The notes under the pieces are model-generated. The model searched no databases. It was not told where the DNA came from and saw nothing but the letters and a program-made list of their open reading frames with translations. The position numbers and the translations under genes were made by a program. Positions 1 through 64,000 of a stretch of 64,000 bases of DNA are shown here, piece after piece (positions within the stretch are counted from its first letter, which is position 1; each line of letters begins with the position of its first letter). Source of the DNA: a virus (taxonomy: Duplodnaviria > Heunggongvirae > Uroviricota > Caudoviricetes); IMG/VR virus record IMGVR_UViG_3300047323_000678; one strand, given 5' to 3'.

Positions 1-201
1 GTTAACATTCAATATGACTCAGAAGGTAAAATGGTGGTTACATCACCTAATGCTGAAGTCAAATATCAATCAGAGATGCCAACACAAGCTAATCAAGTAG
101 TTCCTGTAGAAGACCATAAAACAGGCGAAATTTTTTTAGCTTTTATTTTTGGATGTTTTGTAGGTTGGATTATAATGAAAATTTTTTCACCAATTAAATA
201 G
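1..201 (+). CDS. 3' part of a membrane-anchored hypothetical protein
   Basis: Frame 1 is open from base 1 to TAG at 199-201; hydrophobic stretch IFLAFIFGCFVGWIIM near the C-terminus; followed by a terminator. Confidence 0.6.
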   Translation, partial: VNIQYDSEGKMVVTSPNAEVKYQSEMPTQANQVVPVEDHKTGEIFLAFIFGCFVGWIIMKIFSPIK

Positions 202-223
202 AAAAGGGGCTGATGCCCCTTTT
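202..223 (+). terminator. Intrinsic terminator AAAAGGGGC-TGAT-GCCCCTTTT
   Basis: Perfect GC stem plus T-run; near-identical copy at about 555-581. Confidence 0.75.
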
Positions 224-297
224 GTTTATTTATATCAATACAATCATTAAATAAGTACCTATAATTAAAATAAAGTTTACTGAAAGAAAGTATTGAT

Positions 298-555
298 ATG
301 AAAAAATTATTTTTTATTAATTCATTTATCCTTATTGTATTTATCTTTAGTGCAGAAATAAACGAATATCTTACTAATTATTATTATCAATTACATAATT
401 ATTTTTACAATTATTATTTCCATCTATATAATTACTTCTATAATTGGTCTATATTAAAACTTTTACTTACTTTTTTAGTAGTGATAATAGTAGTTGGGTT
501 TTCCACTGGAATTATTAGTAATATATATAAATTAAAAATAATCAATAAAAAATAA
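298..555 (+). CDS. Small membrane protein with an internal Tyr/Asn-rich repeat
   Basis: Two hydrophobic segments; YYYQLHNYFYN / YYFHLYNYFYN repeat; flanked by terminators. Confidence 0.5.
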   Translation: MKKLFFINSFILIVFIFSAEINEYLTNYYYQLHNYFYNYYFHLYNYFYNWSILKLLLTFLVVIIVVGFSTGIISNIYKLKIINKK

Positions 556-581
556 AAAGGGGCTACTGCCCCTTTAGTTTT

Positions 582-995
582 TTAATTTTTTGCAATTTGT
601 TGAACTTCAACAATCAATGCATCAAATTTCTCTCTTGTAATTAGTTCTTTAAATGGTTCATAAAGAAGATTGCTATAATATTGATTAGGATAGTTACTGG
701 TAAAAAAACTTAGAGCAGTGAGATAGCCTACAGTATGCTCTATAAATCCTCTTGATAATGGCTTGCCTCTAACAATATTATAAAGAATATGATGTTCAGG
801 ATGTAAAAATCCTTTAACTTTTACTTTATGAATTTTAGATTCATATTTTCTAGTATTAGGATTATAAACTTTAATTTCTTCTTCTTTATAAATTGGCTTT
901 CTTCTCTTATCATTGCTAGCAGTCTTCCACATAGCAATAAATTCTTGTTTAGTAATAGTTTGTATCTGTTTAATTTCATTGTTAATAGTTTCCAT
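582..995 (-). CDS. Hypothetical protein (HHILYNIVRGKPLSRGF motif), last gene of the Pth-like operon
   Basis: 137-aa ORF, strong SD TAAGGAG at 1002-1008, preceded by a hairpin and a minigene leader. Confidence 0.8.
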   Translation of the reverse strand: METINNEIKQIQTITKQEFIAMWKTASNDKRRKPIYKEEEIKVYNPNTRKYESKIHKVKVKGFLHPEHHILYNIVRGKPLSRGFIEHTVGYLTALSFFTSNYPNQYYSNLLYEPFKELITREKFDALIVEVQQIAKN

Positions 996-1005
996 AATAA
1001 TCTCC

Positions 1006-1064
1006 TTAAGTTGTAAATGGAATTTTTTAATTTTTACTTCTATTTTTAAACATTCACTACTTAA
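1006..1064 (-). promoter_or_regulatory. mRNA hairpin overlapping the SD of the 582..995 gene
   Basis: Arms UUAAGUAGUGAAUG (1064-1051) and CAUUUACAACUUAA (1019-1006) pair at 13 of 14 positions including one G-U; the 3' arm includes the first bases of the SD. Confidence 0.6.
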
Positions 1065-1070
1065 TAAAAA

Positions 1071-1097
1071 TTATGGTGGTTTAAAGATCTACAACAT
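1071..1097 (-). other. Leader minigene ATG TTG TAG ATC TTT AAA CCA CCA TAA (ML*IFKPP*)
   Basis: SD AAGGAG at 1104-1109; same ATGTTGTAGAT start as the Pth-like gene. Confidence 0.7.
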
Positions 1098-1113
1098 ATT
1101 ATTCTCCTTGATA

Positions 1114-1278
1114 TTATTTATTTATTTTTTGATTTTTTAATGCAGCAATGTACCCTGCTTTAAAATAATCCCAAGATAACAGCCATTCATAAGTATCTCT
1201 GAAATGATCATTTTCTTTTTCCTTTGACCAAAATTCATAAATTTGTAGGTCTAAATCTTCTTCATCTATCTCAGACAT
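1114..1278 (-). CDS. Small hypothetical protein (54 aa, MSEIDEEDLD...WDYFKAGYIAALKNQKINK), not in the ORF track
   Basis: Hand translation; start overlaps the end of the upstream gene and it fills the operon gap. Confidence 0.65.
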   Translation of the reverse strand: MSEIDEEDLDLQIYEFWSKEKENDHFRDTYEWLLSWDYFKAGYIAALKNQKINK

Positions 1279-1780
1279 TTTCATTACCTGTAGCTTGATT
1301 TTCCGCTTCTTCTTTTTTCTGTCTATCTACATCATCAGAAAATTCTTTCCATAAGCGCTGTCCTTCAGCCTTACCCCACTTAACAGTGCTAGTAATTCCA
1401 AATAATTCTTCGGCATGACATCTAGAGCAAGAACTAGGAAAGCCAGTGCAATCACCACTATGAATGTCAGATAATCCATATATATAAACGGTTTTAAACC
1501 AATCATTATCTACAAAAGCTTCAATAATGTCATCATTCCATCTATTCATGTATTTATTCCATCTTTCAATCGACCTTTCTGCTTCTTTTTCTACCATTTC
1601 TTTTGTGTAAGGATAGCTTGGTTCTTTCCCTTTAGTTAATTCATAATGCTGAATAAGAAAATGTATCATTTCCCAAATATTATTTTCCATTGCATAGCGA
1701 GCTTTAGCTAATTTGATTTCACTTTCTGATGGCTCATAAGCTGGCGGATTTAAAATTTCTTGATTTTTATATTTATACAT
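1271..1780 (-). CDS. Hypothetical protein with an HxGDC-x6-C-x2-CH putative metal-binding motif
   Basis: HSGDCTGFPSSCSRCHAEELFGI; SD GGAGA before ATG at 1780. Confidence 0.75.
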   Translation of the reverse strand: MYKYKNQEILNPPAYEPSESEIKLAKARYAMENNIWEMIHFLIQHYELTKGKEPSYPYTKEMVEKEAERSIERWNKYMNRWNDDIIEAFVDNDWFKTVYIYGLSDIHSGDCTGFPSSCSRCHAEELFGITSTVKWGKAEGQRLWKEFSDDVDRQKKEEAENQATGNENV

Positions 1781-1794
1781 AATATTCTCCAAAA

Positions 1795-2388
1795 TTAGTT
1801 TTCATCTTTAAAATGTTCATTTTTATAATTAACTAGCCAATCATGTGCTAATTTAGCGTCAGCCATCCAACGCGGAACATATTGCTCATATCCACCTAAT
1901 TTTTTCCATGCTTCACTAGTATAATGAGCAGGATTAATTTCATAATTAGCCAAATAAGCAATTGCTTCATCTATGCTTTTTTCATTATTTTTGCCAAAAG
2001 CCCCACCAAACTTATTAGCAGCATGTTTTCCTAATCCTGGAATGGTATCAATTCCAAGCAAATATTCAGCATGGCACTTAGAGCAAGAACATGCAACACA
2101 AGTGCAATCTCCAACATGATTCCCTTGTAATTCAGTAATATAATGCTCTAACAATTGATCACATCTTTTATCAATATCTGATTTTTCATCAGTACAATAA
2201 TATTCAGGATCGGCCGATTTTCTAGCAGATTCCAAGTCAAAATGTTTTCCTTCTTGCAAATTAAAATGAATATCAAAAAGTAATTCTTCCATCTGTTCTA
2301 ATTTAATTTTTAACCACATTTCTTTTTTATTATGTTCATCCAAATCTACAGTGGTATAAAGCGGATTTTTGTGATAATTAATTTTCAT
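1795..2388 (-). CDS. Hypothetical protein sharing the motif of the adjacent gene
   Basis: HVGDCTCVACSCSKCHAEYLLGI. Confidence 0.8.
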   Translation of the reverse strand: MKINYHKNPLYTTVDLDEHNKKEMWLKIKLEQMEELLFDIHFNLQEGKHFDLESARKSADPEYYCTDEKSDIDKRCDQLLEHYITELQGNHVGDCTCVACSCSKCHAEYLLGIDTIPGLGKHAANKFGGAFGKNNEKSIDEAIAYLANYEINPAHYTSEAWKKLGGYEQYVPRWMADAKLAHDWLVNYKNEHFKDEN

Positions 2389-2399
2389 TTTATTCTTCC

Positions 2400-2771
2400 T
2401 TAATTATATTGTTCGTTTTTCTTTTCTGCTTCAAAAATTTCTTCCCAAGTAAAAGTATGATAAACACAATTCCAATGTTCTTCTGCTTCCCAAGAAAGGT
2501 GAATTCCTTCATGACTTACTCTTGCTTCATCATGTTCTAAATGATTTCCACTTCTAGAATATGGTGCAATGTTTTGTTCTTCAGATAATTGTTGTGCAAT
2601 TTCTTTATACTTATCAGTTATTTTTCTTAAATTTTCTTTATGCCATGAGGTTTCATTATAATAATCGCGGTCAGCTTTAGTCTTGATTTCTGAACGCTTA
2701 TTTTTTGCTTTTGAAATTTCTGTAATAGATTGCTGAATATTAGTTTTGATATCTTCAATTTTGTCATTCAT
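2400..2771 (-). CDS. Hypothetical protein
   Basis: 123-aa ORF with SD GGGAGA, within the operon. Confidence 0.75.
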   Translation of the reverse strand: MNDKIEDIKTNIQQSITEISKAKNKRSEIKTKADRDYYNETSWHKENLRKITDKYKEIAQQLSEEQNIAPYSRSGNHLEHDEARVSHEGIHLSWEAEEHWNCVYHTFTWEEIFEAEKKNEQYN

Positions 2772-2787
2772 TTTATTCTCCCAATAA

Positions 2788-3237
2788 TTAATTATATTTA
2801 GCCATTAAGCGTGCAAGTTCAGCTTTTTCTGCATCTTCTTGACGCTGTTTTTCACGAAGTCGAAATGCTTCCTGATCTTGTAATTTACGCTCAGCAATTT
2901 CCTTATCTTTCTTTTCTTTTTCAGCTTTTAATTTTGCATAAATTTCAGTAGCTAATGTTTCAATGTCAGAAGCATGCGAAATTAATTTATCTTGATCTTC
3001 ATTGCTTAATGAATCATGTAAATCATTTGCATTATGTCCATTAATAAGAAGAGTGATTTCGGCATCAGAATTAGTAAACATAGAATAGCCATAATGCTGA
3101 ACAAGATCATTTCTCTCCATATCACTAAAGTGTCGAATTTCAAGATTGGAATCTTGTCCAGTATGGTAATCACCACAACGGTCATGCCAACCTTGTTCGC
3201 CAGGAGTATAAACAATAAGGGTATAAAGTGTTTTCAT
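2788..3237 (-). CDS. Hypothetical protein with a C-terminal coiled coil
   Basis: ATG at 3237 overlaps the TAA of the Pth-like gene (TAATG); SD CAGGAG; ends ELARLMAKYN. Confidence 0.75.
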   Translation of the reverse strand: MKTLYTLIVYTPGEQGWHDRCGDYHTGQDSNLEIRHFSDMERNDLVQHYGYSMFTNSDAEITLLINGHNANDLHDSLSNEDQDKLISHASDIETLATEIYAKLKAEKEKKDKEIAERKLQDQEAFRLREKQRQEDAEKAELARLMAKYN

Positions 3238-3575
3238 TATTTGTTCTCCTGTTTTGGATGCCAAAGCTTGAAATTTTTAAAAAGATGGCGATGCTTTTCA
3301 GTAATAGGCTTAGTAGCGAATGCAGTTAAACCTGTATTCTTATAAGGCTCAAAAAATGGATAGCAATCAATTTGCGGACGAAATTCTGCCAGCAAAGATT
3401 CTAATTCTTCTTTGTTTTTAGTACCGAAAATAATAATGGAATTTGCTTCGCTAGATGCTGAGTTTGCTAACCCAGATTCATGAGCGGCATGAGAAGCTTG
3501 AACAAGCTGCTGAGGGATTGAAATATCTTGACGGACGAAGATATAGACATATTTTTTTTCAGCAATCTACAACAT
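3237..3575 (-). CDS. Peptidyl-tRNA hydrolase, Pth2-like, with an in-frame TAG at codon 3 (putative readthrough)
   Basis: ML*IAEKKYVYIFVRQDISIPQQLVQASHAAHESG...FFEPYKNTGLTAFATKPI...FKLWHPKQENK; Pth2-type xVRxD, QxxHA and LTA motifs; SD TAGGAG; no in-frame ATG or GTG after the TAG. Confidence 0.8.
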
Positions 3576-3610
3576 AATATTTCTCCTAATAAAGTTAAGT
3601 AAGTGAAGCT

Positions 3611-3640
3611 ATTGTAGACTTAAACAATCTTTTATGTCAA
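3611..3640 (-). promoter_or_regulatory. sigma70-type promoter TTGACA-N18-TACAAT for the Pth-like operon
   Basis: Consensus -35 at 3640-3635 and -10 at 3616-3611. Confidence 0.6.
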
Positions 3641-3663
3641 GCACAATTTTAAAAATATTTAAA

Positions 3664-4377
3664 TTAAATTTTAAGTCGTTTTTTAGAGCGATTAGGTTCT
3701 TTTTCTTCATTAATTGATAAATTTGTGACTAGATCATTTTTCAATAAATTATTGTCCAAAAATGGTTTTGAATCCTGTGTTAACTTTACTCTTATATGAT
3801 GTGGATTAAATCCTACATCTTTAAGGAAATAATATTGCGGATTAATTTTAAAATTCAAATGCTCTTGAGACAAAAAGAACTTAACTACAGGATCATTAGA
3901 AGATTTGGCAGCTAAATCAAATTCATTAAGCATGGCTTCATTACCTATCGTTTCACAAATATGAGGATATGAAGTCAAAAGAATAATATTATCTATATGC
4001 CCAAATTTACAAGATAAAGAAAATCCGCGTTTGTAAGGTGGATTAAATTTAATAGCTGTAGCATGATGAATTAAAACTTTTAAACTTTTAAATAAATTGT
4101 TTTTACAAGCATGAAGAAAAAAATCATTTAATTGTGAATACGGATTAGGTTTAATATTTTCATATGGCATCAAATAATCAACAATTTCATGGTGATCATT
4201 ATTTAATGCTTGCATGAGTCCGTTATAACCATATTCATGCAAATTTACATTATGTTTGAGGCTTTTGTCATGCATAAAATATTTTACAAAATCTAACCTC
4301 CCCCTTATACAAGCTTCAATAAATATATCTTCAACCTCTCCTTGGGAGTAATCATCTTCATTTATAATATTTTTCAT
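3664..4377 (-). CDS. Ankyrin-repeat-like protein with the C-terminal basic tag
   Basis: FIEACIRGRLDFVKYF, ALNNDHHEIVDYL, SCKFGHIDNI repeats; ends SKKRLKI. Confidence 0.7.
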   Translation of the reverse strand: MKNIINEDDYSQGEVEDIFIEACIRGRLDFVKYFMHDKSLKHNVNLHEYGYNGLMQALNNDHHEIVDYLMPYENIKPNPYSQLNDFFLHACKNNLFKSLKVLIHHATAIKFNPPYKRGFSLSCKFGHIDNIILLTSYPHICETIGNEAMLNEFDLAAKSSNDPVVKFFLSQEHLNFKINPQYYFLKDVGFNPHHIRVKLTQDSKPFLDNNLLKNDLVTNLSINEEKEPNRSKKRLKI

Positions 4378-4561
4378 ACTTAGATGTAATAATAGTTGTC
4401 TATATTCATTTTATTTAATTTTAAGTAGAAATCCAAATTTATATATATTTTTAAATGTATTTTATGGCTGAACACAGTAGAAAAATATATAAAACATTTT
4501 AAAAAATCACGCTATAATCATTACATAAATCAGGAACACATATATTAAAGTGTTTTAAAAC

Positions 4562-4657
4562 TGTCGGGAATTTTTACAGTAGTTAAGAAGTGAAAACCGA
4601 CAGTATATGTAAGTCATTGATTGGATTGGTTTTCTTGTGGTTGGCACGAATTTTGCT
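4562..4657 (+). promoter_or_regulatory. Enhancer (TGT-N11-ACA), IHF site and sigma54 promoter
   Basis: TGTCGGGAATTTTTACA 4562-4578; TAAGTCATTGATT 4610-4622; TTGGCACGAATTTTGCT 4641-4657 (GG-N10-GC). Confidence 0.8.
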
Positions 4658-4717
4658 ACATATCTAGTGTTTCGTAAAATTTAAATTTTCTTCTTAATCC
4701 AAAACTTGGAGGTTCTA

Positions 4718-5398
4718 ATGGTTACTAAATTCAAAACTCTGCTGGCTACTGCAATGATCGCTTTCTCCTTCTCGGCTCAAGCGGGTATTATTTTGACCCA
4801 AGGTACTGCGGTTACTGATCCTTCGCATACTGAAAACTTTGAAAGTGGTACTGCGGGTAATAACATCACTGACCAATTTTCTGCCAATGGTCTGACTTTC
4901 AAAACTTTGGGCGATGCAGGTATTGCTTTGGTTGGTAGCAATGTCTGCCCCAATACCAATGGGGTATCAGGTAAATATCTTGCAATGGGTATGCGGTACC
5001 CATGCACTCAAAATACTGCACTGAATGCAGTTTCGATGATGTTTGATGGTGATGTTGAAGCACTGTCTTGGACTGGTTTCAGCCGCACTATTGGTAATGG
5101 CTTTAAAGTTGAGTTTTGGAAAGATGGTCAAATGCTTGATAGTAATAGCACCTTTTATGACAGCTTCAATAAGTTTGAAAACAAAACTGTCCTCGTAAGT
5201 GGTGGGGTTTTCGATGAAATCCGTTTTATCGAAGCGAGTGGTTTCCAAGGTTTCTTTACTATTGACAACATGGCATGGAAAATGGCTCCTGTTGTAGTTG
5301 AACCGCCTGTTTCGGATGTTCCTGAGCCTAGCATTGCTCTGCTGTTCGGTGCAGGTATGATTGGTATGGGCTTCATGCGCAAGAAAAAGGCAGTTTAA
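4718..5398 (+). CDS. PEP-CTERM sorting-domain protein
   Basis: Signal peptide ending AQA; C-terminal VPEPSIALLFGAGMIGMGFMRKKK. Confidence 0.92.
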   Translation: MVTKFKTLLATAMIAFSFSAQAGIILTQGTAVTDPSHTENFESGTAGNNITDQFSANGLTFKTLGDAGIALVGSNVCPNTNGVSGKYLAMGMRYPCTQNTALNAVSMMFDGDVEALSWTGFSRTIGNGFKVEFWKDGQMLDSNSTFYDSFNKFENKTVLVSGGVFDEIRFIEASGFQGFFTIDNMAWKMAPVVVEPPVSDVPEPSIALLFGAGMIGMGFMRKKKAV

Positions 5399-5488
5399 AT
5401 TGGCAATAATCTGAGAAAACCTAGCCAAGAGGCTAGGTTTTTTTGTATTTAAAATTTGGAAAAATGATTTTCTACCGAAAATTTTAAT

Positions 5489-5583
5489 TGTCGATATTCT
5501 TTACATCAACAATGTAAATATAGAAATAGAATATATAAGTGATTGATTTCATTATAAATACTGTACTTGGCACAGTATTTGCT
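5489..5583 (+). promoter_or_regulatory. Second enhancer, IHF site and sigma54 promoter
   Basis: TGTCGATATTCTTTACA 5489-5505; TAAGTGATTGATT 5536-5548; TTGGCACAGTATTTGCT 5567-5583. Confidence 0.8.
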
Positions 5584-5638
5584 CTATAATAAATACAATT
5601 TAAAGTAGTTTCTATCAATGTTCAAAAGAGGGGATTCC

Positions 5639-6322
5639 ATGATGACTAAATTTAAAGCACTGATTAGTGCAGCATTGTTTGCTGTTTCTTTCTCGGCTCA
5701 AGCCAATATTATTCTTAATGGTGATAAAGGACTAACCAATACCAATCATTTTGAAAATTTTGATAATGGTTCTGTAGGAAATAATGTATCAGAACAATTT
5801 GCAAGTAATGGAATTAATTTTGATACTTGGGGCAAATCGGGTATTACTTTGACTACCAATAGTGTCTGCAACAATGCTGATGGTGGCATGTCAAATCAAT
5901 ACCTCATGATGGGTATGGCTTATCCATGTGCTAAAGACAATAAAAAAGTCAGTATGGTGTCACTGATGTTTTCAGAAAATGTTTCGGAACTGTCTTGGTT
6001 AGGCTTTAATCGTGCGATTGGCAAAGGTTTTACTATTCAGGCTCTTTATGATGGCATGATTGTTTCAGAGCTTGATTTTGATAATAAAAATCAATTTGAA
6101 AACAAGTATGTAAACATCTCAGGTGATATTTTCAACGAACTACGCTTCATTGAAAACGGCAACTGGACTGGTTCGTTTGGTATTGATAACATGGCTTGGA
6201 ATGTAACTACAGCAGTTCCAAGTGGTGAAGTTCCATTGCCTGGCTCTGTAGCCTTGATGGGCATTGGTATGCTTGGATTAGGTTTCATGCGTAAAAGGTC
6301 TAATCAGGTTAATCGTAACTGA
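5639..6322 (+). CDS. PEP-CTERM (VPLP variant) protein, paralog of the upstream gene
   Basis: Signal peptide; C-terminal VPLPGSVALMGIGMLGLGFMRKR; shared QFxxNG, FENK and IDNMAW blocks. Confidence 0.9.
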   Translation: MMTKFKALISAALFAVSFSAQANIILNGDKGLTNTNHFENFDNGSVGNNVSEQFASNGINFDTWGKSGITLTTNSVCNNADGGMSNQYLMMGMAYPCAKDNKKVSMVSLMFSENVSELSWLGFNRAIGKGFTIQALYDGMIVSELDFDNKNQFENKYVNISGDIFNELRFIENGNWTGSFGIDNMAWNVTTAVPSGEVPLPGSVALMGIGMLGLGFMRKRSNQVNRN

Positions 6323-6413
6323 ATCAAGAAAACCTAGTCTTTTGGCTAGGTTTTTTTATTTGTAGAAAACAAAAAAGCACCCTAAGGTGCTTAGTAAATT
6401 TTAGAGTAGACAA

Positions 6414-6611
6414 TCATCCATCAGAGTTATTGTAAGCTTCCTCATATTCACCTTGTTGGAATGATTCATTTTGAAATTGATTAACCATATCAACAGCTTC
6501 TTGTTCAGTTTTGCCTGATGCAATCAATGCTTTGACAAATTCTGTGCCAAGATATTTTAAAATTTTAGTATCGGAGTCCCAATAGGTCTTAAAACGGAAA
6601 TCATATAACAT
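6414..6611 (-). CDS. Small hypothetical protein
   Basis: 65-aa ORF with SD AGGAG. Confidence 0.6.
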   Translation of the reverse strand: MLYDFRFKTYWDSDTKILKYLGTEFVKALIASGKTEQEAVDMVNQFQNESFQQGEYEEAYNNSDG

Positions 6612-6694
6612 GATGAAACTCCTATAGATTAATTAAAGAAGTATATCATAAAAAAATCCCTCCGAAGAGGGAATTTAAAAGAACTATAAAATAA

Positions 6695-8905
6695 TTACAA
6701 TTTTACTTTTTTAGCTTTAGTTGTTACATTTGGCTTATCTAATTCTGTATGAAGATCAGTATAAAATAAATGCTCTTTCAAATGTTCTTCGTATTTACTT
6801 TTTACACCTTGATTTTCAAAGAATTTAGTGACAAAAGATGGAATATCTTGATGAGGAAAAAAGTTTCTATCCATTAGTTTTGCAAATCCTAATGCAAATT
6901 TGGCATTAGTAAATAATTCTTGTGGAATATCTTTAATATCCTCTTTATTTTTAGTTAAGCATAAAAGTGCAATATCACAATTATATGCAACAGAAGAATC
7001 TAATTTACTGTATGGAAGCTTACCTAATTCTAGAAGTTTATAAACTATTGATTTTTCTTTTTTAAGATGACTAGGTAATGATTCATAAAATAGTCCAGAT
7101 AAAAATTTATAATTATTAAATCCATGCTCTTTAACTTTTTCAAAAATTTCAAACACCTCTTGAACAGTAGTTATTTCGCTTAAAGATTTCTTTTTAAACT
7201 CTGTACTTCTAGAACCATAATCATCTTTTTGATAAAACAAAAATTCAGGTTTATGGTATTTTTCCTTAAGTTTATTTAAATCGTCACCTGTAACTCTTAA
7301 TTCATAATAGAAGTCATCAATAGCTCGCTTTTCAATAAGAAAAATAAGTTTTATACGCTCAATTTTTGGATCATGATCTAAGTATAATAAAGGAAGCATT
7401 GCTTTTTCAGATATATAACTTGGGCTTAATCCCCCTTCTAGTGCAGCAACAGTAATATCGTTATCATAAGCATACTTGTTTAATTTATCATATTTTTGTC
7501 CATTAATTGAATCTAAAAATGATTTATTAACTTTAGCCAAATTTTTAACAAATTCTTTATCAATATCTTTGTCTTGATAAAAAGTAGAAATCCAATCAGC
7601 TAATTTCCATGAACTCATATTTTTAGCACATGACAAAAGGAATTGTTTGTCTTTTAAAATTGGAAAATCACCTTTATAACTTAAAGATCTTTTAACTTTT
7701 GCTGTATCAACATGTTCAATCACAGATGAAAGAACGAAAGGTTCATTAAATAAGGCTGACTCTAATCCAAAAATAATATCTTCATTAACACTAACATAAC
7801 CATTATCATGTTTCTTTAATGCTAGTTGAATACATTTTTTAGCAATATCATGATTTAAGCGTTTATCTTTATCCAGAAACCTATAGGCAGAAGCTAAGGT
7901 AAACTGATTTGAAGCATTTCTAAATATATCGTCATTAGTAAAATTCTGATTAAGTAAATAATCAATAGTTTCTGGTTGATTAAAAAGGTATTCAAAATCA
8001 ATTGTGTTTAGTAGCCTTTTGCTTATTTTAGATGCATCCTCATTATCATATTTTCTTTTGTAATCTCCAAAAGAATTAAATAATTGTTCTAATAAATCAA
8101 AATGCCTATTTTTAACTTGCTCCAATAGTTTTTCTTTGAATATAGGTTGAGAATAATCAATAGAATAAATATCTGGATTGTTTTCATTGTAACGCTTAAT
8201 AAAAAATTCATTTAATGAGTGTGAATTTAAATCCATAAGAGCTAATTTAAACTCATCTGAGTGAGCAAATTCAGGATTAATCTTATCTAATAAATTTTTG
8301 AATAATTTATCATAGTTATCATCAGAAGATTTTCTTCTTACATCAAATATTTCAGATACTTTTTCTAATACATAATTTAAATCTCCATACATATCTGAAT
8401 TTAATTGTTGCCAGGTTACTTGTCCTCTAGTTTTTTTAATTTTTTCAGGATTTTCACTTAAGGCAGATGCAGCAGTAGAGTAATGCATATCTTCAGCATC
8501 AATAATATTTAGTTCTTCAGATAAAGGAGATAAGTTATTGCCTTTAATTAGTAATAAATTATCGCCGTTTTCTGGTAATTGAATATAAGATTTTTCATCA
8601 TTATTGTAAACATTCTTAATATATTCAAATAGACCTTTTCCTGATTCAAAAATAGATGGACTACCCAAATCTAAATGAATTAGATTTGATTCATTCCCAG
8701 CATTAATAATATAAAGTGCTAAATTTTTGTGAAGATCTTTCTCAAAATCTCCAGTAATAGCAAATACATGATGTTTTTTTGGATTTTCTATATATTTCTT
8801 TAAATCTTCAAAATTTATTTTTACTTTTTGATTATTATAAATAACATCATCCTTAGTTGGATCAACTAATTTTAAAAGCTCACTTGTTAATATTTCTGTT
8901 TTCAT
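6695..8905 (-). CDS. Large hypothetical protein with DUF4116-like C-terminal helical repeats and the basic tag
   Basis: Paralog of the next gene (shared MKTEI, LHKNLALYIIN, GQVTWQ, IPSFxTKFFENQ); ends AKKVKL. Confidence 0.75.
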   Translation of the reverse strand: MKTEILTSELLKLVDPTKDDVIYNNQKVKINFEDLKKYIENPKKHHVFAITGDFEKDLHKNLALYIINAGNESNLIHLDLGSPSIFESGKGLFEYIKNVYNNDEKSYIQLPENGDNLLLIKGNNLSPLSEELNIIDAEDMHYSTAASALSENPEKIKKTRGQVTWQQLNSDMYGDLNYVLEKVSEIFDVRRKSSDDNYDKLFKNLLDKINPEFAHSDEFKLALMDLNSHSLNEFFIKRYNENNPDIYSIDYSQPIFKEKLLEQVKNRHFDLLEQLFNSFGDYKRKYDNEDASKISKRLLNTIDFEYLFNQPETIDYLLNQNFTNDDIFRNASNQFTLASAYRFLDKDKRLNHDIAKKCIQLALKKHDNGYVSVNEDIIFGLESALFNEPFVLSSVIEHVDTAKVKRSLSYKGDFPILKDKQFLLSCAKNMSSWKLADWISTFYQDKDIDKEFVKNLAKVNKSFLDSINGQKYDKLNKYAYDNDITVAALEGGLSPSYISEKAMLPLLYLDHDPKIERIKLIFLIEKRAIDDFYYELRVTGDDLNKLKEKYHKPEFLFYQKDDYGSRSTEFKKKSLSEITTVQEVFEIFEKVKEHGFNNYKFLSGLFYESLPSHLKKEKSIVYKLLELGKLPYSKLDSSVAYNCDIALLCLTKNKEDIKDIPQELFTNAKFALGFAKLMDRNFFPHQDIPSFVTKFFENQGVKSKYEEHLKEHLFYTDLHTELDKPNVTTKAKKVKL

Positions 8906-8925
8906 ATTTCCTCAATATTTTTTTA

Positions 8926-11175
8926 TTATAATTTTATGCGTTTATTTTTAACTTGAGTAGGGGCATCTAAATCACCTTGCATTTCTTTATAAGATAAATG
9001 CATTTTTAAATAATTTTGATAATCACTAGTAACTTCTTGATTTTCAAAAAATTTAGTAATAAAGCTAGGTATGTCTTTCTCTTCAAATAAATGTTGATCC
9101 ATTAATCCTGCAAATTTAATTGCAAAATTAGAGCTACTAAAGAATTCTTGTGGAATCTTTTTTAAATCTTCAGGTGAACTCGCTAAACATTTAATAACGA
9201 TATCAGTGTTATATGCTAAATTTTCATCTAAAGATGAATAACTAATAGGACCCATCTCTAAAATACGAGTAATAATTTGTTTATCTTTTCTAAGAGGCTT
9301 ATGTAATGAATTATAGAAAAAATTAGCATTAAAGTTATAATCAAAAGAATTGCTATCTATATTATTCAATATTTCTAAAATATTTTCAGCTTTTTTAAAT
9401 TTTGCTAATAGCTTGCTTGCATGATCATATTCAGAATACCAATCATCAACTTTATAAAACATATATTCTACTTTTTCATATTTCTCTTTAACTTTTTCAA
9501 CTTCTTCAGGGCTGTATCCCATATGTTTAAATCTACTTACAATATCTATAATATCCCGGTTTTCAATAAAGTATCTAATTTTTAAATCCTCATATTTTTT
9601 TTCATGATCTTCTAATAGTAAGTCATACATAATGTGAGAGCTAATATTTTTTAAAATTGTTCCCCCTTTTATTGCAATTGAAATTATTTCCATATTTTTT
9701 GCAAATTCTGGCCAATTTTCACTTAAAGAATTATAAAACCCTGGTTTATTAGCTATAAGCTCTTTAAAAAAATCTTTAGTTAACATACTTTTATCTAAAA
9801 AATTTTTAATCCAAGATTTTAATTTATAACCATTTACACCATGATTAGATAATATAAATTCTTTATCAGCTAAAACTGTCGGTTTTATTTGATTTTGTTT
9901 CAAAAATTTTTTCAATTCTTCAAAATCCACAGCATCTATAATATTACTTAAGAATTCTTTTTCATTAAATAATTCAGGTGGTAATTTAAATAATTTAGTT
10001 CTATTAATACTTCTTGAATCTCTTCCATTTGAATCTGTAATCAATCGTAAATATTTTTTAATTATTTCAGAGTTATTTTTATTTGTTTCATTAAGTAAAC
10101 CATAAACTGAAACAACATCAAAATCAGTATCTTTACGAGAATAACTAGAATTATATTTATCAATCAAATGCTTGACTGTTTCAGGTTGATTAATAAGTAA
10201 TTCAAAATTTATATTAGAAGTTGGTTTTGCAGAATTACCACGATATGATGTCGTTTGTTCATACATGCTAAGTTCAGATAAATAAGGTGCAATTAATTTT
10301 TCTAATAAAGTAAAATTATCAGTTTTTATTAACTGCATTAATTTATCTTGAAATATGTCCTCAGAAAAATCAATATAAAATAATCTTTGAGTTTTTTCTT
10401 TAGCATAAAATCTATTAACCAAATCGCTATTAATAGATTTTTTATTCATATCAATAAGTGCCAATTTGAAACTATCAGAATTAAGGACTTTAGCATCAGC
10501 CATTGCAATAATTTTATTAAAATCATCCTTAAATGAATCAACTGAGTTAGTTGAATATCTAGATTGTCTTGAATACTCTGCATCTGAACCTGCAATATTT
10601 TTAATTTTTTCTAATACATAATCCAAGTTAGCATAGTTGTTGTAATTATCTTCTTGCCATGTAACTTGACCTTGATTAGTCAATTTATCATTTTTTAAAG
10701 TATTAAGATCAATTTTGGTCATATCTGAAAACAAAGAGCCGATACTTGCATAATGAGTATCAATAGCACTATTAATTGCACCAGAATTTGAAAGAGGTTC
10801 TAGTTTTTTACTTTTAATTAAAAGAAGATTATCTCCTACTTCATCAAGATTAATGTAGCAGGTTTTATTTTTGTTATATATGCATTTAATATATTCAAAT
10901 AATCCTTTTCCTGGTTCAAATATATATTCATTATTTAAATCAATGTGAATAATATGCGAATCATCAGTAGAATTAATAATATAAAGAGCTAAATTTTTAT
11001 GTAGATCATTTGTTAAATCACCATTGAGATTAAAAACCTCATTTTTCTTTGGCTGATCAACAAATTCTTTTAATTTTTTAAAATCAATTTGTACTTGCTG
11101 ATTTTTATAACTTATTTCTTCTTTTATAGGATTGACAATCTTTAAGAGGTCACTTATAGAAATTTCTGTTTTCAT
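8926..11175 (-). CDS. Large hypothetical protein, paralog of 6695..8905, with the basic tag
   Basis: Same conserved blocks; ends NKRIKL. Confidence 0.75.
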   Translation of the reverse strand: MKTEISISDLLKIVNPIKEEISYKNQQVQIDFKKLKEFVDQPKKNEVFNLNGDLTNDLHKNLALYIINSTDDSHIIHIDLNNEYIFEPGKGLFEYIKCIYNKNKTCYINLDEVGDNLLLIKSKKLEPLSNSGAINSAIDTHYASIGSLFSDMTKIDLNTLKNDKLTNQGQVTWQEDNYNNYANLDYVLEKIKNIAGSDAEYSRQSRYSTNSVDSFKDDFNKIIAMADAKVLNSDSFKLALIDMNKKSINSDLVNRFYAKEKTQRLFYIDFSEDIFQDKLMQLIKTDNFTLLEKLIAPYLSELSMYEQTTSYRGNSAKPTSNINFELLINQPETVKHLIDKYNSSYSRKDTDFDVVSVYGLLNETNKNNSEIIKKYLRLITDSNGRDSRSINRTKLFKLPPELFNEKEFLSNIIDAVDFEELKKFLKQNQIKPTVLADKEFILSNHGVNGYKLKSWIKNFLDKSMLTKDFFKELIANKPGFYNSLSENWPEFAKNMEIISIAIKGGTILKNISSHIMYDLLLEDHEKKYEDLKIRYFIENRDIIDIVSRFKHMGYSPEEVEKVKEKYEKVEYMFYKVDDWYSEYDHASKLLAKFKKAENILEILNNIDSNSFDYNFNANFFYNSLHKPLRKDKQIITRILEMGPISYSSLDENLAYNTDIVIKCLASSPEDLKKIPQEFFSSSNFAIKFAGLMDQHLFEEKDIPSFITKFFENQEVTSDYQNYLKMHLSYKEMQGDLDAPTQVKNKRIKL

Positions 11176-11213
11176 AATTAGTCATATTGTAATATAACTT
11201 TAATTATAGGAAA

Positions 11214-12818
11214 TTAATTTATACTTTTCCAATAATTAATGAAATCTTTTTCTAAAAGTGGTTTACTAAAGTAATAACCTTGGACTTGAATCTTACCCTT
11301 TTCTTGGAACCAATCTAATTGTTTTTTATTTTCAACACCTTCAACAACAACATTTAATCCAAGATTTTGTGCTAAATTAATAATATTAGAAATAACAATA
11401 CGATCTTTATTGTCACTAAGAACATCTTTGGTAAATGATCTATCAATTTTTAATTCATTTAAATCAAATTTTCGTAAATAACTAAGTGAACTATATCCAG
11501 TTCCAAAATCATCAATAGAAATTTCAAAGCCACAATTAGATAACTCTTTTAAAATACTATGTGAGCCATCAATGTCTGTCATCATAGTGCTTTCTGTTAT
11601 TTCAATAATAATTTGTTTTGGTGAAACATTATAGCTTCTTAAAATTTTTAAAAAATCACGAGCTAAATTAATATTACTTAATTGATGAACAGATAAATTG
11701 ACTGCCATTTTTATTGATTCAGGGCTACTTTTATTCCAACCTGATAATGTTTTAATTGCTTCTTCAAATACCCAATGACCTATTTTACGCATTATTCCAA
11801 TATCTTCAGCTAAAGGAATAAAATCATTAGGAGAAATTTCTCCGATTTTTTCATTATGCCATCTTAATAATGCCTCTGCACCAATAAGTTTGAAATTGTT
11901 ACCAATATGCTCAATTTTAGGTTGGAACATTAAATAAAATTCATTGTTATCTAAAGCATTAAGAAGTAAGCTTTCCATTAACTTTTTATACTTAATTTTT
12001 ATACCCATTTCTTCAGAATAAAAAGCATAATTGTTTTTACCATTTATTTTTGAATCATAAACTGCCAAATCACTATTTTTAAAAATTGCTTCAGCAGTTT
12101 CCCCATTAGAAGGATATTCTGCAATACCAATATTTAATGCAATAGTATAAGTTTCTTTATTAATTAAAAAAGGTTCATTAATAATATTAATTATCTTCTG
12201 AGCAATAAACTCTATTTTTTCTTTACTATATTCATAATTTTCATTTGTGACAAAAACAGCAAATTCGTCACCACCAATTCTATAGATTAAATTAGTTTCT
12301 CCGTTAAGAACATCTGAAAGTCGAGAAGTAAAAGTCTTTAATACAAAATCACCAGCACTATATCCAACAACTTCATTAATTCTTTTAAAACCACCCAGGT
12401 CTAAATTAAGTAAATATCCTTTTTGATTTGGATTTTGTTCAATATAGTTATTTAAATCTTCCCAAAATGCTTTCTTATTTAAAATATTTGTAAGAGGATC
12501 AATGTATACAAGATTATTGAATTCTTCATTAATATGGGTGAATGTATTATTAGTTAAATGTTTTGTATACCATCTATGAATTAATAAAAGGGATATAATA
12601 AAAATACCTGAAAATATAAGCTCAAATAAATGAAATTCAGAATTAACAAAGCTAGTTGTAAAATTTGAAGTTTTCGCTTTTAAGATAAAAGACTTATTAA
12701 CTTTATATAGTAAAAAAGATGCAACAGAAAATGCTGAAAAAGGCAATATGACTTTAAATACGATTTTTAAAGAAAGTAGTTTTTTAAACTTATTTATTAT
12801 ATTGACTTTAAATAACAT
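11214..12818 (-). CDS. Membrane GGDEF-EAL diguanylate cyclase/phosphodiesterase
   Basis: Two TM segments; DPLTNILN, RIGGDEF, EALLRW, EITES, DDFGTGYSSLSYL. Confidence 0.95.
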   Translation of the reverse strand: MLFKVNIINKFKKLLSLKIVFKVILPFSAFSVASFLLYKVNKSFILKAKTSNFTTSFVNSEFHLFELIFSGIFIISLLLIHRWYTKHLTNNTFTHINEEFNNLVYIDPLTNILNKKAFWEDLNNYIEQNPNQKGYLLNLDLGGFKRINEVVGYSAGDFVLKTFTSRLSDVLNGETNLIYRIGGDEFAVFVTNENYEYSKEKIEFIAQKIINIINEPFLINKETYTIALNIGIAEYPSNGETAEAIFKNSDLAVYDSKINGKNNYAFYSEEMGIKIKYKKLMESLLLNALDNNEFYLMFQPKIEHIGNNFKLIGAEALLRWHNEKIGEISPNDFIPLAEDIGIMRKIGHWVFEEAIKTLSGWNKSSPESIKMAVNLSVHQLSNINLARDFLKILRSYNVSPKQIIIEITESTMMTDIDGSHSILKELSNCGFEISIDDFGTGYSSLSYLRKFDLNELKIDRSFTKDVLSDNKDRIVISNIINLAQNLGLNVVVEGVENKKQLDWFQEKGKIQVQGYYFSKPLLEKDFINYWKSIN

Positions 12819-12925
12819 CGGAATCTCATACTTTGTTAGTAAAAAAATACTATAACAAAATTATTAAAAAAAAAAAGGAAAAATCGAAAAAAAATTAAAA
12901 AAAATGTAATTTTACAAAAATTATT

Positions 12926-13264
12926 CTATTTTAGTGAAGAATTAGCTAAAAAAGCTGCTTTTAATTTTTTCAGTTGTCGTTCTTCACATCTAGCTTCAGA
13001 ATATAAAAGATGAGATGCAATTAAATTACCTACAGAAGCAATAAGGAAAACAAAGAAAATTGAAGGATGATTTATAGCAGATTGATTTAAGAAAAATCCT
13101 AAAATTTGTCCTTGATTAAGTTTTATCTCTAATGCAAGGAAAAAAAGAAAAATCCCTAAAGAAGCTAATAAAACAGATTGAATTTTTATATCTTTAATAT
13201 ACTGGTCATCATTTTCATATTCAGATAATGATGATATATCTTCTAAAATATTATTATCTTCCAT
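12926..13264 (-). CDS. Small membrane protein
   Basis: 112 aa, two hydrophobic segments. Confidence 0.55.
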   Translation of the reverse strand: MEDNNILEDISSLSEYENDDQYIKDIKIQSVLLASLGIFLFFLALEIKLNQGQILGFFLNQSAINHPSIFFVFLIASVGNLIASHLLYSEARCEERQLKKLKAAFLANSSLK

Positions 13265-13430
13265 AGTTTAATATTAAAAAATTGTTTATTAGTAAATAAT
13301 AATAAAATTCTAACAAACTAAATCTAAATTTCAAGTATGAAAAACAATGATTTAAAAAGAAAAAACAATATTTGACAACAAGAAAAGAGTCTATTATTAA
13401 TATCTACTAATTTTTTATCAAGGATATTAT

Positions 13431-13844
13431 ATGAAAAAGGTTTTAGCTTTATTAGTATTGGCTTCTTCCTCTGCGTTTGCACAGATAGCCGTTCCTATTA
13501 ATTCTGCTGGTGGTGGTCAGGTTGATGTATTAAGTAATGGAGTAAGAGTTATTCACTCTATACCAGGGGTGGGAGCTTCTCCACAATTGAACTCGACAGT
13601 TCAAGTTTTATATGAGGGAAAATTTGTAGATGGAAGGGTGTTTGATAAATCTGCTCAGCCAATAGAATTTCCTCTGAATCGCGTAATTCCTTGCTGGACT
13701 ACAGGTTTACAAAAAATGAAAGTAGGAGAAACTGCTAAATTAGAATGTCCTGCTGCTACTGCTTACGGTGCAAATGGTGCAGGAAACACAATTCCTCCTA
13801 ATACACCATTAAATTTTACTGTTAAACTATTAAGTATAAAATAA
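13431..13844 (+). CDS. Secreted FKBP-type peptidyl-prolyl isomerase
   Basis: Signal peptide; YEGKFVDGRVFD, FPLNRVIPCWTTGLQKMKVG, AYG...IPPNTPLNFTVKL. Confidence 0.95.
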   Translation: MKKVLALLVLASSSAFAQIAVPINSAGGGQVDVLSNGVRVIHSIPGVGASPQLNSTVQVLYEGKFVDGRVFDKSAQPIEFPLNRVIPCWTTGLQKMKVGETAKLECPAATAYGANGAGNTIPPNTPLNFTVKLLSIK

Positions 13845-13867
13845 AAAAAGCCCTGAAGGGGCTTTTC

Positions 13868-14749
13868 TTATTCAAAATAAACAATAGGATGAACTATAGA
13901 TTTTTTTATTGCATTTTTAAATTTTTCAATACATAAAAATATTTCTTGTTCCCTATACTCATAATCAGAGTTACCAATCATTCTAAATTCAAAATATCTT
14001 TTATTACTAGGACTTTTTTTCTCCGCTACAGCAATGTTCTTTTTTACATTACATAAAGAAGAAAGAAATGCTGTTTTAATCATTTCATAAGAATTTTTTT
14101 TATTATCAAAGAAAATTTTTGCTCTTTTCTTCTGTCCATCTAACTTAAAATTAGAAAACTCATATGTAGTGACAAACATTGAATCTTTATGTATATGACC
14201 TAACCATTCATGAAATGTTTTTGGAACTGTTCTGCGCTTATTAATAGTAAGAGGAAATCTTCTATGATAAGTAGATTGGCAATAAACATTATTTATGCGA
14301 TTGAATTGAGAAAGAATTTCATCTTGAGGTGTGTGATGAAGGATAGAAAAATAATCTAAGTTTTTATTAGTTTTTCTATCAACACAACTAATATTAACAT
14401 GGAATGCACAAGTGTCATTAGTCATGACATTGGTCGTTTTCTGCATCCAAGTTAAAATATTTCTTAAAAGATTGATGGAATCTATTTCTTTTAAAGGCTT
14501 AGTAATAATCTCTACACCAAAATGCCCATTTCTAAAATTTTTATTAAATGTAATAGATGGGTCATCAGTAATATATTCAATAAACTTATATTGAACACCT
14601 AAAAATTTTTTAAGACTAGCTTTAACATCCATAAAAATGAACTGTTCAAAGTATTTTATTTTATTGATGTTTTTAGATTTTTTAGGTTTATCTATCTGTT
14701 CAATAGGCTCCCATCCAAATTCAAACTCATAACCAATTAAAAAATCCAT
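13868..14749 (-). CDS. Putative amidoligase (COOH-NH2 ligase, Amidoligase_2-like)
   Basis: GYEFEF, GVEIITKPL, TCAFHVNIS, FEFRMIG motifs. Confidence 0.75.
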   Translation of the reverse strand: MDFLIGYEFEFGWEPIEQIDKPKKSKNINKIKYFEQFIFMDVKASLKKFLGVQYKFIEYITDDPSITFNKNFRNGHFGVEIITKPLKEIDSINLLRNILTWMQKTTNVMTNDTCAFHVNISCVDRKTNKNLDYFSILHHTPQDEILSQFNRINNVYCQSTYHRRFPLTINKRRTVPKTFHEWLGHIHKDSMFVTTYEFSNFKLDGQKKRAKIFFDNKKNSYEMIKTAFLSSLCNVKKNIAVAEKKSPSNKRYFEFRMIGNSDYEYREQEIFLCIEKFKNAIKKSIVHPIVYFE

Positions 14750-14881
14750 ATTAATTCCGAAAGTGTATCGGAATTATATACTATTTTATTAATAAAAATA
14801 AAGTTTATTTTTAGAAATAATTAGAGTGTCTAAATATTGTCCATAAAAGAAAGCCCCTAGAAAGGGGCTATTGTAAATCAC

Positions 14882-15202
14882 TTAAACTGCAAAATCGTCT
14901 TTATTGCCACCTTTAGACAGAATGGTTTGCATCCATTTTGGGGTCTTCCCACGCCCGGTCCAAGTAGCACCAGTCTCAGGGTCTTTAAACTTCACATCGG
15001 GCTTTTTACGGCTATGGACAACCTTTTGTGGCTGATAATCCGAAAGAGCTTCTTCATCAAAAAGGTCTTGAGGGGAAATACCATATTGTTGAATCTTAGC
15101 TTTCATTTCATCAATGACCTCCCCGATGCGAAGCATATCAGCTTGCTTACGGAGCTTTTCAATCTGAGTCATCAGAGTTTCGTAGCTAATATTATTTCCC
15201 AT
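14882..15202 (-). CDS. hns: H-NS family nucleoid protein
   Basis: N-terminal coiled coil; KFKDPETGATWTGRGKTPKW DNA-binding motif. Confidence 0.93.
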   Translation of the reverse strand: MGNNISYETLMTQIEKLRKQADMLRIGEVIDEMKAKIQQYGISPQDLFDEEALSDYQPQKVVHSRKKPDVKFKDPETGATWTGRGKTPKWMQTILSKGGNKDDFAV

Positions 15203-15663
15203 AATAATCTCCAGTCTTGGTTTAATTAAAAACAAATAAATTTAAAATAATCGGAACTTAAAAATTTTTTACTGTAGAGCTTGGACTCAGCACAATTTAA
15301 TTAGTTCCACTTAATGCGATAATTATTTTAACTAAAAAGCTACTCAATGTTGCGCGAGGTATGTGGCCATTATAAGTAAAAATATCTACATCGCCCCCCC
15401 TAGTAGGACTATACCTACTATGAATATGTAGTCTCTAGACGACATTGTGTAGGACTGAAAATTTATCAAAATCATCAAAAAAAGTACATTAAATTTTAAA
15501 TTATTTGTATGTTTTAAGGATATTTTATGTAAGTCGTTGATTAGAAAGGATTTTTCTCAAATAAAAAAATTGGATTTTAGCATTAAAATGCTTTTCCTAT
15601 TGGAAATTTTGAGTTATAATGAGTCCATTAGGAAATAAAATTCAATAGAGAAATAATTTAAAT

Positions 15664-16473
15664 ATGCAGATTCAGTTTAATCCTACAAAAGCAAGCGAAC
15701 TTTCGGAAATGCTTCTGATACACTCCTTTGATGTGTATCGTGGCTTTACTTCGAAATATCGTGGTTTTGAGGTTCCGAATCTGACAGAAGAAGTTAAAAT
15801 GAAGATTCTACATAAGCTGAGTCCTTCAAATTATCTTAAAATCCCTCCGTTTGAACAGTTTTGGAATTGGTTTAAAAAAAATCACGGAATGACTTTGGTT
15901 GCACAAATGTGCGAATTTCTCTTCCCAGAAGATGAAGAAGAATGCCAAAAAATGATTAATCGTGTTCGTAGCAATAAAGACCACTCATTTTGGAAGCATA
16001 TCAAAGCACGCATTTATAAAAAATGGTGTTCCATTGTCACCGAAGCTCAGTGTGTATATGCTACTGTGCAGGGTGTAGAGTCAACCAAAAAAGACTGGAA
16101 AGTATTTGCAAGTGCTGAATTGGATGCAATCGGTATCGACTTTGTGGTTGTGAATGATAAAGAAGTAGTTCCTATCCAAGTGAAAAAGGATAGTTTCTCT
16201 GCTTATTCAAAAAATAAAAAGAATACCGATGAAAATCTAAGCCGTTATAGCCTTACTAAAAAAGCGACTAAAATTCTTGAAAAAGAAATGGCTAAAAATA
16301 AGGTTGAAAAACCTATTGGTCAAGGTTTGCTACTAAAATACGGCTTGATGAATAGTGGCTCTTTGCCTTATGAATACTTGGCTCAATACAACAATGGCTT
16401 TGTGTATTTTAAAGGTGAGAAACTGGTCAATACTCTATTTGGTTGTTTTAATGAAGTAGTAGAAACAGAGTAA
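15664..16473 (+). CDS. PD-(D/E)XK nuclease, TaqI-family-like
   Basis: PPFEQFW, ARIYKKWCSIVTE, ELDAIGIDFVV...IQVKK. Confidence 0.55.
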   Translation: MQIQFNPTKASELSEMLLIHSFDVYRGFTSKYRGFEVPNLTEEVKMKILHKLSPSNYLKIPPFEQFWNWFKKNHGMTLVAQMCEFLFPEDEEECQKMINRVRSNKDHSFWKHIKARIYKKWCSIVTEAQCVYATVQGVESTKKDWKVFASAELDAIGIDFVVVNDKEVVPIQVKKDSFSAYSKNKKNTDENLSRYSLTKKATKILEKEMAKNKVEKPIGQGLLLKYGLMNSGSLPYEYLAQYNNGFVYFKGEKLVNTLFGCFNEVVETE

Positions 16474-16864
16474 TTTTTTAGATAAATTTAGGGAGTTATA
16501 GTGGAAAGCTTTATAAGCTAAAACCATTATAACTCTCTTTTCTTTTATCTAATAATAAATTTTAAGCTATCATAACAATAGTTTCTTGGAATCAACTCCA
16601 TAAAATATTTTAATATACAAATTAGATAGATATAGTCTATCAGTTTTAGCTTATATAGATATAAGATAATCTTAATCGTGCATACAAAATCAATAGTGTT
16701 TACTCATGGAAATTTATAACTAAATAAGAAAATTTTAATTGCTTTTATGGTAATTTGATAAAGCTATTTGAAATATTTAAATTAAATAAATAGTTAAGCC
16801 TATAATCCGTTGACAAAAAATTGTTTTTAAGTAATCTCGTCTTATTATTTTTATTGTTTACAAG

Positions 16865-17641
16865 ATGAGAAAAAAAGTACTGATTTCCTTAGTTTTTAGT
16901 GTTTCTTTGAATATTCCTATTGTTGCATTTGCTCAGCAACCAGGAAGACTAACAGCAAATATTCCTGCCATTCGTGGTTTAGTATTAGAAGAAGTGCAAT
17001 TTGACTGTGCGGAATTCAAACCAAATTTAATTACAAAATTTCTTTGGAAAGAAGGTCCAACTCGTGGATTGCTGTATAAAAAGTGTTTAGAGCAAACTCA
17101 AGATGATGAAAAATTTGAGAAATATAATGAGTCAATGATTAATGATTCTAATATTGGAGACTTATCAAATGATATTAAAAATGCTCAAACAAAATTAACC
17201 ATATTAACTTTAACTACTGCACTTAAAAATTATTTAATGGACCCAGAAACTAATGAGGATAAAATGGTTTTAATTAAAAACGCAGTAGAAAATTTTAAAC
17301 AACATTATGTTGAGAAAAAGTCTTTAATTGATAATGAAATAAAATCCATGAAAAATAAAGAAAACAGGCGTGGTTTAGAACTTGTTTCAATTATTGAAGA
17401 AAATGAAACTGAGCTAGGTGAAAATATTGATTCTACAATTAAATATATGGAGTTTGTTTTAAAAGATAGACATGCATATGTTGCAGCACATAATAAATTT
17501 TTACCTAAGATTTATGTTGACCCTAAACATTTCTTAGATGCAAATCTTTCTAAGTATGAATGTGAATTTCTTAGCATAAATATTGGAGAAAATTGGAATC
17601 GTATGAAAAAGGGCTTGCAAATTACTTGTGGTAAAAAATAG
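16865..17641 (+). CDS. Secreted hypothetical protein
   Basis: Signal peptide ending AFA; four Cys. Confidence 0.7.
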   Translation: MRKKVLISLVFSVSLNIPIVAFAQQPGRLTANIPAIRGLVLEEVQFDCAEFKPNLITKFLWKEGPTRGLLYKKCLEQTQDDEKFEKYNESMINDSNIGDLSNDIKNAQTKLTILTLTTALKNYLMDPETNEDKMVLIKNAVENFKQHYVEKKSLIDNEIKSMKNKENRRGLELVSIIEENETELGENIDSTIKYMEFVLKDRHAYVAAHNKFLPKIYVDPKHFLDANLSKYECEFLSINIGENWNRMKKGLQITCGKK

Positions 17642-17728
17642 ATATTATTTAACAAGATTGATTATTAAATTATAAATAGCTATACTATTGCATTGCACCA
17701 TACTTTATAGATAGGACCTAGTTTTTTT

Positions 17729-17863
17729 ATGAAAATCAAACAAATTCTCAAATATTTGGTTTTTTACTCATTAGGTCTTACTCTGCTAGGACTAGCAGTT
17801 CTTCAAATTATATTAGCAGATTCTGCTGTGGGATTCCAGAGCATGCCTCTTTGGACACCTTAA
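17729..17863 (+). CDS. Small membrane peptide (44 aa), not in the ORF track
   Basis: MKIKQILKYLVFYSLGLTLLGLAVLQIILADS...; SD-like AGGA upstream. Confidence 0.4.
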   Translation: MKIKQILKYLVFYSLGLTLLGLAVLQIILADSAVGFQSMPLWTP

Positions 17864-17888
17864 TTATGCTAAGAAATAATGCCAAGAA

Positions 17889-18125
17889 TCAATCTTGGCA
17901 TTTTATTTTTTGTAGCATATTATATGCTTCATTTTTATTTTCAAAAATAATTGGGCGTTTTTCCGCATCTAAAATTGGTACATTTTTGTTAGCAAACCAA
18001 AATAATTTTTTTGGAAACACAAGAACAAATTTTGCCATATCTGGTTGCCAAAATTTTAATCTCTTTTTTTGTTCCAAAGTCAGTTGAGACAACAAAATTG
18101 TTTCATCTAGATTCATGTCGTTCAC
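17889..18125 (-). CDS. Hypothetical protein
   Basis: 78-aa ORF. Confidence 0.45.
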   Translation of the reverse strand: MNDMNLDETILLSQLTLEQKKRLKFWQPDMAKFVLVFPKKLFWFANKNVPILDAEKRPIIFENKNEAYNMLQKIKCQD

Positions 18126-18274
18126 CCAGTATTTTTTTATTTATAAATTATTTTTCTTAAAAACTCAAATTTAGCCGTATAATTAGAGTCTTAATAATAA
18201 CATATAATTAGGATTTTTTCATTTCTATGTTATACTACCTATATCAACCAACAACCTAAGTTCTAAGGAAAAAT

Positions 18275-18532
18275 ATGCAATCCACAAGATATATTGATAA
18301 AGAAAAAGTTCTTCAATTCCAAGAATTGGTTAAAGCTTTTGATCTGCGTTTTATTGGAAATCCAATTTATACTGGAGAGAAAGCATTAGTGACTATTGAT
18401 GGTAATGGTCTTCCAATGGAACAGTGCAATCAATTTTTTGCTGCTTGGAATAGGGTAAACACTCCAATTCGTGAAATTCCTAAAAAGACAAAACTGCAAA
18501 AACTAACCAAGAAATTGAAAGGTTGGTTTTAA
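18275..18532 (+). CDS. Hypothetical protein
   Basis: 85-aa ORF with SD TAAGGA, first of a three-gene operon. Confidence 0.7.
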   Translation: MQSTRYIDKEKVLQFQELVKAFDLRFIGNPIYTGEKALVTIDGNGLPMEQCNQFFAAWNRVNTPIREIPKKTKLQKLTKKLKGWF

Positions 18533-18916
18533 ATGGATAATTTTGACCATTTCCTTAATTTTGAAGGCTCATTGTCAATTGAACAGATTGGTAATGGTCT
18601 AACAAAGTATGGAGATGGTAAATTCTATCTTGATCATGGAACAGTTTTTATTGAGCTTGATGGATATAATCATTTCAATGAAATGACAAATAGAACAGAA
18701 TTTATCGGAATTGTTGAAGTTAAAACATCAGAAATTCAGAAAATGTTTGAATTAGTATTACTTCCTAATCCTGCAATGGATGAATTTGAAGTATATGTTA
18801 ATCAACAATTCAAAGAACTAGATATTATATTAAAAAAAATACAATTAGAAAAAGAGCTTAATCAAGAACTCAAGCAAGATCTAGAACCTAATAAAAATAA
18901 ATATTTAAAACTGTAA
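18533..18916 (+). CDS. Hypothetical protein with the C-terminal basic tag
   Basis: Paralog of the next gene (LNFEG/LNYQG, YGDGKF/YANGYF); ends KNKYLKL. Confidence 0.75.
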   Translation: MDNFDHFLNFEGSLSIEQIGNGLTKYGDGKFYLDHGTVFIELDGYNHFNEMTNRTEFIGIVEVKTSEIQKMFELVLLPNPAMDEFEVYVNQQFKELDIILKKIQLEKELNQELKQDLEPNKNKYLKL

Positions 18917-18919
18917 ATC

Positions 18920-19303
18920 ATGGAAGAAATTCTAAATTATCAAGGTAAAGTCCTAATCAGGCAAGACAGTTTTGCAAATGAGATTGTTCGTTATGCAAAT
19001 GGTTATTTTCATATGAATAATGGTGAATTATTTGTTGAACTACTTGAAAAATCCCCATTTAAAAATTTTCAATTTAGTAAAAGTCGTTTTATTGCTCAAG
19101 TAGAAATACAAGAGCCTAATTTATTTAGAATTTTTGATTTAAATCTTGAACCAACTGAAATGAAATTTTTTGAACAAGAAATTCTACAATTTAAAGTAGA
19201 AATAAATAATGATTTTAAAACATTTAAATCATATTTGGAGAAAAAGCAGTTGGAATACGAACTAAATATTAATAAAGAGAAACATAAAGTTAAAAAAATT
19301 TAG
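18920..19303 (+). CDS. Hypothetical protein with the C-terminal basic tag
   Basis: Paralog of the previous gene; ends HKVKKI then TAG. Confidence 0.75.
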   Translation: MEEILNYQGKVLIRQDSFANEIVRYANGYFHMNNGELFVELLEKSPFKNFQFSKSRFIAQVEIQEPNLFRIFDLNLEPTEMKFFEQEILQFKVEINNDFKTFKSYLEKKQLEYELNINKEKHKVKKI

Positions 19304-20244
19304 TTGCTTTTGATTGGGACTTGAATTTTCACAATTACACCTGTTGGCTCATTAGGTGCCATAATAAATTCAGCATTTCCATCATAAAGCATTTGTAATC
19401 TATTCTTAATATTATTAAGTGCCATACCATTACCAGAATTTTTGGTAAATCCTAAACCTGGTCCTGTATCTTTTACACTCATTTCTAAAAATCCATCAAT
19501 TTTTTGAGCAGATAGAGTAATAACTCCACCATTGATAGATTCCTCAATACCATATTTAATGGCATTTTCAACAATAGGCTGAAGCATCATTGTAGGGAAA
19601 TGCTCAGATTTGAGTTCATTACTAATATCATATTCTACTCTTAAGCGTTCTCCCATTCTGATTTCCATGATATCCAAATATGCATGGATATTTTCAATCT
19701 CTTTACCTAAAGTATTAAAAGGTAAGTTTTCACGAGCTTGAGGTAGAGAATATCTTAAATATGTTGTTAAATTCATCAGCATTTGAGAAGCTTTTTTCTG
19801 ATCAGATTCAATTAGAAAATGTAGAGATGAAAGTGTATTGAATAAGAAGTGTGGCTCAATTTGTGCTTGCATGACTTGAATTTTAGCTTCTACTAATTGA
19901 CGCTTAAGTGTTTCTTTTTCAGCATCTACTTTAGCAATTTGAACTTTTTTATCTGCATCAATTTTAGTTTTAGCAAAAATTTTAAGTCCAATAGATAGCC
20001 AAATAAATATAACCGTTAGATTGTTAATAATATTTTGCAGGAAAGTGCGTGAAAACATATTTCCAACAGCGTCACTAATAATACTAAATAGAATAATAAA
20101 GATTACAAATTTTTTCCATGAAAGACTATTAATCCAAACAGAGAATGCTTGGAAATCTTTTTTGCATTGTTCCTTGAAACAAGGCATTCTCTGTTCAATC
20201 CATGTAGTTAACTTGGCGATTAATTCTTTATTTCTAAAATGCAT
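19300..20244 (-). CDS. LytS/YehU-type sensor histidine kinase
   Basis: QAQIEPHFLFNTL H-box, LQPIVENAIKYG, DTGPG, GMALNNI; two TM segments. Confidence 0.93.
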   Translation of the reverse strand: MHFRNKELIAKLTTWIEQRMPCFKEQCKKDFQAFSVWINSLSWKKFVIFIILFSIISDAVGNMFSRTFLQNIINNLTVIFIWLSIGLKIFAKTKIDADKKVQIAKVDAEKETLKRQLVEAKIQVMQAQIEPHFLFNTLSSLHFLIESDQKKASQMLMNLTTYLRYSLPQARENLPFNTLGKEIENIHAYLDIMEIRMGERLRVEYDISNELKSEHFPTMMLQPIVENAIKYGIEESINGGVITLSAQKIDGFLEMSVKDTGPGLGFTKNSGNGMALNNIKNRLQMLYDGNAEFIMAPNEPTGVIVKIQVPIKSN

Positions 20245-20287
20245 ATATTACTCTTTCTTGCCAATTTTATTTTCACTACGCTATATA

Positions 20288-20539
20288 TTATTCAACTGTT
20301 TTAAACTTTCTATTATTAAGTAATTTAATACCAATTGAAATAAAAGCAAGTAGTGCAGCTAAATTATCAAAGAAGTTATGTCCGCCAGTAAGATCTCCAG
20401 TTAAACCACCAACTATCATAAGAATAAGTAAAAAGATTAAAAATTTTCCTGTAGTTAGTGTATTTAAAAAATCAGTATAATTAATTAATGATTCTTTAAA
20501 CCAAGCTGAAAAGCTATTGTTATTATTATTATCTGACAT
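20288..20539 (-). CDS. Small 2-TM protein resembling the kinase membrane domain
   Basis: FLNTLTTGKFLIFLLIL...FDNLAALLAFISIGIKL versus kinase WINSLSWKKFVIFIILF...INNLTVIFIWLSIGLKI. Confidence 0.7.
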   Translation of the reverse strand: MSDNNNNNSFSAWFKESLINYTDFLNTLTTGKFLIFLLILMIVGGLTGDLTGGHNFFDNLAALLAFISIGIKLLNNRKFKTVE

Positions 20540-20569
20540 GATATGTCTCCTTTTATAGTTATTTAATAA

Positions 20570-20800
20570 TTATGATGATGCCTTTGGTAATTTCTTACCT
20601 ACTACATATACTGTAGCAATTTTGGGATTAATTCCATTTGTTGCTACTGCCTTAACCTGTGGAATTTCTTGTTGCATTGTTTGGCTTATATTTTGAGTGT
20701 GTGCTTCTTTGCTACCAAAGGAAGTCACTATCAAAATTACGAAAGTTGCAAAAAGAGTTGTGAAAAATTTGTTTTCAGTATTTTGTGTATTCATGTTCAT
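20570..20800 (-). CDS. Small exported protein with a C-terminal TVYVVGKKL motif
   Basis: N-terminal hydrophobic segment; SD GGAGA. Confidence 0.65.
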   Translation of the reverse strand: MNMNTQNTENKFFTTLFATFVILIVTSFGSKEAHTQNISQTMQQEIPQVKAVATNGINPKIATVYVVGKKLPKASS

Positions 20801-21257
20801 TTAAAATCTCCGTTTAAGTTTAGTTAATATTATATTAGGTGCTTTGCATTAGATAATCTAGTGCTATGCGATGTACTGCGCAATTCGAGGTATAAAATGC
20901 AAATATCAAGGATAGAATGCGTGAGATACTGCATTGCAACAAATTGAACACCCTATTAAATAGGAAAAAAACAAAAATGCAAGTGTAAATTAATACATTT
21001 TTTCTCTATATTAGGGTTCAAATAAATATTAATATTTTAATTTAAGAATAAAATTAATATTTGAACCTTTTAATCAAAATAAAATATGTAGGTAATAATA
21101 ATTGTTAGTGATAAATTGCTTTATGATGTATTTTTGTAAAATTTTGTAGCTGAACTAAAGTTTTTGATAAATATCAAAAAAAATCCCCATATTAATTTTG
21201 TTGTGTTATACTGTGTTCCTCAAAACATTGTTTAAAACTCAAATAAGGAAAAGAATC

Positions 21258-21743
21258 ATGACTACTTTGATTGATACAGTAAAAAAAGCAAAAATCCAAG
21301 CTTTCAAAGATAAAGATGAAGTAAAGAATACTCTGCTTTCTACAGTCATTGGTGATGCAGGCACCAAAGCAAAAAATGATAAAGATCGTCCAGTTGCTGA
21401 TGCCGATGTTGTAAGTGTGATGAAAAAAATTCTCACTGGTATTGAAGATAATTTTAAAACCTTTGAGAAGTATCCTGTCACTAAGGCAGAAGATATTGCT
21501 AAGCGAGAAGTAGAAACAGTCAAAATGAATAAAGAAAAGGCTATTCTGTTGGAACTTATTCCGCCTACTCCCAACCAAATGACTGAAGATCAACTTCGTG
21601 CTGAAATTCAAAAAATCATGCAAGAGCAATCACTGGCTAGCCCTAAAGCAATGGGTGTGATTATGAAAGAACTGAAGGCCAATTTTGCAGATCAGTATGA
21701 TGGTGGTATGGCATCTAAACTTGCAAAAGAACTTCTAGCTTAA
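21258..21743 (+). CDS. GatB/YqeY domain protein
   Basis: AKIQAFKDKD...LLSTVIG, QMTEDQL, MGVIMKELK...DGGMASKLAKELL. Confidence 0.88.
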   Translation: MTTLIDTVKKAKIQAFKDKDEVKNTLLSTVIGDAGTKAKNDKDRPVADADVVSVMKKILTGIEDNFKTFEKYPVTKAEDIAKREVETVKMNKEKAILLELIPPTPNQMTEDQLRAEIQKIMQEQSLASPKAMGVIMKELKANFADQYDGGMASKLAKELLA

Positions 21744-21800
21744 ATAAATTAAGATATAAATATAGGGGCTTCGGCCCCTTTTTCATATAGAGGAGAATAA

Positions 21801-21995
21801 ATGAAAGATAATGATTTCGATAAACACATTGATTGGACAAGTCTTAATGAAAAATTTAAAGAACATATGCCAAGAAATAAAACCTTAATTGCAGTAATGC
21901 CACAGCATCCACCAATTCGTCTTCTAAGTAATTTAACAGAAGGTATTTATCCACCAAGAGAGATGTTTTTTTTCAAAAAAAACAAAAATAAGTGA
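21801..21995 (+). CDS. Small hypothetical protein
   Basis: SD GAGGAG, 64 aa. Confidence 0.5.
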   Translation: MKDNDFDKHIDWTSLNEKFKEHMPRNKTLIAVMPQHPPIRLLSNLTEGIYPPREMFFFKKNKNK

Positions 21996-22366
21996 TGAAA
22001 AAATTTATTATATTTTTATTTTTTCTAAGCTCATTGAATTTAGCTTATGCTGAAAATCATTCTACAGCTAAAGTAAGTGTAAATGTTGTCAGTCTAAACT
22101 CTATTAATATTAGGAAGCAAGAGAACACTCTAGATAAAAACATAGAAGTATTAAGCAAATATGAAAATGAAGTTTGTCCAACAAAATTTTTTGTGAAGAT
22201 AACTAAAAATAATATAACAACTCAATCTGAAACATTTGGAACATGTTCTGATATAGCTAGAATTAAGATAACTGAAAATAAAGTACTTATTTCAATGCCA
22301 AGCAGTGATGGGTCTTATGTTACTTATATATATGACACTATAAAATTAAAACTAGAAAACAAGTGA
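21992..22366 (+). CDS. Secreted hypothetical protein
   Basis: Signal peptide ending AYA; CP...SETFGTCSD Cys pair. Confidence 0.65.
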   Translation: MMKKFIIFLFFLSSLNLAYAENHSTAKVSVNVVSLNSINIRKQENTLDKNIEVLSKYENEVCPTKFFVKITKNNITTQSETFGTCSDIARIKITENKVLISMPSSDGSYVTYIYDTIKLKLENK

Positions 22367-22464
22367 GAGCAACCAAAAGTTTAAATCATTAAATTTCTAG
22401 TCAACTTTGGCAAAAAGACAAAACAACTTCAAGGTGATATTTTTACTTAAAATATAAAAAAGCC

Positions 22465-22492
22465 CTAAAGTTTCGTATTTATATGCCGATAA
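22465..22492 (+). promoter_or_regulatory. sigma28 (FliA) promoter
   Basis: TAAAGTTT-N11-GCCGATAA (TAAA-N15-GCCGATAA), consensus match 33 nt upstream of the tonB-C start. Confidence 0.8.
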
Positions 22493-22525
22493 CCGCGTAC
22501 AACCACTATAAGGATCTTTGTTTTT

Positions 22526-22843
22526 ATGAAAAAATTTGTATTTGCTGTAATTATGACATTAGGTGTTGCTTCTTTTGCAAATGCAGGTAGTGCTATTATT
22601 GATAATAAAACAACTTGCAAGCCGGAATACCCTAAAGCTTCCCTTATGAATGAAGAGCAAGGAACTGTTGTATTAAATCTTTTAGTTCATCAGGATGGAA
22701 GTGTTTCAGATTCAAAAGTTGAAAAATCTAGTGGTTTTAAAAATTTAGATAAAGCAGCCCAAAAAGCTCTTGCAGCTTGTAAATTTAAGCCAGCAGCAAA
22801 AGAAGAGTGGCAAACCATTGAATATAAGTGGACTTTAGAGTAA
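22526..22843 (+). CDS. Stand-alone TonB C-terminal domain protein
   Basis: Signal peptide; PEYPKASLMNEEQGTVVL...DGSV...VEKSSGFKNLDKAA...CKFKPA. Confidence 0.9.
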   Translation: MKKFVFAVIMTLGVASFANAGSAIIDNKTTCKPEYPKASLMNEEQGTVVLNLLVHQDGSVSDSKVEKSSGFKNLDKAAQKALAACKFKPAAKEEWQTIEYKWTLE

Positions 22844-23013
22844 CCATCTACTTTTACCATAAAACCTCTAGCCTAAAACTAGAGGTTTTTTTATAGACAA
22901 AAAAAATAAATAAAATTAAAAAAAAAACTGTACATTTTTTTAAAAAGGACTATAATAACTACATCAGCAAATAACTGATTAAATTTAAAAACCACTAATA
23001 AGGACGAAGGAAA

Positions 23014-23217
23014 ATGAAACAATTTGATATCTACACCGAACTGAAAAAAGAAGACCGTAAGTTTGGCGAGAAATCTAGCAAGGCATCACCGAAAGACCAC
23101 AAAAAGCGCATTAAGCATGCTGATAATTTCAGCAAAATGCGCCCTTCCGATATCATCGCAATGGGTGATGATCTAGGAGATGAATTTGAAGAAGAATTTG
23201 ATATGGAAGCAGCTTAA
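23014..23217 (+). CDS. Small charged hypothetical protein
   Basis: Own promoter (22929-22956), SD and downstream terminator. Confidence 0.65.
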   Translation: MKQFDIYTELKKEDRKFGEKSSKASPKDHKKRIKHADNFSKMRPSDIIAMGDDLGDEFEEEFDMEAA

Positions 23218-23433
23218 TAGTAATAAAGTATTACAGAGCTAAAAGTACAGAATAATGAGCAAAGTCCCAAGCCAAGTGCTTGGGATTTTTATTTGTGCTG
23301 GCAATAAAAATAAAATTTGAAATATTTGCTTACAAAGTGTTATTGATTTCAGATTAAATATAAGTAAACCTATAAATAAGAGTATTCGTTAATACTCCTG
23401 TAAGACACACAAATTTTAAAGGAGACATGTGTT

Positions 23434-23673
23434 ATGAAAAAAATTTCAATGATTGTTGCTTCAATGTTAGTTACTGTTGCTGCTCAAGCTGCTGAGCCTG
23501 TTGCTACCCCTGCGGTTGCTGCTACTCCAGCTACCCCGGCTGCACCTGTAAAAGTTGAAACTGCAAAACCAGTTAAGCATGTAAAACACACCAAGCATAT
23601 TAAAGCAGAAAAAGCTACCCCAGCGACTCCTGCTACTCCAGTTGCAAGCACTCCTGCTCCTGCTGCTAAGTAA
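23434..23673 (+). CDS. Secreted Ala/Pro/His-rich low-complexity protein
   Basis: Signal peptide ending AQA; ATP repeats; SD AAGGAG. Confidence 0.75.
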   Translation: MKKISMIVASMLVTVAAQAAEPVATPAVAATPATPAAPVKVETAKPVKHVKHTKHIKAEKATPATPATPVASTPAPAAK

Positions 23674-23781
23674 TCTAGTAAGAAATAATAAGAAAAGCCC
23701 CTTAAATGGGGCTTTTTTATTTTTATAGTAATTTAAAAAAAAGATGTTATAATAAATTTCTATTATTCTTAGGAGAAAATT

Positions 23782-24009
23782 ATGAAAAAAATGATCTATG
23801 CATTTATTTTAATGATGTTTGTCAGCTTTTCTAGCTTTGCCCAGGATAATAGTAAAGAAAAAATTGATAAAAAGCCTGTTCAAATGGACTCTCATGAAGC
23901 ATCAGCAGCAGTATTAGGCGGTGGAATTGTTATTCTTATCTTATTGTCATATGGTATTAGTGTTATTATGGAAAAGCGTGAGAAAAAGAAGTCTAAAGAA
24001 AACTCCTAA
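23782..24009 (+). CDS. Small exported or membrane protein
   Basis: Signal peptide plus one TM. Confidence 0.65.
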   Translation: MKKMIYAFILMMFVSFSSFAQDNSKEKIDKKPVQMDSHEASAAVLGGGIVILILLSYGISVIMEKREKKKSKENS

Positions 24010-24096
24010 AATAATTAAAATTGCTGTACAAAAAATTTCGGTCTGTTATAATAGCCTTACAGCAAGAAAATTTTAATTAACTCTCAAGAGAAAATA

Positions 24097-24522
24097 ATGA
24101 AAAAACTGATTTGCATGTTCTTCATCATGATTTCGGTAGCAATTCCTAGTTTTGCAGATAATGAGTTTATGTCTCAAACAGCAGTAAATATTGTTAATTC
24201 AAGTATGCTTCAATCTGCAACGCAATCTAATAATGTCCAACCTGGTGTAAAAAATGTGCCTAAAAAAGAATGGACTTGGCAACGAATTAAAGATGAATGG
24301 AATGAAGCCCCAACTCGTGAGAAAATTGGTGGTGTTCTTACTATCATCATTTTATTGTTGTTTTCAAAAATTTGGTTAGAGGCTGTGCTTCTTGTAGGAA
24401 TGATTATTTGTGCAATTATCGCATGGGTTTTTATGGGAATCGGTAACATAATTTTAGGAACTTTACTTGGCATTGTATCAGTCATCAAACGAACTGCCAT
24501 TTATCTAAGTAAAACATCTTAA
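24097..24522 (+). CDS. Membrane protein
   Basis: Signal peptide plus hydrophobic C-terminal half. Confidence 0.65.
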   Translation: MKKLICMFFIMISVAIPSFADNEFMSQTAVNIVNSSMLQSATQSNNVQPGVKNVPKKEWTWQRIKDEWNEAPTREKIGGVLTIIILLLFSKIWLEAVLLVGMIICAIIAWVFMGIGNIILGTLLGIVSVIKRTAIYLSKTS

Positions 24523-24625
24523 AAAAAGTATGCAATAAAAAGAAAAGCTCCTTCTGGAGCTTTTTTGTTATCTATTCATTTACTTTTAGCCCTAATACTT
24601 TATGATATATATATTGAGGATAAAT

Positions 24626-25849
24626 ATGAATACCAAAATAATAACAGAACATTTTGCTAAAAAAGAAGGAAATAGCGATGTTTTTTCATCAATAAAATTA
24701 GCATTACAATCTTATTTTGTAGCAGATATTTCTCAAGAAAATGCATTAAATGTTGTTAAAGAATTAAATGAAATATTGCAAATTTATCCATATCCTCTTG
24801 TAAGTGAACATGTTGGTGATGGAGAAATTCGGATTAGTTCTCCAGTTGAGGAAATGTATCATAAATTAAATACATTAATGTTATTATATCCTAAAGAAGA
24901 ATATATTAAAGAGTATTTAGATAAGTTAATGGAAGTATATCAAAAAACTGATGAATTTTATTATTATTCACAAGAGAAAGAAAATTTTTTTAAATATATA
25001 TACGATTTTGAATCTTTTACAGAAATTCATGCAAATTTAATGGAGAATTATTTTATAAAGAATAGTATTCCATTTCATCCAAGTTTATCTATTTTTAAGA
25101 AGTTTGAAATATTGGTAAATGAAGTTAACTTAAATCCTAAAAAATTTGAAAAATTACAAAATTTTTGGAAAGAAAACTCAAAAGCACTTACAACTTCATG
25201 TGACAATCCAAATAATTGGACAATTCCTGAATTGTATAAATCTTTAACAACTAATCCAGAAATTATTGAAAATATAGATAAAGTAAATAATTTAATGATA
25301 ATAGAAACAAGAATAAGAATTGCTAAAGGAATATTTCAAAATTTTTTAAATCATCCAGAAAACCAAGATGAATTATCTGATAAATTTCCATTGTTTTTTA
25401 AATTTGCATCTTGGATGAAACCAATTGATGTTAAAAAATTTTATTATCAATTTGAGGAAAAACATATTGATATATTAGCTAAATATAAAAATAGAGCAGG
25501 TTATAAACAATATATTGAAAATAGCTTTAATATTAATATAGATGAACATAAAAATTATGGTTTACTTCTCCATAAATTAGCACAAAAGGCATCTCTATTT
25601 ACGAAATTATTTGATACTCATGAAGAAAATAATAAACTGTTTGTTGAGTGTTATTCATTAAGTGATTTATTAAAAAAAATTAGACCAACAAAGTTAGATA
25701 ATCGAACCTATGGTTTTAAAAATTACCAAGAAAAAAATGAACAATTTATGAAATTTATTGCAAAATTAATAGTTGAAGCAGAGCATGATGAATTACAGAA
25801 ATATTTACCAATAAATAATGGTGAGAACATCAAAAGAATAAAATTATAA
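24626..25849 (+). CDS. Hypothetical protein with the C-terminal basic tag
   Basis: About 407 aa; ends ELQKYLPINNGENIKRIKL. Confidence 0.75.
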   Translation: MNTKIITEHFAKKEGNSDVFSSIKLALQSYFVADISQENALNVVKELNEILQIYPYPLVSEHVGDGEIRISSPVEEMYHKLNTLMLLYPKEEYIKEYLDKLMEVYQKTDEFYYYSQEKENFFKYIYDFESFTEIHANLMENYFIKNSIPFHPSLSIFKKFEILVNEVNLNPKKFEKLQNFWKENSKALTTSCDNPNNWTIPELYKSLTTNPEIIENIDKVNNLMIIETRIRIAKGIFQNFLNHPENQDELSDKFPLFFKFASWMKPIDVKKFYYQFEEKHIDILAKYKNRAGYKQYIENSFNINIDEHKNYGLLLHKLAQKASLFTKLFDTHEENNKLFVECYSLSDLLKKIRPTKLDNRTYGFKNYQEKNEQFMKFIAKLIVEAEHDELQKYLPINNGENIKRIKL

Positions 25850-25863
25850 AAGGAAATTGTAAC

Positions 25864-26319
25864 TTAATTTATTTGGTTTAATGTTGCAAATAATCTTGGA
25901 TAAATTGGCCAAAACCCAATAAATATAGTAAAAATGATAGTTTCCAATATTTCTCTAAATGCAGAAAATTTTAACTCATAATTTCTAACATAAGTAATAA
26001 CCATGCCAACTGTAACTCCTGAAGCACATAGTAAATAGGGAAATAAAATTTCGTATGATGCTCTTGCATTATATCCTTTATAATAAAATAACCAACAAAG
26101 CATAAAGCAATATGATAAAGCACCAGTTGATACAATATTAGGTTTTACTTTATACAAAAGCATAGACGAAATAGATAAGAGAATGAATGCAAAAATAAAG
26201 AAAGAAGAAATATTCTCATCCATTATTTTAAAATGTATTGCAATATAAATAGAAAATGAAATAAACAAATAAACCCATTCATATTTTCTATTTTTGATAT
26301 TTAAGTTTTCTAGTAACAA
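25864..26319 (-). CDS. Multi-pass membrane protein
   Basis: About five hydrophobic segments; SD GAGG before TTG. Confidence 0.6.
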   Translation of the reverse strand: MLLENLNIKNRKYEWVYLFISFSIYIAIHFKIMDENISSFFIFAFILLSISSMLLYKVKPNIVSTGALSYCFMLCWLFYYKGYNARASYEILFPYLLCASGVTVGMVITYVRNYELKFSAFREILETIIFTIFIGFWPIYPRLFATLNQIN

Positions 26320-26443
26320 GTTTCCACCTCAACAACATATTTCCTAAACATAAAACTAATTATCAAATCTGTCAAAAATTGTTAAATGCATAATTAACAA
26401 TTGACAACTACACTTTCTGCCACTTCTACCCACAATTTCACAC

Positions 26444-27325
26444 TCATCCTTTATTATTAATCAAACAATTCATTATTTGTTTGGAAATTGAGTCAATAAC
26501 AGGAACAGCAACAGAGTTTCCTAGTTGCTTCATTGCTTGGCTTTTAGATACAGGAAAAACGAAGCTGTCAGGAAAACCTTGCATCTTTTTGGCAGTCTCA
26601 GGTGTAAGGCGAACTTCTTTACCATCAACAATATAACCATCCCAATTTCTTCGATCTGTAATTGGAGAACCTCTTCCACCCACTCTAAGAGTAAATCCGA
26701 CTATTCTTGAACATGGTGCTTCAAAAATATCACTCATAGTTTTTCTCAGTTTTACAGGTTGAGGAAAATTAAATTGTATATTTTTATCTTTAAAGCCAAC
26801 CATATAAAGTCTAGCACGATGTTGAGGGCAATTAAAATCACTAGCTTTAATAATTTTATGATAGAAAGAATATCCTAAATTTTCTAAAGTTTCTTTAATA
26901 ACCTTAAAGGTTTTACCATTATCATGAGTGTAAAGATTTCTTACATTTTCTAAAAAGAAAGCATCAGGTTGTTTAACTTTAATAATCTCAGCAATATTAA
27001 AAAATAAAGTTCCACGAGTATCATTAAATCCTAATTTTTTTCCAGCCTGGGAGAAAGGCTGACATGGGAATCCAGCACAAAGCACATTAAAGTCAGGAAT
27101 GTTACGAGGATTTATTTTTGTAATATCTTCATTTAAATCAAATCCTAAAATATTTTCACCAGGTTTTTTAAAATTTGAAATATAAGTTTTTCTCGCAAAT
27201 TGGTCTTTTTCACTTGCAAATACACATTGGAATTTATTATTCGTCATACCTAAATGAAAACCACCTATGCCTGCAAACAAATCTATAAAAGTGAATTTAT
27301 TATTCTTCTTCTTCTTATAATCCAT
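26444..27325 (-). CDS. C5 cytosine DNA methyltransferase (orphan)
   Basis: DLFAGIGG, GFPCQPFS, ENV, QHRAR, GNSV motifs. Confidence 0.96.
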   Translation of the reverse strand: MDYKKKKNNKFTFIDLFAGIGGFHLGMTNNKFQCVFASEKDQFARKTYISNFKKPGENILGFDLNEDITKINPRNIPDFNVLCAGFPCQPFSQAGKKLGFNDTRGTLFFNIAEIIKVKQPDAFFLENVRNLYTHDNGKTFKVIKETLENLGYSFYHKIIKASDFNCPQHRARLYMVGFKDKNIQFNFPQPVKLRKTMSDIFEAPCSRIVGFTLRVGGRGSPITDRRNWDGYIVDGKEVRLTPETAKKMQGFPDSFVFPVSKSQAMKQLGNSVAVPVIDSISKQIMNCLINNKG

Positions 27326-27455
27326 TGAATATCCTAATTTTCAACGAATTATAAGAAAAAAACTTACAAAAACAATATAATTTAACAAAAAATCTATTGA
27401 TTTTTTAATGTTATTAAGCGTATTGTATAAACTATTGTTTCACGAGGAAAAAGAA

Positions 27456-28442
27456 ATGAAGAATATAGTGGGGGTTTTAACATGTTTGGCAATCTCAAGC
27501 AGTGGTATCGCATTTGCTCAAAATTTCCACAAGCAGTTAGATGTGCCTTTAGTTGCAAATAATAAAAATAATATTGTAAAAGGTATGGAAAACCGTAATT
27601 TTGGAAGATTTATTGGAGAGTCTCAAAATCTAAAGATAGAAGTAAATAAAATTAATCGACAGTATATAGAATATAGTGCACCAGATATAAATGAAGTTAA
27701 AGATTATAAAAATAAAGATTTAATGGTTGTTTTACATGGTGAAAAAAGTAGTGCTGAAAAAATGAAGAACCAAACTATTTTTGCAGATTTAGCAAAGGGT
27801 AATAATTTAGTACTAGTTTTTCCAGAAAGCTTAGAACATCTTTGGAATGATGGAAGAGCAGGATATAATTCTGAAAGCGATGTTTTATTTATAAAGATTA
27901 TTGTAGAAAAATATAAAAAGCTTGGCGTAAAAAGAGTAATGGTAACTGGTTTTTCAAGTGGAGCAATTTTAAGCTTACGCTTAGCTTGTGAAAACATACC
28001 TTCAATTACTTATTTTGGTGCAGTGGCTGGCTCTCTTTCTGCAAACATGGATTGCAAATACAGTGCAGGAAAGAATATTTTAATAATGAATGGAACAGAT
28101 GATAATTTTATCTTATGGGAAGGTGGAATTATTGCCAACAATGAAAAAGTAGCAGGTAGTGGTCGTTTATTGCCAGTAGAAGAAACAGTTGATATATTTT
28201 CTAAAAATAATAATTGTATTGCAAATAAATCTCAAACCATTGATATAAATTTTAACGATAGGTCATCTGTAGAAAAATATAATTATCAATGCAAAAAAGG
28301 AAGTGTTTTATTCTATAAAGTAGAGGGTGGCGGTCATACAATGCCAGGAGGAAGAGATAGAGCTACTTTGAGCAATATGATAGGAAATACTAATAGAGAT
28401 ATTTCTGCTGAAAGAGAACTAGTTGATTTTTTGAAAAAGTGA
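27456..28442 (+). CDS. Secreted alpha/beta hydrolase, PHB depolymerase/LpqP-like esterase
   Basis: VVLHG, WNDGR, GFSSG nucleophile elbow, GTDD, GGGHTMPGG. Confidence 0.8.
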   Translation: MKNIVGVLTCLAISSSGIAFAQNFHKQLDVPLVANNKNNIVKGMENRNFGRFIGESQNLKIEVNKINRQYIEYSAPDINEVKDYKNKDLMVVLHGEKSSAEKMKNQTIFADLAKGNNLVLVFPESLEHLWNDGRAGYNSESDVLFIKIIVEKYKKLGVKRVMVTGFSSGAILSLRLACENIPSITYFGAVAGSLSANMDCKYSAGKNILIMNGTDDNFILWEGGIIANNEKVAGSGRLLPVEETVDIFSKNNNCIANKSQTIDINFNDRSSVEKYNYQCKKGSVLFYKVEGGGHTMPGGRDRATLSNMIGNTNRDISAERELVDFLKK

Positions 28443-28451
28443 GAATAACAA

Positions 28452-28694
28452 ATGATTGACCCATTTATAGCATTATCAATATTTTTAGTAACTGGTTTAA
28501 TGGATGCATTGCATGCTGTTTATACTAAAGCAATTGGAGATAATAAGCCAGCAATGGCAGCTACCTCTGGCTCGGTAATATATTTAATAAGTGCTTATGC
28601 TGTTATTCAATACACTCAGAATTGGTGGTATCTTTTATTTATGGTGGCAGGATCTTGGGTTGGCACTTACTTAACAGTTAAGTATAAAAAATGA
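28452..28694 (+). CDS. Small 3-TM membrane protein
   Basis: 80 aa hydrophobic ORF. Confidence 0.65.
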   Translation: MIDPFIALSIFLVTGLMDALHAVYTKAIGDNKPAMAATSGSVIYLISAYAVIQYTQNWWYLLFMVAGSWVGTYLTVKYKK

Positions 28695-28696
28695 AA

Positions 28697-29227
28697 TTAG
28701 TCCTCACTCTTTTTTTCGAGTGAGACTTTATTTTTTTGTTCTTTTGCAGCCTTTTTCTCCATTTTTTTCTGGACACGCTTAGTATATTTTTCGTCACTAG
28801 CTTTTCTTTTATTTTTTGAACCACAATCGGGAATATCACAACATTCAGCAAAATCACATAAATCGCTTGGAGAATCGCAAGGACTATCACAACTTGGCAA
28901 ATCACAATGTGGAACATCACAACCACCACAATCTACAAAACCACCTTGTGAGCCAAATTTTGGATGAACAATTCTTTTATTTACAGGCTTCTGTATAAAA
29001 TCTTTTTTTAGTTCTTCGCTAGAACATTTGCATTCTTCAAACCGTCTTTGTAAAAGTGAATAACCAGTTTTAAATCCAAAACGAGAAATTACTTTTTTCC
29101 CATATCCAGAACAACCAATTTCACCAGTAGCAACTCTATAAGCACAATTGAAACCTTTATATGGACTAATGTATTTTTGGTAAAAATTAATTAGGAAAAG
29201 GGAAAGATTTTTCATTATATTTGCCAT
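28697..29227 (-). CDS. YidD-like membrane protein insertion efficiency factor with a Cys/Asp-rich tail
   Basis: INFYQKYISPYKGFNCAYRV...CSGYG...RFG; CD repeats. Confidence 0.8.
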   Translation of the reverse strand: MANIMKNLSLFLINFYQKYISPYKGFNCAYRVATGEIGCSGYGKKVISRFGFKTGYSLLQRRFEECKCSSEELKKDFIQKPVNKRIVHPKFGSQGGFVDCGGCDVPHCDLPSCDSPCDSPSDLCDFAECCDIPDCGSKNKRKASDEKYTKRVQKKMEKKAAKEQKNKVSLEKKSED

Positions 29228-29286
29228 TAATGGATTTTATCTTAGAATATTATTACAATATTCTTATTATTACCAGAAATTTTTTT

Positions 29287-29679
29287 ATGAATATAATTTT
29301 TAATGAGCAACCTAATATATCTTATTTTTTCAGCTTAGATGATCTTCAAGAGGAGTTAGAACAAGGTTATGCAATGCCTATTGAGTCATCAGGTAAAAAA
29401 TCTGTATTAGTTTTTCAAAATGTTGATGATCATCGTGATGGAAATGGCTTGGCTGTTTTATGGTTGATAAAAGGCAAAGGAAGGTTTTATTTGGATAGCG
29501 AACCTATTGAAATGAAAGTTGGAGATGTTTTAATATTTAATGACAAAATCGAACATGGTTTCGAATCCGACGAAGTTTGTGTAGCAATAAATGTTCTTTT
29601 AGAAAAAGAGTATAACTTAGATGAAGTTAAAGCATTAATCAAAGAATTAAATAAACCACAAAGAAAAATTAAGCCTTAA
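29287..29679 (+). CDS. Cupin-fold protein
   Basis: DHRD...LWLIKGKGRF...VGDVLIFNDKIEHGF. Confidence 0.7.
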   Translation: MNIIFNEQPNISYFFSLDDLQEELEQGYAMPIESSGKKSVLVFQNVDDHRDGNGLAVLWLIKGKGRFYLDSEPIEMKVGDVLIFNDKIEHGFESDEVCVAINVLLEKEYNLDEVKALIKELNKPQRKIKP

Positions 29680-32306
29680 TTAGTTTTTAGCTTATTCTCA
29701 TCAGATAATATAGGATATGCTAAAGTTCCATTAACTTTATATCTATATTTAACAACTTCAGGAAGTGGAATAACTTTTTCTAAAATAGTGCCTCCAAGTA
29801 AAAATAAAGGATTAATTACAGAAGCTGCTGTAACAGCAGTAAAGACAACACTATTCGTTAATTTAGGAGTAACTGTTAAGCCTAAATTTAATTTTTGCTC
29901 TTTAATATCAATATATCCAGTTAAATCAACATCTGAAATTTTTGATTTAATATCTAGTTTTCCAATATTTAGGTTTCCTTTATTCAAATATAAATTACCA
30001 TTAATTTTGTCATAATTTAAATTATTATTAAATACATTACCAAATTGAAGTGAAGCTATATTAGGTATTGTTTGAAAACTTAAAAGATTAAGCAAAAAAC
30101 CACCATTAGAATCCATTTTTGTAAACTCACCATTTTCACTATTTAAATCAATTTTACCTTCACTATGATCAATAATTGAATTAACATTAAAATCTTTGAT
30201 ATCTATATTAATAGTTCCAGATGCTTTTAGATCAGCATTTCTAATCGTATCTTCTAAATGGTATCTTTCATTAAATTTTTGTAAATCATCAATTTTTAAT
30301 GAAAAATTATTGTCAATTTTAGATTTTTCGCTATCTAACTGACTATTTATTTTTAATTCCGTTGAATCATTAACTAAGACAGTTTCAATATGGTAGTTAT
30401 TTTCATCTTTTTTAATAGACTGTAGATTAATTGTGCCTACATCTATACCATCAATATTAATATCATGTGCAAATAATTCCAATCTTTTCGGTAACATTAT
30501 TTTTTGATTGTTTTCAGTATTATTACTGCAAAAAGAAATATTATTTTTAGAATTATCTTTAAAACTAAAATTAGCTTTTTGTATATTTAACTTTAAAGAG
30601 TCAAGATTGGTATCATAATTAAGAGAACCTGATAAATTAGGTATTTCAACATTACTAGAAATAATATTGTTTTTATAGTTACCATTTAAATGAAGTGAAG
30701 AAATAAAATATTCATCTTTCTGAATTTTATCAGCTTGAATATTAAATGAATCCACAGCATTATTTGAAAATGCTATTTGTCCTTTAACATTGGAGGCTAC
30801 ATAATTAGAATTTGAATAACTAAAAGAAATATCGTTGCCTGCTACATCAACTAAACCATTATAAGTATAAATATTATTTTTATGATCAAGTTTAAGATCA
30901 AGCTGTACTAAGTTTTGATCATTTAATAAATCAATATTGAAAGGAACATAGTACTGCTTCTTAATATGTGAAAAAATAGGTTTGTCAGTATTTAACTTAA
31001 TATTTAAATCAAAGTTATGGTTTTCTAAATCATAGTTAAAAATACCAGTTTGCAGTTTCTGATTTAATTGTAGAGTATTAAGAGAAAGTTTAGAATTTTC
31101 TAAAGTTCCTTTAGCCTCCATTAAAACATCATCAACTTTAAGTGATGCATCTCCAACAACCTTATAACTTATGTGCCATTTATTCTGACTATCTGCTTTA
31201 AACACAACATTAAAAAATCCGTTTTTAATAATAGTTTGATTATATGGTTTAGGAATATCCAAGACACCTAAACGATTAAAATAATCCAAATCAACAATAT
31301 TAAAATTAACTTTTATTTCTTTTTCTTTAGTATTTTCAATAAATTTATTAGAGAATATACCATGATAATTTAATTGTTTTGATTGTATTGAAACATGCTT
31401 TATGTTTTTGAAGTTAGAATCGGCATTAATTGAAATTGTCTTAATATTAAAAGGAACATTATTCACTTTAATATTATTAGTAAATTCTAGATTGAGTTTT
31501 TTATTTGAAAAATCATTCTTAACTTTAAGATTGTTTACTTTTATAGGCTTATTAAATAGATTAATTTTAAGATTATTAATTTCGCTTAAACCAGATAGTT
31601 CAACTTTATTATCATTAATTTTAATTCTTTCATTAACTTGAATTTCACCATCATCCAAAATAAAATAGGGATTATCAAATAATTGATTGAATTGTTTTAA
31701 TTCAATTTTATTTGAAGTGGTCAATATATCAGCATTAATTTTATTTAACTTTAATGCTTTATAAAGATTAATAGTTCCTTTAGAGTGAAGTTGATTATCT
31801 TTATAATTCGCAATTGTATTAAAATATAAATATTCATCTATTTTTTCAAAAATAGTTTTATCAATAGTAAGGAAATCAGAGTAAGTAATTTTATCAATCT
31901 GAAGAGTTCTCATTCCTTTAATGTAATTTAAATAAATAGAATAATCTTCATTATTTTTTTCCTCAAAAATTAATTCTTTATTAGGTAAAATGTTTAAACT
32001 ATCTATGTGAACACTTCTTACTAATTTATTAGGATTGAAGCCAAATAGGAAAGATTTACTTGGAACTACCTCAATATTATTGATATGTATAGAGCCATTT
32101 TTGTTTGTATATGTAGCTTCAGATAAAGTCAAATTTGTGAAAGATAAATGGATTTTACCTAATTTAATATGCTGTTTAGTTTTTTTCTCAATAAAAGATT
32201 CTATTTTTTCTTTATTTTTATTAATAGAATAATTCACCAAATCATACATATAGACTGGTACTGAAAAAACACACAGTAATGTCAAAGTGTATAATCTAGT
32301 TTTCAT
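29676..32306 (-). CDS. AsmA-like/YhdP-family envelope bridge protein (divergent)
   Basis: N-terminal anchor; beta-rich body; C-terminal LLNLLSFQTIP...YDKING...GYIDI...VTPKL...INP...YKVNGTLAYP. Confidence 0.75.
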   Translation of the reverse strand: MKTRLYTLTLLCVFSVPVYMYDLVNYSINKNKEKIESFIEKKTKQHIKLGKIHLSFTNLTLSEATYTNKNGSIHINNIEVVPSKSFLFGFNPNKLVRSVHIDSLNILPNKELIFEEKNNEDYSIYLNYIKGMRTLQIDKITYSDFLTIDKTIFEKIDEYLYFNTIANYKDNQLHSKGTINLYKALKLNKINADILTTSNKIELKQFNQLFDNPYFILDDGEIQVNERIKINDNKVELSGLSEINNLKINLFNKPIKVNNLKVKNDFSNKKLNLEFTNNIKVNNVPFNIKTISINADSNFKNIKHVSIQSKQLNYHGIFSNKFIENTKEKEIKVNFNIVDLDYFNRLGVLDIPKPYNQTIIKNGFFNVVFKADSQNKWHISYKVVGDASLKVDDVLMEAKGTLENSKLSLNTLQLNQKLQTGIFNYDLENHNFDLNIKLNTDKPIFSHIKKQYYVPFNIDLLNDQNLVQLDLKLDHKNNIYTYNGLVDVAGNDISFSYSNSNYVASNVKGQIAFSNNAVDSFNIQADKIQKDEYFISSLHLNGNYKNNIISSNVEIPNLSGSLNYDTNLDSLKLNIQKANFSFKDNSKNNISFCSNNTENNQKIMLPKRLELFAHDINIDGIDVGTINLQSIKKDENNYHIETVLVNDSTELKINSQLDSEKSKIDNNFSLKIDDLQKFNERYHLEDTIRNADLKASGTINIDIKDFNVNSIIDHSEGKIDLNSENGEFTKMDSNGGFLLNLLSFQTIPNIASLQFGNVFNNNLNYDKINGNLYLNKGNLNIGKLDIKSKISDVDLTGYIDIKEQKLNLGLTVTPKLTNSVVFTAVTAASVINPLFLLGGTILEKVIPLPEVVKYRYKVNGTLAYPILSDENKLKTN

Positions 32307-32420
32307 GAAGATCCTTTAATTTAAAGCCGAATCATCATTATAAGAAAATAAATTTGAAATAGTCAATTTCTAGTTTTTTAAATAATTTTTGTTATGATAA
32401 TAGTATTGGAGATAAAAATT

Positions 32421-33518
32421 ATGGCTTTTGCACCGACTTATTCACCTACAAATAATTTAAAAAGAATAAAATCAAGTGGTGAATTACTAGAAAAAATAGA
32501 TGAAATGAGAGATATAGATATAACATCTTTAGTTGGATCTATAGATGATGCCCCAATAAGAAAAGAAATTGCTGTTATTATGGGACAAGCTGAAAATAAA
32601 GCAGTATATTTAAATCAACAATTATTAAATGATATAGATAAAGAATTTTATAATAATATACAGCTTTATGGATTTATGGTTAACAATAAAATAGAAAAAA
32701 ATTACTTTCCATTTTATGATTGGCTCAAATACATGAAAGAAGTAGAGGAGGAAAGCAATTTAAAATTAAATATGAAGTATCAAAATGTATTTGATATGAT
32801 TTTAGATATTTCAGAAACAGATGTAAGTTTAGCCAAAGGTAATCTAGCTTATTACTTATCAAAATTACCAGGAAAAATTAAAAACTATAATACTTTTTTT
32901 CCTGAATTGGAAAAATTTATTAAAGAGAATTTTACTCAAGCAAGCTTTCTTGATATGTTATGTGGAGAAGATACTTATAATGTGCATAAAGGTTTAGTTG
33001 GTAATCATGTTCCTTTATCAGATAAATCAGAATTGATATATGCATATGCAGTTTCAATTCCGAATAGTAGTTGGGCATTTAAAAATAAAGATTTTGATGG
33101 TGGGTTAAAAATAAGTTTTTCAACTTCTGACTATAACGAAATTTATGAAGAGTTTGCAAAAACAGAAGTTTGGAAAAGAATTAATGTTTCTCATGAATCT
33201 AGAAAAAAATTTGTGCAAGAAATTTTTAATGCAGATTTAAAAGAAAACCCTTTCTATGAAGAATACCAACCAGTAACTGGATTCTTAGGTATTCGTGAAA
33301 TTAAATGGGATAATTTAAAAGCCTTTGTTAATCACCTTGGAAAAGATGATGTAGAGTTGGCTGAATTTATGATGGATGGAATTTTAAATAAAGTATTTGG
33401 AGATAAAAAAGAAAACTTTGCATCTCAAGCCTTACAAATTATCAATCTAGCTCTAGAAAAAGAATTGCAAAAAGATTTACCAGTAGCAGAATTAAAAGAA
33501 AAAAAGATGAAAATATGA
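32421..33518 (+). CDS. Hypothetical protein with the C-terminal basic tag
   Basis: Ends LEKELQKDLPVAELKEKKMKI. Confidence 0.75.
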   Translation: MAFAPTYSPTNNLKRIKSSGELLEKIDEMRDIDITSLVGSIDDAPIRKEIAVIMGQAENKAVYLNQQLLNDIDKEFYNNIQLYGFMVNNKIEKNYFPFYDWLKYMKEVEEESNLKLNMKYQNVFDMILDISETDVSLAKGNLAYYLSKLPGKIKNYNTFFPELEKFIKENFTQASFLDMLCGEDTYNVHKGLVGNHVPLSDKSELIYAYAVSIPNSSWAFKNKDFDGGLKISFSTSDYNEIYEEFAKTEVWKRINVSHESRKKFVQEIFNADLKENPFYEEYQPVTGFLGIREIKWDNLKAFVNHLGKDDVELAEFMMDGILNKVFGDKKENFASQALQIINLALEKELQKDLPVAELKEKKMKI

Positions 33519-34690
33519 AAAATGAAATTAATTTAATAGATGTTAATTTATATAAGCAAAATCCAAAAATGTTGGAAGATGCAAGTTATTTAAGAAACAA
33601 CTTAAAAGAATTACATGAAAGCGGATTAAGGTTTATGGATTTTCCGGAAAGTGTGAGAAGAAATCCTATTTTTGTAACTGAATATTTTTCAAAAATTGAA
33701 GCCACCAAAAAAGAATATAAATATATTCCTGAAGAATTATTAAAAGATCAATTTTTTATTAGTGCATGTTTAATATTAAATCCTGACATTTATTTACTAG
33801 CAGATGTTAGCTGCCATACAGATTTTGCATTCAAAACACTTAAAAAATATCAAACTGAAAAATATCTAAAATATGCTAGTGATTCTAACTTAAAAGATAA
33901 AGAATTTTGTAAAGAAGCATTAGGTGCAAATGTTGAGAATTTTCAATATATGCCAAAAGAATTTAGAGAAGATAAAGAACTAATTCTAAATAATTTATCA
34001 GAAAAATTTTATTATTCTAATAAATATGAACGCGCAGAACAAATAGTGAAATATATTCCTGAGCATGTTTTTGAAGACAGAAAATTTGTAATAGATATGT
34101 TAGATAAAAATATGGAAGTATTTAAGTTTTTGCCAACTAAATATAAATCAGATTCAACTATTGCATATAATGTAATATGTAATGATTCATCCTTTTTTAG
34201 TTATGCTGATATAACATTAAAACAAAACAAAGAATTTGTTTTTAAATTACTTGAATATGGTGAGCAAGCAAATAACAGATATTGGGCAAATAATAGAAAA
34301 TTTTATAATACTCATATAATTGAAGAATTAGATGAAACTTATTTTACAAGAGAATTTTGTGAAAAATATAGTTTATCTATAAGAAAAACTTATGAAAAAA
34401 TGAATAAAAAAGTAAGAGGAAATTTAGAAATTGTAAGAGCAGTATATTTATTTAATCTAGAAAATACAATTGATGGTGAATATTATCAAGCAAAATTTAT
34501 AAATAAAATACCTAATGAACTTTTAGTTAGAGAAATAAAAGATTTTGTAGCAGCATCTAATTACAAAGATTTATATCAAGAAGTTGGACATACAAGATTA
34601 GTTAAATTAATTGAGACTTTTCAATTAAGAAAAGATTTAAATTCAGAGTTATCATCAAATACTCCAACTAGTAAAAAATTGAAATTATAA
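33515..34690 (+). CDS. DUF4116-like repeat protein with the C-terminal basic tag
   Basis: DKEFCKEAL...FQYMPKEFREDKELIL type repeats; ends SKKLKL. Confidence 0.75.
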   Translation: MKNEINLIDVNLYKQNPKMLEDASYLRNNLKELHESGLRFMDFPESVRRNPIFVTEYFSKIEATKKEYKYIPEELLKDQFFISACLILNPDIYLLADVSCHTDFAFKTLKKYQTEKYLKYASDSNLKDKEFCKEALGANVENFQYMPKEFREDKELILNNLSEKFYYSNKYERAEQIVKYIPEHVFEDRKFVIDMLDKNMEVFKFLPTKYKSDSTIAYNVICNDSSFFSYADITLKQNKEFVFKLLEYGEQANNRYWANNRKFYNTHIIEELDETYFTREFCEKYSLSIRKTYEKMNKKVRGNLEIVRAVYLFNLENTIDGEYYQAKFINKIPNELLVREIKDFVAASNYKDLYQEVGHTRLVKLIETFQLRKDLNSELSSNTPTSKKLKL

Positions 34691-34764
34691 ACAATTAGGG
34701 CAGTTTAATAGTAAAAAATAGAATCCCTTGTTAGGAGATTCTATTTTAAGTTAGTTAAATGGTT

Positions 34765-35385
34765 TTAATTTGGTATTGAAACAGCACCACTACGGGCTGC
34801 ATAAAAAATCATAGCTTCCATAGCACGAATTTGTGTAACAGGATAGCCAAACCAAGCTTTTGCCCACTCTTGTGCGGATTCTTTAAGTTCAATTGATACT
34901 GCATCTAATCCAGTTTTGTATTCAAAATAACGCTGTTGAGCGATATGTGGATAAGCCATTCTTGAAGTCGTATTGGGCCAACACCATGATTCAGTATTTG
35001 AATCAGCAATCGGATAAATTTCAGGCTTGTAAAAATGGAGAAATTTTGATCCAGCTACCAAGGAATTACTTACAATTTGACAAGCAACAGGCACCAACTC
35101 AACAGGATTTGCTTGTTCATTTAATAAGTTAGGCAAAGATTCCAAAAGATTTGTTCTGAAACTACGAATAGGACTGCGCATCCATGAATAAACCGCACCT
35201 ATTCCATTAACTACAGCCTCAAGATCCCAAGATTTTTCACGGCTATGGCGTTCAAATGTAGCCAAGAAAAATGGATAACTATATGTATAAAAGTCATTGG
35301 ATTTGCTTTTGGGAAGAGGAGTATTGCGAATAAGTTGCTCAACAGAGGAGGTAATTTGAGAAGAATGTAAAAGATTTAGTGACAT
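34765..35385 (-). CDS. Hypothetical protein (SKFLHF..P...PI.DS family), higher GC
   Basis: SLVAGSKFLHFYKPEIYPIADS; SD AGGAG before ATG at 35385. Confidence 0.7.
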   Translation of the reverse strand: MSLNLLHSSQITSSVEQLIRNTPLPKSKSNDFYTYSYPFFLATFERHSREKSWDLEAVVNGIGAVYSWMRSPIRSFRTNLLESLPNLLNEQANPVELVPVACQIVSNSLVAGSKFLHFYKPEIYPIADSNTESWCWPNTTSRMAYPHIAQQRYFEYKTGLDAVSIELKESAQEWAKAWFGYPVTQIRAMEAMIFYAARSGAVSIPN

Positions 35386-35681
35386 AAGAACTCCTGGCAA
35401 AAAAAATTAAATGTAAATTGGTCGCCAGTGCGCCTTCCTTTCGTCAGAATTTTATTCTTTCATAGTTATGTTAACCTGTCAATAGTAGATTAATGTTTAT
35501 ATATTGCTTTAAAAAAATAATTAATCAACATTATTTTAAAATTAAAACTGTTGTTAATTAATTGTATAATTTTAATTTATATATGTATTTTCATTATAAT
35601 TTGGCTCAAATAGTTGCTATTGCAGAAAAAAAATATATATTAGATAGTAAATGTTCTGTCTAAATAATCTATGAGTATAAT

Positions 35682-36011
35682 ATGAAATATAATTTTAAAT
35701 TAATAGCATTAATTCTTTTATTAAATAATCAAATAGTATCTGCTCAAGAACAAGTAATTGATACTAAAAAAGATAAAATGAGAAAAGTAGTGCAATTAGA
35801 TTTAGATAAGGACTCAAAAATAAGTAAGGAAGAGTTTATTTTAGCTGCAAATGCTGAATTTGATAAATTAGACTTAAACAAAGATGGAGTTCTTACTAGA
35901 AACGAATTAAGGGAATTTAAATCTTTGAAAGATGAAATTAAAAACTTTAATGAGAACAGTGAAAAGCATTTAAAGCATCTCAAAAAAAAGAATAAAGTTG
36001 ATATGCAATAG
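35682..36011 (+). CDS. Secreted EF-hand protein
   Basis: DLDKDSKISKEE and DLNKDGVLTRNE loops; signal peptide. Confidence 0.85.
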   Translation: MKYNFKLIALILLLNNQIVSAQEQVIDTKKDKMRKVVQLDLDKDSKISKEEFILAANAEFDKLDLNKDGVLTRNELREFKSLKDEIKNFNENSEKHLKHLKKKNKVDMQ

Positions 36012-36046
36012 TGTATATCAATATATTTTATTAGGTGAGTGAACAA

Positions 36047-37000
36047 ATGAAAAATAATAATAATATATTACATGGCTTTTTACTAGCCATCAGTTTAGGA
36101 GTTAGCTGTCAAGCTAATGCTCAAAATCAATCTGGAAATAATACAAATAATTGTTTAGAGCAAACAAAAGGAAAAGGTGATTCAACTTGTTTATCTGGAT
36201 TGACATATACCTCATCAACACCTCCCACAAAAAATTTTCAAGCAAGCTCAATTAAACCTTTTAGCAAACAAGGATTATCATGCACCACGCCCTGGGGACA
36301 AATAATTCAAGATAATACTGAAATAGCTGCTTATAAAACTCCAACTGGAACATATAATTATGTAACAGGAGCATATGCTGCCGATTGTATGGAAGAGCAG
36401 CGTCATTGTACAAACGGAGTTTTAAGTGGAACTTATCAATATAAGACTTGCACAATTACACCTGTAGATGCAACCTGTGGCGTAGCAAATGGAGCTTACT
36501 ATACTTATCCAACAAGTGGACCATCTTCAACTGATGAATGTAATCCATCTTATACATATGGTGGGGTCGCTCCAGTTGATGAATCACCACCATCTGTTCC
36601 TGCTACATCTGGAGCATATTTAAATACTACTACTAATATTTATACTTGGACTTGTTCAGGTGAAGCAGGAGGTAGCTCTGCAAGTTGTTTTGCTTATAGA
36701 AGAATTAATGCTCAATGTGGTAGCTCGATAAACTCTTGTAATTTAGGAAATCTAGGAAGTAGTTCTTCATATGATGTTTATTATTCATATAGTTGTAACT
36801 GTACATCTTCATGGACTAAAGCAGGAAATCCATCAATACCCTATAGTGCAACAGATCCAAACAATAGCACTTATTCTAGTAATGGATATACACTTACTAG
36901 TTCTTGCTCAACATGTTCTGCATATGATTATACCGTTTATAACTGGACATGTAACGGAATAAATGGTGGAACAAATTCAAATTGCTCAGTAAATCAATAA
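36047..37000 (+). CDS. Secreted Cys/Thr/Ser-rich putative adhesin, copy 1 (no tandem repeats)
   Basis: Signal peptide; CTTPWG...RHCTNGVLSG domain shared with copies 2 and 3. Confidence 0.75.
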   Translation: MKNNNNILHGFLLAISLGVSCQANAQNQSGNNTNNCLEQTKGKGDSTCLSGLTYTSSTPPTKNFQASSIKPFSKQGLSCTTPWGQIIQDNTEIAAYKTPTGTYNYVTGAYAADCMEEQRHCTNGVLSGTYQYKTCTITPVDATCGVANGAYYTYPTSGPSSTDECNPSYTYGGVAPVDESPPSVPATSGAYLNTTTNIYTWTCSGEAGGSSASCFAYRRINAQCGSSINSCNLGNLGSSSSYDVYYSYSCNCTSSWTKAGNPSIPYSATDPNNSTYSSNGYTLTSSCSTCSAYDYTVYNWTCNGINGGTNSNCSVNQ

Positions 37001-37213
37001 AAATTAATTAATATTCAGTATTATTGTAAGGCAGATTTTTAAGGGTCTGCCTTTTGATTATTAAAATCAAAAAGAGAATAAATAAATATATATAAACTAA
37101 AATAGTTTATTAATTTAATTCGAGTATAGTTATATTATTAGCCAAATATTTGACTCAAGTAATAATAATTATTATATTTAATATGCTCAACTAGAATAAG
37201 GTAAGAGGTAGTA

Positions 37214-38902
37214 ATGAAAAAAGGAATATTAAGTAATAAAAAGTTAATATGTAGTTCATTATTAGCTTTAAGTTTAGGATTATGTGGTAATTCAATAGCT
37301 CAAACAAATGTAGAAAACTCAGTAAAAAAAGGATCAGCAGATTCAACTTCTATAGCAGTGATAGGATTAGGTACAACAACACCTCCCACAAAAAATTTCC
37401 AGGCAAGTTCAATTATGCCATTTAGTAAACCCGGTTTAACATGCACCACTCCGTGGGGACAAGTAATTCAGGATAATACTGAAGTGGCAGCTTATAAAAC
37501 TCCAACAGGAACATATAACTATACAACAGGAACATATGCAGACGATTGTATAGAAGAACAACGCCATTGTACGAATGGAGTGTTAAGTGGAAGTTATCAA
37601 TATCAGACTTGTACAATTAAGCCAGTAAATGGAACTTGCGGCATAGCCAATGGAGCTTATTACACTTATCCAACAAGTGGACCAGCTTCAACCGATCAAT
37701 GTAATCCAAGTTATACATATGGTGGGGTTGCTCCGTCTGATGAATCTCCACCATCAGTCCCTGCTACATCTGGAGCATATTTAAATACAACTACCAATGT
37801 ATATAATTGGACTTGTTCAGGTGAAGCTGGCGGTGGTTCTGCAAGCTGTTTTGCTTATAGAAAAATTAATGGTCAATGTGGTTCATCGACAAATTCTTGT
37901 AATTTAGGGAATTCGGCTAGTCCATCAACAACCGATAATTACAATCCTAATTATAAATGCTCATGTAGCACAAATACCTCAGGAGTAACTACCTGTACCG
38001 CAAATGCATCAGGAAATCAAACTTGCACAGGTGGATATAGAGATACTACTTATGCATGGAATTGCATGGGAATTAATACAGGAGCAAATGCTTCATGCAG
38101 CAATAATGTTTATATAAGCAGTAAAGATACACAACCAGCACCACCATGTGGAGCTACAAGCCAGGCACAATCTTCTAGCTGTCCAAGTGGTTATAATGGA
38201 ACTCAATCTAGAACTAATACAGTGGATTCTTGCACAGGCACTATTATTGCCTATGGTTCTTGGAATACTTCAAGCTGTACTCTTGCATGCACAAATAGTT
38301 ATTCAACCCAATCAGCTAGTTGCCCAAGTGGTTATAGTGGAACTCAATATAGGTCAGTAACTACAAATTCTTGCACAGGGACTTCTTATGGTTCATGGGA
38401 TACTTCAGGTTGTACATATAATGCACCAACCTGCACAACTAGTTCATCAACTGAATCAGCTAGTTGCCCAAGTGGTTATTCAGGAACTCAATATAGATCA
38501 GTTAATTATAATAGCTGCACTGGGACTACTTACGGCTCATGGAATACTGCTGGTTGCACTCCTGTTCAAACCTGCACAACTAGTTCATCAACCGAATCAG
38601 CTAGCTGCCCAAGCGGTTATACTGGAACTCAAACTAGAACTGTGACTACAAATTCTTGCACTGGTACCACTTATGGTTCATGGAATACTTCAGGTTGTAC
38701 TCCTGTTCCAATGTGTGGAATTAAAACTTCACAAGAGACACAACGCTGTAGTGGAGCGGGTGTAAGTGGTAGTCAATATAGAACAGTCACTACCAATACA
38801 TGCACAGGAACTACATCATATGGAGCTTGGGATACTTCAGGTTGCTGTGGTGGAACAACTAAAAGCCCAGGCGGTGCAATTTATTATAATGCTTGTAACT
38901 AA
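37214..38902 (+). CDS. Secreted Cys-rich putative adhesin, copy 2 (five repeats of about 47 aa)
   Basis: SASCPSGYSGTQYRSVTTNSCTGTSYGSWDTSGC repeats. Confidence 0.8.
   Translation: MKKGILSNKKLICSSLLALSLGLCGNSIAQTNVENSVKKGSADSTSIAVIGLGTTTPPTKNFQASSIMPFSKPGLTCTTPWGQVIQDNTEVAAYKTPTGTYNYTTGTYADDCIEEQRHCTNGVLSGSYQYQTCTIKPVNGTCGIANGAYYTYPTSGPASTDQCNPSYTYGGVAPSDESPPSVPATSGAYLNTTTNVYNWTCSGEAGGGSASCFAYRKINGQCGSSTNSCNLGNSASPSTTDNYNPNYKCSCSTNTSGVTTCTANASGNQTCTGGYRDTTYAWNCMGINTGANASCSNNVYISSKDTQPAPPCGATSQAQSSSCPSGYNGTQSRTNTVDSCTGTIIAYGSWNTSSCTLACTNSYSTQSASCPSGYSGTQYRSVTTNSCTGTSYGSWDTSGCTYNAPTCTTSSSTESASCPSGYSGTQYRSVNYNSCTGTTYGSWNTAGCTPVQTCTTSSSTESASCPSGYTGTQTRTVTTNSCTGTTYGSWNTSGCTPVPMCGIKTSQETQRCSGAGVSGSQYRTVTTNTCTGTTSYGAWDTSGCCGGTTKSPGGAIYYNACN
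38147..38850 (+). repeat. Intragenic tandem repeats, unit about 141-144 bp
   Basis: Near-identical DNA units (GCTAGTTGCCCAAG...GGAACTCAA...TATGGTTCATGG). Confidence 0.85.
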
Positions 38903-39077
38903 GCTTTAATTAAAAGGAACCTTCGGGTTCCTTTTTTATTTATATATCTCAATTAATCATAATGGTATTAAAATTAGATGAGTATTATTACCTATTGAAT
39001 TAAATAAAAATTAATATATTATTTACCATGCATAATTATAGTCTAATATGCATAGAGATATAAAGTAATGGAAAGTG

Positions 39078-40712
39078 ATGAAAAAAGAAATATTAAGTAA
39101 TAAAAAGTTAATATGTAGTTTATTATTAACGATAAGTTTAGGGTTAAGTTGTAATTCAATAGCAGAAACAAACACATTAAAGAAAGGTTCAGCAGATTCA
39201 ACTTCTATAGAAACAATAGGATTAAGTTCAACAACAACACCCACAAAAAATTTCCAGGCAAGTTCAATTAAGCCATTTAACAAACTAGGATTAACCTGCA
39301 CCACTCCGTGGGGACAAATAATTCAAGATAACACTGAAATTGCAGCTTATAAAACTTCCACAGGAACATATAACTATACAACAGGAACATATGCAGACGA
39401 TTGTATAGAAGAACAAAGACATTGCACGAATGGTGTTTTAAGTGGAAGTTATCAATATCAGACTTGTACAATTAAGCCAGTAAATGGAACTTGTGGTATA
39501 GCCAATGGTGCTTATTATACTTATCCAACAAGTGGGCCGGCTTCAACTGATCAATGCAATCCAAGTTATACATATGGCGGTAATCCACCAGCGGACGAAT
39601 CACCACCATCAGTCCCAGCTACATCTGGAGCATATTTAAATACAACTACCAATGTATATAATTGGACTTGTTCAGGTGAAGCAGGCGGTAGCTCTGCAAG
39701 TTGTTTTGCTTATAGAAGAATTAATGGTCAATGTGGTTCTTCAACAAATTCTTGTAATTTAGGGAATTCAGCTAATCCATCATCAACCGATAATTATAAT
39801 CCTAATTATAAATGTAGTTGCACAACAAATACCTCAGGAGTAACAACTTGTTCTGCTAATGCATCAGGAAATCAGACTTGCACAGGTGGATATAAAGATA
39901 CTACTTATGCTTGGAGTTGTATGGGTATTAATACAGGCACAAATGCTTCATGCAGCAATAATGTTTATATAAGCAGCAAAGATACTCCTGTTGCACCACC
40001 ATGCGGGGCTACAAGTCAGGCACAATCTTCTGCTTGTCCAAGTGGTTATAATGGAACGCAATCTAGAACCAATACAGTAGATTCTTGCACAGGAAGTGTT
40101 ATTATTTATGGTTCTTGGAATACTTCAAGCTGTACTCTTGCATGCACAAACAGTTATTCAACTCAATCGGCTAGTTGCCCAAGCGGTTACAGCGGAACAC
40201 AATATAGATCAGTAACTACAAATTCTTGCACAGGAACTTCTTATGGTTCATGGGACACTTCAGGTTGTACTGCTGTTCCATCATGCACAAATAGTTATTC
40301 AACGCAATCAGCTAGTTGCCCAAGCGGTTATTCAGGAACTCAATATAGGTCAGTAACTACAAATTCTTGCACTGGCACTACTTACGGTTCATGGGATACT
40401 TCGGGTTGTACATATAATGCACCATCATGCACAACTAGTTCATCAACTGAATCAGCTAGTTGCCCAAGCGGTTATACTGGAACTCAAACTAGAACTGTAA
40501 CTACAAATTCTTGCACTGGTACCACTTATGGTTCGTGGAATACTTCAGGTTGTACTGTTGCTGCTCCAAGTTGTTCAGGAGCATACAGAACTATGAACTC
40601 TGGAGCATCTTGTTGGGGTGAACAATATCTTTCAAATGGTAGTGGAGGATGTTCTTGGCAAAAAACAGGAGATACTGGGGTTTGGTCAGCCGGTTTCTGT
40701 AGGTGGAGATAA
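39078..40712 (+). CDS. Secreted Cys-rich putative adhesin, copy 3 (four repeats, unique C-terminus)
   Basis: Nearly identical to copy 2 up to the repeats; ends GVWSAGFCRWR. Confidence 0.8.
   Translation: MKKEILSNKKLICSLLLTISLGLSCNSIAETNTLKKGSADSTSIETIGLSSTTTPTKNFQASSIKPFNKLGLTCTTPWGQIIQDNTEIAAYKTSTGTYNYTTGTYADDCIEEQRHCTNGVLSGSYQYQTCTIKPVNGTCGIANGAYYTYPTSGPASTDQCNPSYTYGGNPPADESPPSVPATSGAYLNTTTNVYNWTCSGEAGGSSASCFAYRRINGQCGSSTNSCNLGNSANPSSTDNYNPNYKCSCTTNTSGVTTCSANASGNQTCTGGYKDTTYAWSCMGINTGTNASCSNNVYISSKDTPVAPPCGATSQAQSSACPSGYNGTQSRTNTVDSCTGSVIIYGSWNTSSCTLACTNSYSTQSASCPSGYSGTQYRSVTTNSCTGTSYGSWDTSGCTAVPSCTNSYSTQSASCPSGYSGTQYRSVTTNSCTGTTYGSWDTSGCTYNAPSCTTSSSTESASCPSGYTGTQTRTVTTNSCTGTTYGSWNTSGCTVAAPSCSGAYRTMNSGASCWGEQYLSNGSGGCSWQKTGDTGVWSAGFCRWR
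40002..40571 (+). repeat. Intragenic tandem repeats, unit about 141-144 bp
   Basis: Same unit as in copy 2. Confidence 0.85.
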
Positions 40713-40827
40713 ATTAATATAGCCTAATAAAAAAGTCACAAACCTTCATGGAATGTGGCTTTTTTTAATACTAATGAATTTTAAATTATGTTATAATCAA
40801 CGATAAATAAATCACGGGAAGAATTAA

Positions 40828-41331
40828 ATGAAATATACTGTTAAAGAAGATGTGTGGGAAGACTTAATTACTGGTCAGACATACATCAGGAATTATGCAT
40901 TTAGTCCTATTGTGGCCTTTGATAATAATGGAAATGTAATTAAAGGATATACTTATAAACCTTATTCTTTCGTTGGAGAAGATGGTTTATCATCAATGGA
41001 TTCAGAAAAATTCGGATATCGAGCATATTGCCTGACACAAAATTTGTTCTTGACTGAGGAACAATCTAAACAGCGGTTTAAATATCTTGGAAAATTAGAA
41101 CGCCAAGAAGATATTGATGAAAGCATTCGTCATTATTCTGAAGAAAATTGTGATTTTAATAATTTTGCTTGGTTAGCGGAACTGACAATGCGTGATTTAA
41201 CCAGTAAAGATGCTGGAGGTTTAAGCCAATGTGTTCAAGCAAAACTGCTAGAATTTTTATTCAAACATGCTGAATCATCAGAAAAATTTGAGGAAGTAAA
41301 AAAAAGATATTTTAATAATAAAGGAAATTAA
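40828..41331 (+). CDS. Hypothetical protein
   Basis: 167-aa ORF after a TGTTATAAT promoter. Confidence 0.7.
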   Translation: MKYTVKEDVWEDLITGQTYIRNYAFSPIVAFDNNGNVIKGYTYKPYSFVGEDGLSSMDSEKFGYRAYCLTQNLFLTEEQSKQRFKYLGKLERQEDIDESIRHYSEENCDFNNFAWLAELTMRDLTSKDAGGLSQCVQAKLLEFLFKHAESSEKFEEVKKRYFNNKGN

Positions 41332-41697
41332 ATGGGACTATTATTCCAATTAGGTCTGATGCTTGGCACAGTTATAATGATTAAATTTAATCTTATAATT
41401 GGAGTTGCATTAATGTTTATCGGTAATAAGATTGGTGGTTTAGGTGTTGTATTAGAAGCCATAGGGTTAGGATATTTAGTTATTTTCGTTATTTCTCATA
41501 CCAGATGTTCTTATGTAGTATTTAGTGAAATGCATGATCCTAATCTATTAGGAAAACCAATTACAGAACCAGAAAATGTAAAGGAAGCAGTAAGTATCAA
41601 AAAAAATCAGCTACTTTTAGGTTTTATTTGGCGTCTTAGTAGAGAAATAGATTTTATTAAGAAAACTTTTAAATTAGATTTTAAATCTACAAATTAA
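41332..41697 (+). CDS. Membrane protein
   Basis: Hydrophobic N-terminal half. Confidence 0.6.
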   Translation: MGLLFQLGLMLGTVIMIKFNLIIGVALMFIGNKIGGLGVVLEAIGLGYLVIFVISHTRCSYVVFSEMHDPNLLGKPITEPENVKEAVSIKKNQLLLGFIWRLSREIDFIKKTFKLDFKSTN

Positions 41698-41778
41698 AAT
41701 ATTAATTGTACTTAATTAGAAATAGGCTTATAATATCTTTTGGATATTATAGGTCTATTTTATTTTATGGAGTATGAG

Positions 41779-42141
41779 ATGAAATTTACAAAAAAACTTA
41801 TTGCAGTTGTGAGCTTAATGTTTTCAAATGCAGCATTTGCAGGTAGTGGAAGCAAAGTTCAATATGTTCCTGAACCTATAATTATTAATTCTACGAAACC
41901 ATGTATGATTCAAATTGATAAAAATACATTTATCAATGCAAATCATATTTCCTCTATTTATGTAGGAACGAATTCTTACTATGATAAAGAAAAAAGTTCA
42001 TTTGTTGCATCCAAATATATTTATAAACCTGCCTTGATTTACATTGTAGGTAAAATAACACACTCCGTAGAATTGGATAATCCTACTGCTGAGCAAATGC
42101 GAATTTTAGAAGTAATTAATAAAACTTGTAATAAAAATTAA
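41779..42141 (+). CDS. Secreted hypothetical protein (local paralog family)
   Basis: Signal peptide; CMIQI...FINANHI...INKTC. Confidence 0.7.
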   Translation: MKFTKKLIAVVSLMFSNAAFAGSGSKVQYVPEPIIINSTKPCMIQIDKNTFINANHISSIYVGTNSYYDKEKSSFVASKYIYKPALIYIVGKITHSVELDNPTAEQMRILEVINKTCNKN

Positions 42142-42173
42142 ATTAACCCAAAATGCCAAAAGAAAGATTACAA

Positions 42174-42506
42174 ATGAAAAAAATTAAAATTATTATTGCT
42201 ATTTCTCTGCTTAGTTTAACAGGAATTACTCATGCAGGTTCGTCAAGCAATGGTCGTAGTGATGAAGGCTCAAGGCAAATTGCTTGTATGATTCCTGTGC
42301 ATACAAATGATTATTACCAGTTTCTTAATGCTAACATGATTCGTTATGTGAGAATCGCCAAAACGAATGAGGAAATGGTAAGAATTCTATATGCAGGCAA
42401 TACTTCTGACAATACAATCAACATTGTATATAACACAAAAGAAGAAGCTCTAGCAGCAGCCAATCGTTTCATTACTGCAATTAATAATTGTGGAAAAAGT
42501 CAATAA
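42174..42506 (+). CDS. Secreted hypothetical protein (local paralog family)
   Basis: Signal peptide; ACMIPV...FLNANMIRYV...INNC. Confidence 0.7.
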   Translation: MKKIKIIIAISLLSLTGITHAGSSSNGRSDEGSRQIACMIPVHTNDYYQFLNANMIRYVRIAKTNEEMVRILYAGNTSDNTINIVYNTKEEALAAANRFITAINNCGKSQ

Positions 42507-42614
42507 AAAAACTGCTAAAATAAAATCTTTAGTGTAAAATAATGATTCAGACCTAAGTGTTTTTAGCTTAAAGTTGGATACTTAAGTAAAAAAAATCAAC
42601 TGCTGTTTTTTTAA

Positions 42615-42818
42615 ATGTCAAGGGAAAATATGACCATTCTGACTTTTATTGGCACCATTATTCTGAAAATTATTCTTACATTTTTTGCTTTAGGTTTCAT
42701 GGCTATGTTTTTCTTATGGCCGTCAAATGAACAACCTGTGGCTACTTCAAGAAAAGTCATGTTTGGTATTGCTTCTTTGGCATTTATCGGTTGGATGTTT
42801 AATTTTTATTTGGTTTAA
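42615..42818 (+). CDS. Small 2-TM protein
   Basis: 67 aa hydrophobic ORF. Confidence 0.55.
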   Translation: MSRENMTILTFIGTIILKIILTFFALGFMAMFFLWPSNEQPVATSRKVMFGIASLAFIGWMFNFYLV

Positions 42819-42822
42819 TCAA

Positions 42823-43443
42823 ATGGAAAAAAGAACTTGGTGTTATCTTCAACAGCCTTTTAATTTTGAAATGGCTGCCTGTGATTGCGGTAATGAAGAA
42901 ACGCAATGGTCTGAGTATAAAGATCATTTATGGTGTGATAAATGCCAGAAAGATTTTATTCCCAAGCATACAGGTATTTTTAGTGGTCCTATTCCAATTA
43001 TGGCATCAAGAATGCTAGGATTGCATTTTGATAGGTTTAATATCCTCACTGAACAAGCCGAAATCTTGGATGAAGCAAATTTGCCAGACAATTTGCATTA
43101 TGTTCCATGTATCAATCCTTATGTTCTTTTTAAAAATAAACATATTGATGTAGAAGTAAAATATTTTGTAGATAATAAATTTACTTTGCAAAAAGCATTC
43201 TTGTCTTATAAAGATGGTGAAGTTAAAATTGAATTAAATGAGCCATTAAAAGAACAAAAGGCTAAAGGTTTTCATCTTACAATTAATTTTAATTATCCCG
43301 AGACAGAATCATTTTATCTAACACTTTTTATAAATGATGATTTGAAAAATTTTAGTGTGGGTGCTGATTCAAATCATATTGAATTATTGAAGTTTATTAA
43401 TAAAAATGAATTAAAGTATATTTTAACCGAAGCAAATAGTTAA
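42823..43443 (+). CDS. Hypothetical protein with an N-terminal zinc ribbon
   Basis: CDCG...WSEYKDHLWCDKC. Confidence 0.7.
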   Translation: MEKRTWCYLQQPFNFEMAACDCGNEETQWSEYKDHLWCDKCQKDFIPKHTGIFSGPIPIMASRMLGLHFDRFNILTEQAEILDEANLPDNLHYVPCINPYVLFKNKHIDVEVKYFVDNKFTLQKAFLSYKDGEVKIELNEPLKEQKAKGFHLTINFNYPETESFYLTLFINDDLKNFSVGADSNHIELLKFINKNELKYILTEANS

Positions 43444-43531
43444 AAATTTTTTCATAATTATGTACAAAAATAGAAACATAGCTTATAATAGCGATATGGT
43501 TTATCACGATAATTATAAATAGAGGTGAAAA

Positions 43532-43741
43532 ATGAAAATGGAACTATTTTATATAGCCGAAATTACTGAAAAAGTTAATTTTGAAGATAATGCACCAAAA
43601 GAAAAAATTGCTAAATTTATTTCTGGTCCATTTGGCTCTTGGGATCTTGCATGTGATGCCAAACAAAAAGCTTCGGATAAAAGGTTATCCCGCTCTAATA
43701 TTGAAATTGTTACACAAACAATTGAAGTAGATGTAGATTAA
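43532..43741 (+). CDS. Small hypothetical protein
   Basis: SD GAGGTG, own promoter. Confidence 0.6.
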   Translation: MKMELFYIAEITEKVNFEDNAPKEKIAKFISGPFGSWDLACDAKQKASDKRLSRSNIEIVTQTIEVDVD

Positions 43742-43758
43742 AAATAACGGAAATTAAA

Positions 43759-43896
43759 ATGAAAAAAATTTTGAAAGTGTTGAATCCTTTCATAGCTATA
43801 ATTAATTATTTTAGATACTCTGCGCATCTAGAGTCTCAAAGATTCAATAAGAATCCTGAACCATACGATTTTAGTAAAGATATGAAATACTTTTAA
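43759..43896 (+). CDS. Small hypothetical protein (45 aa), not in the ORF track
   Basis: Hand translation MKKILKVLNPF...DMKYF; fills the operon gap. Confidence 0.45.
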   Translation: MKKILKVLNPFIAIINYFRYSAHLESQRFNKNPEPYDFSKDMKYF

Positions 43897-43905
43897 GGAA
43901 TAAAA

Positions 43906-44511
43906 ATGACCAATAAAACCATTTTCAGCGTTGTATGGGATGCAGCTAAACTAGCTGACAAATATCATAGCTCACGCACTACCAGCACAATTCTTAACCA
44001 TGCAATGTCTGAATTGGGTGAAACGGCCATTGAAATTAATATTGTCAAAGGTGAAAATAGCCAACCAGGACCAGATGGAATTATTGGTGAAGCACTAGAT
44101 ACAATTGCTGCACTGCTAGATTTAATTTATGTAGTTAATCCCAATATTAAAGAATACGAAGTAGTTAAGATTATTGATCCATTCATGGATTACGAAACAA
44201 TCTATACTGCCGTATGGGGTGAAACTAAATCGGCTGAAAAATATCATGGATTTAGGAATGAATTCTCCATTCTAAATTATGCAATGTGCAAAATGGGGGA
44301 ATTGGCAATTGAAGTCAATATTGCTAATGGTGCAAGCTATAAAAAGCCTAGCCAATATGGAGTTATTGGTAAAGCTATGAATACAATTGCTGCGCTTATG
44401 GATCTGATTCATGTAATTGATCCGAATCTAACTGAAGAAGAACTCATTGAAAAGCTTCAACCAAAAATGAATAAATGGATTGAAAAAATTAAAGAGCACA
44501 GTGAAGCATAA
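43906..44511 (+). CDS. Tandem MazG-like NTP pyrophosphohydrolase domains
   Basis: SELGETAIEINI...GEALDTIAALLDL repeated as CKMGELAIEVNI...GKAMNTIAALMDL. Confidence 0.7.
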   Translation: MTNKTIFSVVWDAAKLADKYHSSRTTSTILNHAMSELGETAIEINIVKGENSQPGPDGIIGEALDTIAALLDLIYVVNPNIKEYEVVKIIDPFMDYETIYTAVWGETKSAEKYHGFRNEFSILNYAMCKMGELAIEVNIANGASYKKPSQYGVIGKAMNTIAALMDLIHVIDPNLTEEELIEKLQPKMNKWIEKIKEHSEA

Positions 44512-44651
44512 CTAGCTCTAAATTTTGGTAAAATTAAAGTAAGGATGTTAAAAATAGCATCCTTATTTTGTTTAAAATAAATTATGGTTTAAAAATTATG
44601 TTATAATATTTTTACTTTGAAACATAGTTAAAACATCAATAGGAGATAAAC

Positions 44652-44840
44652 ATGCCTAAGCGTCTAAAAGTTAAGCTTTTTTACTCAGACCATTGCGTTT
44701 CTGTAGCAGAGGCAGAAGTAAACAAATGGATTGAAAGTAATTCTGATCTTGAAATCCAAGAGATTAAAGTAACTGGAGCAGGTTCTCAGCATGCTCAATT
44801 TATGATTTCCATTACCTATTTAGAATATTATTTGGAATAA
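44652..44840 (+). CDS. Small hypothetical protein (Cse60/DUF2758-like)
   Basis: KVKLF...EAEVNKWI...IQEIK pattern; SD AGGAG. Confidence 0.55.
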   Translation: MPKRLKVKLFYSDHCVSVAEAEVNKWIESNSDLEIQEIKVTGAGSQHAQFMISITYLEYYLE

Positions 44841-44914
44841 TTTTATTTATAAAAATTTTGTTATAATAATCTCACTTTAGACCTATTAAAAATCCAATTT
44901 AGGAGTTAAAAAAT

Positions 44915-45325
44915 ATGAAAAACATTAAATTTGCTGCTATTTTTTCTTTGATGATTGCTTCCCAAGCTGCGCAAGCAATTGTTATTGCTCGTGCCCCCGT
45001 TATCGTTCGTGCTGCACCGGCTGTCCATGTATCAACTCCATCAGTTCATACTGCGGCACCATCAGCACATATTCCGACACCGGTATCTGTTGCAAAAACT
45101 GCTCCTATTCCAGTTACGGTAGCAAAAGCACCTACTCCTGTTAACCTTGCAAAAACAGCAGTTTCTTCTAAATCTGCCTCCACAGTAGAAAAGAATACAG
45201 CAATGCAAAAAAATGTTGTAATGCCTAATATTACCAATACAGCAATTATTACTCCGAATATTATTGGCAATAGTGATAAATGTAATGAGAAAGAAAAAAA
45301 TAATAAAAAATGTAAAACACCATAA
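44915..45325 (+). CDS. Secreted Pro/Ala-rich protein
   Basis: Signal peptide ending AQA; PVxxAK repeats. Confidence 0.7.
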   Translation: MKNIKFAAIFSLMIASQAAQAIVIARAPVIVRAAPAVHVSTPSVHTAAPSAHIPTPVSVAKTAPIPVTVAKAPTPVNLAKTAVSSKSASTVEKNTAMQKNVVMPNITNTAIITPNIIGNSDKCNEKEKNNKKCKTP

Positions 45326-45379
45326 TTTATTAAATTTAGAAGAAAATAAAAAAGCCCACTTCTTGTGGGCTTTTTTTTA

Positions 45380-46681
45380 TTAGAATTTAGGTTTGATTTT
45401 TAAATTTAAGCTAATTAGTTTTTCTTGAATTTTATTAATAAAATTATGGGTATTTTCAGTATTGTCTCGTTCTAATAATCTAGATAAATATTCATTAATT
45501 GAATCTTTATGATTTTGTTCTAAATTATCTAATCTAGAAATATTATCAATATCTCTAAAGTGATGCTCTCCAATTGATTCATGTCTGATAGTTTCTTGCA
45601 TTAAATCTGGATCTACTAAACCAAAACCATCATAAGTCATTTTTCCATCAACAATTTTTATTTTCTTTAGAAGATCAACAATGGACCTTTCTTCAATATG
45701 ATAAATCTCTTTTTGAAATGCATAATGTTTTAATAATTCTTCAAAAGAGAGATCAGGTAATTTTGGATTGAGTTTATTTTCACTGACTAGTTTTTCAACA
45801 ATATAACCCTGGAGTAAATTTAAATAATATATTCCTATTGTTGACTTAACTAATTTATTACCATGAAATTCTGCAATTAAATTAAATTCATTCAGATTAT
45901 CAAGTTGATATTTAACAAATTGATGATGATCATAAAGAATATCTGATATCCAATCGTTGACATCCAAGCCTTCTCCTCTTTCAGCCTTATACCAGTATGT
46001 TTTATCTGACTCTTTTTTGCATATAAGAATTTTAGATGCAGAAACATCTTCAATAACATATATATTATCAAATAAAAAAGGATAATAATCTAAATCATTG
46101 TACCCTTCTATTTTGATAGCTTCAGGCAATATTTTATTAAGTTTATTAATTTCTTCATTTAATTTTTCTGAATCATTAATAAATTGGTTCAAATAATCAA
46201 TATTAATATTTAAATCATTTACTTGAATTTCATTTTTTCGCAAATAATCCATCATCAAATTAGTTTCTGTGATGATTTTATTAGATGTTGATTTTGCTTC
46301 AACTGACTCATTAAATTGTTTTTGATAACGATCTAGCATTTCTAATGCAGATGGCTTGTCAACTTTTGATAAGGCTGTAATTAAATCAATAATATGCTCT
46401 GTTTGCTGAGAGTTTATAAATAAACCTGTTCCTTTAAAATAATCAGAGTGTAAAGTATAGTTAACACTTCTATCATCATATGGGTCAATATCCCCTTTTG
46501 TTTCAAAAAAGTTCACATGATATAAAGGATTACTATAAGGATTTTCGGCATAATCATCAGTATGGAAATCATAAACAATAATCTCTCCAACTTCTTTTGT
46601 ATTATGTTTAATCTGAAGAAGCTTTTTGATGTCATCTTGAGTGAAAAATTTACCAGGTCTTGTATACATCATACTTTTCAT
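45380..46681 (-). CDS. Hypothetical protein (weak C-terminal basic tag)
   Basis: 433 aa; ends LNLKIKPKF. Confidence 0.7.
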   Translation of the reverse strand: MKSMMYTRPGKFFTQDDIKKLLQIKHNTKEVGEIIVYDFHTDDYAENPYSNPLYHVNFFETKGDIDPYDDRSVNYTLHSDYFKGTGLFINSQQTEHIIDLITALSKVDKPSALEMLDRYQKQFNESVEAKSTSNKIITETNLMMDYLRKNEIQVNDLNINIDYLNQFINDSEKLNEEINKLNKILPEAIKIEGYNDLDYYPFLFDNIYVIEDVSASKILICKKESDKTYWYKAERGEGLDVNDWISDILYDHHQFVKYQLDNLNEFNLIAEFHGNKLVKSTIGIYYLNLLQGYIVEKLVSENKLNPKLPDLSFEELLKHYAFQKEIYHIEERSIVDLLKKIKIVDGKMTYDGFGLVDPDLMQETIRHESIGEHHFRDIDNISRLDNLEQNHKDSINEYLSRLLERDNTENTHNFINKIQEKLISLNLKIKPKF

Positions 46682-46835
46682 ATTACGATCCTCAATAATT
46701 AATACTTTAATTATATCAAAAACTTAGATGAAATAAAGCATAAAATAATTTAAAAATGTTGTACAGGTTTAAATAAAAGGTTATAATGGATTCTTCAGAT
46801 TTAATATTATTTATTTTAATTTCTTCATAACTTAA

Positions 46836-47255
46836 ATGAAAGCTAAAATGAAACTTTCTAAAAGTATTATTGCTATTGCACTAATGGCTTCAATGGGAAT
46901 GGCTCAAGCCGTGGTTATCGTTCCTGTTGTATCTTCATATTCTAATATGAAAAAGAAAAAAGAAGAGGAACGCAAAGAAGAACAAAAAAAAGCAAAAGAA
47001 AATAATAGTAGTTCTTCAATTCCTAAATTGGGGCAAGCTTGTTTAGTTGAAATTAGCACGAACAGGCACACTAGCTTTTACAATGTTAATGTCATTCGTT
47101 ATGTTGAAATTGCAGTTAGTAAGCCTGAGGCAGTTAAAATTGATTATTTAGGTAATAATAATCAAGACACCACTTTTACCATTAATTACGATTCAAAAGA
47201 AGAAGCTGAAAAAGCACTTAAAGAATTAGTCACCAAAATTAATCATTGTAAATAA
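46836..47255 (+). CDS. Secreted hypothetical protein (local paralog family)
   Basis: ACLVEI...FYNVNVIRYV...INHC. Confidence 0.7.
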   Translation: MKAKMKLSKSIIAIALMASMGMAQAVVIVPVVSSYSNMKKKKEEERKEEQKKAKENNSSSSIPKLGQACLVEISTNRHTSFYNVNVIRYVEIAVSKPEAVKIDYLGNNNQDTTFTINYDSKEEAEKALKELVTKINHCK

Positions 47256-47344
47256 CTTATAAATTAATTAATATGTTTACCTACATTAAATTTTGACTAG
47301 AAAAACAATACCGATTTAAATGGCATTGCTTTAATAAAAGGTAT

Positions 47345-47530
47345 ATGGATGGCTATAATTTTGCTCTAAAAAAGCTTAAAAAGGGTATGTGTGTAAAATG
47401 TTTGGTTGCCAATAGTGTAGGTCCAGATAATCATGATGATGGGTTGAGAGATGCATGCCAGGACTTTTCTCGTTTTTATTATAATAAACAAAAAAAGGAT
47501 TGCACCAAAATAATGACATGTAAACATTGA
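47345..47530 (+). CDS. Small Cys-containing hypothetical protein
   Basis: 61-aa ORF. Confidence 0.4.
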   Translation: MDGYNFALKKLKKGMCVKCLVANSVGPDNHDDGLRDACQDFSRFYYNKQKKDCTKIMTCKH

Positions 47531-47781
47531 TATATATGCTAAAAAGAATTTTTAAAATTATAAATTTTATTATTTTCATCATTGGTTGCCATACAATAGG
47601 TGGATTTATTGGCACTTCTTTTGCCTATTATAAGCACAATAATGAGCCAATTAAAAATAATGATTATAAAAAACAGATTAATGCATGCATGAAATATTTC
47701 TCAATAGATAAAAATAAGGTTGATTCTAAATTAAAGTGTATTGAGTTAAAAGATTATTCTTCAACCAAGTATTCAACATAA
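47527..47781 (+). CDS. Small membrane-anchored protein
   Basis: N-terminal TM. Confidence 0.45.
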   Translation: MIYMLKRIFKIINFIIFIIGCHTIGGFIGTSFAYYKHNNEPIKNNDYKKQINACMKYFSIDKNKVDSKLKCIELKDYSSTKYST

Positions 47782-47820
47782 AAAAGCAGACTTTAAAATC
47801 TGCTTTTTTTATTTTACAAA

Positions 47821-48864
47821 TCACATTTTTATTTTAGATTTATTATTAAATCTTTCCAACTTATATTTATCTAAACATTGAAGTATAAATTGGTCATCAT
47901 TATGAAGCACTATTTGATTAAAATGCTTAGTAGAAGCAATAAATTTTTTCGTTAATGGAGTATCAGGAATTGGTAAAATTCCTCGCCTTCTTAATAACAT
48001 ATCAACTTTTTGCAATGGTTGAATAGGTGCATAAAACATTAATCCAATATCTTGACCATCTTTGTTTGTATATTTAGCATAATCATTAAAACAGTCTGCC
48101 AACATCTCTAATCCTTTAGATGTTAGTTTTCTTTGAATAATTGATTCAGAAGCAATTTTTTCAGCTTTGACTAATTCTCCATTAATATTTTTTTCAATAA
48201 AGTAAATATTAATGTCAATAGGATTATTATTGTCCACATTATCTAAAGTATCTGCTGTTTTTCGTGCTTCAAATAAGTAATAATATTGGAGTTTATTTTG
48301 TAAATTTTCAAATTCATCAAAATTAGCAAGATTAGATTTAATAGGCAATTTAATTTCATCTAAAAAATCTTCATCACAAATTAAATTTGGAATATTTAAA
48401 TATTTATCTTCTTGCCCAACAAAATCAGCCCTGGTTCTATTCGGTAAAGTTTCTTCTTTATAGATGCGCAAAATTTTTCCGGCTAATTTGTCTGCTCGCT
48501 TATTAGTTTTTCGTGGAAGATGTACAAAAAGAATATTATCAAATTGAGTTTTTAATTCAAAAATTTCTTTTTTAAAAGGATTATTTTTATCTCCATATTC
48601 AGATAACTCATCTTTATTAAAAATATTCCTAAAACTAATATAATCAGAATAACAAACCAAATCTTTAATGCCATATTCTAAGCATTTTTTTAATCCATGA
48701 ATAAGTGCAAGAGATTCGTGATAACGAAATAGCTTAGAGTCAATAATTGGTTTAGAGAATTCAAATACACAATTGCCTGAAGGATCTAATAGGTATCCTC
48801 CAATACCTGCAATAGCTTCGTCAGGTTGGTATGCACCATCAGTATAAAGTTCGTATTGTTTCAT
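47821..48864 (-). CDS. RNase HI-like domain fused to an unknown C-terminal region
   Basis: LYTDGA, AGIGG, ESLALIHGL, CYSD, HLPRKTNKRADKLA. Confidence 0.85.
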   Translation of the reverse strand: MKQYELYTDGAYQPDEAIAGIGGYLLDPSGNCVFEFSKPIIDSKLFRYHESLALIHGLKKCLEYGIKDLVCYSDYISFRNIFNKDELSEYGDKNNPFKKEIFELKTQFDNILFVHLPRKTNKRADKLAGKILRIYKEETLPNRTRADFVGQEDKYLNIPNLICDEDFLDEIKLPIKSNLANFDEFENLQNKLQYYYLFEARKTADTLDNVDNNNPIDINIYFIEKNINGELVKAEKIASESIIQRKLTSKGLEMLADCFNDYAKYTNKDGQDIGLMFYAPIQPLQKVDMLLRRRGILPIPDTPLTKKFIASTKHFNQIVLHNDDQFILQCLDKYKLERFNNKSKIKM

Positions 48865-48972
48865 ATGCTTTTTAAATAATATTTATAGTAATTATAACAT
48901 ATTTATTGTTAATTTAAATTGGCATAACTATAAATTTGAGTTAAAATGAAGCGTCAACAATAGGAGGAAAAT

Positions 48973-49224
48973 ATGACAACTAAAAATGAAATTAGTGCAT
49001 GGTTTGATGAAGGTCTTAATAATCCAGATAAGCCAACTCATATGATTATTGTTTGTGACACTTATGACCATGAGGATTATCCTGTTTATGTGCTGCCAAC
49101 AGAAAATGTTCACCAGGTATATAAAAACAAGGATGGAAATAATATGCAGCGTGTTACGGAAGTATATAAGCTGACAGAAGATAAAGAAAAACAAATCAAT
49201 CAATCTCGTTGCTTTAACTTTTAA
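48973..49224 (+). CDS. Small phage-type hypothetical protein
   Basis: THMIIVCDTYDHEDYPVYV; SD AGGAGG. Confidence 0.75.
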   Translation: MTTKNEISAWFDEGLNNPDKPTHMIIVCDTYDHEDYPVYVLPTENVHQVYKNKDGNNMQRVTEVYKLTEDKEKQINQSRCFNF

Positions 49225-49262
49225 AAGGAAGCCCCTAAATGGGGCTTTTTTAATATCTTTAT

Positions 49263-50726
49263 CCTAAACGAGCGTAAAACACCGTCCTTCAGGGGGTGAT
49301 AAAAGCTCGCCAACCCAATATGGGTTGATATTTAATTATTTTAGATTAATTCAATTTAAAAGTAAATTAACACACTAGCTTATCGACAAATGTGGTTAAA
49401 TTTAATAATCTGATTAACTATGAGTAAAATTATAAAACGAGCGTATAAATTTAGGTTTTATCCACAAAAAGATTTAATTATTCTTTTGGCTAAAACCTTT
49501 GGTTGCTCTCGTTTTGTTTATAATCAGACTCTCAAATATTCTGAAGAACATTATAAAAATAAGTTTCTAGATAATCATAAATTGGTTGTTAATCCGAATT
49601 ATAAGCCATTGAGTTCTACTGATAGAATTAATTATATTAAAACTCTTAAATCTAACCATGAATATTCATGGTTGAAAGAAGTTAGTTCTATTGCTCTGCA
49701 ACAGTCTGTTATGCATCTTAATACTGCATATGATAGATTTTTTAAAGGTATTGGTGGTTTTCCCCAATATAAAAAGAAATTAAATAGAAATTCATTTACT
49801 ATTACTGGTAAAGGGTCTTTGCACTTTGATGAGAATTTTTTGAAAAATAAACATTTCTATTTACCAAAATATGCTAAACCATTAAATATCAAGTTTAGTA
49901 GAAATTTTAATCATTTGGCTGTATCTTCAGTTACTATTTCTCAGGAACCTTCAGGTAAATATTATATTTCATTTTTAGTTGAAGAATCTATTCAAGCTAA
50001 AGAAGTAAAGAATCAAAGCAATAATATTCAACAGAAAACTAGCTATGACCTAGGATTGAAAACAACAGCTAAAATATATGATGGTAATAATTTTTATGAT
50101 TTTAATTTACCTGAATTAATCAAAGCTGTTGATAAAAAATTGAGAAAAGCTCAAAGAATAATGAGTAGAAAACAAAAAGGAAGTAAAAATAGAAATAAAC
50201 AAAGAATTAAAGTAGCAAAGCTACATGAAAAAAAATTAAATATATTAACAGATAATTACCACAAATTATCCACAAAAATAATCAACGAAAACCAAGTGAT
50301 TGTTAGGGAGAATTTAGCTGTTAAAAATATGATGCAAAATCGTAAGTTAAGCAGGGCAATTCATCAAGTAGCTTGGTCTAAATTCAATAATATGATAACT
50401 TATAAAGCCCAATGGCATAATAGAGAGATTATTGAAGCAGATAGATTTTATCCAAGCTCTAAAGAATGTAATTGCTGTAAGCATATCAATCATGGATTAA
50501 GTTTAAAGCACAGAGAATGGACATGCAGTAATTGTAATGCTGTCCATGATAGAGATGAAAATGCTTGTCTAAACTTACATAGATATAAAAAAGCTACCGC
50601 AGGAACTGCGGCTAATGCTTGTGGAGGAAATGTAAGACCTAAATCTTCAAAGAAAATTATTTCTAAGAAGACGAAGGCTGTTTCCAACGAAACAAGAATC
50701 TAATCCTTTTAGGATTGGTAGTTCAA
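49263..50726 (+). mobile_element. IS200/IS605-family element carrying only tnpB (IS1341-like)
   Basis: TTTAT just before a left-end hairpin (GAGC..CACC..GGTG..GCTC); right end AATCCTTTTAGGATT..GTAGTTCAA; no tnpA; ends are inferred. Confidence 0.75.
49420..50703 (+). CDS. tnpB: RNA-guided endonuclease TnpB
   Basis: AYKFRFYP...FGCSRFVYN HTH; RuvC residues in YDLG, RENL and DRDENA; CxxC zinc finger. Confidence 0.95.
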   Translation: MSKIIKRAYKFRFYPQKDLIILLAKTFGCSRFVYNQTLKYSEEHYKNKFLDNHKLVVNPNYKPLSSTDRINYIKTLKSNHEYSWLKEVSSIALQQSVMHLNTAYDRFFKGIGGFPQYKKKLNRNSFTITGKGSLHFDENFLKNKHFYLPKYAKPLNIKFSRNFNHLAVSSVTISQEPSGKYYISFLVEESIQAKEVKNQSNNIQQKTSYDLGLKTTAKIYDGNNFYDFNLPELIKAVDKKLRKAQRIMSRKQKGSKNRNKQRIKVAKLHEKKLNILTDNYHKLSTKIINENQVIVRENLAVKNMMQNRKLSRAIHQVAWSKFNNMITYKAQWHNREIIEADRFYPSSKECNCCKHINHGLSLKHREWTCSNCNAVHDRDENACLNLHRYKKATAGTAANACGGNVRPKSSKKIISKKTKAVSNETRI

Positions 50727-50782
50727 AAATTTGATCTTTAATAAAATCCATTGTAAATTACATTTTTAAAATGTGAGAAAAA

Positions 50783-51826
50783 ATGGATTTTATAGATAAA
50801 TTAGAAAAATTTTTGTTAAGACCAAGAGCTAAAGTATATCATGGTGGTTCTAGATATTCTGGAAGTGATAAAGTCTTTTTTGATTTAGGTTGTTATCGTG
50901 GTAATTATGGTAGACAGGACAAAGAAAAAAAGAAAGATGGAATTATCTCTATGATGAAAAAACTAAGAGATAATAATTATAAACATCCAGAATACACTGA
51001 TTTTCATTTGGACTTAATAGGTTGGGATTATTTTGATGATATATTAGCTTTAGAGCCAACAAATGAAGATTTATTTAATTTATATAAAATAACAGGCTAT
51101 GGTAAAGATAATAAATTAAGTACCTTTCTCAATATTGTAAAAGATAAAGATTGGAAATTAAAGTTTTTTAAATATGGGCATGATTATAATTTAGATTGGC
51201 ATACAAATAATGCATTTAGAAACTTCGTAAGTTATTTAAAAGATTTAGATTTAAATGATGATGAATGGATAAATGCACTAACTGAGCATATTAATAATTC
51301 TATAGAGATCTTGAAAAGAGAAGAAATAGAAACCTTAATAGAAGTTTCTATAGAATGTATAAAAGATAATAAAAAATGTGAAGAATTTGTTAAAAAAATG
51401 TTTAACAAAGAAATAAAGCTTTCTAATTTATTTATAGAAAATAAAGTTAGCCAATTAAAAATTGATTCAAAAAGTATTATTAAACACTTTGACTACAATA
51501 GTGATTTGCAAGTTAAGGCTGCATTTAGTGGATTATATGAAATATTAAAATTCAATATAAAAGATATTCCATATACCTCCAAAATTGAATTCTATAATAT
51601 TGAAACTGAATACAATTTCATTTTATATGAGGAACAAGATAATAAAGGATTAGAAGTCCTTAAACTCTTAATTAATGAGATGATGCCAGCTTTAAGAGGG
51701 GCTAAAGTAAGTTCTCAAGAAGTAATCGATGATCTTAATGAATATTTTGTCAAAAAACTTTCATATGTAACTCTATCATTAAATATGAATACCAATCAGA
51801 AGAAAGAAAAAATAGTTAAGCTATAA
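50783..51826 (+). CDS. Hypothetical protein with the C-terminal basic tag
   Basis: Ends LSLNMNTNQKKEKIVKL. Confidence 0.75.
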   Translation: MDFIDKLEKFLLRPRAKVYHGGSRYSGSDKVFFDLGCYRGNYGRQDKEKKKDGIISMMKKLRDNNYKHPEYTDFHLDLIGWDYFDDILALEPTNEDLFNLYKITGYGKDNKLSTFLNIVKDKDWKLKFFKYGHDYNLDWHTNNAFRNFVSYLKDLDLNDDEWINALTEHINNSIEILKREEIETLIEVSIECIKDNKKCEEFVKKMFNKEIKLSNLFIENKVSQLKIDSKSIIKHFDYNSDLQVKAAFSGLYEILKFNIKDIPYTSKIEFYNIETEYNFILYEEQDNKGLEVLKLLINEMMPALRGAKVSSQEVIDDLNEYFVKKLSYVTLSLNMNTNQKKEKIVKL

Positions 51827-51857
51827 ATAAAAAGCCACATCAAGTGGCTTTTTTTAA

Positions 51858-52481
51858 TTACATTAGATTACCTTGTAGGTCAAAAACATTTAAAGCTCCA
51901 GTAATCATATTATCAGATTCGTTCCTACTAAATTTAAGCTTACAATTAATTGGAACTTCTTCAATTTGAACATTTGAATCGCTATTTCCATCTTCAGCTT
52001 CTACAGCTTTTTCTATAGACTCAAAAATACCTAAAATATTATAATCTTCTGGTGTTCGCTGAACTACAACAAACATCGTTTTGACTTTTTTAGCTTTTTT
52101 AACTGGAGTTTTGATTTTATCAATATAAAGACCAATTAAATCTTGATTAGTTTCATAGTAATTGGAAGTTAAACAATATTTTTGGCCAGTATCTACATCT
52201 GTAAAGTAAGTGTCATAATGGCTCCAGGCTTTACCTTCACAATAATCATCGTGAATTTTTTCTGATTTAGTAACTTGAAGATTGAAAGTTTTGGCTTCAA
52301 AATTTTCAAATTTTGGAATGGTTAAAGTAAGTTGGCAGTTACCTGGGTCATGCATCAGATCATTCATTTGATCTAGAAATTCTTCTTCATCGGTATCATT
52401 TTCAAAAAGCCCATCTTTAAGAGTTGGTGACTCTTCAATATCATCATACATATAAGGCAAAACTTCATCCAAAGTATACAT
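51858..52481 (-). CDS. Acidic hypothetical protein
   Basis: 207 aa; SD GGAGAG. Confidence 0.7.
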   Translation of the reverse strand: MYTLDEVLPYMYDDIEESPTLKDGLFENDTDEEEFLDQMNDLMHDPGNCQLTLTIPKFENFEAKTFNLQVTKSEKIHDDYCEGKAWSHYDTYFTDVDTGQKYCLTSNYYETNQDLIGLYIDKIKTPVKKAKKVKTMFVVVQRTPEDYNILGIFESIEKAVEAEDGNSDSNVQIEEVPINCKLKFSRNESDNMITGALNVFDLQGNLM

Positions 52482-52521
52482 AATCTCTCCAATATAAAGA
52501 TAAGATTATATCATAAAATCA

Positions 52522-53658
52522 TTATACTTTCATTACCTTTTTCTTTTGAATGGGAGTATTTTTAGGAAGATCTTGAATTAACTCTTCATGTAAATTATGT
52601 TTTTCAACAACTTTTTTAAAAAATTCATTAAATTCTTTATCACCTTCCATAATATTTTTCTCAATATGATTTGGGATTAAATTTTGTTTTTTCATTTCTA
52701 GAATAAGCTCTTTTAATGCTTCGTGACCTTCAGGATAATAAGAAAATGAATACTTTACTAAATCAAAAGCATGATATTCTTCAAACATTAATGTATATTG
52801 GTTTAATCCTTTAAGTATTTCATTAGTATTTTTTGCATCAAACCCAGATAAAATACTAAAGTTTAAAGGATGACAGTTATCTAAGGTTTTTTTATATTTT
52901 TCTAAACAAAATTTATAAAGAACCTTTTTTTCTTTAATTTCTTCATTGATAGAATCCAGATAATCAAGTCGGATTTTTTTTGATAAATGTTCTGCATCAT
53001 AATCATATAAATCAAACATAGAGTTTTTCTTTAAAGAACCATATTTAGAATTAAAAATATTAAGAACTTTTGTAGTATGAGCTTCAAAATCTTTTTGATG
53101 GTTTTTTAAAATAAAGTTTTTAGATTCTTCTAAATATTTTAGTGCTAGTTGATTTAAAGTCTCACGATCAGTTACAGAAAGATGAAATTTTTTTGCGTAA
53201 CCTGGATATTTCGTATGATCTAAAATTAACTCTTCAGCTTTATCTGAAAATTTTGGATTATAAAACTGTAATGATACAAACTCTAATTTTATTGATTCAA
53301 GTTCTATTTTTTTCTCACTATGCAAATTTGTATCATCTAAAGAATTATAGAAATCATTAAATTTATCTAAATCAGTTATTTCTTTAGGGTGTTTCTCTTT
53401 AAATATACTAAGGAATTTTTCAAAAACTTTAGTAGTATTAGGAGTATTTTTTCTTTTAAGTTTTAATGCTTCTTCTATTTCTTTTCTAGCAGTATTTGCT
53501 TGTAATTCCCATACTTTTTTAAGATATTTTTTCTCTAAAGAAGAATTATGATTGGTTTCATCAATCTTAAAATTTGTTGCCATTTCTTTTAGTTCTTCTA
53601 AAAAAGAAATAAGCTCTTTGATATACTTAAGATTAATTGCTGATTCTTTTAAATCCAT
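52522..53658 (-). CDS. Helical hypothetical protein with the C-terminal basic tag
   Basis: Ends NLHEELIQDLPKNTPIQKKKVMKV. Confidence 0.75.
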   Translation of the reverse strand: MDLKESAINLKYIKELISFLEELKEMATNFKIDETNHNSSLEKKYLKKVWELQANTARKEIEEALKLKRKNTPNTTKVFEKFLSIFKEKHPKEITDLDKFNDFYNSLDDTNLHSEKKIELESIKLEFVSLQFYNPKFSDKAEELILDHTKYPGYAKKFHLSVTDRETLNQLALKYLEESKNFILKNHQKDFEAHTTKVLNIFNSKYGSLKKNSMFDLYDYDAEHLSKKIRLDYLDSINEEIKEKKVLYKFCLEKYKKTLDNCHPLNFSILSGFDAKNTNEILKGLNQYTLMFEEYHAFDLVKYSFSYYPEGHEALKELILEMKKQNLIPNHIEKNIMEGDKEFNEFFKKVVEKHNLHEELIQDLPKNTPIQKKKVMKV

Positions 53659-53786
53659 ATTTGTCCAATAAATTCTTTTAATAATAATATTGTAGACGAT
53701 TAGAATAAAATAACAAGAAAAAGTATCTGCTTCTTTCAACTGGTGTTATAATACAAAAATCAGCTAAACACTTAAGAGAGTACTTA

Positions 53787-54482
53787 ATGAAGAAAATTAA
53801 AACTGTTTTTAAAATTAACCGTGAAACTGGTATGGCTACCACTGAAGTAATGCCAGGTGCCCAATGGGTAATTAATGGTGAGGGAACTGCAACTCTGAAA
53901 GTTGATGGTTCAGCCAGTATGGTTAAAGATGGTATTCTTTATAAGCGTTTTGACCGCAGGCTAAAATCTGAATATACCAAAAAGCTGCGTGCTTTAGGTA
54001 GCGAATTTCAAGTTACCGAAGATATGTTTAATATTTTGCCAGCAAATGCAATTCCTTGCGAAGAAAAACCTGATCCAGTGACTTACCATCATCCGCATTG
54101 GGTTCCGATTGATAAAAACAAACCAGAAGATGCTTTCCATGTTAAAGCATGGGAAGCTGCTGGTGGTAATTTGGAAGATGGCACCTATGAGCTAATTGGT
54201 CCTAAAATCAATAACAATCCATATAAATTGGAAGAATATAAGTTGGTTAAGCATGGTGCCGAAGTCTTGAATATTCCTGACCGTAGCTTTGAAGGCTTGA
54301 AAGCATTTTTGGAAAGCCTGAATGGTGAGGGTGTTGTTTTTCACCATCTCAATGGTGAAATGTTCAAAATCCGCAGGAAAGATATGTGTAATAAAGAAAG
54401 TAAACTTTTTGTTCTGCCTGATGGTAGTTTTTATCATTATGTCCCTGATGTAAGGGATACTAGGAATAAGGTTAAACCGTAA
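53787..54482 (+). CDS. ATP-dependent RNA ligase-like protein (DUF5565/RLIG1-like)
   Basis: Motif I KVDG, GTYELIGPKIN, EGVVFH, KIRRKD. Confidence 0.7.
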   Translation: MKKIKTVFKINRETGMATTEVMPGAQWVINGEGTATLKVDGSASMVKDGILYKRFDRRLKSEYTKKLRALGSEFQVTEDMFNILPANAIPCEEKPDPVTYHHPHWVPIDKNKPEDAFHVKAWEAAGGNLEDGTYELIGPKINNNPYKLEEYKLVKHGAEVLNIPDRSFEGLKAFLESLNGEGVVFHHLNGEMFKIRRKDMCNKESKLFVLPDGSFYHYVPDVRDTRNKVKP

Positions 54483-54589
54483 AACTATGAAAAATGTAAA
54501 AGAAGTTAGACTTTACATTTTTTAACTAAATATATATATTGATTTTTTCCAAATAAATGTTATCCTTGCTTCATTGTAAGGATAACATT

Positions 54590-55783
54590 ATGCATTTATA
54601 TTTCACCGAAGGAGTTTTTGAGTTTTACGATAAAAATGTAAAACGAATGATTAAGACTAAAAATACAATTCCTTTTATTATTAATCAGGATGGCAAGTTA
54701 ATAGATGAAGTAAATGACTATCTATTATATAAAACAGAATATGATTGGAATCCACAATCAAATAGTCCTAGAACGAATGCAGAACATTTGTTGCACTTTT
54801 TAGATTTCTGTTTATACACAATTGATGTTGATTGGATAAATATATCTTCAACAGAAATTAATCAATATATCCTTTACATGACTAATAATGGTAATTCAGA
54901 AAATACCATTAAATGTAGAATTATCGCTATTTCTTCCCTATTTAAATGGCTATTTGATAAATCCTATATCAATCAAAATCCATTTAATTCATTTTCTAAT
55001 AAAATTGTTAAAAGGAATATTAAAACCTTTATCAATAATGGAGGAACTAAAAGTTTTAATGTTTCTTCTGTGAAATCAAAAATTATTAAAGATGCTTACG
55101 AAGAAGAAATTCCTACAGTTATAGAAATGAAAGATTTTTATAATTGTTTATCATATGAAGATAAATTAATGGCTTTAGTATTAATTGAGACTGGTATAAG
55201 AAAAGAAGAGCTTATTCAGTTAACTACAGGAATGTTACACTCAATGCGTGAGAGTCATACAGGTAAATCTTATCAAATGTTTTTGGATGCTAGCAAAATA
55301 AGGATTAAATATAACAGAAGTAGAAATATTGTTATTAGTAAAGAATTAAGAACACAATTAGTAAAACATATTTTAAGTAAAGAATATCAAAAAAGATTAA
55401 ATAAATATAAAGCTCATCATACTAATAAAGATGATTTGATATTTATTAGTTTACGAGGTAATGAGTATTCACCAGATAAATTAAATAAAGCTTTTGATAA
55501 AGCTTGTAAAGAATCTGGTTACTTCAAAAAACATCAAAAATCTATTACTCCACATACTTTACGACATTTCTTTGCTTCCAACTTCATTAGAAGAAAGGAG
55601 CAAGATGGAACAGATATGGAAAGTGCATATATGTATTTAAGTCAAAGATTGGGACATTCTACTCCTGATGTCACAAAAGCGTTTTATGTAAAAATAATTA
55701 ATAAAGCTAAGCAATTAGAGGATTTAGAAAGATATTCTGAAGACTTTATTAGTGATTTCTTAGGGGCTGCTCATGAGGCTTGA
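54590..55783 (+). CDS. Tyrosine recombinase
   Basis: ETGIRKEEL, HTLRH, LGHS, FY catalytic set. Confidence 0.93.
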   Translation: MHLYFTEGVFEFYDKNVKRMIKTKNTIPFIINQDGKLIDEVNDYLLYKTEYDWNPQSNSPRTNAEHLLHFLDFCLYTIDVDWINISSTEINQYILYMTNNGNSENTIKCRIIAISSLFKWLFDKSYINQNPFNSFSNKIVKRNIKTFINNGGTKSFNVSSVKSKIIKDAYEEEIPTVIEMKDFYNCLSYEDKLMALVLIETGIRKEELIQLTTGMLHSMRESHTGKSYQMFLDASKIRIKYNRSRNIVISKELRTQLVKHILSKEYQKRLNKYKAHHTNKDDLIFISLRGNEYSPDKLNKAFDKACKESGYFKKHQKSITPHTLRHFFASNFIRRKEQDGTDMESAYMYLSQRLGHSTPDVTKAFYVKIINKAKQLEDLERYSEDFISDFLGAAHEA

Positions 55784-57452
55784 TAATAGAAGAAGATTAA
55801 AGAAAAAAGATAATATCATTGATTTCAATTTAGCTTTATTAAATCCTAAATATGATAATTCTGAAATGTCTTATGGAGATAAGTCTTGGATTATAGAACC
55901 AGAGAATAGCTCTTTAACTAAAATTAACTTGTATAAAATTTTTGCTGAAGAAGACTTTAGATACTATATTCATGATTTAAAAAATTTGCGCTTTTACTTC
56001 ATTAGTGAGAAGTCTAACCAAGCTCATAGAACTCTAGAAGAAATGAGCTTTAACCTAAAATATTTTTATCAATATTTAAAAGTAAAAGAACAATATTTGC
56101 ATTTACACGAAATTGGTTTTAATGAATTATTAGAGTATTCTAATTTTTTAAAATTAAATAATTCAAAAAAATCGGATAGAAAATTCGCTGATATCAAAAA
56201 AGTATTAATTGGTCTACATCATTACTCATTAGAAGTTCATGAAGATATAAAAAATAATAATTTTCCATTAGTAAAATTCCAATCAAATGCGGATAAAAAA
56301 GAGGAATTTTATACAAAAGATGAATATGTAAATTTATCTAAAATGATTGTCGAAATTATTAATGATTATTTTAATGATAATGTGCCAGAACATTTATTTG
56401 TTAAAGCCTCATTTTGGTTAATGGCTTTCTGCACTGGTTTTAATATGACAGGGGTTCAAAGTTTAAAAGGTGAATCATTTTCTATTATTGAGGAAGATAA
56501 GAATAGTGTTACTTATTTAATAATTGGTGAAAAAAATAGAAATAATGATGGATTTCAAAAGGCTGTTATTAAGCTAAACAAGTCTGAAGAATATTCTAAA
56601 ATCTTTATCAAAACTTTAAATAAATTAAAGGATTTAAGTAAAGAGATTTCTTCTATAAGTAAATCATTTGATAAAGATTTTTTATTTCTTGCTTATAGAC
56701 CAAACTGGAAAACACAAGAGCGCACAAAACAGTATTTTAGATATAATGGTGAATGGTTTAGCCATAATGTTATTGCAAAAAAATACTTTAAGAAACACAA
56801 CACAGAACATTTATTTTTATCAGCTAGAAAAATAAGGAATCAGTATTCATTAGAATTCTTTAACTTAAGTAAAAGTGAAGAATTTGTAGCAAAAGTAATG
56901 AATCACAGTAATGTAAAAACAACGATTGAACATTACATGAAATTTAAGCTTTCTGATGAGACAGTAGTTAAATTTCAATTATTTCAAGAATTGTTACTAA
57001 AGTTTTCTAATAGTGTAGAAATAGATTGGTCTTTATACCAAAAATCATTAGGTATTCAAAATCGCTCATTAGAAGATTTAATGAAAGATTTATCTACAGG
57101 TGTCCTAGATACACCAATGGGAAATTGTTCTAATAAAAAAGACGAACAAGGTAATATTTGTGACAGCTATATCAAATGTTTTAGCTGCAAAAATTATTCG
57201 TTAATTTCAGATAAAGATTTATGGAAAATATATTCATTTAAAGAGTCCTTGGAAGAAACCAAAAAAGATTCAGAATATTACAAAGAGCATTATAAACCTA
57301 TCATAGAAAGCATTAATAATTTTATATCAAATATTGATAAAACTTATTTATTAAATTTAAGAAAAAAATACAAAGAAAATGGAAAGCACCCATTTTGGAG
57401 AAACCCAATAATGTTAAAACAAATAACAACAGAATATGAGGCAAATATATGA
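55773..57452 (+). CDS. Degenerate tyrosine-recombinase-fold protein with a C-terminal Cys cluster
   Basis: CTGFN (R replaced by N), RKIRN, MNHS..TTIEHY; C..C..CFSC. Confidence 0.75.
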   Translation: MRLDNRRRLKKKDNIIDFNLALLNPKYDNSEMSYGDKSWIIEPENSSLTKINLYKIFAEEDFRYYIHDLKNLRFYFISEKSNQAHRTLEEMSFNLKYFYQYLKVKEQYLHLHEIGFNELLEYSNFLKLNNSKKSDRKFADIKKVLIGLHHYSLEVHEDIKNNNFPLVKFQSNADKKEEFYTKDEYVNLSKMIVEIINDYFNDNVPEHLFVKASFWLMAFCTGFNMTGVQSLKGESFSIIEEDKNSVTYLIIGEKNRNNDGFQKAVIKLNKSEEYSKIFIKTLNKLKDLSKEISSISKSFDKDFLFLAYRPNWKTQERTKQYFRYNGEWFSHNVIAKKYFKKHNTEHLFLSARKIRNQYSLEFFNLSKSEEFVAKVMNHSNVKTTIEHYMKFKLSDETVVKFQLFQELLLKFSNSVEIDWSLYQKSLGIQNRSLEDLMKDLSTGVLDTPMGNCSNKKDEQGNICDSYIKCFSCKNYSLISDKDLWKIYSFKESLEETKKDSEYYKEHYKPIIESINNFISNIDKTYLLNLRKKYKENGKHPFWRNPIMLKQITTEYEANI

Positions 57453-59149
57453 ATAATTTAAAAGTTATTTATTATGATTTTGCCAAGGATAAACAATTAA
57501 ATAAAAATGAATTGGTAGTTTCGTTTGATCATGGTGAAGCAAAATCGTTTTATGGTGATGATATATGGGATTTTACATATGAAAATTCCAATAATGTATC
57601 TCGCCATAAAGTAAAGATAAAATTTTTTATTTACAATGACTATCCAAAATTAAAAGAGGCAATAAAGGATATTTTATACAAACAATTAAGTAATGGTGTA
57701 AAAACAACGACAATAGAAGCTAAATATACTCAAATAAGAGTGTTTTTTGATTATATTATTAGTGAATTAAATATATTCGACATTAATGATTTAAAAATAG
57801 AGCATATTCGTTTATACATAAAGCATGTTAAAGATATGAATCTTTCTTATTCTACTTGTAAAAATAAATTATTAATATTAGAGAATTTATTTTATAAATA
57901 TAGAAAAGAATTAAAGTATAAATTAAATTTCCATCCATTTGAAGGAAAAGTATTTAAAACTTTAATCCATAAATCTAGTAATGTAAAAAGTATTAATCAA
58001 ACTGAAATTATTCCCGATGAAACTTGGAAAAAAATTATTGCAACAACAATTAATAAAATCAATTCATATAAAGAAAATTCAGAAATTGAAGCAATCATTC
58101 ATGCTAATTGGATAGCAGAATATGAAAAAAAGAAAAATGGAAATCATAAAGATAAGACTTTGGATTTCAGAAAATTATTTAATAAGCCGGAATTCATTAA
58201 AAAAAGTAAAGGTTTACAACAATATAAAAGCATTACTGAACATAAAACTTATATCGGAGAAATAATAATTGCTTGTGGAATTATTATTCAAGCTTTTACA
58301 GGAATGAGAATTTCAGAGTTAATGTCATTGAAAAGGAACTGCTGTGAGAAAGATGAAATTAATATAAATGGAAATAAGTTTATTATTAAGAAATTAAATG
58401 GGTTAACTTTTAAATATGAAAGACAAGTTCAAAATGGGCAAGTAGGTAAAAAAGCTGATTGGTTATGTCCCGATATTGTGGCTGAAGCCATTGAAGTATT
58501 AGAGAATATTAACACTACAGCACATTATATTTTTAGAGATAAAGGTATAGAAGAATATTTATTTACTTTCTCTAGTATGAAAGGAACAGATAAATTAACA
58601 ATGTATAATGTTTCTGAAGAATATAAAGAATTTTTAGAAAGAAATAATATTGAAATAAACTTTAAGTTAACATCTCATTGCTTTAGAAGAACATTGGCTC
58701 GTTTCTTTGCAAGAAATTTATTAAATCTGCCTGTTGAATCCTTAAAAGAGCAGTTTAAGCATTTTTCGAAAGATATAACCTTATATTACATGAAAGAGGA
58801 CTTAAAGAATGATGGTTCATTTAATGAATTAATTAATGATTATGTAAAAAACACTGACAATAAATTATTATTTGAAGAAGTAAGCAATAAATTCAATAAT
58901 TCAATTTTAAGTGCAAATAATCTTGATGAAATTAGATGCTTTGTTGGTGGTAAACAAGTCAGTTTAATTAACGAATATATGGCAACCTTAGAAAAAGAAA
59001 ATAAAGGAATAAGTCCATTAAAAAGCTTAACCTGTGAAGGAACAATTATTTTACCAGGTATACATTTAGATTATTGGAAAGAAATGCTTATATTATATAA
59101 AGATTTAATAGAGATGGAGCCTAATTCCATATGGTACCAAAGTGATTGA
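57449..59149 (+). CDS. Tyrosine recombinase (3' end probably frameshifted)
   Basis: FTGMRISEL, HCFRR, QFKH...TLYY. Confidence 0.88.
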   Translation: MNNLKVIYYDFAKDKQLNKNELVVSFDHGEAKSFYGDDIWDFTYENSNNVSRHKVKIKFFIYNDYPKLKEAIKDILYKQLSNGVKTTTIEAKYTQIRVFFDYIISELNIFDINDLKIEHIRLYIKHVKDMNLSYSTCKNKLLILENLFYKYRKELKYKLNFHPFEGKVFKTLIHKSSNVKSINQTEIIPDETWKKIIATTINKINSYKENSEIEAIIHANWIAEYEKKKNGNHKDKTLDFRKLFNKPEFIKKSKGLQQYKSITEHKTYIGEIIIACGIIIQAFTGMRISELMSLKRNCCEKDEININGNKFIIKKLNGLTFKYERQVQNGQVGKKADWLCPDIVAEAIEVLENINTTAHYIFRDKGIEEYLFTFSSMKGTDKLTMYNVSEEYKEFLERNNIEINFKLTSHCFRRTLARFFARNLLNLPVESLKEQFKHFSKDITLYYMKEDLKNDGSFNELINDYVKNTDNKLLFEEVSNKFNNSILSANNLDEIRCFVGGKQVSLINEYMATLEKENKGISPLKSLTCEGTIILPGIHLDYWKEMLILYKDLIEMEPNSIWYQSD

Positions 59150-59203
59150 AGAAGTAGTTATAAATTTAGAAAACGGAAATGCTTATATAGTGAAAGGTAA
59201 ATA

Positions 59204-59590
59204 ATGAGTTATACAACAGAAGAAATTTTATGGTTAGCTATTAAAGACATTGAGAATGGCACAGCCAAAACACTAGATGAAGATCCAATCAATGGTCTTC
59301 TTACTAAAAATAAAAAACTGTCTAAAGTAAATGTGAGTTTGCAATCTGCAAAATATAATGATGGAAAAGCTATTACTAGACCCACTATAGACACTTATGA
59401 AGCGATTTGTGATTACATTGATGGGAAATCATCTAGGAATGACACTAGGCTATTAAAAGACGAAATAAAGAAGCTAAAAGAGAAAAACAAACAATTAGAG
59501 GAAATTATTATTGAGACATCAGAATTAAATAAAAAACTAGCTTTAGAAAATAGACAAATGAAAGAGTTAGTTAAAAAGGAAATCAAATGA
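59204..59590 (+). CDS. TnpC-like small protein with a C-terminal coiled coil
   Basis: Position after the recombinases; ITRPTI HTH-like segment followed by a coiled coil. Confidence 0.55.
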   Translation: MSYTTEEILWLAIKDIENGTAKTLDEDPINGLLTKNKKLSKVNVSLQSAKYNDGKAITRPTIDTYEAICDYIDGKSSRNDTRLLKDEIKKLKEKNKQLEEIIIETSELNKKLALENRQMKELVKKEIK

Positions 59591-60666
59591 GCAAAGTAAA
59601 CAACAAAAAAGTAGCAGAATGTAAAAAACAACATATTGTTCCACAGTTTTTACAAAATGAATTTTCAAGTAATGGTAAATTATTTAGACATACTCCAACT
59701 AAAAGTTTTGGTGTTAATATTTCGGATAATTATGCAGAAAATTACTATTATTCGGAAGTTTTTCAAGAGAAGGCTCTACAAGACAAAACATTGGACAAAA
59801 GAATTACAAAAGCAGAAGGACATCAATTTGTTCCAACATTTCAAAAGTTACTAACTTTAGATACTCAAAAGGAATATTTTGTAGACCAAGAAATTAGCGA
59901 TTTTATTTACCATTTTTTCTTAAGAAATAAAACAATTGTTAAATCAATAATAGAGGTAATTGAAGAAGGAATAAATAATTTAACATCATTAAGAAAAGAA
60001 TCTTTAGATGCCACCATTGGTTTATTTATTCAAAGGAATTTAAAAGAATTTGCTTTAAACAATAGTATTACAAGCATAAATAAACAAAAAATATTAGAAA
60101 TATATCCTAAACAGGTATACGATATGCCTCATGAAGTTTTTTTAAAAGAAAAATTTGGTTTTTTAAGAGAAATGCATGAAAAATGTTTAGATTCAAATAC
60201 ATATTTAAGCGTTTTTAAATTTCAAATAGTAGAAGGTTCTTTTGTATTGGCTGATACTGTGCTTACTTGTTATAATAATCAATTAAAACAAAATTATTTA
60301 CCAATTATAGATAAAAATACCGAACATGTTTTTTTCCCTATTTCAAAATGCAAAATGTTGGTTATTTATAAAAATGATTATCCTGAATTTGATATTTCAG
60401 AAATTAATAAGTATCTAGTAAGCCCAGCGGAATCTTTTTCATCTGAATTACCAGAAAATGACAACTCAATTATAGAGTTGAAAAAACATATTGGAAAAAC
60501 AAGTTTTTCTATTGAGATAGATGATGAATTAGAAGTTATGAACCAAAAATATATTCTTGAAGAAGTAAAAGTGCTTGAAGAAAGAATATTACCAGCATTG
60601 AGAAGTCTCCCTAAATGGAAGGCTCCACAAGTTATTAATAGCAGAAAAAAAAGAAAAAAGAAGTAA
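59587..60666 (+). CDS. DUF4238 domain protein
   Basis: [22 protein letters not shown] motifs. Confidence 0.75.
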
Positions 60667-60746
60667 AAATTAAGCCCCTAAATGGGGCTTTTTTATTGCC
60701 TATTAATTTTGATTTGGTACAATTAATAAAACATAATTATAAAGAT

Positions 60747-61394
60747 ATGAAACAAACAATTATAGCTAAAGATAAAGAACACTTAGAACATCTTATTCAA
60801 AACGAAATAAATAAGAATGGCTATAATTGTGATTTAAACCATATTGATGTATCTAATATTACTGATATGAGTTATTTATTTCATCAGTCAAAATTTAATG
60901 GAAATATTTCAGAGTGGAATGTATCGAATGTTAAAAGTATGGAATTCATGTTCTATGAATCTAAATTCAATGGTGATATAAGTAATTGGGATGTCTCTAA
61001 AGTTATAAATATGATTGATATGTTTAATAGCTCCAAATTTAATGGTGATATTTCAAATTGGGATGTATCCAAAGTTGAAAGTATGTATTCCATGTTCCGT
61101 TGTTCTAGCTTTAATCAAGATATTTATACATGGAATGTTTCTAAATTAGAAAATATAGATTTTATGTTTGCATTTTCAAAATTTAATAATGATTTATCTA
61201 ATTGGAAACCATATTGTTTAAGAGAAATTAACCGAACATTTGAAGAATGTAGCGCCCCTACTCCATATTGGTTTAAATTTGAAAACAAAAATAAAAGAAA
61301 AATAGCTATTGACAATTATTGGTTAGCTAAGGAATTAGAAGAAAGCTTATCTGATAAAAACCTGTCTATAAAAGTAAAACAACACAAAATATAA
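60747..61394 (+). CDS. DUF285/BspA-like repeat protein with the C-terminal basic tag
   Basis: [18 protein letters not shown]; [13 protein letters not shown] repeats; ends VKQHKI. Confidence 0.9.
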
Positions 61395-61545
61395 CTTTAC
61401 ATATTTATTACACATATGGAAAGATTTCAAAATGTTCTGGAATACCGAAGATACAAGGGATTTGCGGGATGAAGAAAAGAAAAAGAAGTTTAAGAAAGCT
61501 GCATCAGAAGTAAAGACGAAGCCCCTTAAATGGGGCTTTTTTATT
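61392..61545 (+). repeat. Intergenic repeat unit (gene 3' remnant plus terminator), copy 1
   Basis: TAACTTTACAT...TGTTCTGGAATACCGAAGATACAAGGGATTT...AAAGCTGC...AAGCCCC. Confidence 0.8.
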
Positions 61546-61592
61546 GAGAATTAATTTCCATTTGATAAAATTAATAAAAAACATTAATAAAT

Positions 61593-62162
61593 ATGAAAAC
61601 TACCATTGTAACTAAGAATAAAGAGCATTTAAAACTTTTAATCCAAATAAAAATAAATAAAAATGGTCTTGAATGTGATTTAAATCATATTGATGTTTCT
61701 AACATAAAAGATATGAATTGGTTGTTTTATATTTCAGAGTTTAATGGAGATATCTCAAAATGGGATGTATCCAATGTAAATAGTATGGAAGGAATTTTTT
61801 CGAATTCAAAATTTAATGGAGATATTTCAAAGTGGAATACATCCAAAGTAAAAAGTATGAGAGAAATGTTTAAGGGGACAAAGTTTAATGGAGATATCAA
61901 TAATTGGGATGTATCCAATGTAAATAATATGGAAGAAATGTTTTCTTATTCGCACTTTAATGGTGATTTATCTAATTGGAAACCTATTAATGTAGAAAAA
62001 ATTGAAGAAATTTTTTATCAATGTCCTTCACCAATTCCTTATTGGGCTAGGTTTGAAAATATTGAAGACAGAATAAAAGCTATTAATAATTTTTGGTTAG
62101 CTAAAGATTTACAAGAAGATTTATCAAATAATAAAGTGCAAGCAAAGAAGCCAAAAATTTAA
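61593..62162 (+). CDS. DUF285/BspA-like repeat protein with the C-terminal basic tag
   Basis: Paralog of 60747..61394 with one fewer repeat; ends AKKPKI. Confidence 0.9.
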   Translation: MKTTIVTKNKEHLKLLIQIKINKNGLECDLNHIDVSNIKDMNWLFYISEFNGDISKWDVSNVNSMEGIFSNSKFNGDISKWNTSKVKSMREMFKGTKFNGDINNWDVSNVNNMEEMFSYSHFNGDLSNWKPINVEKIEEIFYQCPSPIPYWARFENIEDRIKAINNFWLAKDLQEDLSNNKVQAKKPKI

Positions 62163-62300
62163 CTTTGCATTTTTGTTATACATATGCAAAGACTGTAAAT
62201 TGTTCTGGAACACCGAAGATACAAGGGATTTTCGAGAAAAAATTTTTAAAAAAGCTGCTTAATAAGTAAAAATAAAGCCCCTGATTGGGCCTTTTTTATT
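62160..62300 (+). repeat. Intergenic repeat unit, copy 2
   Basis: TAACTTTGCAT...TGTTCTGGAACACCGAAGATACAAGGGATTT...AAAGCTGC...AAGCCCC. Confidence 0.8.
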
Positions 62301-62553
62301 GCCCATTAATTCTTAAATGATTAAATTAAGAATTAAATATAAAACAAAAATAGTATCTAAAGATACATTTCTATACGAAAATTAATTATGTGTGGAAAAC
62401 TTGCGTAAAATCAACTTTCCGTACGGCATCATATATTATCATTAATGCAATGATGCAAAAAACGAAGAATGCATCAGTACCCTTTAAAGCTAGTTGGTTT
62501 GGTTTCAACTGCTTTAGGGTTGTTGTTCCTTCACCTACTATATGGAGTTAATG

Positions 62554-62745
62554 ATGAAAAAAATTATCTTGAAAGTAAAACAGTTTATTGCTGACGAAAA
62601 TGGTGTTACAGCATTGGAGTACGGTCTGCTTGCTGCCCTGATCGGCCTAGTGATTGTTGGTGCTGTGACTACCCTCGGTCAGAATATTGAACAGGTCTTT
62701 ACGACGATTGCCACTGCTCTCTCCACTGCCACTACCCCTGCGTAA
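62554..62745 (+). CDS. flp: Flp family type IVb pilin
   Basis: FIADENG|VTALEYGLLAALI Flp motif. Confidence 0.95.
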   Translation: MKKIILKVKQFIADENGVTALEYGLLAALIGLVIVGAVTTLGQNIEQVFTTIATALSTATTPA

Positions 62746-62798
62746 TGGTCTACCCCCCCGGATTGGTTCATTCATCCGGGTTTTTTGCAGGAGGCACA

Positions 62799-63335
62799 AT
62801 GATTATTTCCGTATACCTTGATATGGGTTTGGCTGTACTAGTCAGTTTGGCGGCGCTTACTGATCTGACTAGTCGCCGCATCCCCAACCTGTTGTTACTC
62901 ACTGGTTTTTGTGGTGCTTTGTTGGTTAATCTACTGTCGCCAGCGCCATTTACCGCACTGCTGTGGGCATTGGTTGGAACCACCACTGGATTACTGATCT
63001 TCTTGCCACTGTATTTCCTACGCGGAATGGCTGCTGGAGATGTCAAATTCATGGCAACAGTAGGAGCCTTTAGCACTCCCATTGATACTTTGTATATTGC
63101 CTTTATCGCTGTTTGCTTTGGCGGTGTGATGTCGCTAGCTCTAGTGGTCGCTAACGGTCGGCTGCGTATGCTAGGAGCCAACCTCTCGGCATTACTACTG
63201 ATGCGGATTCCCGCCGTGTCCATGCCTAGTTCGAGTGTGGGCAGCATTCCCTATGGTGTCGCCATCGCCTGTGGCACTTGGTTTGTGATTGCACAGCGTT
63301 ACCATTGGTTCGCAGCTTTGGCTTCTTTGGTATAG
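62799..63335 (+). CDS. cpaA: A24-family prepilin peptidase (CpaA/TadV)
   Basis: TDLTSRRIPN, GMAAGDVKF, IPYGVAIACG; SD GGAGG; much higher GC than the flanks. Confidence 0.92.
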   Translation: MIISVYLDMGLAVLVSLAALTDLTSRRIPNLLLLTGFCGALLVNLLSPAPFTALLWALVGTTTGLLIFLPLYFLRGMAAGDVKFMATVGAFSTPIDTLYIAFIAVCFGGVMSLALVVANGRLRMLGANLSALLLMRIPAVSMPSSSVGSIPYGVAIACGTWFVIAQRYHWFAALASLV

Positions 63336-63411
63336 TTAAAATTGCCTATTTATTTACAATACGAATTATATGTGTAAAATAATAAATATAAATGTGAAAG
63401 GTAAAAGAAAT

Positions 63412-63876
63412 ATGTATAAAATTAGTGAGATTTCTGCTTTATTAGAAGAAATTAAAGTTGATAAATCAGAAGGATTAAATTCTAACCTTGTGGATTTTGT
63501 TAAAAAAATAAAAAATATTGAAGAGGAGTTCCAAAAGATTAACTCTAATTACTCTATAGAAATTACACCAACTAAAAATACAGAGAATGAACAATGTATC
63601 TTTTTTGTTTTATTCTATAAAGATAAAGAGCTTTTTCATTATACTAGTTCTTTACCTTTCCATAAATATAAAGAATATGATGCATATGAGACTGAATCTT
63701 TTCATGCATTACAAGGTAGTTTAACTTTTAATTTAGAAAAAACAGTTTTTTTAAATCAAGAAAAAGACTTATATAATCAAATTATAGAGGACAAGTTAAT
63801 TAATAGTTTTTTAAATAATGAAAAAGAGTTAAAAACTATTAATGAATCTAAAAACTCTTTAAAAGTAAAAATATAA
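63412..63876 (+). CDS. Hypothetical protein with the C-terminal basic tag
   Basis: Ends KELKTINESKNSLKVKI. Confidence 0.7.
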   Translation: MYKISEISALLEEIKVDKSEGLNSNLVDFVKKIKNIEEEFQKINSNYSIEITPTKNTENEQCIFFVLFYKDKELFHYTSSLPFHKYKEYDAYETESFHALQGSLTFNLEKTVFLNQEKDLYNQIIEDKLINSFLNNEKELKTINESKNSLKVKI

Positions 63877-63925
63877 CTTCACATTTTTATTATATATATG
63901 AATTTGATATAACTAAAGAATGAAA

Positions 63926-64000
63926 ATGAAGCCTAAAATTATTGCCAAAGATAGAAAACACTTAGAAGAGCTAATTTATAATGAAATTAAATTACATGGT
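63926..64000 (+). CDS. Start of a third DUF285/BspA-like protein (runs off the window)
   Basis: MKPKIIAKDRKHLEELIYNEIKLHG matches the N-termini of the two upstream paralogs. Confidence 0.8.
   Translation, partial: MKPKIIAKDRKHLEELIYNEIKLHG

Follow-up and report, generated by a model that had tools for sequence, protein, structure and literature searches.

Organization of the operon and of its first gene

The window analysed here, i.e. the whole stretch of 64,000 nucleotides, is part of an ordinary bacterial chromosome that uses the standard genetic code. Its minus strand carries an operon whose first gene, termed gene A, is interrupted at its third codon by an in-frame TAG, referred to as the gate. 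The features of this operon are as follows.

3611..3640, minus strand: promoter-like site (TTGACA, 18 nt, TACAAT), a match to the consensus only (11/12)
3583..3587, minus strand: Shine-Dalgarno sequence AGGAG, with a 7-nt spacer to the ATG
3567..3575, minus strand: head of gene A, ATG TTG TAG, the last codon of which is the gate (3569..3567)
3237..3566, minus strand: gene A, 109 sense codons and TAA, predicted to encode a Pth2-fold protein
2788..3237, minus strand: next operon gene, 149 aa from the ATG at 3237, in TAATG overlap with gene A
2400..2771, 1795..2388, 1271..1792 and 1114..1284, minus strand: four further operon genes
582..995, minus strand: final gene of the operon, 137 aa, occupying the place of 'gene B' in relatives
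556..575, minus strand: terminator-like hairpin and T run at the end of the operon

The promoter-like site obtained the best promoter score of the minus strand within 400..4700, and the sequence upstream of gene A, including this site, is common to the related loci L002 and L004. The head of gene A reads ATG (3575..3573), TTG (3572..3570) and TAG (3569..3567), followed by ATT (3566..3564), and the gene ends in a TAA (3239..3237) whose last A is the first base of the downstream ATG (3237..3235). Coordinates therefore confirm the arrangement given in a preliminary description of this DNA, namely a minus-strand Shine-Dalgarno sequence, ATG TTG TAG, 109 open codons and a TAA overlapping the next ATG. 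Its statement that neither ATG nor GTG occurs in frame after the TAG was equally borne out, as the product past the TAG contains no methionine, its valine codons are GTC, GTC and GTT, and the first in-frame start-type codon beyond the TAG is a TTG at 3395. Of the sequencing runs listed as containing this DNA, one is a DNA run, possibly its source, and none is an RNA run.

In L002 and in L005-L010, a homologue of the next gene (2788..3237) is likewise situated downstream of gene A. This gene has no match in Pfam, a weak match to phrog_14651 and one weak PADLOC match (E 0.0033), which was the only indication of a defence family that PADLOC gave. The four further genes, none of which could be assigned to a family of Pfam, PHROG or PADLOC, keep their synteny in L002 as well as in L004-L010; two are paralogues that share the motif GDCT..C..C.CHAE, and a homologue of 1795..2388 is present in L081. 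The last gene (582..995), the exact product of which is also encoded on a contig of 2.23 Mb, was considered as a member of the B family, with which it shares an LYNxxRG motif, but the hhalign probability of only 5.9% does not demonstrate homology. A model of the B family is all helical (pLDDT 94); it gave no Foldseek match at E<=0.001, and VIA-align returned only generic helical hairpins (Z<=7.0). The ESM Atlas yielded nothing usable for 582..995 or 1795..2388.

Predicted fold of the gene A product

An AlphaFold model of the gene A product reached a pLDDT of 88 and, when this model was used in a Foldseek search, ranks 1 to 13 were all occupied by Pth2 structures (probability 1.00, TM 0.64-0.73). 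As judged from the model, the gene A product has the Pth2 alpha/beta fold, and the Pth2-like identity assigned in the preliminary description holds at the level of the fold. Comparison with PTH2 by structure thus gave a positive answer and comparison by HMM a divided one: no match of the window protein to Pfam PTH2 (PF01981) was obtained at E<=1, but 32 of 50 family members matched it (E<=0.01; best 1.5e-11), the homologue from L001 with 25.3 bits at a cut-off of 23. Pfam matches of the window protein to MTS_N and KH were below threshold and were disregarded. A family profile built from the broader alignment A3 matched the Pth2 structure 2zv3 at 1.8e-5, whereas no Pth2 emerged when PDB was searched with a profile from alignment A1, which comprises close relatives.

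With archaeal and eukaryotic Pth2 (1wn2, 2zv3, 3erj, 1xty and human Bit1, 1q7s) the gene A product has the alpha/beta fold in common, and profile alignment revealed a shared hhVRxDL strand, a shared QxxHA helix and a shared C-terminal TA.A..P motif. In contrast, the Gly-Lys loop (GKGK in Pth2) is two residues shorter in the gene A family, which has Gln-Gln there, and the conserved acid, the Asp of RDAG in Pth2 (2zv3), is replaced by an invariant Glu73. In Sulfolobus Pth2, the lysine of the Gly-Lys loop and the aspartate are reportedly the catalytic residues. Because the family is short of two residues of this loop, hydrolase activity of the gene A product is not assured. An earlier report, in its available part, describes PTH2 in jumbo phages (PMC7824862); no mention of an in-frame stop was found in the Pth2 literature consulted.

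Conservation of the gate

The window together with 86 related loci yielded 70 distinct sequences. The nearest in-frame upstream stop was TAG in 65 of them, TGA in 3 and TAA in 2, and the TAG gate is situated 1-7 codons past an ATG or GTG in these 65. Among the 16 nearest loci, 15 show a Shine-Dalgarno sequence and ATG followed at a distance of 1-7 codons by an in-frame TAG, the head peptides being variable; homologous gated heads include ML-stop, MM-stop, MEKIPRI-stop, MT-stop, MS-stop and MPDS-stop.

For the frame beyond the TAG, dN/dS values of 0.22, 0.13 and 0.12 were obtained in comparisons with L002, L003 and L004, respectively, which indicates that this frame is under purifying selection. 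One could suppose that the gene is dead and that its TAG arose from CAG by a nonsense mutation or stems from a miscalled base, since one transition suffices to turn CAG into TAG and glutamine stands here in some relatives. This is already contradicted, and its probability is close to nil: the TAG recurs across the distinct relatives, in many assemblies and in cultured phages, the dN/dS values are low, and the operon downstream has kept its genes intact and in synteny. Sequence comparison therefore indicates that the TAG in gene A is programmed and is neither a random nonsense mutation nor an error. In this the preliminary description was right, and homologues do keep the early TAG.

Homologues of gene A are present in 27 cultured phage records, and a gated gene A was found in 5 of the 7 cultured jumbo phages examined. 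The gates are MAQ-stop in GAP32, MTH-stop in Serratia BF, MT-stop in Acinetobacter ME3 and ML-stop in Salmonella Arash; that of Ralstonia RsoM2USA is ML-stop-I, with the same ATGTTGTAGATT head as in the window. XacN1 and RAS14 were considered as well and are not gated examples, because in them the domain is fused to a longer ORF that has no gate at that point. Gene callers systematically miss or shorten the gated gene A: among the 150 best representatives of the family, which counts 2,191 clusters, 66 are listed without the head, and many phage records leave the gene unannotated.

A second gate in a short leader

Upstream of the last operon gene, two further features were located.

1071..1110, minus strand: second gate, Shine-Dalgarno sequence AAGGAG and leader ATG TTG TAG ATC TTT AAA CCA CCA TAA
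985..1079, minus strand: predicted hairpin in which the last Pro codon and stop of the leader and the following bases pair with the Shine-Dalgarno sequence and AUG of the last gene

The second ATGTTGTAG (1097..1089, minus strand) lies 2.1 kb downstream of the first in the same operon and opens a mini-ORF of 8 codons (1097..1071, minus strand) with the product M-L-stop-I-F-K-P-P-stop. The preliminary description had used a second identical ML-stop start as an argument against a random nonsense mutation. Such a second occurrence exists and is meaningful, given that the leader is conserved, but it is an 8-codon leader and not another start of the same gene type. On its own the 9-mer says little, as 10 of 100 shuffles contained at least two matches; the real evidence for a second gate is the conservation of the leader in relatives. 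An identical leader is present in L002 and L007, and the distant L055 has it with synonymous changes. TAG-gated [RK]x?PP leaders were found on the gene strand in 38 of the 70 loci and on the opposite strand in none of the 70. Leader cores of relatives include RGPP, RAPP, RDPP and RSPP, and the window has I-F-K-P-P-stop.

For the hairpin at 985..1079, a minimum free energy of -17.1 kcal/mol was calculated, with a z-score of only -1.4. A fold masking the Shine-Dalgarno sequence is also predicted in L002 and L055, the z-scores being weak overall (-0.8 to -1.4), and is not predicted in L007.

Suppressor tRNAs and the residue at the gate

When the TAG-gated distinct loci were searched with ARAGORN, a same-strand tRNA with the anticodon CUA was detected in 36 of the 65; it is located at most 150 nt upstream of gene A in 14 loci and 600-900 nt downstream of it in 12. 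It is absent from the available DNA of the other 29 loci, many of which are short contigs. Suppressor-type tRNAs account for 45 of the 166 tRNAs in family loci. Among the cultured phages, ME3 and Arash carry a tRNA(CUA) 0.5-1.3 kb from the gated gene. In relatives a compact cassette is formed by tRNA(CUA), gated gene A, gated RxPP leader and gene B. One clear TGA-gated relative, L037, has a TGA gate in gene A and a tRNA with the anticodon UCA 49 nt upstream; its leader is TGA-gated, too, and has TAG as its final stop.

In the window itself, ARAGORN and Rfam detected no tRNA gene of any type, nor was any Rfam family found, and ARAGORN detected no tRNA within about 3 kb of gene A in the nine nearest relatives (L002-L010). 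The ungated L017 has ATG CAA, a sense codon at the gate position, and glutamine occupies this position in 21 of 64 short-headed representatives (e.g. MLQI.., MTQ.., MPDTQV..). Nearest-tRNA comparison gave scattered, uninformative isotypes for the suppressor tRNAs (Arg 15, Asp 4, Trp 3, Gln 2, others). As this comparison assigned no isotype, the aligned residues are the sole pointer to the inserted amino acid, and from them UAG at the gate is probably read as glutamine.

The preliminary description had proposed a programmed amber readthrough that yields the protein only when termination fails. The programming part stands, with TAG in 65 of 70 distinct loci, but the proposed opener calls for revision, since the linkage to tRNA(CUA) and the TGA/UCA pair of L037 point to a dedicated amber-suppressor tRNA(CUA) and away from spontaneous failure of termination. 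For the copy in the tRNA-free window, readthrough that involves no dedicated tRNA deserves consideration nonetheless. UAG can be read by near-cognate tRNA(Gln), and in work with minigenes release factors reportedly act poorly at codon 3, which is where the gate of gene A is situated. If such a tRNA(Gln) passed the gate whenever RF1 is slow or overloaded, the hydrolase would follow termination stress, and both the tRNA-free surroundings of gene A in the window and its nine closest relatives and the glutamine of ungated relatives would fit. In the family, however, the gate is accompanied by a cognate tRNA(CUA) and becomes TGA together with tRNA(UCA), which would not be expected if a near-cognate leak were the design; moreover, basal readthrough usually amounts to well under a few per cent. 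We therefore regard this explanation as unlikely.

Still less probable, in our opinion, is that ML-stop constitutes a two-codon upstream ORF and that the protein starts by reinitiation at the adjacent AUU, codon 4. ATT follows the gate in the window and in each of its nine nearest relatives, as it does in several more distant loci, and AUU is a genuine, if rare, start codon, as in infC. In most of the family, however, the post-gate codon is GTA, GGG, GGC, GAA, GAC, ACA or AAA, none of them a start codon, and in the window AGGAG lies 16 nt from the ATT as compared to 7 nt from the ATG. Reinitiation also leaves the linkage to tRNA(CUA) and the TGA/UCA covariation unexplained, as well as the gated leader, whose post-gate part comprises just five codons. 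Decoding of the gate by a suppressor tRNA remains the preferred reading.

Use of TAG in the window and in related loci

Among the window ORFs of at least 150 aa, 34 stop with TAA, 11 with TGA and 2 with TAG, and ORFs do end at the TAG codons at 199-201, 17639-17641 and 19301-19303, as had been noted before. Inspection of all window genes gave no further ATG-x-TAG gene head, TAG heads being confined to gene A and the leader. For related loci, per-ORF inspection was preferred to a recoding coverage test, which was noisy on 6-kb loci, where coverage rose to a similar degree whether TGA or TAG was removed; most ORFs of these loci were free of internal TAG.

Reassignment of TAG throughout the genome or element, as in code 15 or with pyrrolysine, might be suspected because TAG is a rare stop (2 of 47 long window ORFs) and because ARAGORN tags the CUA tRNAs as 'Pyl', a label that is due to the CUA anticodon alone. 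Such reassignment is extremely improbable, however. The other genes of the window have no need for TAG as a sense codon, in agreement with the earlier claim that there is no genome-wide recoding, and neither many TAG-interrupted genes nor a tRNA(CUA) was found in the window. Related loci are not broadly recoded, and the existence of a TGA/UCA version argues for generic suppression.

Proposed mechanism and its possible significance

Because the TAG is conserved in nearly all relatives, many of which have it beside a tRNA(CUA), we consider it fairly probable that the TAG of gene A is a conserved gate and that the protein is made only when tRNA(CUA) reads UAG as sense, probably as glutamine. Ribosomes that initiate at the ATG of gene A would stop at the UAG and release Met-Leu, or would pass if a suppressor tRNA outcompetes RF1, and the output of hydrolase would then track the level of UAG suppression. 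In the leader, reading of the TAG would bring the ribosome to Pro-Pro-stop. The segment just downstream of it is the predicted pairing partner of the ribosome-binding site of the last gene, and we propose that a ribosome paused at Pro-Pro-stop would free this site. The gene A product would probably hydrolyse the ester bond of peptidyl- or aminoacyl-tRNA. Its abundance would follow the extent to which stops are misread, so that it might clear the peptidyl-tRNA made by readthrough or limit the suppressor itself, and it is plausible that the hydrolase is made as stops are misread and the load of peptidyl-tRNA rises. In the bacterium from which the window derives, the suppressor could be a tRNA encoded elsewhere in the genome or one that is borne by a jumbo phage.

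The occurrence of this arrangement without a tRNA in a bacterial chromosome raises the question whether bacteria sense suppressor-carrying phages. Although doubtful, it is conceivable that the chromosomal operon is a detector of foreign amber-suppressor tRNAs that remains off until the cell is infected by a jumbo phage that bears tRNA(CUA). The operon has two TAG gates, one in a gene for a Pth2-like enzyme and one in an arrest-type leader, and no tRNA of its own; infection would open both, and the hydrolase and the Cys-rich operon proteins would then act on the translation of the phage. If this is true, the operon would defend against phages in response to a changed reading of the genetic code.

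In a broader form of this doubtful reading, tRNA(CUA), gated Pth2 gene and gated RxPP leader would constitute a widespread, undescribed 'private codon' regulatory cassette in phages and bacteria. If the suppressor-tRNA mechanism proposed here is correct, the suppressor tRNAs of standard-code phages would have a dedicated target in the Pth2-like gene, whose conserved UAG at codons 2-8 adjoins these tRNAs and is exchanged for UGA where the tRNA reads UGA, and the stop-gated leader of the arrest type would couple a nascent-peptide stall to stop-codon decoding in a new way. The presence of the arrangement in cultured phages makes it directly testable.

Comparison with known systems

Autoregulation of prfB, which encodes RF2, employs an early in-frame UGA. 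As in prfB, an early in-frame stop would tie the output of a translation factor to the recognition of that stop. In contrast to prfB, which uses a +1 frameshift, gene A continues past its TAG in the unchanged ATG-TTG-TAG frame, and a dedicated tRNA would compete with the release factor.

The comparison set for the gated leader consists of the RAPP/RGPP arrest peptides ApdA, ApdP, ApcA and SecM-like peptides (PMC12992588, PMC10951233, PMC7897499, as far as their texts are available). Experiments have established RxPP, where x is G or A and in part S, D or P, as an arrest core, and according to the available text the arginine was irreplaceable in the RAPP peptides tested (PMC12992588). Gated leaders resemble these peptides in that an R-(G/A/S/D)-P-P core is situated in a short ORF just before a regulated gene; a hairpin masking the ribosome-binding site of that gene is predicted, with weak z-scores, in the window, L002 and L055 but not in L007. 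The leaders differ from these peptides in that they are 8-25 codons long, have an in-frame TAG ahead of the core and show no link to Sec/YidC genes. The leader of the window departs further from the RAPP core, as lysine and not the essential arginine precedes Pro-Pro and the stop follows at once.

Code 15 phages, in which TAG stands for glutamine, also combine a tRNA(CUA) with in-frame TAGs, which leads to tRNA-dependent translation with glutamine as the likely residue, and the proposal has been made that their suppressor tRNAs set the timing of late genes (Borges et al., 10.1101/2021.08.26.457843, available part). In contrast, the genomes with gene A use the standard code, and a single TAG stands at a fixed place, 1-7 codons past the start, in one or two genes of a cassette. 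The words 'peptidyl' and 'hydrolase' do not occur in the available portion of the text by Borges et al. (10.1101/2021.08.26.457843). Amber-suppressor tRNAs that occur naturally in standard-code phages are not known to serve a purpose. A tRNA(CUA) of this type is present in a large standard-code phage, Xanthomonas phage XacN1, whose authors, in the part of their report that is available, sought targets of the phage suppressor tRNA and found none (PMC5852040). No description of a gated target for suppressor tRNAs of phages or bacteria was found in the literature searched, and the gated Pth2-like gene supplies a candidate for such a target in other jumbo phages.

Finally, engineered UAG switches make a gene dependent on a suppressor tRNA by means of a UAG near the N-terminus, as described in the available part of one study (PMC6412442). 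Those switches are synthetic, whereas the gate of gene A is natural and conserved, and the gated gene A would be their counterpart in nature.

The Pth2-like gene is interrupted by a conserved amber codon

Re-reading of the sequence confirmed the coordinates and the head and frame of the Pth2-like gene (gene A; 3237..3566, minus strand) as given in the preliminary description. An in-frame TAG at codon 3 (3569..3567), here called the gate, is followed by 109 sense codons up to a TAA at 3239..3237. As had also been stated, no in-frame ATG or GTG occurs in gene A downstream of the gate; the earliest start-type codon is a TTG at 3395. The features of this region are:

3640..3611, minus strand: sigma-70-like promoter (TTGACA, 18 nt, TACAAT; 11 of 12 consensus matches)
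3587..3583, minus strand: AGGAG, with a 7-nt spacer to the ATG (from the sequence)
3575..3564, minus strand: ATG TTG TAG ATT (from the sequence)
3239..3237, minus strand: TAA of gene A, sharing TAATG with the ATG of the next ORF (from the sequence)

With a GC content of 28.5%, the window is AT-rich, and it resembles a chromosome of the ordinary Gram-negative type. Its proteins include GGDEF-EAL, FKBP, histidine kinase, YhdP, YidD, PEP-CTERM and ankyrin proteins, and integrases and one IS605-type element are also present. The long ORFs end in TAA (34), TGA (11) or TAG (2), and neither an ATG-x-TAG head nor a need for TAG as a sense codon is seen in any other gene of the window, in agreement with the earlier statement that recoding is not genome-wide. 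Side by side at 6695..8905 and 8926..11175 (minus strand) lie paralogous ORFs of 736 and 749 amino acids; their N-termini are very similar (MKTEI..SELLK..), and neither matches a Pfam family. Two paralogous secreted-type proteins are encoded at 4706..5398, with a PEP-CTERM anchor, and 5618..6322 (plus strand); the related locus L002 encodes a homologue at the corresponding position, ahead of the ankyrin gene. The region 47821..63876 is rich in mobile elements (an RVT_3 protein, an IS605 OrfB/TnpB-like gene and two tyrosine recombinases) and also encodes a DUF4238 protein and two DUF285 proteins.

A word-indexed protein search retrieved 36 relatives of gene A, none with a name or Pfam domain and many starting abruptly, at or within the first beta strand. 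The DNA of 86 related loci was examined (1 genome contig, 76 metagenome contigs and 9 viral contigs). Retention of an early TAG by homologues had been named as a check, and of the 16 nearest loci, 15 have a Shine-Dalgarno (SD) sequence and ATG followed by an in-frame TAG 1-7 codons on, behind differing head peptides (ML, MM, MEKIPRI, MQM, MTM, MSQS, MKKL, MKTLDKL, MLDRL). When the window was added and L034, which has no upstream sequence, was excluded, clustering of the remaining 86 loci at 97% identity left 70 distinct sequences. The first in-frame stop on the upstream side is TAG in 65 of these, TGA in three (L037, L081 and L086, the last a spurious short match) and TAA in two (L017 and L082, both with an ordinary ATG start). 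Beyond the TAG, the frame of gene A is under purifying selection, with dN/dS values of 0.22, 0.13 and 0.12 against L002, L003 and L004, respectively. Since the TAG is kept in the family (65/70) and the frame behind it is so constrained (dN/dS 0.12-0.22), both pseudogene status and faulty base calling are excluded for practical purposes. Judged from these sequences, the gate is conserved and not an accident, as the preliminary description had argued against a random nonsense mutation.

In L049, a second ORF (1495..3312) opens with a gated head, MPDS*V.., identical to that of the Pth2-like gene; it continues in the same frame for about 495 codons and terminates at that gene's own gate TAG. Another ORF, on viral contig L085 (4550..5455), begins ML*MDLH.. 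and is possibly a third kind of TAG-headed gene. The ungated homologue of L082 (2992..3126) starts with an ordinary ATG and is open for 45 codons only; upstream of it lies a gated leader, ML*VKKPP*, and a tRNA(CUA) is located 311 nt from the gene's upstream stop.

The encoded protein is a divergent PTH2 homologue

Pfam PTH2 did not match the gene A protein of the window, and a profile of close relatives did not find a solved Pth2 structure. The AlphaFold model (pLDDT 88), when searched with Foldseek, gave exclusively Pth2 structures as top matches (1wn2, 2zv3, 3erj, 1q7s, 1rlk and 1xty; TM 0.64-0.73). Similarly, 32 of the 50 members of the family alignment match Pfam PTH2, the alignment itself matches Pth2 2zv3 (E 1.8e-5), and the Planctomycetota homologue L001 exceeds the Pfam cut-off (25.3 vs 23 bits); the proposed Pth2 assignment was thereby upheld. 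In the alignment to 2zv3, the Gly-Lys loop is two residues shorter and an invariant Glu73 stands opposite the Pth2 Asp. On account of these two differences, model and alignment place the protein in a divergent branch of the PTH2 superfamily, with putative catalysis. The family comprises 2,191 clusters at E<=1e-3 (802 at E<=1e-10) and matches two PHROGs, both of unknown function.

The gated gene is linked to suppressor tRNAs

Signatures of tRNA T-arms in translations immediately upstream of many homologues led to suppressor tRNAs, which ARAGORN confirmed. A same-strand tRNA with anticodon CUA accompanies 36 of the 65 distinct TAG-gated loci, in 14 cases no more than 150 nt upstream of the gene A homologue and in 12 at 600-900 nt downstream, beyond the next gene. 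These tRNAs often lie inside phage-like arrays, and suppressor types make up 45 of the 166 tRNAs that ARAGORN found across the related loci. In L037, the sole locus with a clearly TGA gate, a tRNA with anticodon UCA lies 49 nt upstream, and TGA gates the downstream leader as well, which terminates in TAG. Gln is common at the gate position of ungated relatives: L017 starts ATG CAA, and Q occupies this place in 21 of 64 representatives with short heads (e.g., MLQI.., MTQ.., MSQ.., MPDTQV..). The tRNA(CUA) linkage, the TGA/UCA pairing of L037 and the Gln of ungated relatives support a cognate suppressor as the decoder of the gate, with Gln as the probable reading; similarity comparison of the suppressor tRNAs assigned no isotype. 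The related loci are not globally recoded: on inspection of each ORF, most neighbours of gated genes have no internal TAG, and a coverage test for recoding was too noisy to weigh. tRNA and Rfam scans of the 64-kb window detected no tRNA or Rfam family.

With tblastn, the Pth2-like gene was found in 27 phage records, mainly jumbo phages (180-385 kb) of Proteobacteria. Of seven cultured phages examined, five carry the gated gene; tRNAs were scanned with ARAGORN in three of the seven loci.

Gated Pth2-like genes of cultured phages (asterisk, gate)
Cronobacter GAP32: MAQ*N..
Serratia BF: MTH*N..
Acinetobacter ME3: MT*I..; annotated "tRNA-OTHER, anticodon CTA" about 430 nt upstream
Salmonella Arash: ML*N..; ARAGORN tRNA(CUA) about 1 kb downstream
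Ralstonia RsoM2USA: ML*I..; ATGTTGTAGATT head in common with the window

In the other two, XacN1 (ORF364) and RAS14, the domain forms the C-terminal part of a longer ORF and has no gate at that point; the N-terminal region is common to both ORFs (..ELHSNAN.FGGIESDSFKIKFKKWSK..). The tRNA of Arash (L090 3807..3881; record positions 49176-49247) is annotated as tRNA-Phe, and ARAGORN gives the anticodon CTA. The Pth2-like gene lacks an annotation in many of the cultured jumbo-phage records or is cut to an internal start (GAP32_397, ME3 gp266, Arash gp84c), presumably because of the TAG; missed or shortened annotations include L092 2419..2862 and L094 2483..2820.

A second gated leader lies in the operon

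In relatives, a compact unit consists of tRNA(CUA), gated gene A, a gated leader and gene B (about 90-130 amino acids). An HMM of gene B detected it in 46 loci; its model is confident and all helical, with no informative structural match. The window's clade has five additional genes between A and the leader, in an order kept in L002 and L004-L010. The last operon gene, 582..995, holds the position of B after the leader, and despite this no homology to B was found. No operon protein matched a Pfam, a PHROG function or a PADLOC family. Two of them, 1795..2388 and 1271..1792 (minus strand), are paralogues with a common GDCTxxxxxCSxCHAE Cys/His motif for which no family was found; viral contig L081 encodes a homologue some 1.3 kb downstream of its Pth2-like gene. 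The features of the operon end are:

1097..1071, minus strand: leader ATG TTG TAG ATC TTT AAA CCA CCA TAA (M L * I F K P P *), after AAGGAG
575..556, minus strand: terminator-like hairpin at the operon end (from the sequence)

The preliminary description had invoked this second ML* start as an argument for the gate, and the argument gains from its conservation. The leader is identical in L002 and L007, and in the distant L055 the same peptide, encoded with synonymous codons (ATT, CCT, CCC), follows immediately on the Pth2-like gene. Scanning for a start codon, 1-7 codons, TAG and then [RK][GASDP]?PP within 11 codons gave hits on the gene strand of 38 of the 70 distinct loci and on the opposite strand of none of them; the corresponding numbers were 2 vs 3 for a TGA gate (one of the 2 being L037) and 1 vs 1 for TAA. 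Most leaders of relatives carry RGPP, RAPP, RDPP or RSPP and then stop or run on. Minimum free energy (MFE) folding of the window, L002 and L055 predicts that the next gene's SD and AUG pair with a stretch that starts at the final Pro codon and the stop codon of the leader, with weak z-scores (-1.4, -0.8 and -1.2, respectively); the MFE fold of L007 has no comparable pairing.

Proposed mechanism and comparison with known systems

We propose that tRNA(CUA) opens the gate of gene A, probably by insertion of Gln, so that enzyme supply would follow the level of UAG misreading. Such a coupling might serve to clear peptidyl-tRNA produced by misreading or to restrain the suppressor itself. Stalling of the ribosome on the leader would then unmask the next gene.

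Searches of openly available full texts found no paper that pairs a suppressor tRNA with a gated PTH2 gene. The words "peptidyl" and "hydrolase" are absent from the text of the Borges preprint (10.1101/2021.08.26.457843). Iyer et al. describe PTH2 in jumbo phages, with no mention of the gate in the sections available (PMC7824862), and the XacN1 paper states that targets of the phage's two CUA tRNAs could not be found (PMC5852040). RxPP (x = G or A, partly S, D or P) has been established by experiment as a core motif that arrests the ribosome; EF-P gives no relief from this arrest, and Arg is irreplaceable in the peptides tested (PMC12992588). In contrast to these peptides, the window's leader carries Lys-Pro-Pro-stop and thus differs at the irreplaceable Arg; it is a variant for which stalling can be no more than presumed.

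Follow-up and report, generated by a model that had tools for sequence, protein, structure and literature searches.

Approximately 150 proteins from about 26 unrelated groups share a 20-residue C-terminal tail within 245 kb of a 2.23-Mb plasmid-like element, and on sequence grounds this tail is a candidate substrate signal that a type IVB (Dot/Icm-like) coupling complex of the element would read, an interpretation whose prospects we place somewhat above even. The tag has the consensus (E)L-x-x-[ED]-L, followed by an Asn-rich linker and then K-K-hydrophobic-K-hydrophobic-stop. The DNA examined (11% of the contig) comprises the window, meaning the whole stretch of 64,000 nucleotides analysed here, and G001, a 181-kb piece that IMG/VR lists as a provirus. 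A protein of the window is located on a 2,230,803-bp contig, and three identical proteins listed on no other contig place G001 there as well. In G001, 139 of 234 ORFs are tagged, including DUF285, ankyrin, and DUF4116 arrays. The initial annotation had described the tail on at least 12 proteins; all 13 C-termini that it quoted are present in the sequence and the sharing holds, but the scale was understated. Its positions are left-hand gene coordinates, which on the + strand mark the start of a gene rather than its tail, and two supposed gene starts, 60747 and 63412, are start codons lying inside longer genes, 60696-61394 and 63370-63876, respectively. The relevant window genes, with their scores against the held-out profile described below, are:

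3664..4377, − strand: ankyrin-repeat protein (Pfam), tag at the 3664 end, …LKNDLVTNLSINEEKEPNRSKKRLKI; 25.9 bits
6695..8905, − strand: 736-aa paralogue of 8926-11175, no family, tagged at its 6695 end; 18.7 bits
8926..11175, − strand: 749-aa protein, one weak DUF4116 repeat (below the Pfam cut-off), tag at the 8926 end; 12.6 bits
18533..18916, + strand: 127-aa protein, no family, tagged at its 18916 end; 23.6 bits
18920..19303, + strand: 127-aa protein paralogous to 18533, tagged at its 19303 end; 15.9 bits
24602..25849, + strand: 415-aa protein, no family, tagged; 25.9 bits
29221..29679, + strand: cupin-domain protein, weaker tag, end K-I-K-P; 6.7 bits
32394..33518, + strand: 374-aa protein, no family, tagged; 32.3 bits
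33515..34690, + strand: DUF4116-repeat protein (Pfam), tagged; 31.1 bits
50783..51826, + strand: 347-aa protein, no family, weaker tag; 9.2 bits
52522..53739, − strand: 405-aa protein, no family, tagged at its 52522 end; 29.6 bits
60696..61394, + strand: DUF285 repeat protein (Pfam), tagged; 26.1 bits
61593..62162, + strand: DUF285 repeat protein (Pfam), tagged; 35.9 bits
63370..63876, + strand: 168-aa protein, weak tag with a short linker; 3.8 bits
45380..46681, − strand: 433-aa protein, non-carrier, basic end only; −9.6 bits
47821..48864, − strand: RNase H-like protein, non-carrier, basic K-I-K-M end, no tag helix; −7.7 bits
53787..54482, + strand: RLIG1-type RNA ligase, non-carrier, K-V-K-P end, no helix; fails the profile

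The repeat families initially assigned to carriers (ankyrin, DUF285, and DUF4116) are thus confirmed by Pfam, and of the four weaker carriers proposed, only the cupin is retained. The PEP-CTERM proteins of the window (Pfam) are untagged.

The tag is a real shared feature, and composition does not explain it. Among 72 plausible window genes, hand-selected from 100 ORFs, 14 end in K-[ILVM] (1.6 expected from internal positions) and 17 match [KR].?[ILVMPHK][KR][ILVMPF]$ (0.23 expected), with at most 4 matches in 2000 shuffles of the last 30 residues, a check that the initial annotation had proposed. The helix is present in a two-leucine form in 10 of the 72 genes, while the strict L-x3-L-x3-L pattern first described is found in only 7. 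Because these terminal-pattern rules were devised post hoc, we added a held-out profile test, in which training was restricted to 118 tagged G001 ORFs, with no window gene, and the threshold was the 99.9th percentile of internal pseudo-termini. Fourteen of the 72 genes score above this threshold against 0.07 expected, and they are all 13 named carriers plus the cupin. Lysine-rich, AT-biased composition, suggested at the outset as a possible cause, is not upheld: residue −2 is K in 150 of 151 carriers and R in the other, on a background K:R ratio of 4:1 in these proteins, and unrelated AT-rich loci give only 3/184 matches to the profile, all weak. Both Lys codons are in use (AAA in 110 and AAG in 26 of 137), and the tag is therefore not a DNA repeat. 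Without their tails, the 13 window carriers sort into 10 groups, and the tag has been added modularly to families whose members elsewhere are without it; on the phage-collection record L216 (0/15 ORFs) and in 71 unrelated genome loci, DUF285 proteins that have the same N-cap are untagged, as are those of a second such record, L207 (0/39). In NCBIfam, 71 of 72 tails have no match at E ≤ 1 and the remaining one has a chance match, and our literature searches found no published description of this tag.

The geometry of the tag is fixed, with the last helix leucine lying 13–15 residues from the end in 128/151 carriers. It is a helix plus coil rather than a folded domain: in the predicted model of 61593..62162, the tag leucines lie on the final helix (157–179) and the last ten residues are coil (pLDDT about 55). 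Net charge averages −1.1 for residues −22 to −9, +3.0 over the last 8, and +2.1 over the last 25. Position −3 is hydrophobic in 73% of carriers after family weighting, a value favoured by the carrier selection rule, which agrees with the RalF rule, reportedly a hydrophobic residue near position −3. The majority of carriers (103/151) belong to two paralogue arrays while 18 are singletons, and tagged genes frequently overlap the start codon of the next gene. The claim that carriers lack signal peptides is borne out insofar as a hydrophobic stretch, scored by a hydropathy proxy rather than a signal-peptide predictor, is found in 9/151 carriers versus 76/155 non-carriers, with a narrower difference at the family level (8/29 versus 67/137, p = 0.04). 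A tripartite sorting signal of the PEP-CTERM or LPXTG type was rejected, as the tail itself has no hydrophobic segment and only those nine carriers have one anywhere.

The replicon carries pieces of a type IVB system. Among the proteins of G001 is one resembling IcmW_IVB (E 1.4e-10, below the cut-off); it is 38% identical to IcmW of DotM-DotL loci, and its gene adjoins that of a Lon-like AAA protein. A 313-aa ORF of G001 is 54% identical over residues 48–223 to DotL 197–356, between the Walker motifs, and its best Foldseek match is DotL (6sz9_A, E 5.6e-3). This all-alpha region thus sits as a stand-alone copy among the tagged genes, and similar ORFs recur (G001, L314, pPL1). Full-length DotL of the window's own contig is absent among the at least 120 matches listed, and the contig is absent from the 80 DotL loci examined. 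On each of three sister contigs (2,217,227, 2,222,371, and 2,224,172 bp), full DotL (IcmO; E 6e-202 versus 6sz9_A) occurs together with tagged DUF285 proteins, a co-location that comes from records matched on identical bp size, not on read DNA. The 245 kb contains no ribosomal or core operons, only scattered host-type genes; together with megabase size, low GC, and solenoid arrays, these resemble the pMEGA megaplasmids. Large tRNA arrays are a further pMEGA trait, and we observe no tRNAs in the window or G001.

Tagged genes also track a DotL clade. In the clade nearest the G001 fragment, 10 of 12 loci contain a tagged gene (15/231 ORFs), compared with 1/17 of the other AT-rich DotL loci (1/271 ORFs) and 4/51 of the remaining loci (4/681 ORFs). 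The loci of this clade are relatives, so the 10 cannot be counted as separate events, and the pattern would look the same with any other reader specific to the clade. The clade has DotL, DotM, IcmW, and IcmV homologues, and its DotM retains much of the basic patch of Legionella DotM. An orthologous ankyrin gene adjacent to DotL ends in K-R-T-S-K-I or K-K-A-I-K-I in AT-rich elements and in K-R-R-A-R-A-M at 59% GC, and the tail chemistry is conserved over 25–59% GC. Two megaplasmids with DotL and DotM have no shared tail, namely Vibrio CP099927 (508 ORFs in about 490 kb of its 939 kb) and Methylibium RPME01 (310 ORFs in 399 kb of its 599 kb), while cultured Pseudomonas megaplasmids carry a different, acidic tag, …DLGL, on the same kind of gene set. 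Of the two proposals made initially, delivery by a secretion or conjugation machine is therefore strengthened by the plasmid-like replicon, the IcmW-like and DotL-derived genes found beyond the window, the full DotL of the sister contigs, and clade tracking, while loading into a virion is not.

If the tag is a type IVB signal, its amphipathic helix and free K-hydrophobic-COOH end would dock on the DotL-DotM-IcmW complex, most likely on the all-alpha domain of DotL, of which the element keeps a stand-alone copy, and the cargo would then be threaded C-terminus first into a mating partner. The target cell would be a bacterium, likely a Burkholderiales-type host, in which the ankyrin, DUF285, and DUF4116 solenoids may serve as binders, aiding the incoming element in establishing itself or in excluding competitors. 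Such a scheme has precedents: conjugation systems transfer proteins, with positively charged C-termini supporting Cre transfer (PMC11288057), the XVIPCD signal is bound by the all-alpha domain of VirD4 (PMC8740702), and type IV signals usually combine a free basic-hydrophobic C-terminus with an upstream helix (PMC9302130, PMC11288057). Against it counts the net basic tail (+2 over 25 residues), as the Legionella Dot/Icm signal is a Glu-rich E-block, which the tag lacks, and Legionella DotM, whose basic patch is largely retained in this clade, binds acidic tails (PMC5802825). The two megaplasmids that have DotL and DotM but no shared tail, and the Lon-like gene next to icmW, count against it too.

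Among other readers, an AAA+ protease of the host or element (ClpX-, Lon-, or FtsH-type) might grip the flexible K-K-x-K-hydrophobic end and keep hundreds of binders short-lived or remodelled, which we regard as rather unlikely. The tag resembles the MuA ClpX degron RRKKAI in having a flexible end where basic residues precede a final hydrophobic one (PMC8138137), its last ten residues are predicted to be disordered, a Lon-like protein is encoded beside icmW, and pMEGA4 has ClpP and three FtsH-like proteins (bioRxiv 2025.09.30.679422). However, a degron has no need of a helix at a fixed distance, and none lies upstream of MuA's as described; the near-invariant K at −2 is Ala in MuA, and the Pseudomonas gene set ends in acidic DLGL. 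Docking on a cytoplasmic scaffold, chaperone, or compartment of the element or host, with action inside the carrier cell and the secretion system a fellow traveller, appears about equally unlikely. Clade tracking is compatible with any element-encoded reader and the carriers are soluble, but the 245 kb examined contains no candidate scaffold, the layout of the tag is the usual one for type IV signals, and stand-alone DotL-like ORFs recur.

Injection into eukaryotic cells, whether of protists, fungi, or roots, from what might be a symbiont chromosome, with the basic end also serving for nuclear localisation, is very unlikely. Ends such as P-T-S-K-K-L-K-L do resemble the nuclear signal consensus K-K-x-K, and ankyrin arrays accompany Dot/Icm parts as in Legionella. 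The carriers scanned, however, include no eukaryote-like enzymatic effector domain, and the 245 kb has scattered host-type genes but no ribosomal or core operons, as in the pMEGA megaplasmids (bioRxiv 2025.09.30.679422). Packaging into the virion of a giant phage, suggested by the provirus listing of G001 and by the occurrence of DUF285 arrays in jumbo phages, is most improbable. PHROGs gave no head, tail, packaging, or other structural match among 79 proteins chosen from 306 ORFs of the 245 kb, with further ORFs scanned with Pfam; the DUF285 proteins of the two phage-collection records are untagged, the only IMG/VR record with dense tags is itself a piece of this contig, and the same clade of elements has DotL, DotM, and IcmW. 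At 2.2 Mb, the element is also larger than known phage genomes. The idea that recombination between tandem genes has spread a functionless 3′ stretch of DNA, to which the two arrays and the overlapping start codons might point, is as improbable and is largely refuted already by the singleton carriers, by synonymous codons that vary while K at −2 stays fixed, and by chemistry maintained across the GC range.

The type IVB reading invites comparison with Legionella, in which C-terminal signals are read by DotL-DotM-DotN-IcmSW-LvgA (PMC5802825, PMC9302130, PMC10100965). In both cases, some 20 residues at the C-terminus mark hundreds of soluble proteins of unrelated kinds, ankyrin proteins being numerous among them, and the machine class is the same, whereas the tag here is far more sequence-specific, net basic, on a plasmid-like element, and probably aimed at bacteria. 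Machines of the Dot/Icm type would in that case recognise hundreds of substrates through a single peptide code, giant plasmids would transfer large protein cargoes besides DNA, with mass protein delivery alongside megabase conjugation, and a short portable tag would be on offer. A bolder and decidedly more tentative possibility is that giant type IVB plasmids run Legionella-scale injection into bacteria, with several hundred repeat-protein binders bearing lineage-specific zip codes (K-K-x-K-I here, D-L-G-L in Pseudomonas megaplasmids) that co-evolve with the coupling protein, cargo entering the recipient before or together with 2 Mb of DNA, and stand-alone DotL all-alpha copies serving as adaptors or decoys. 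If true, this programme would represent, on the plasmid side, a state from which the Dot/Icm effector arsenal arose. Whichever reader applies, the parallel DLGL tag makes the general question testable now, as the Pseudomonas megaplasmids are cultured and conjugative.

In the pMEGA of Enterobacteriaceae, about one-fifth of genes encode unexplained solenoid proteins (bioRxiv 10.1101/2025.09.30.679422), which a sharp common tail would group as one functional class, acting as a cargo predictor. These plasmids share megabase size, 26–28% GC, and a Dot/Icm set with DotL, DotM, and IcmW (PMC12633466), as well as hundreds of arrayed solenoid genes, NAD genes, and RNase H copies, and the term "C-terminal" is absent from the main text of their description (bioRxiv 10.1101/2025.09.30.679422). 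They reach at most 1.58 Mb as reported, whereas the element here is 2.23 Mb, DUF285-rich, and from a rhizosphere metagenome. XVIPCD of Xanthomonas antibacterial T4SS effectors is likewise a common C-terminal module on unrelated cargo, and the matching coupling-protein region is the one found here as a stand-alone copy. Identity with XVIPCD was rejected, as its roughly 120 residues form a folded domain that has a Gln-rich tail and is borne by type IVA toxins (PMC8740702), in contrast to 20 residues of helix and coil in a type IVB setting, mostly on repeat solenoids with no immunity pairs noticed. Finally, in the F/pED208 "conjutome," conjugation machines translocate 16 proteins of plasmid and 32 of chromosomal origin, whose signals are diverse and can include positively charged C-termini (PMC11288057), whereas here one sharp motif marks between a fifth and a half of the local genes.

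The 13 C-terminal tails from which the initial annotation described a shared tag, an end of about 20 residues on proteins of unrelated families, are all present in the window sequence, and the observation holds on a scale much larger than first reported. A basic-hydrophobic end is found on 17 of the 72 plausible window genes (0.23 expected), and [ED][LM]..[DENY]L plus a K-[ILVM] end on 9/72 (0.006 expected), both under rules written post hoc, after the data had been seen. For this reason, we built a profile from DNA outside the window (118 tagged ORFs from G001, a 180,807-bp IMG/VR record) and then scored the window, in which 14/72 genes pass (0.07 expected): the 13 named genes and the cupin. 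The cupin was one of four proteins thought to carry the tag in weaker form; the other three, RNase H, the product of 45380 and the RNA ligase, fail the profile.

Over 151 carriers from the window and G001, the consensus is (E)L-x-x-[ED]-L-[PDNS]-x-N-x(4-5)-K-K-hydrophobic-K-hydrophobic-stop. In 128 carriers, the final leucine of the helix lies 13-15 residues before the C-terminus. Position -2 is K in 150 carriers and R in one where the background K:R ratio is 4:1, and synonymous codons in the tag vary, placing the constraint on the protein. When one carrier was modeled with AlphaFold, the tag leucines fell on the last helix and the final ten residues formed a low-confidence coil. The tail has no match among NCBIfam models and no usable feature match in the ESM Atlas, and our search of the open-access literature returned no published description of it. 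A shorter, helix-less K-x-K-P end is seen on the RNA ligase, the cupin, a DNA ligase and others (window 29221 and 53787; L204:2554-3706 and L282:1835-3889 among the DNA pieces examined), and is maybe a second, minimal form of the tag.

Window protein 61593 is listed on a plasmid-like contig of 2,230,803 bp and its relatives on sister contigs of 2.217-2.224 Mb, with the tag on 71/120 homologues among the matches listed. When 40/64 parts of IMG/VR were searched with a tag-like DNA pattern, 121 stretches were returned, of which only G001 is tag-dense; L165 is the one other single match. Three G001 proteins have identical counterparts whose sole listed location is the 2,230,803-bp contig, and we therefore treat G001 as part of the window's replicon. 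Tagged ORFs make up 139/234 of G001, which was found because it is tag-rich; at the window's rate of 19%, we infer a total of several hundred tagged genes for the whole contig. The tag is borne by arrays of DUF285, ankyrin and DUF4116 genes and by singletons (WGR, DUF1281_C, AEP-like and unnamed), and is absent from NAD enzymes, two tRNA synthetases, a photolyase and membrane proteins. Within G001 1-130000 (L196-L202), the tandem arrays comprise approximately 65 DUF285 and 36 ankyrin genes, often with 4-base overlaps. With their tails removed, the 151 carriers are sorted into 29 groups by BLAST and 26 by phmmer, and 103 of them belong to just two groups. IMG/VR files G001 as a provirus, yet no structural gene was found in it.

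Searches for further relatives returned little. A genome-contig scan yielded only generic DUF285 loci from unrelated organisms, which serve as a negative control; no relative of window protein 6695 was found in viral contigs, and tblastn with the amidoligase-like protein, RNase H and an ankyrin protein found no close plasmid. No tRNA was found in the window or G001, and, apart from DUF285 coding sequence, no dispersed DNA repeat that would allow walking along the contig. The DNA is present in one sequencing run, possibly the one it came from, labelled rhizosphere metagenome, with no RNA run listed.

G001 encodes an IcmW-like protein and, within a DUF285 array, a DotL fragment (L197:18037-18978), whose residues 48-223 share 54-58% identity with DotL ~195-356, between the Walker motifs. 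In the model of this protein, confidence is limited to residues 101-190, and TraG-D_C, a region that the fragment lacks, has no match in G001. A search with the fragment recovered a full 804-aa IcmO, with cluster members on contigs of 2,217,227, 2,222,371 and 2,224,172 bp; these also bear tagged DUF285 proteins, the IcmO and DUF285 contigs being matched by identical bp figures. At the nearest loci, icmW, icmV, dotM and dotL share one neighbourhood. The closest coupling proteins in PLSDB reach no more than 45-50% identity. In many DotL proteins of the wider clade (P0133-P0417, P0489), Walker A is immediately followed by an insertion of 250-370 aa that matches intein/LAGLIDADG families in Pfam; the DotL of one sister contig has it (1169 aa) and those of two others do not (804 aa).

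From one starting DotL, we collected this wide clade of IcmO/DotL proteins and, from 45/64 parts scanned, 80 metagenome loci. Tagged genes occur in 10/12 of the loci nearest the DotL fragment (15/231 ORFs), in 1/17 of the other AT-rich DotL loci (1/271 ORFs) and in 4/51 of the remainder (4/681 ORFs, all weak). Since these loci are kin, the link between tag and DotL is an association in one lineage rather than a repeated origin. One orthologous ankyrin gene keeps its basic-hydrophobic end from 25% to 59% GC, with Lys changing to Arg. A divergent DotM matched in three of 400 Gammaproteobacteria genomes, and tags are absent there.

Among cultured megaplasmids with DotL and DotM, we sampled pMPPla107, pPL1, Bosea pANAM02, RPME01 and a Vibrio megaplasmid. 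The two Pseudomonas elements, pMPPla107 and pPL1, each encode a DotL and a DotM homologue and have a different, equally well-defined tail ending in DLGL. In pMPPla107 (400 of 972 kb, L380-L399), R-[DE]-x-x-[FLM]-[GA]-x-D-L-G-L ends 65/406 ORFs in 38 groups (0.68 expected), and in pPL1 (400 of 1168 kb, L400-L419), F-[SG]-x-D-L-G-L ends 33/418 ORFs in 19 groups (0.53 expected). Just 1/98 DLGL carriers has a hydrophobic stretch, and a Sir2 is the only Pfam name among 43 scanned. Many are 400-550 aa long and lie in arrays, and these may be diverged paralogues. We found no publication on DLGL in megaplasmids in the open-access literature, and the passages searched in the pMPPla107 genome paper (PMC6482414) contain neither "C-terminal" nor "type IV". 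Bosea pANAM02 (L420-L439) has a weak enrichment of the Pro-rich ends P-x-P-R-[LMF] and P-x-x-R-P (~10/320 ORFs), possibly a third dialect, and no shared tail is seen in RPME01 (310 ORFs) or the Vibrio megaplasmid (508 ORFs).

We consider it somewhat better than an even chance that the type IVB coupling complex of the element reads the tag as its substrate signal, and on present evidence the tag is a candidate for working as type IV translocation signals do. Its helix and free basic-hydrophobic end would bind DotL or its adaptors, and the cargo of solenoid proteins would act in the recipient. With a net charge of +2, the tag differs from the acidic E-block of Legionella Dot/Icm substrates; for this reason, and because the clade's DotM keeps much of its basic patch, DotM is the less likely reader. 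The tag belongs to neither the E-block nor the Xanthomonas XVIPCD family. Three elements have stand-alone ORFs in which the all-alpha region between the Walker motifs is the sole part of DotL (L197:18037-18978 in G001, L314:14900-15535 and L403:4512-5405 in pPL1), and these copies point to DotL as a candidate reader. The pMEGA megaplasmids of Enterobacteriaceae resemble this element in size, GC and gene make-up and encode DotL, DotM, DotN, IcmW and over 300 solenoid genes (bioRxiv 10.1101/2025.09.30.679422 / PMC12633466); C-terminal motifs are not mentioned in the main text of that paper.

The basic end could instead be a handle for an AAA+ protease, like the MuA RRKKAI degron, which we regard as unlikely, and a docking site inside the cell is no likelier. 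That the carriers are delivered to eukaryotes seems improbable. Packaging into a virion, the other half of the initial proposal, is very improbable, as no phage structural family matched among 79 proteins tested, and functionless spread of the tail is equally so. The secretion-or-packaging reading is partly supported, on its secretion side.

Other genes of the window and G001 are as follows.

Window 4706-6322, 14882-15235, 29676-32306 and 62745-63335: two PEP-CTERM proteins, H-NS, YhdP and an A24 prepilin peptidase (50% GC), all host-type
Window 36035-40712: three paralogues, all secreted repeat proteins rich in Cys/Thr/Ser that match nothing in Pfam
Window 49420-50703: IS605 TnpB (Cas12f-like)
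Window 54557-59590: a 559-aa protein with a tyrosine recombinase on either side, plus a 128-aa gene, together taken to be a Tn554/RIT-like cassette, then DUF4238; untagged
L196:279-1742 (G001): Lon-like AAA ATPase (TIGR00763, E 1e-28, below cut-off), encoded immediately downstream of the icmW-like gene

Among plasmid records, the nearest relatives of the G001 NAPRTase are from Ralstonia/Variovorax (58-55%), which suggests a Burkholderiales-type host.
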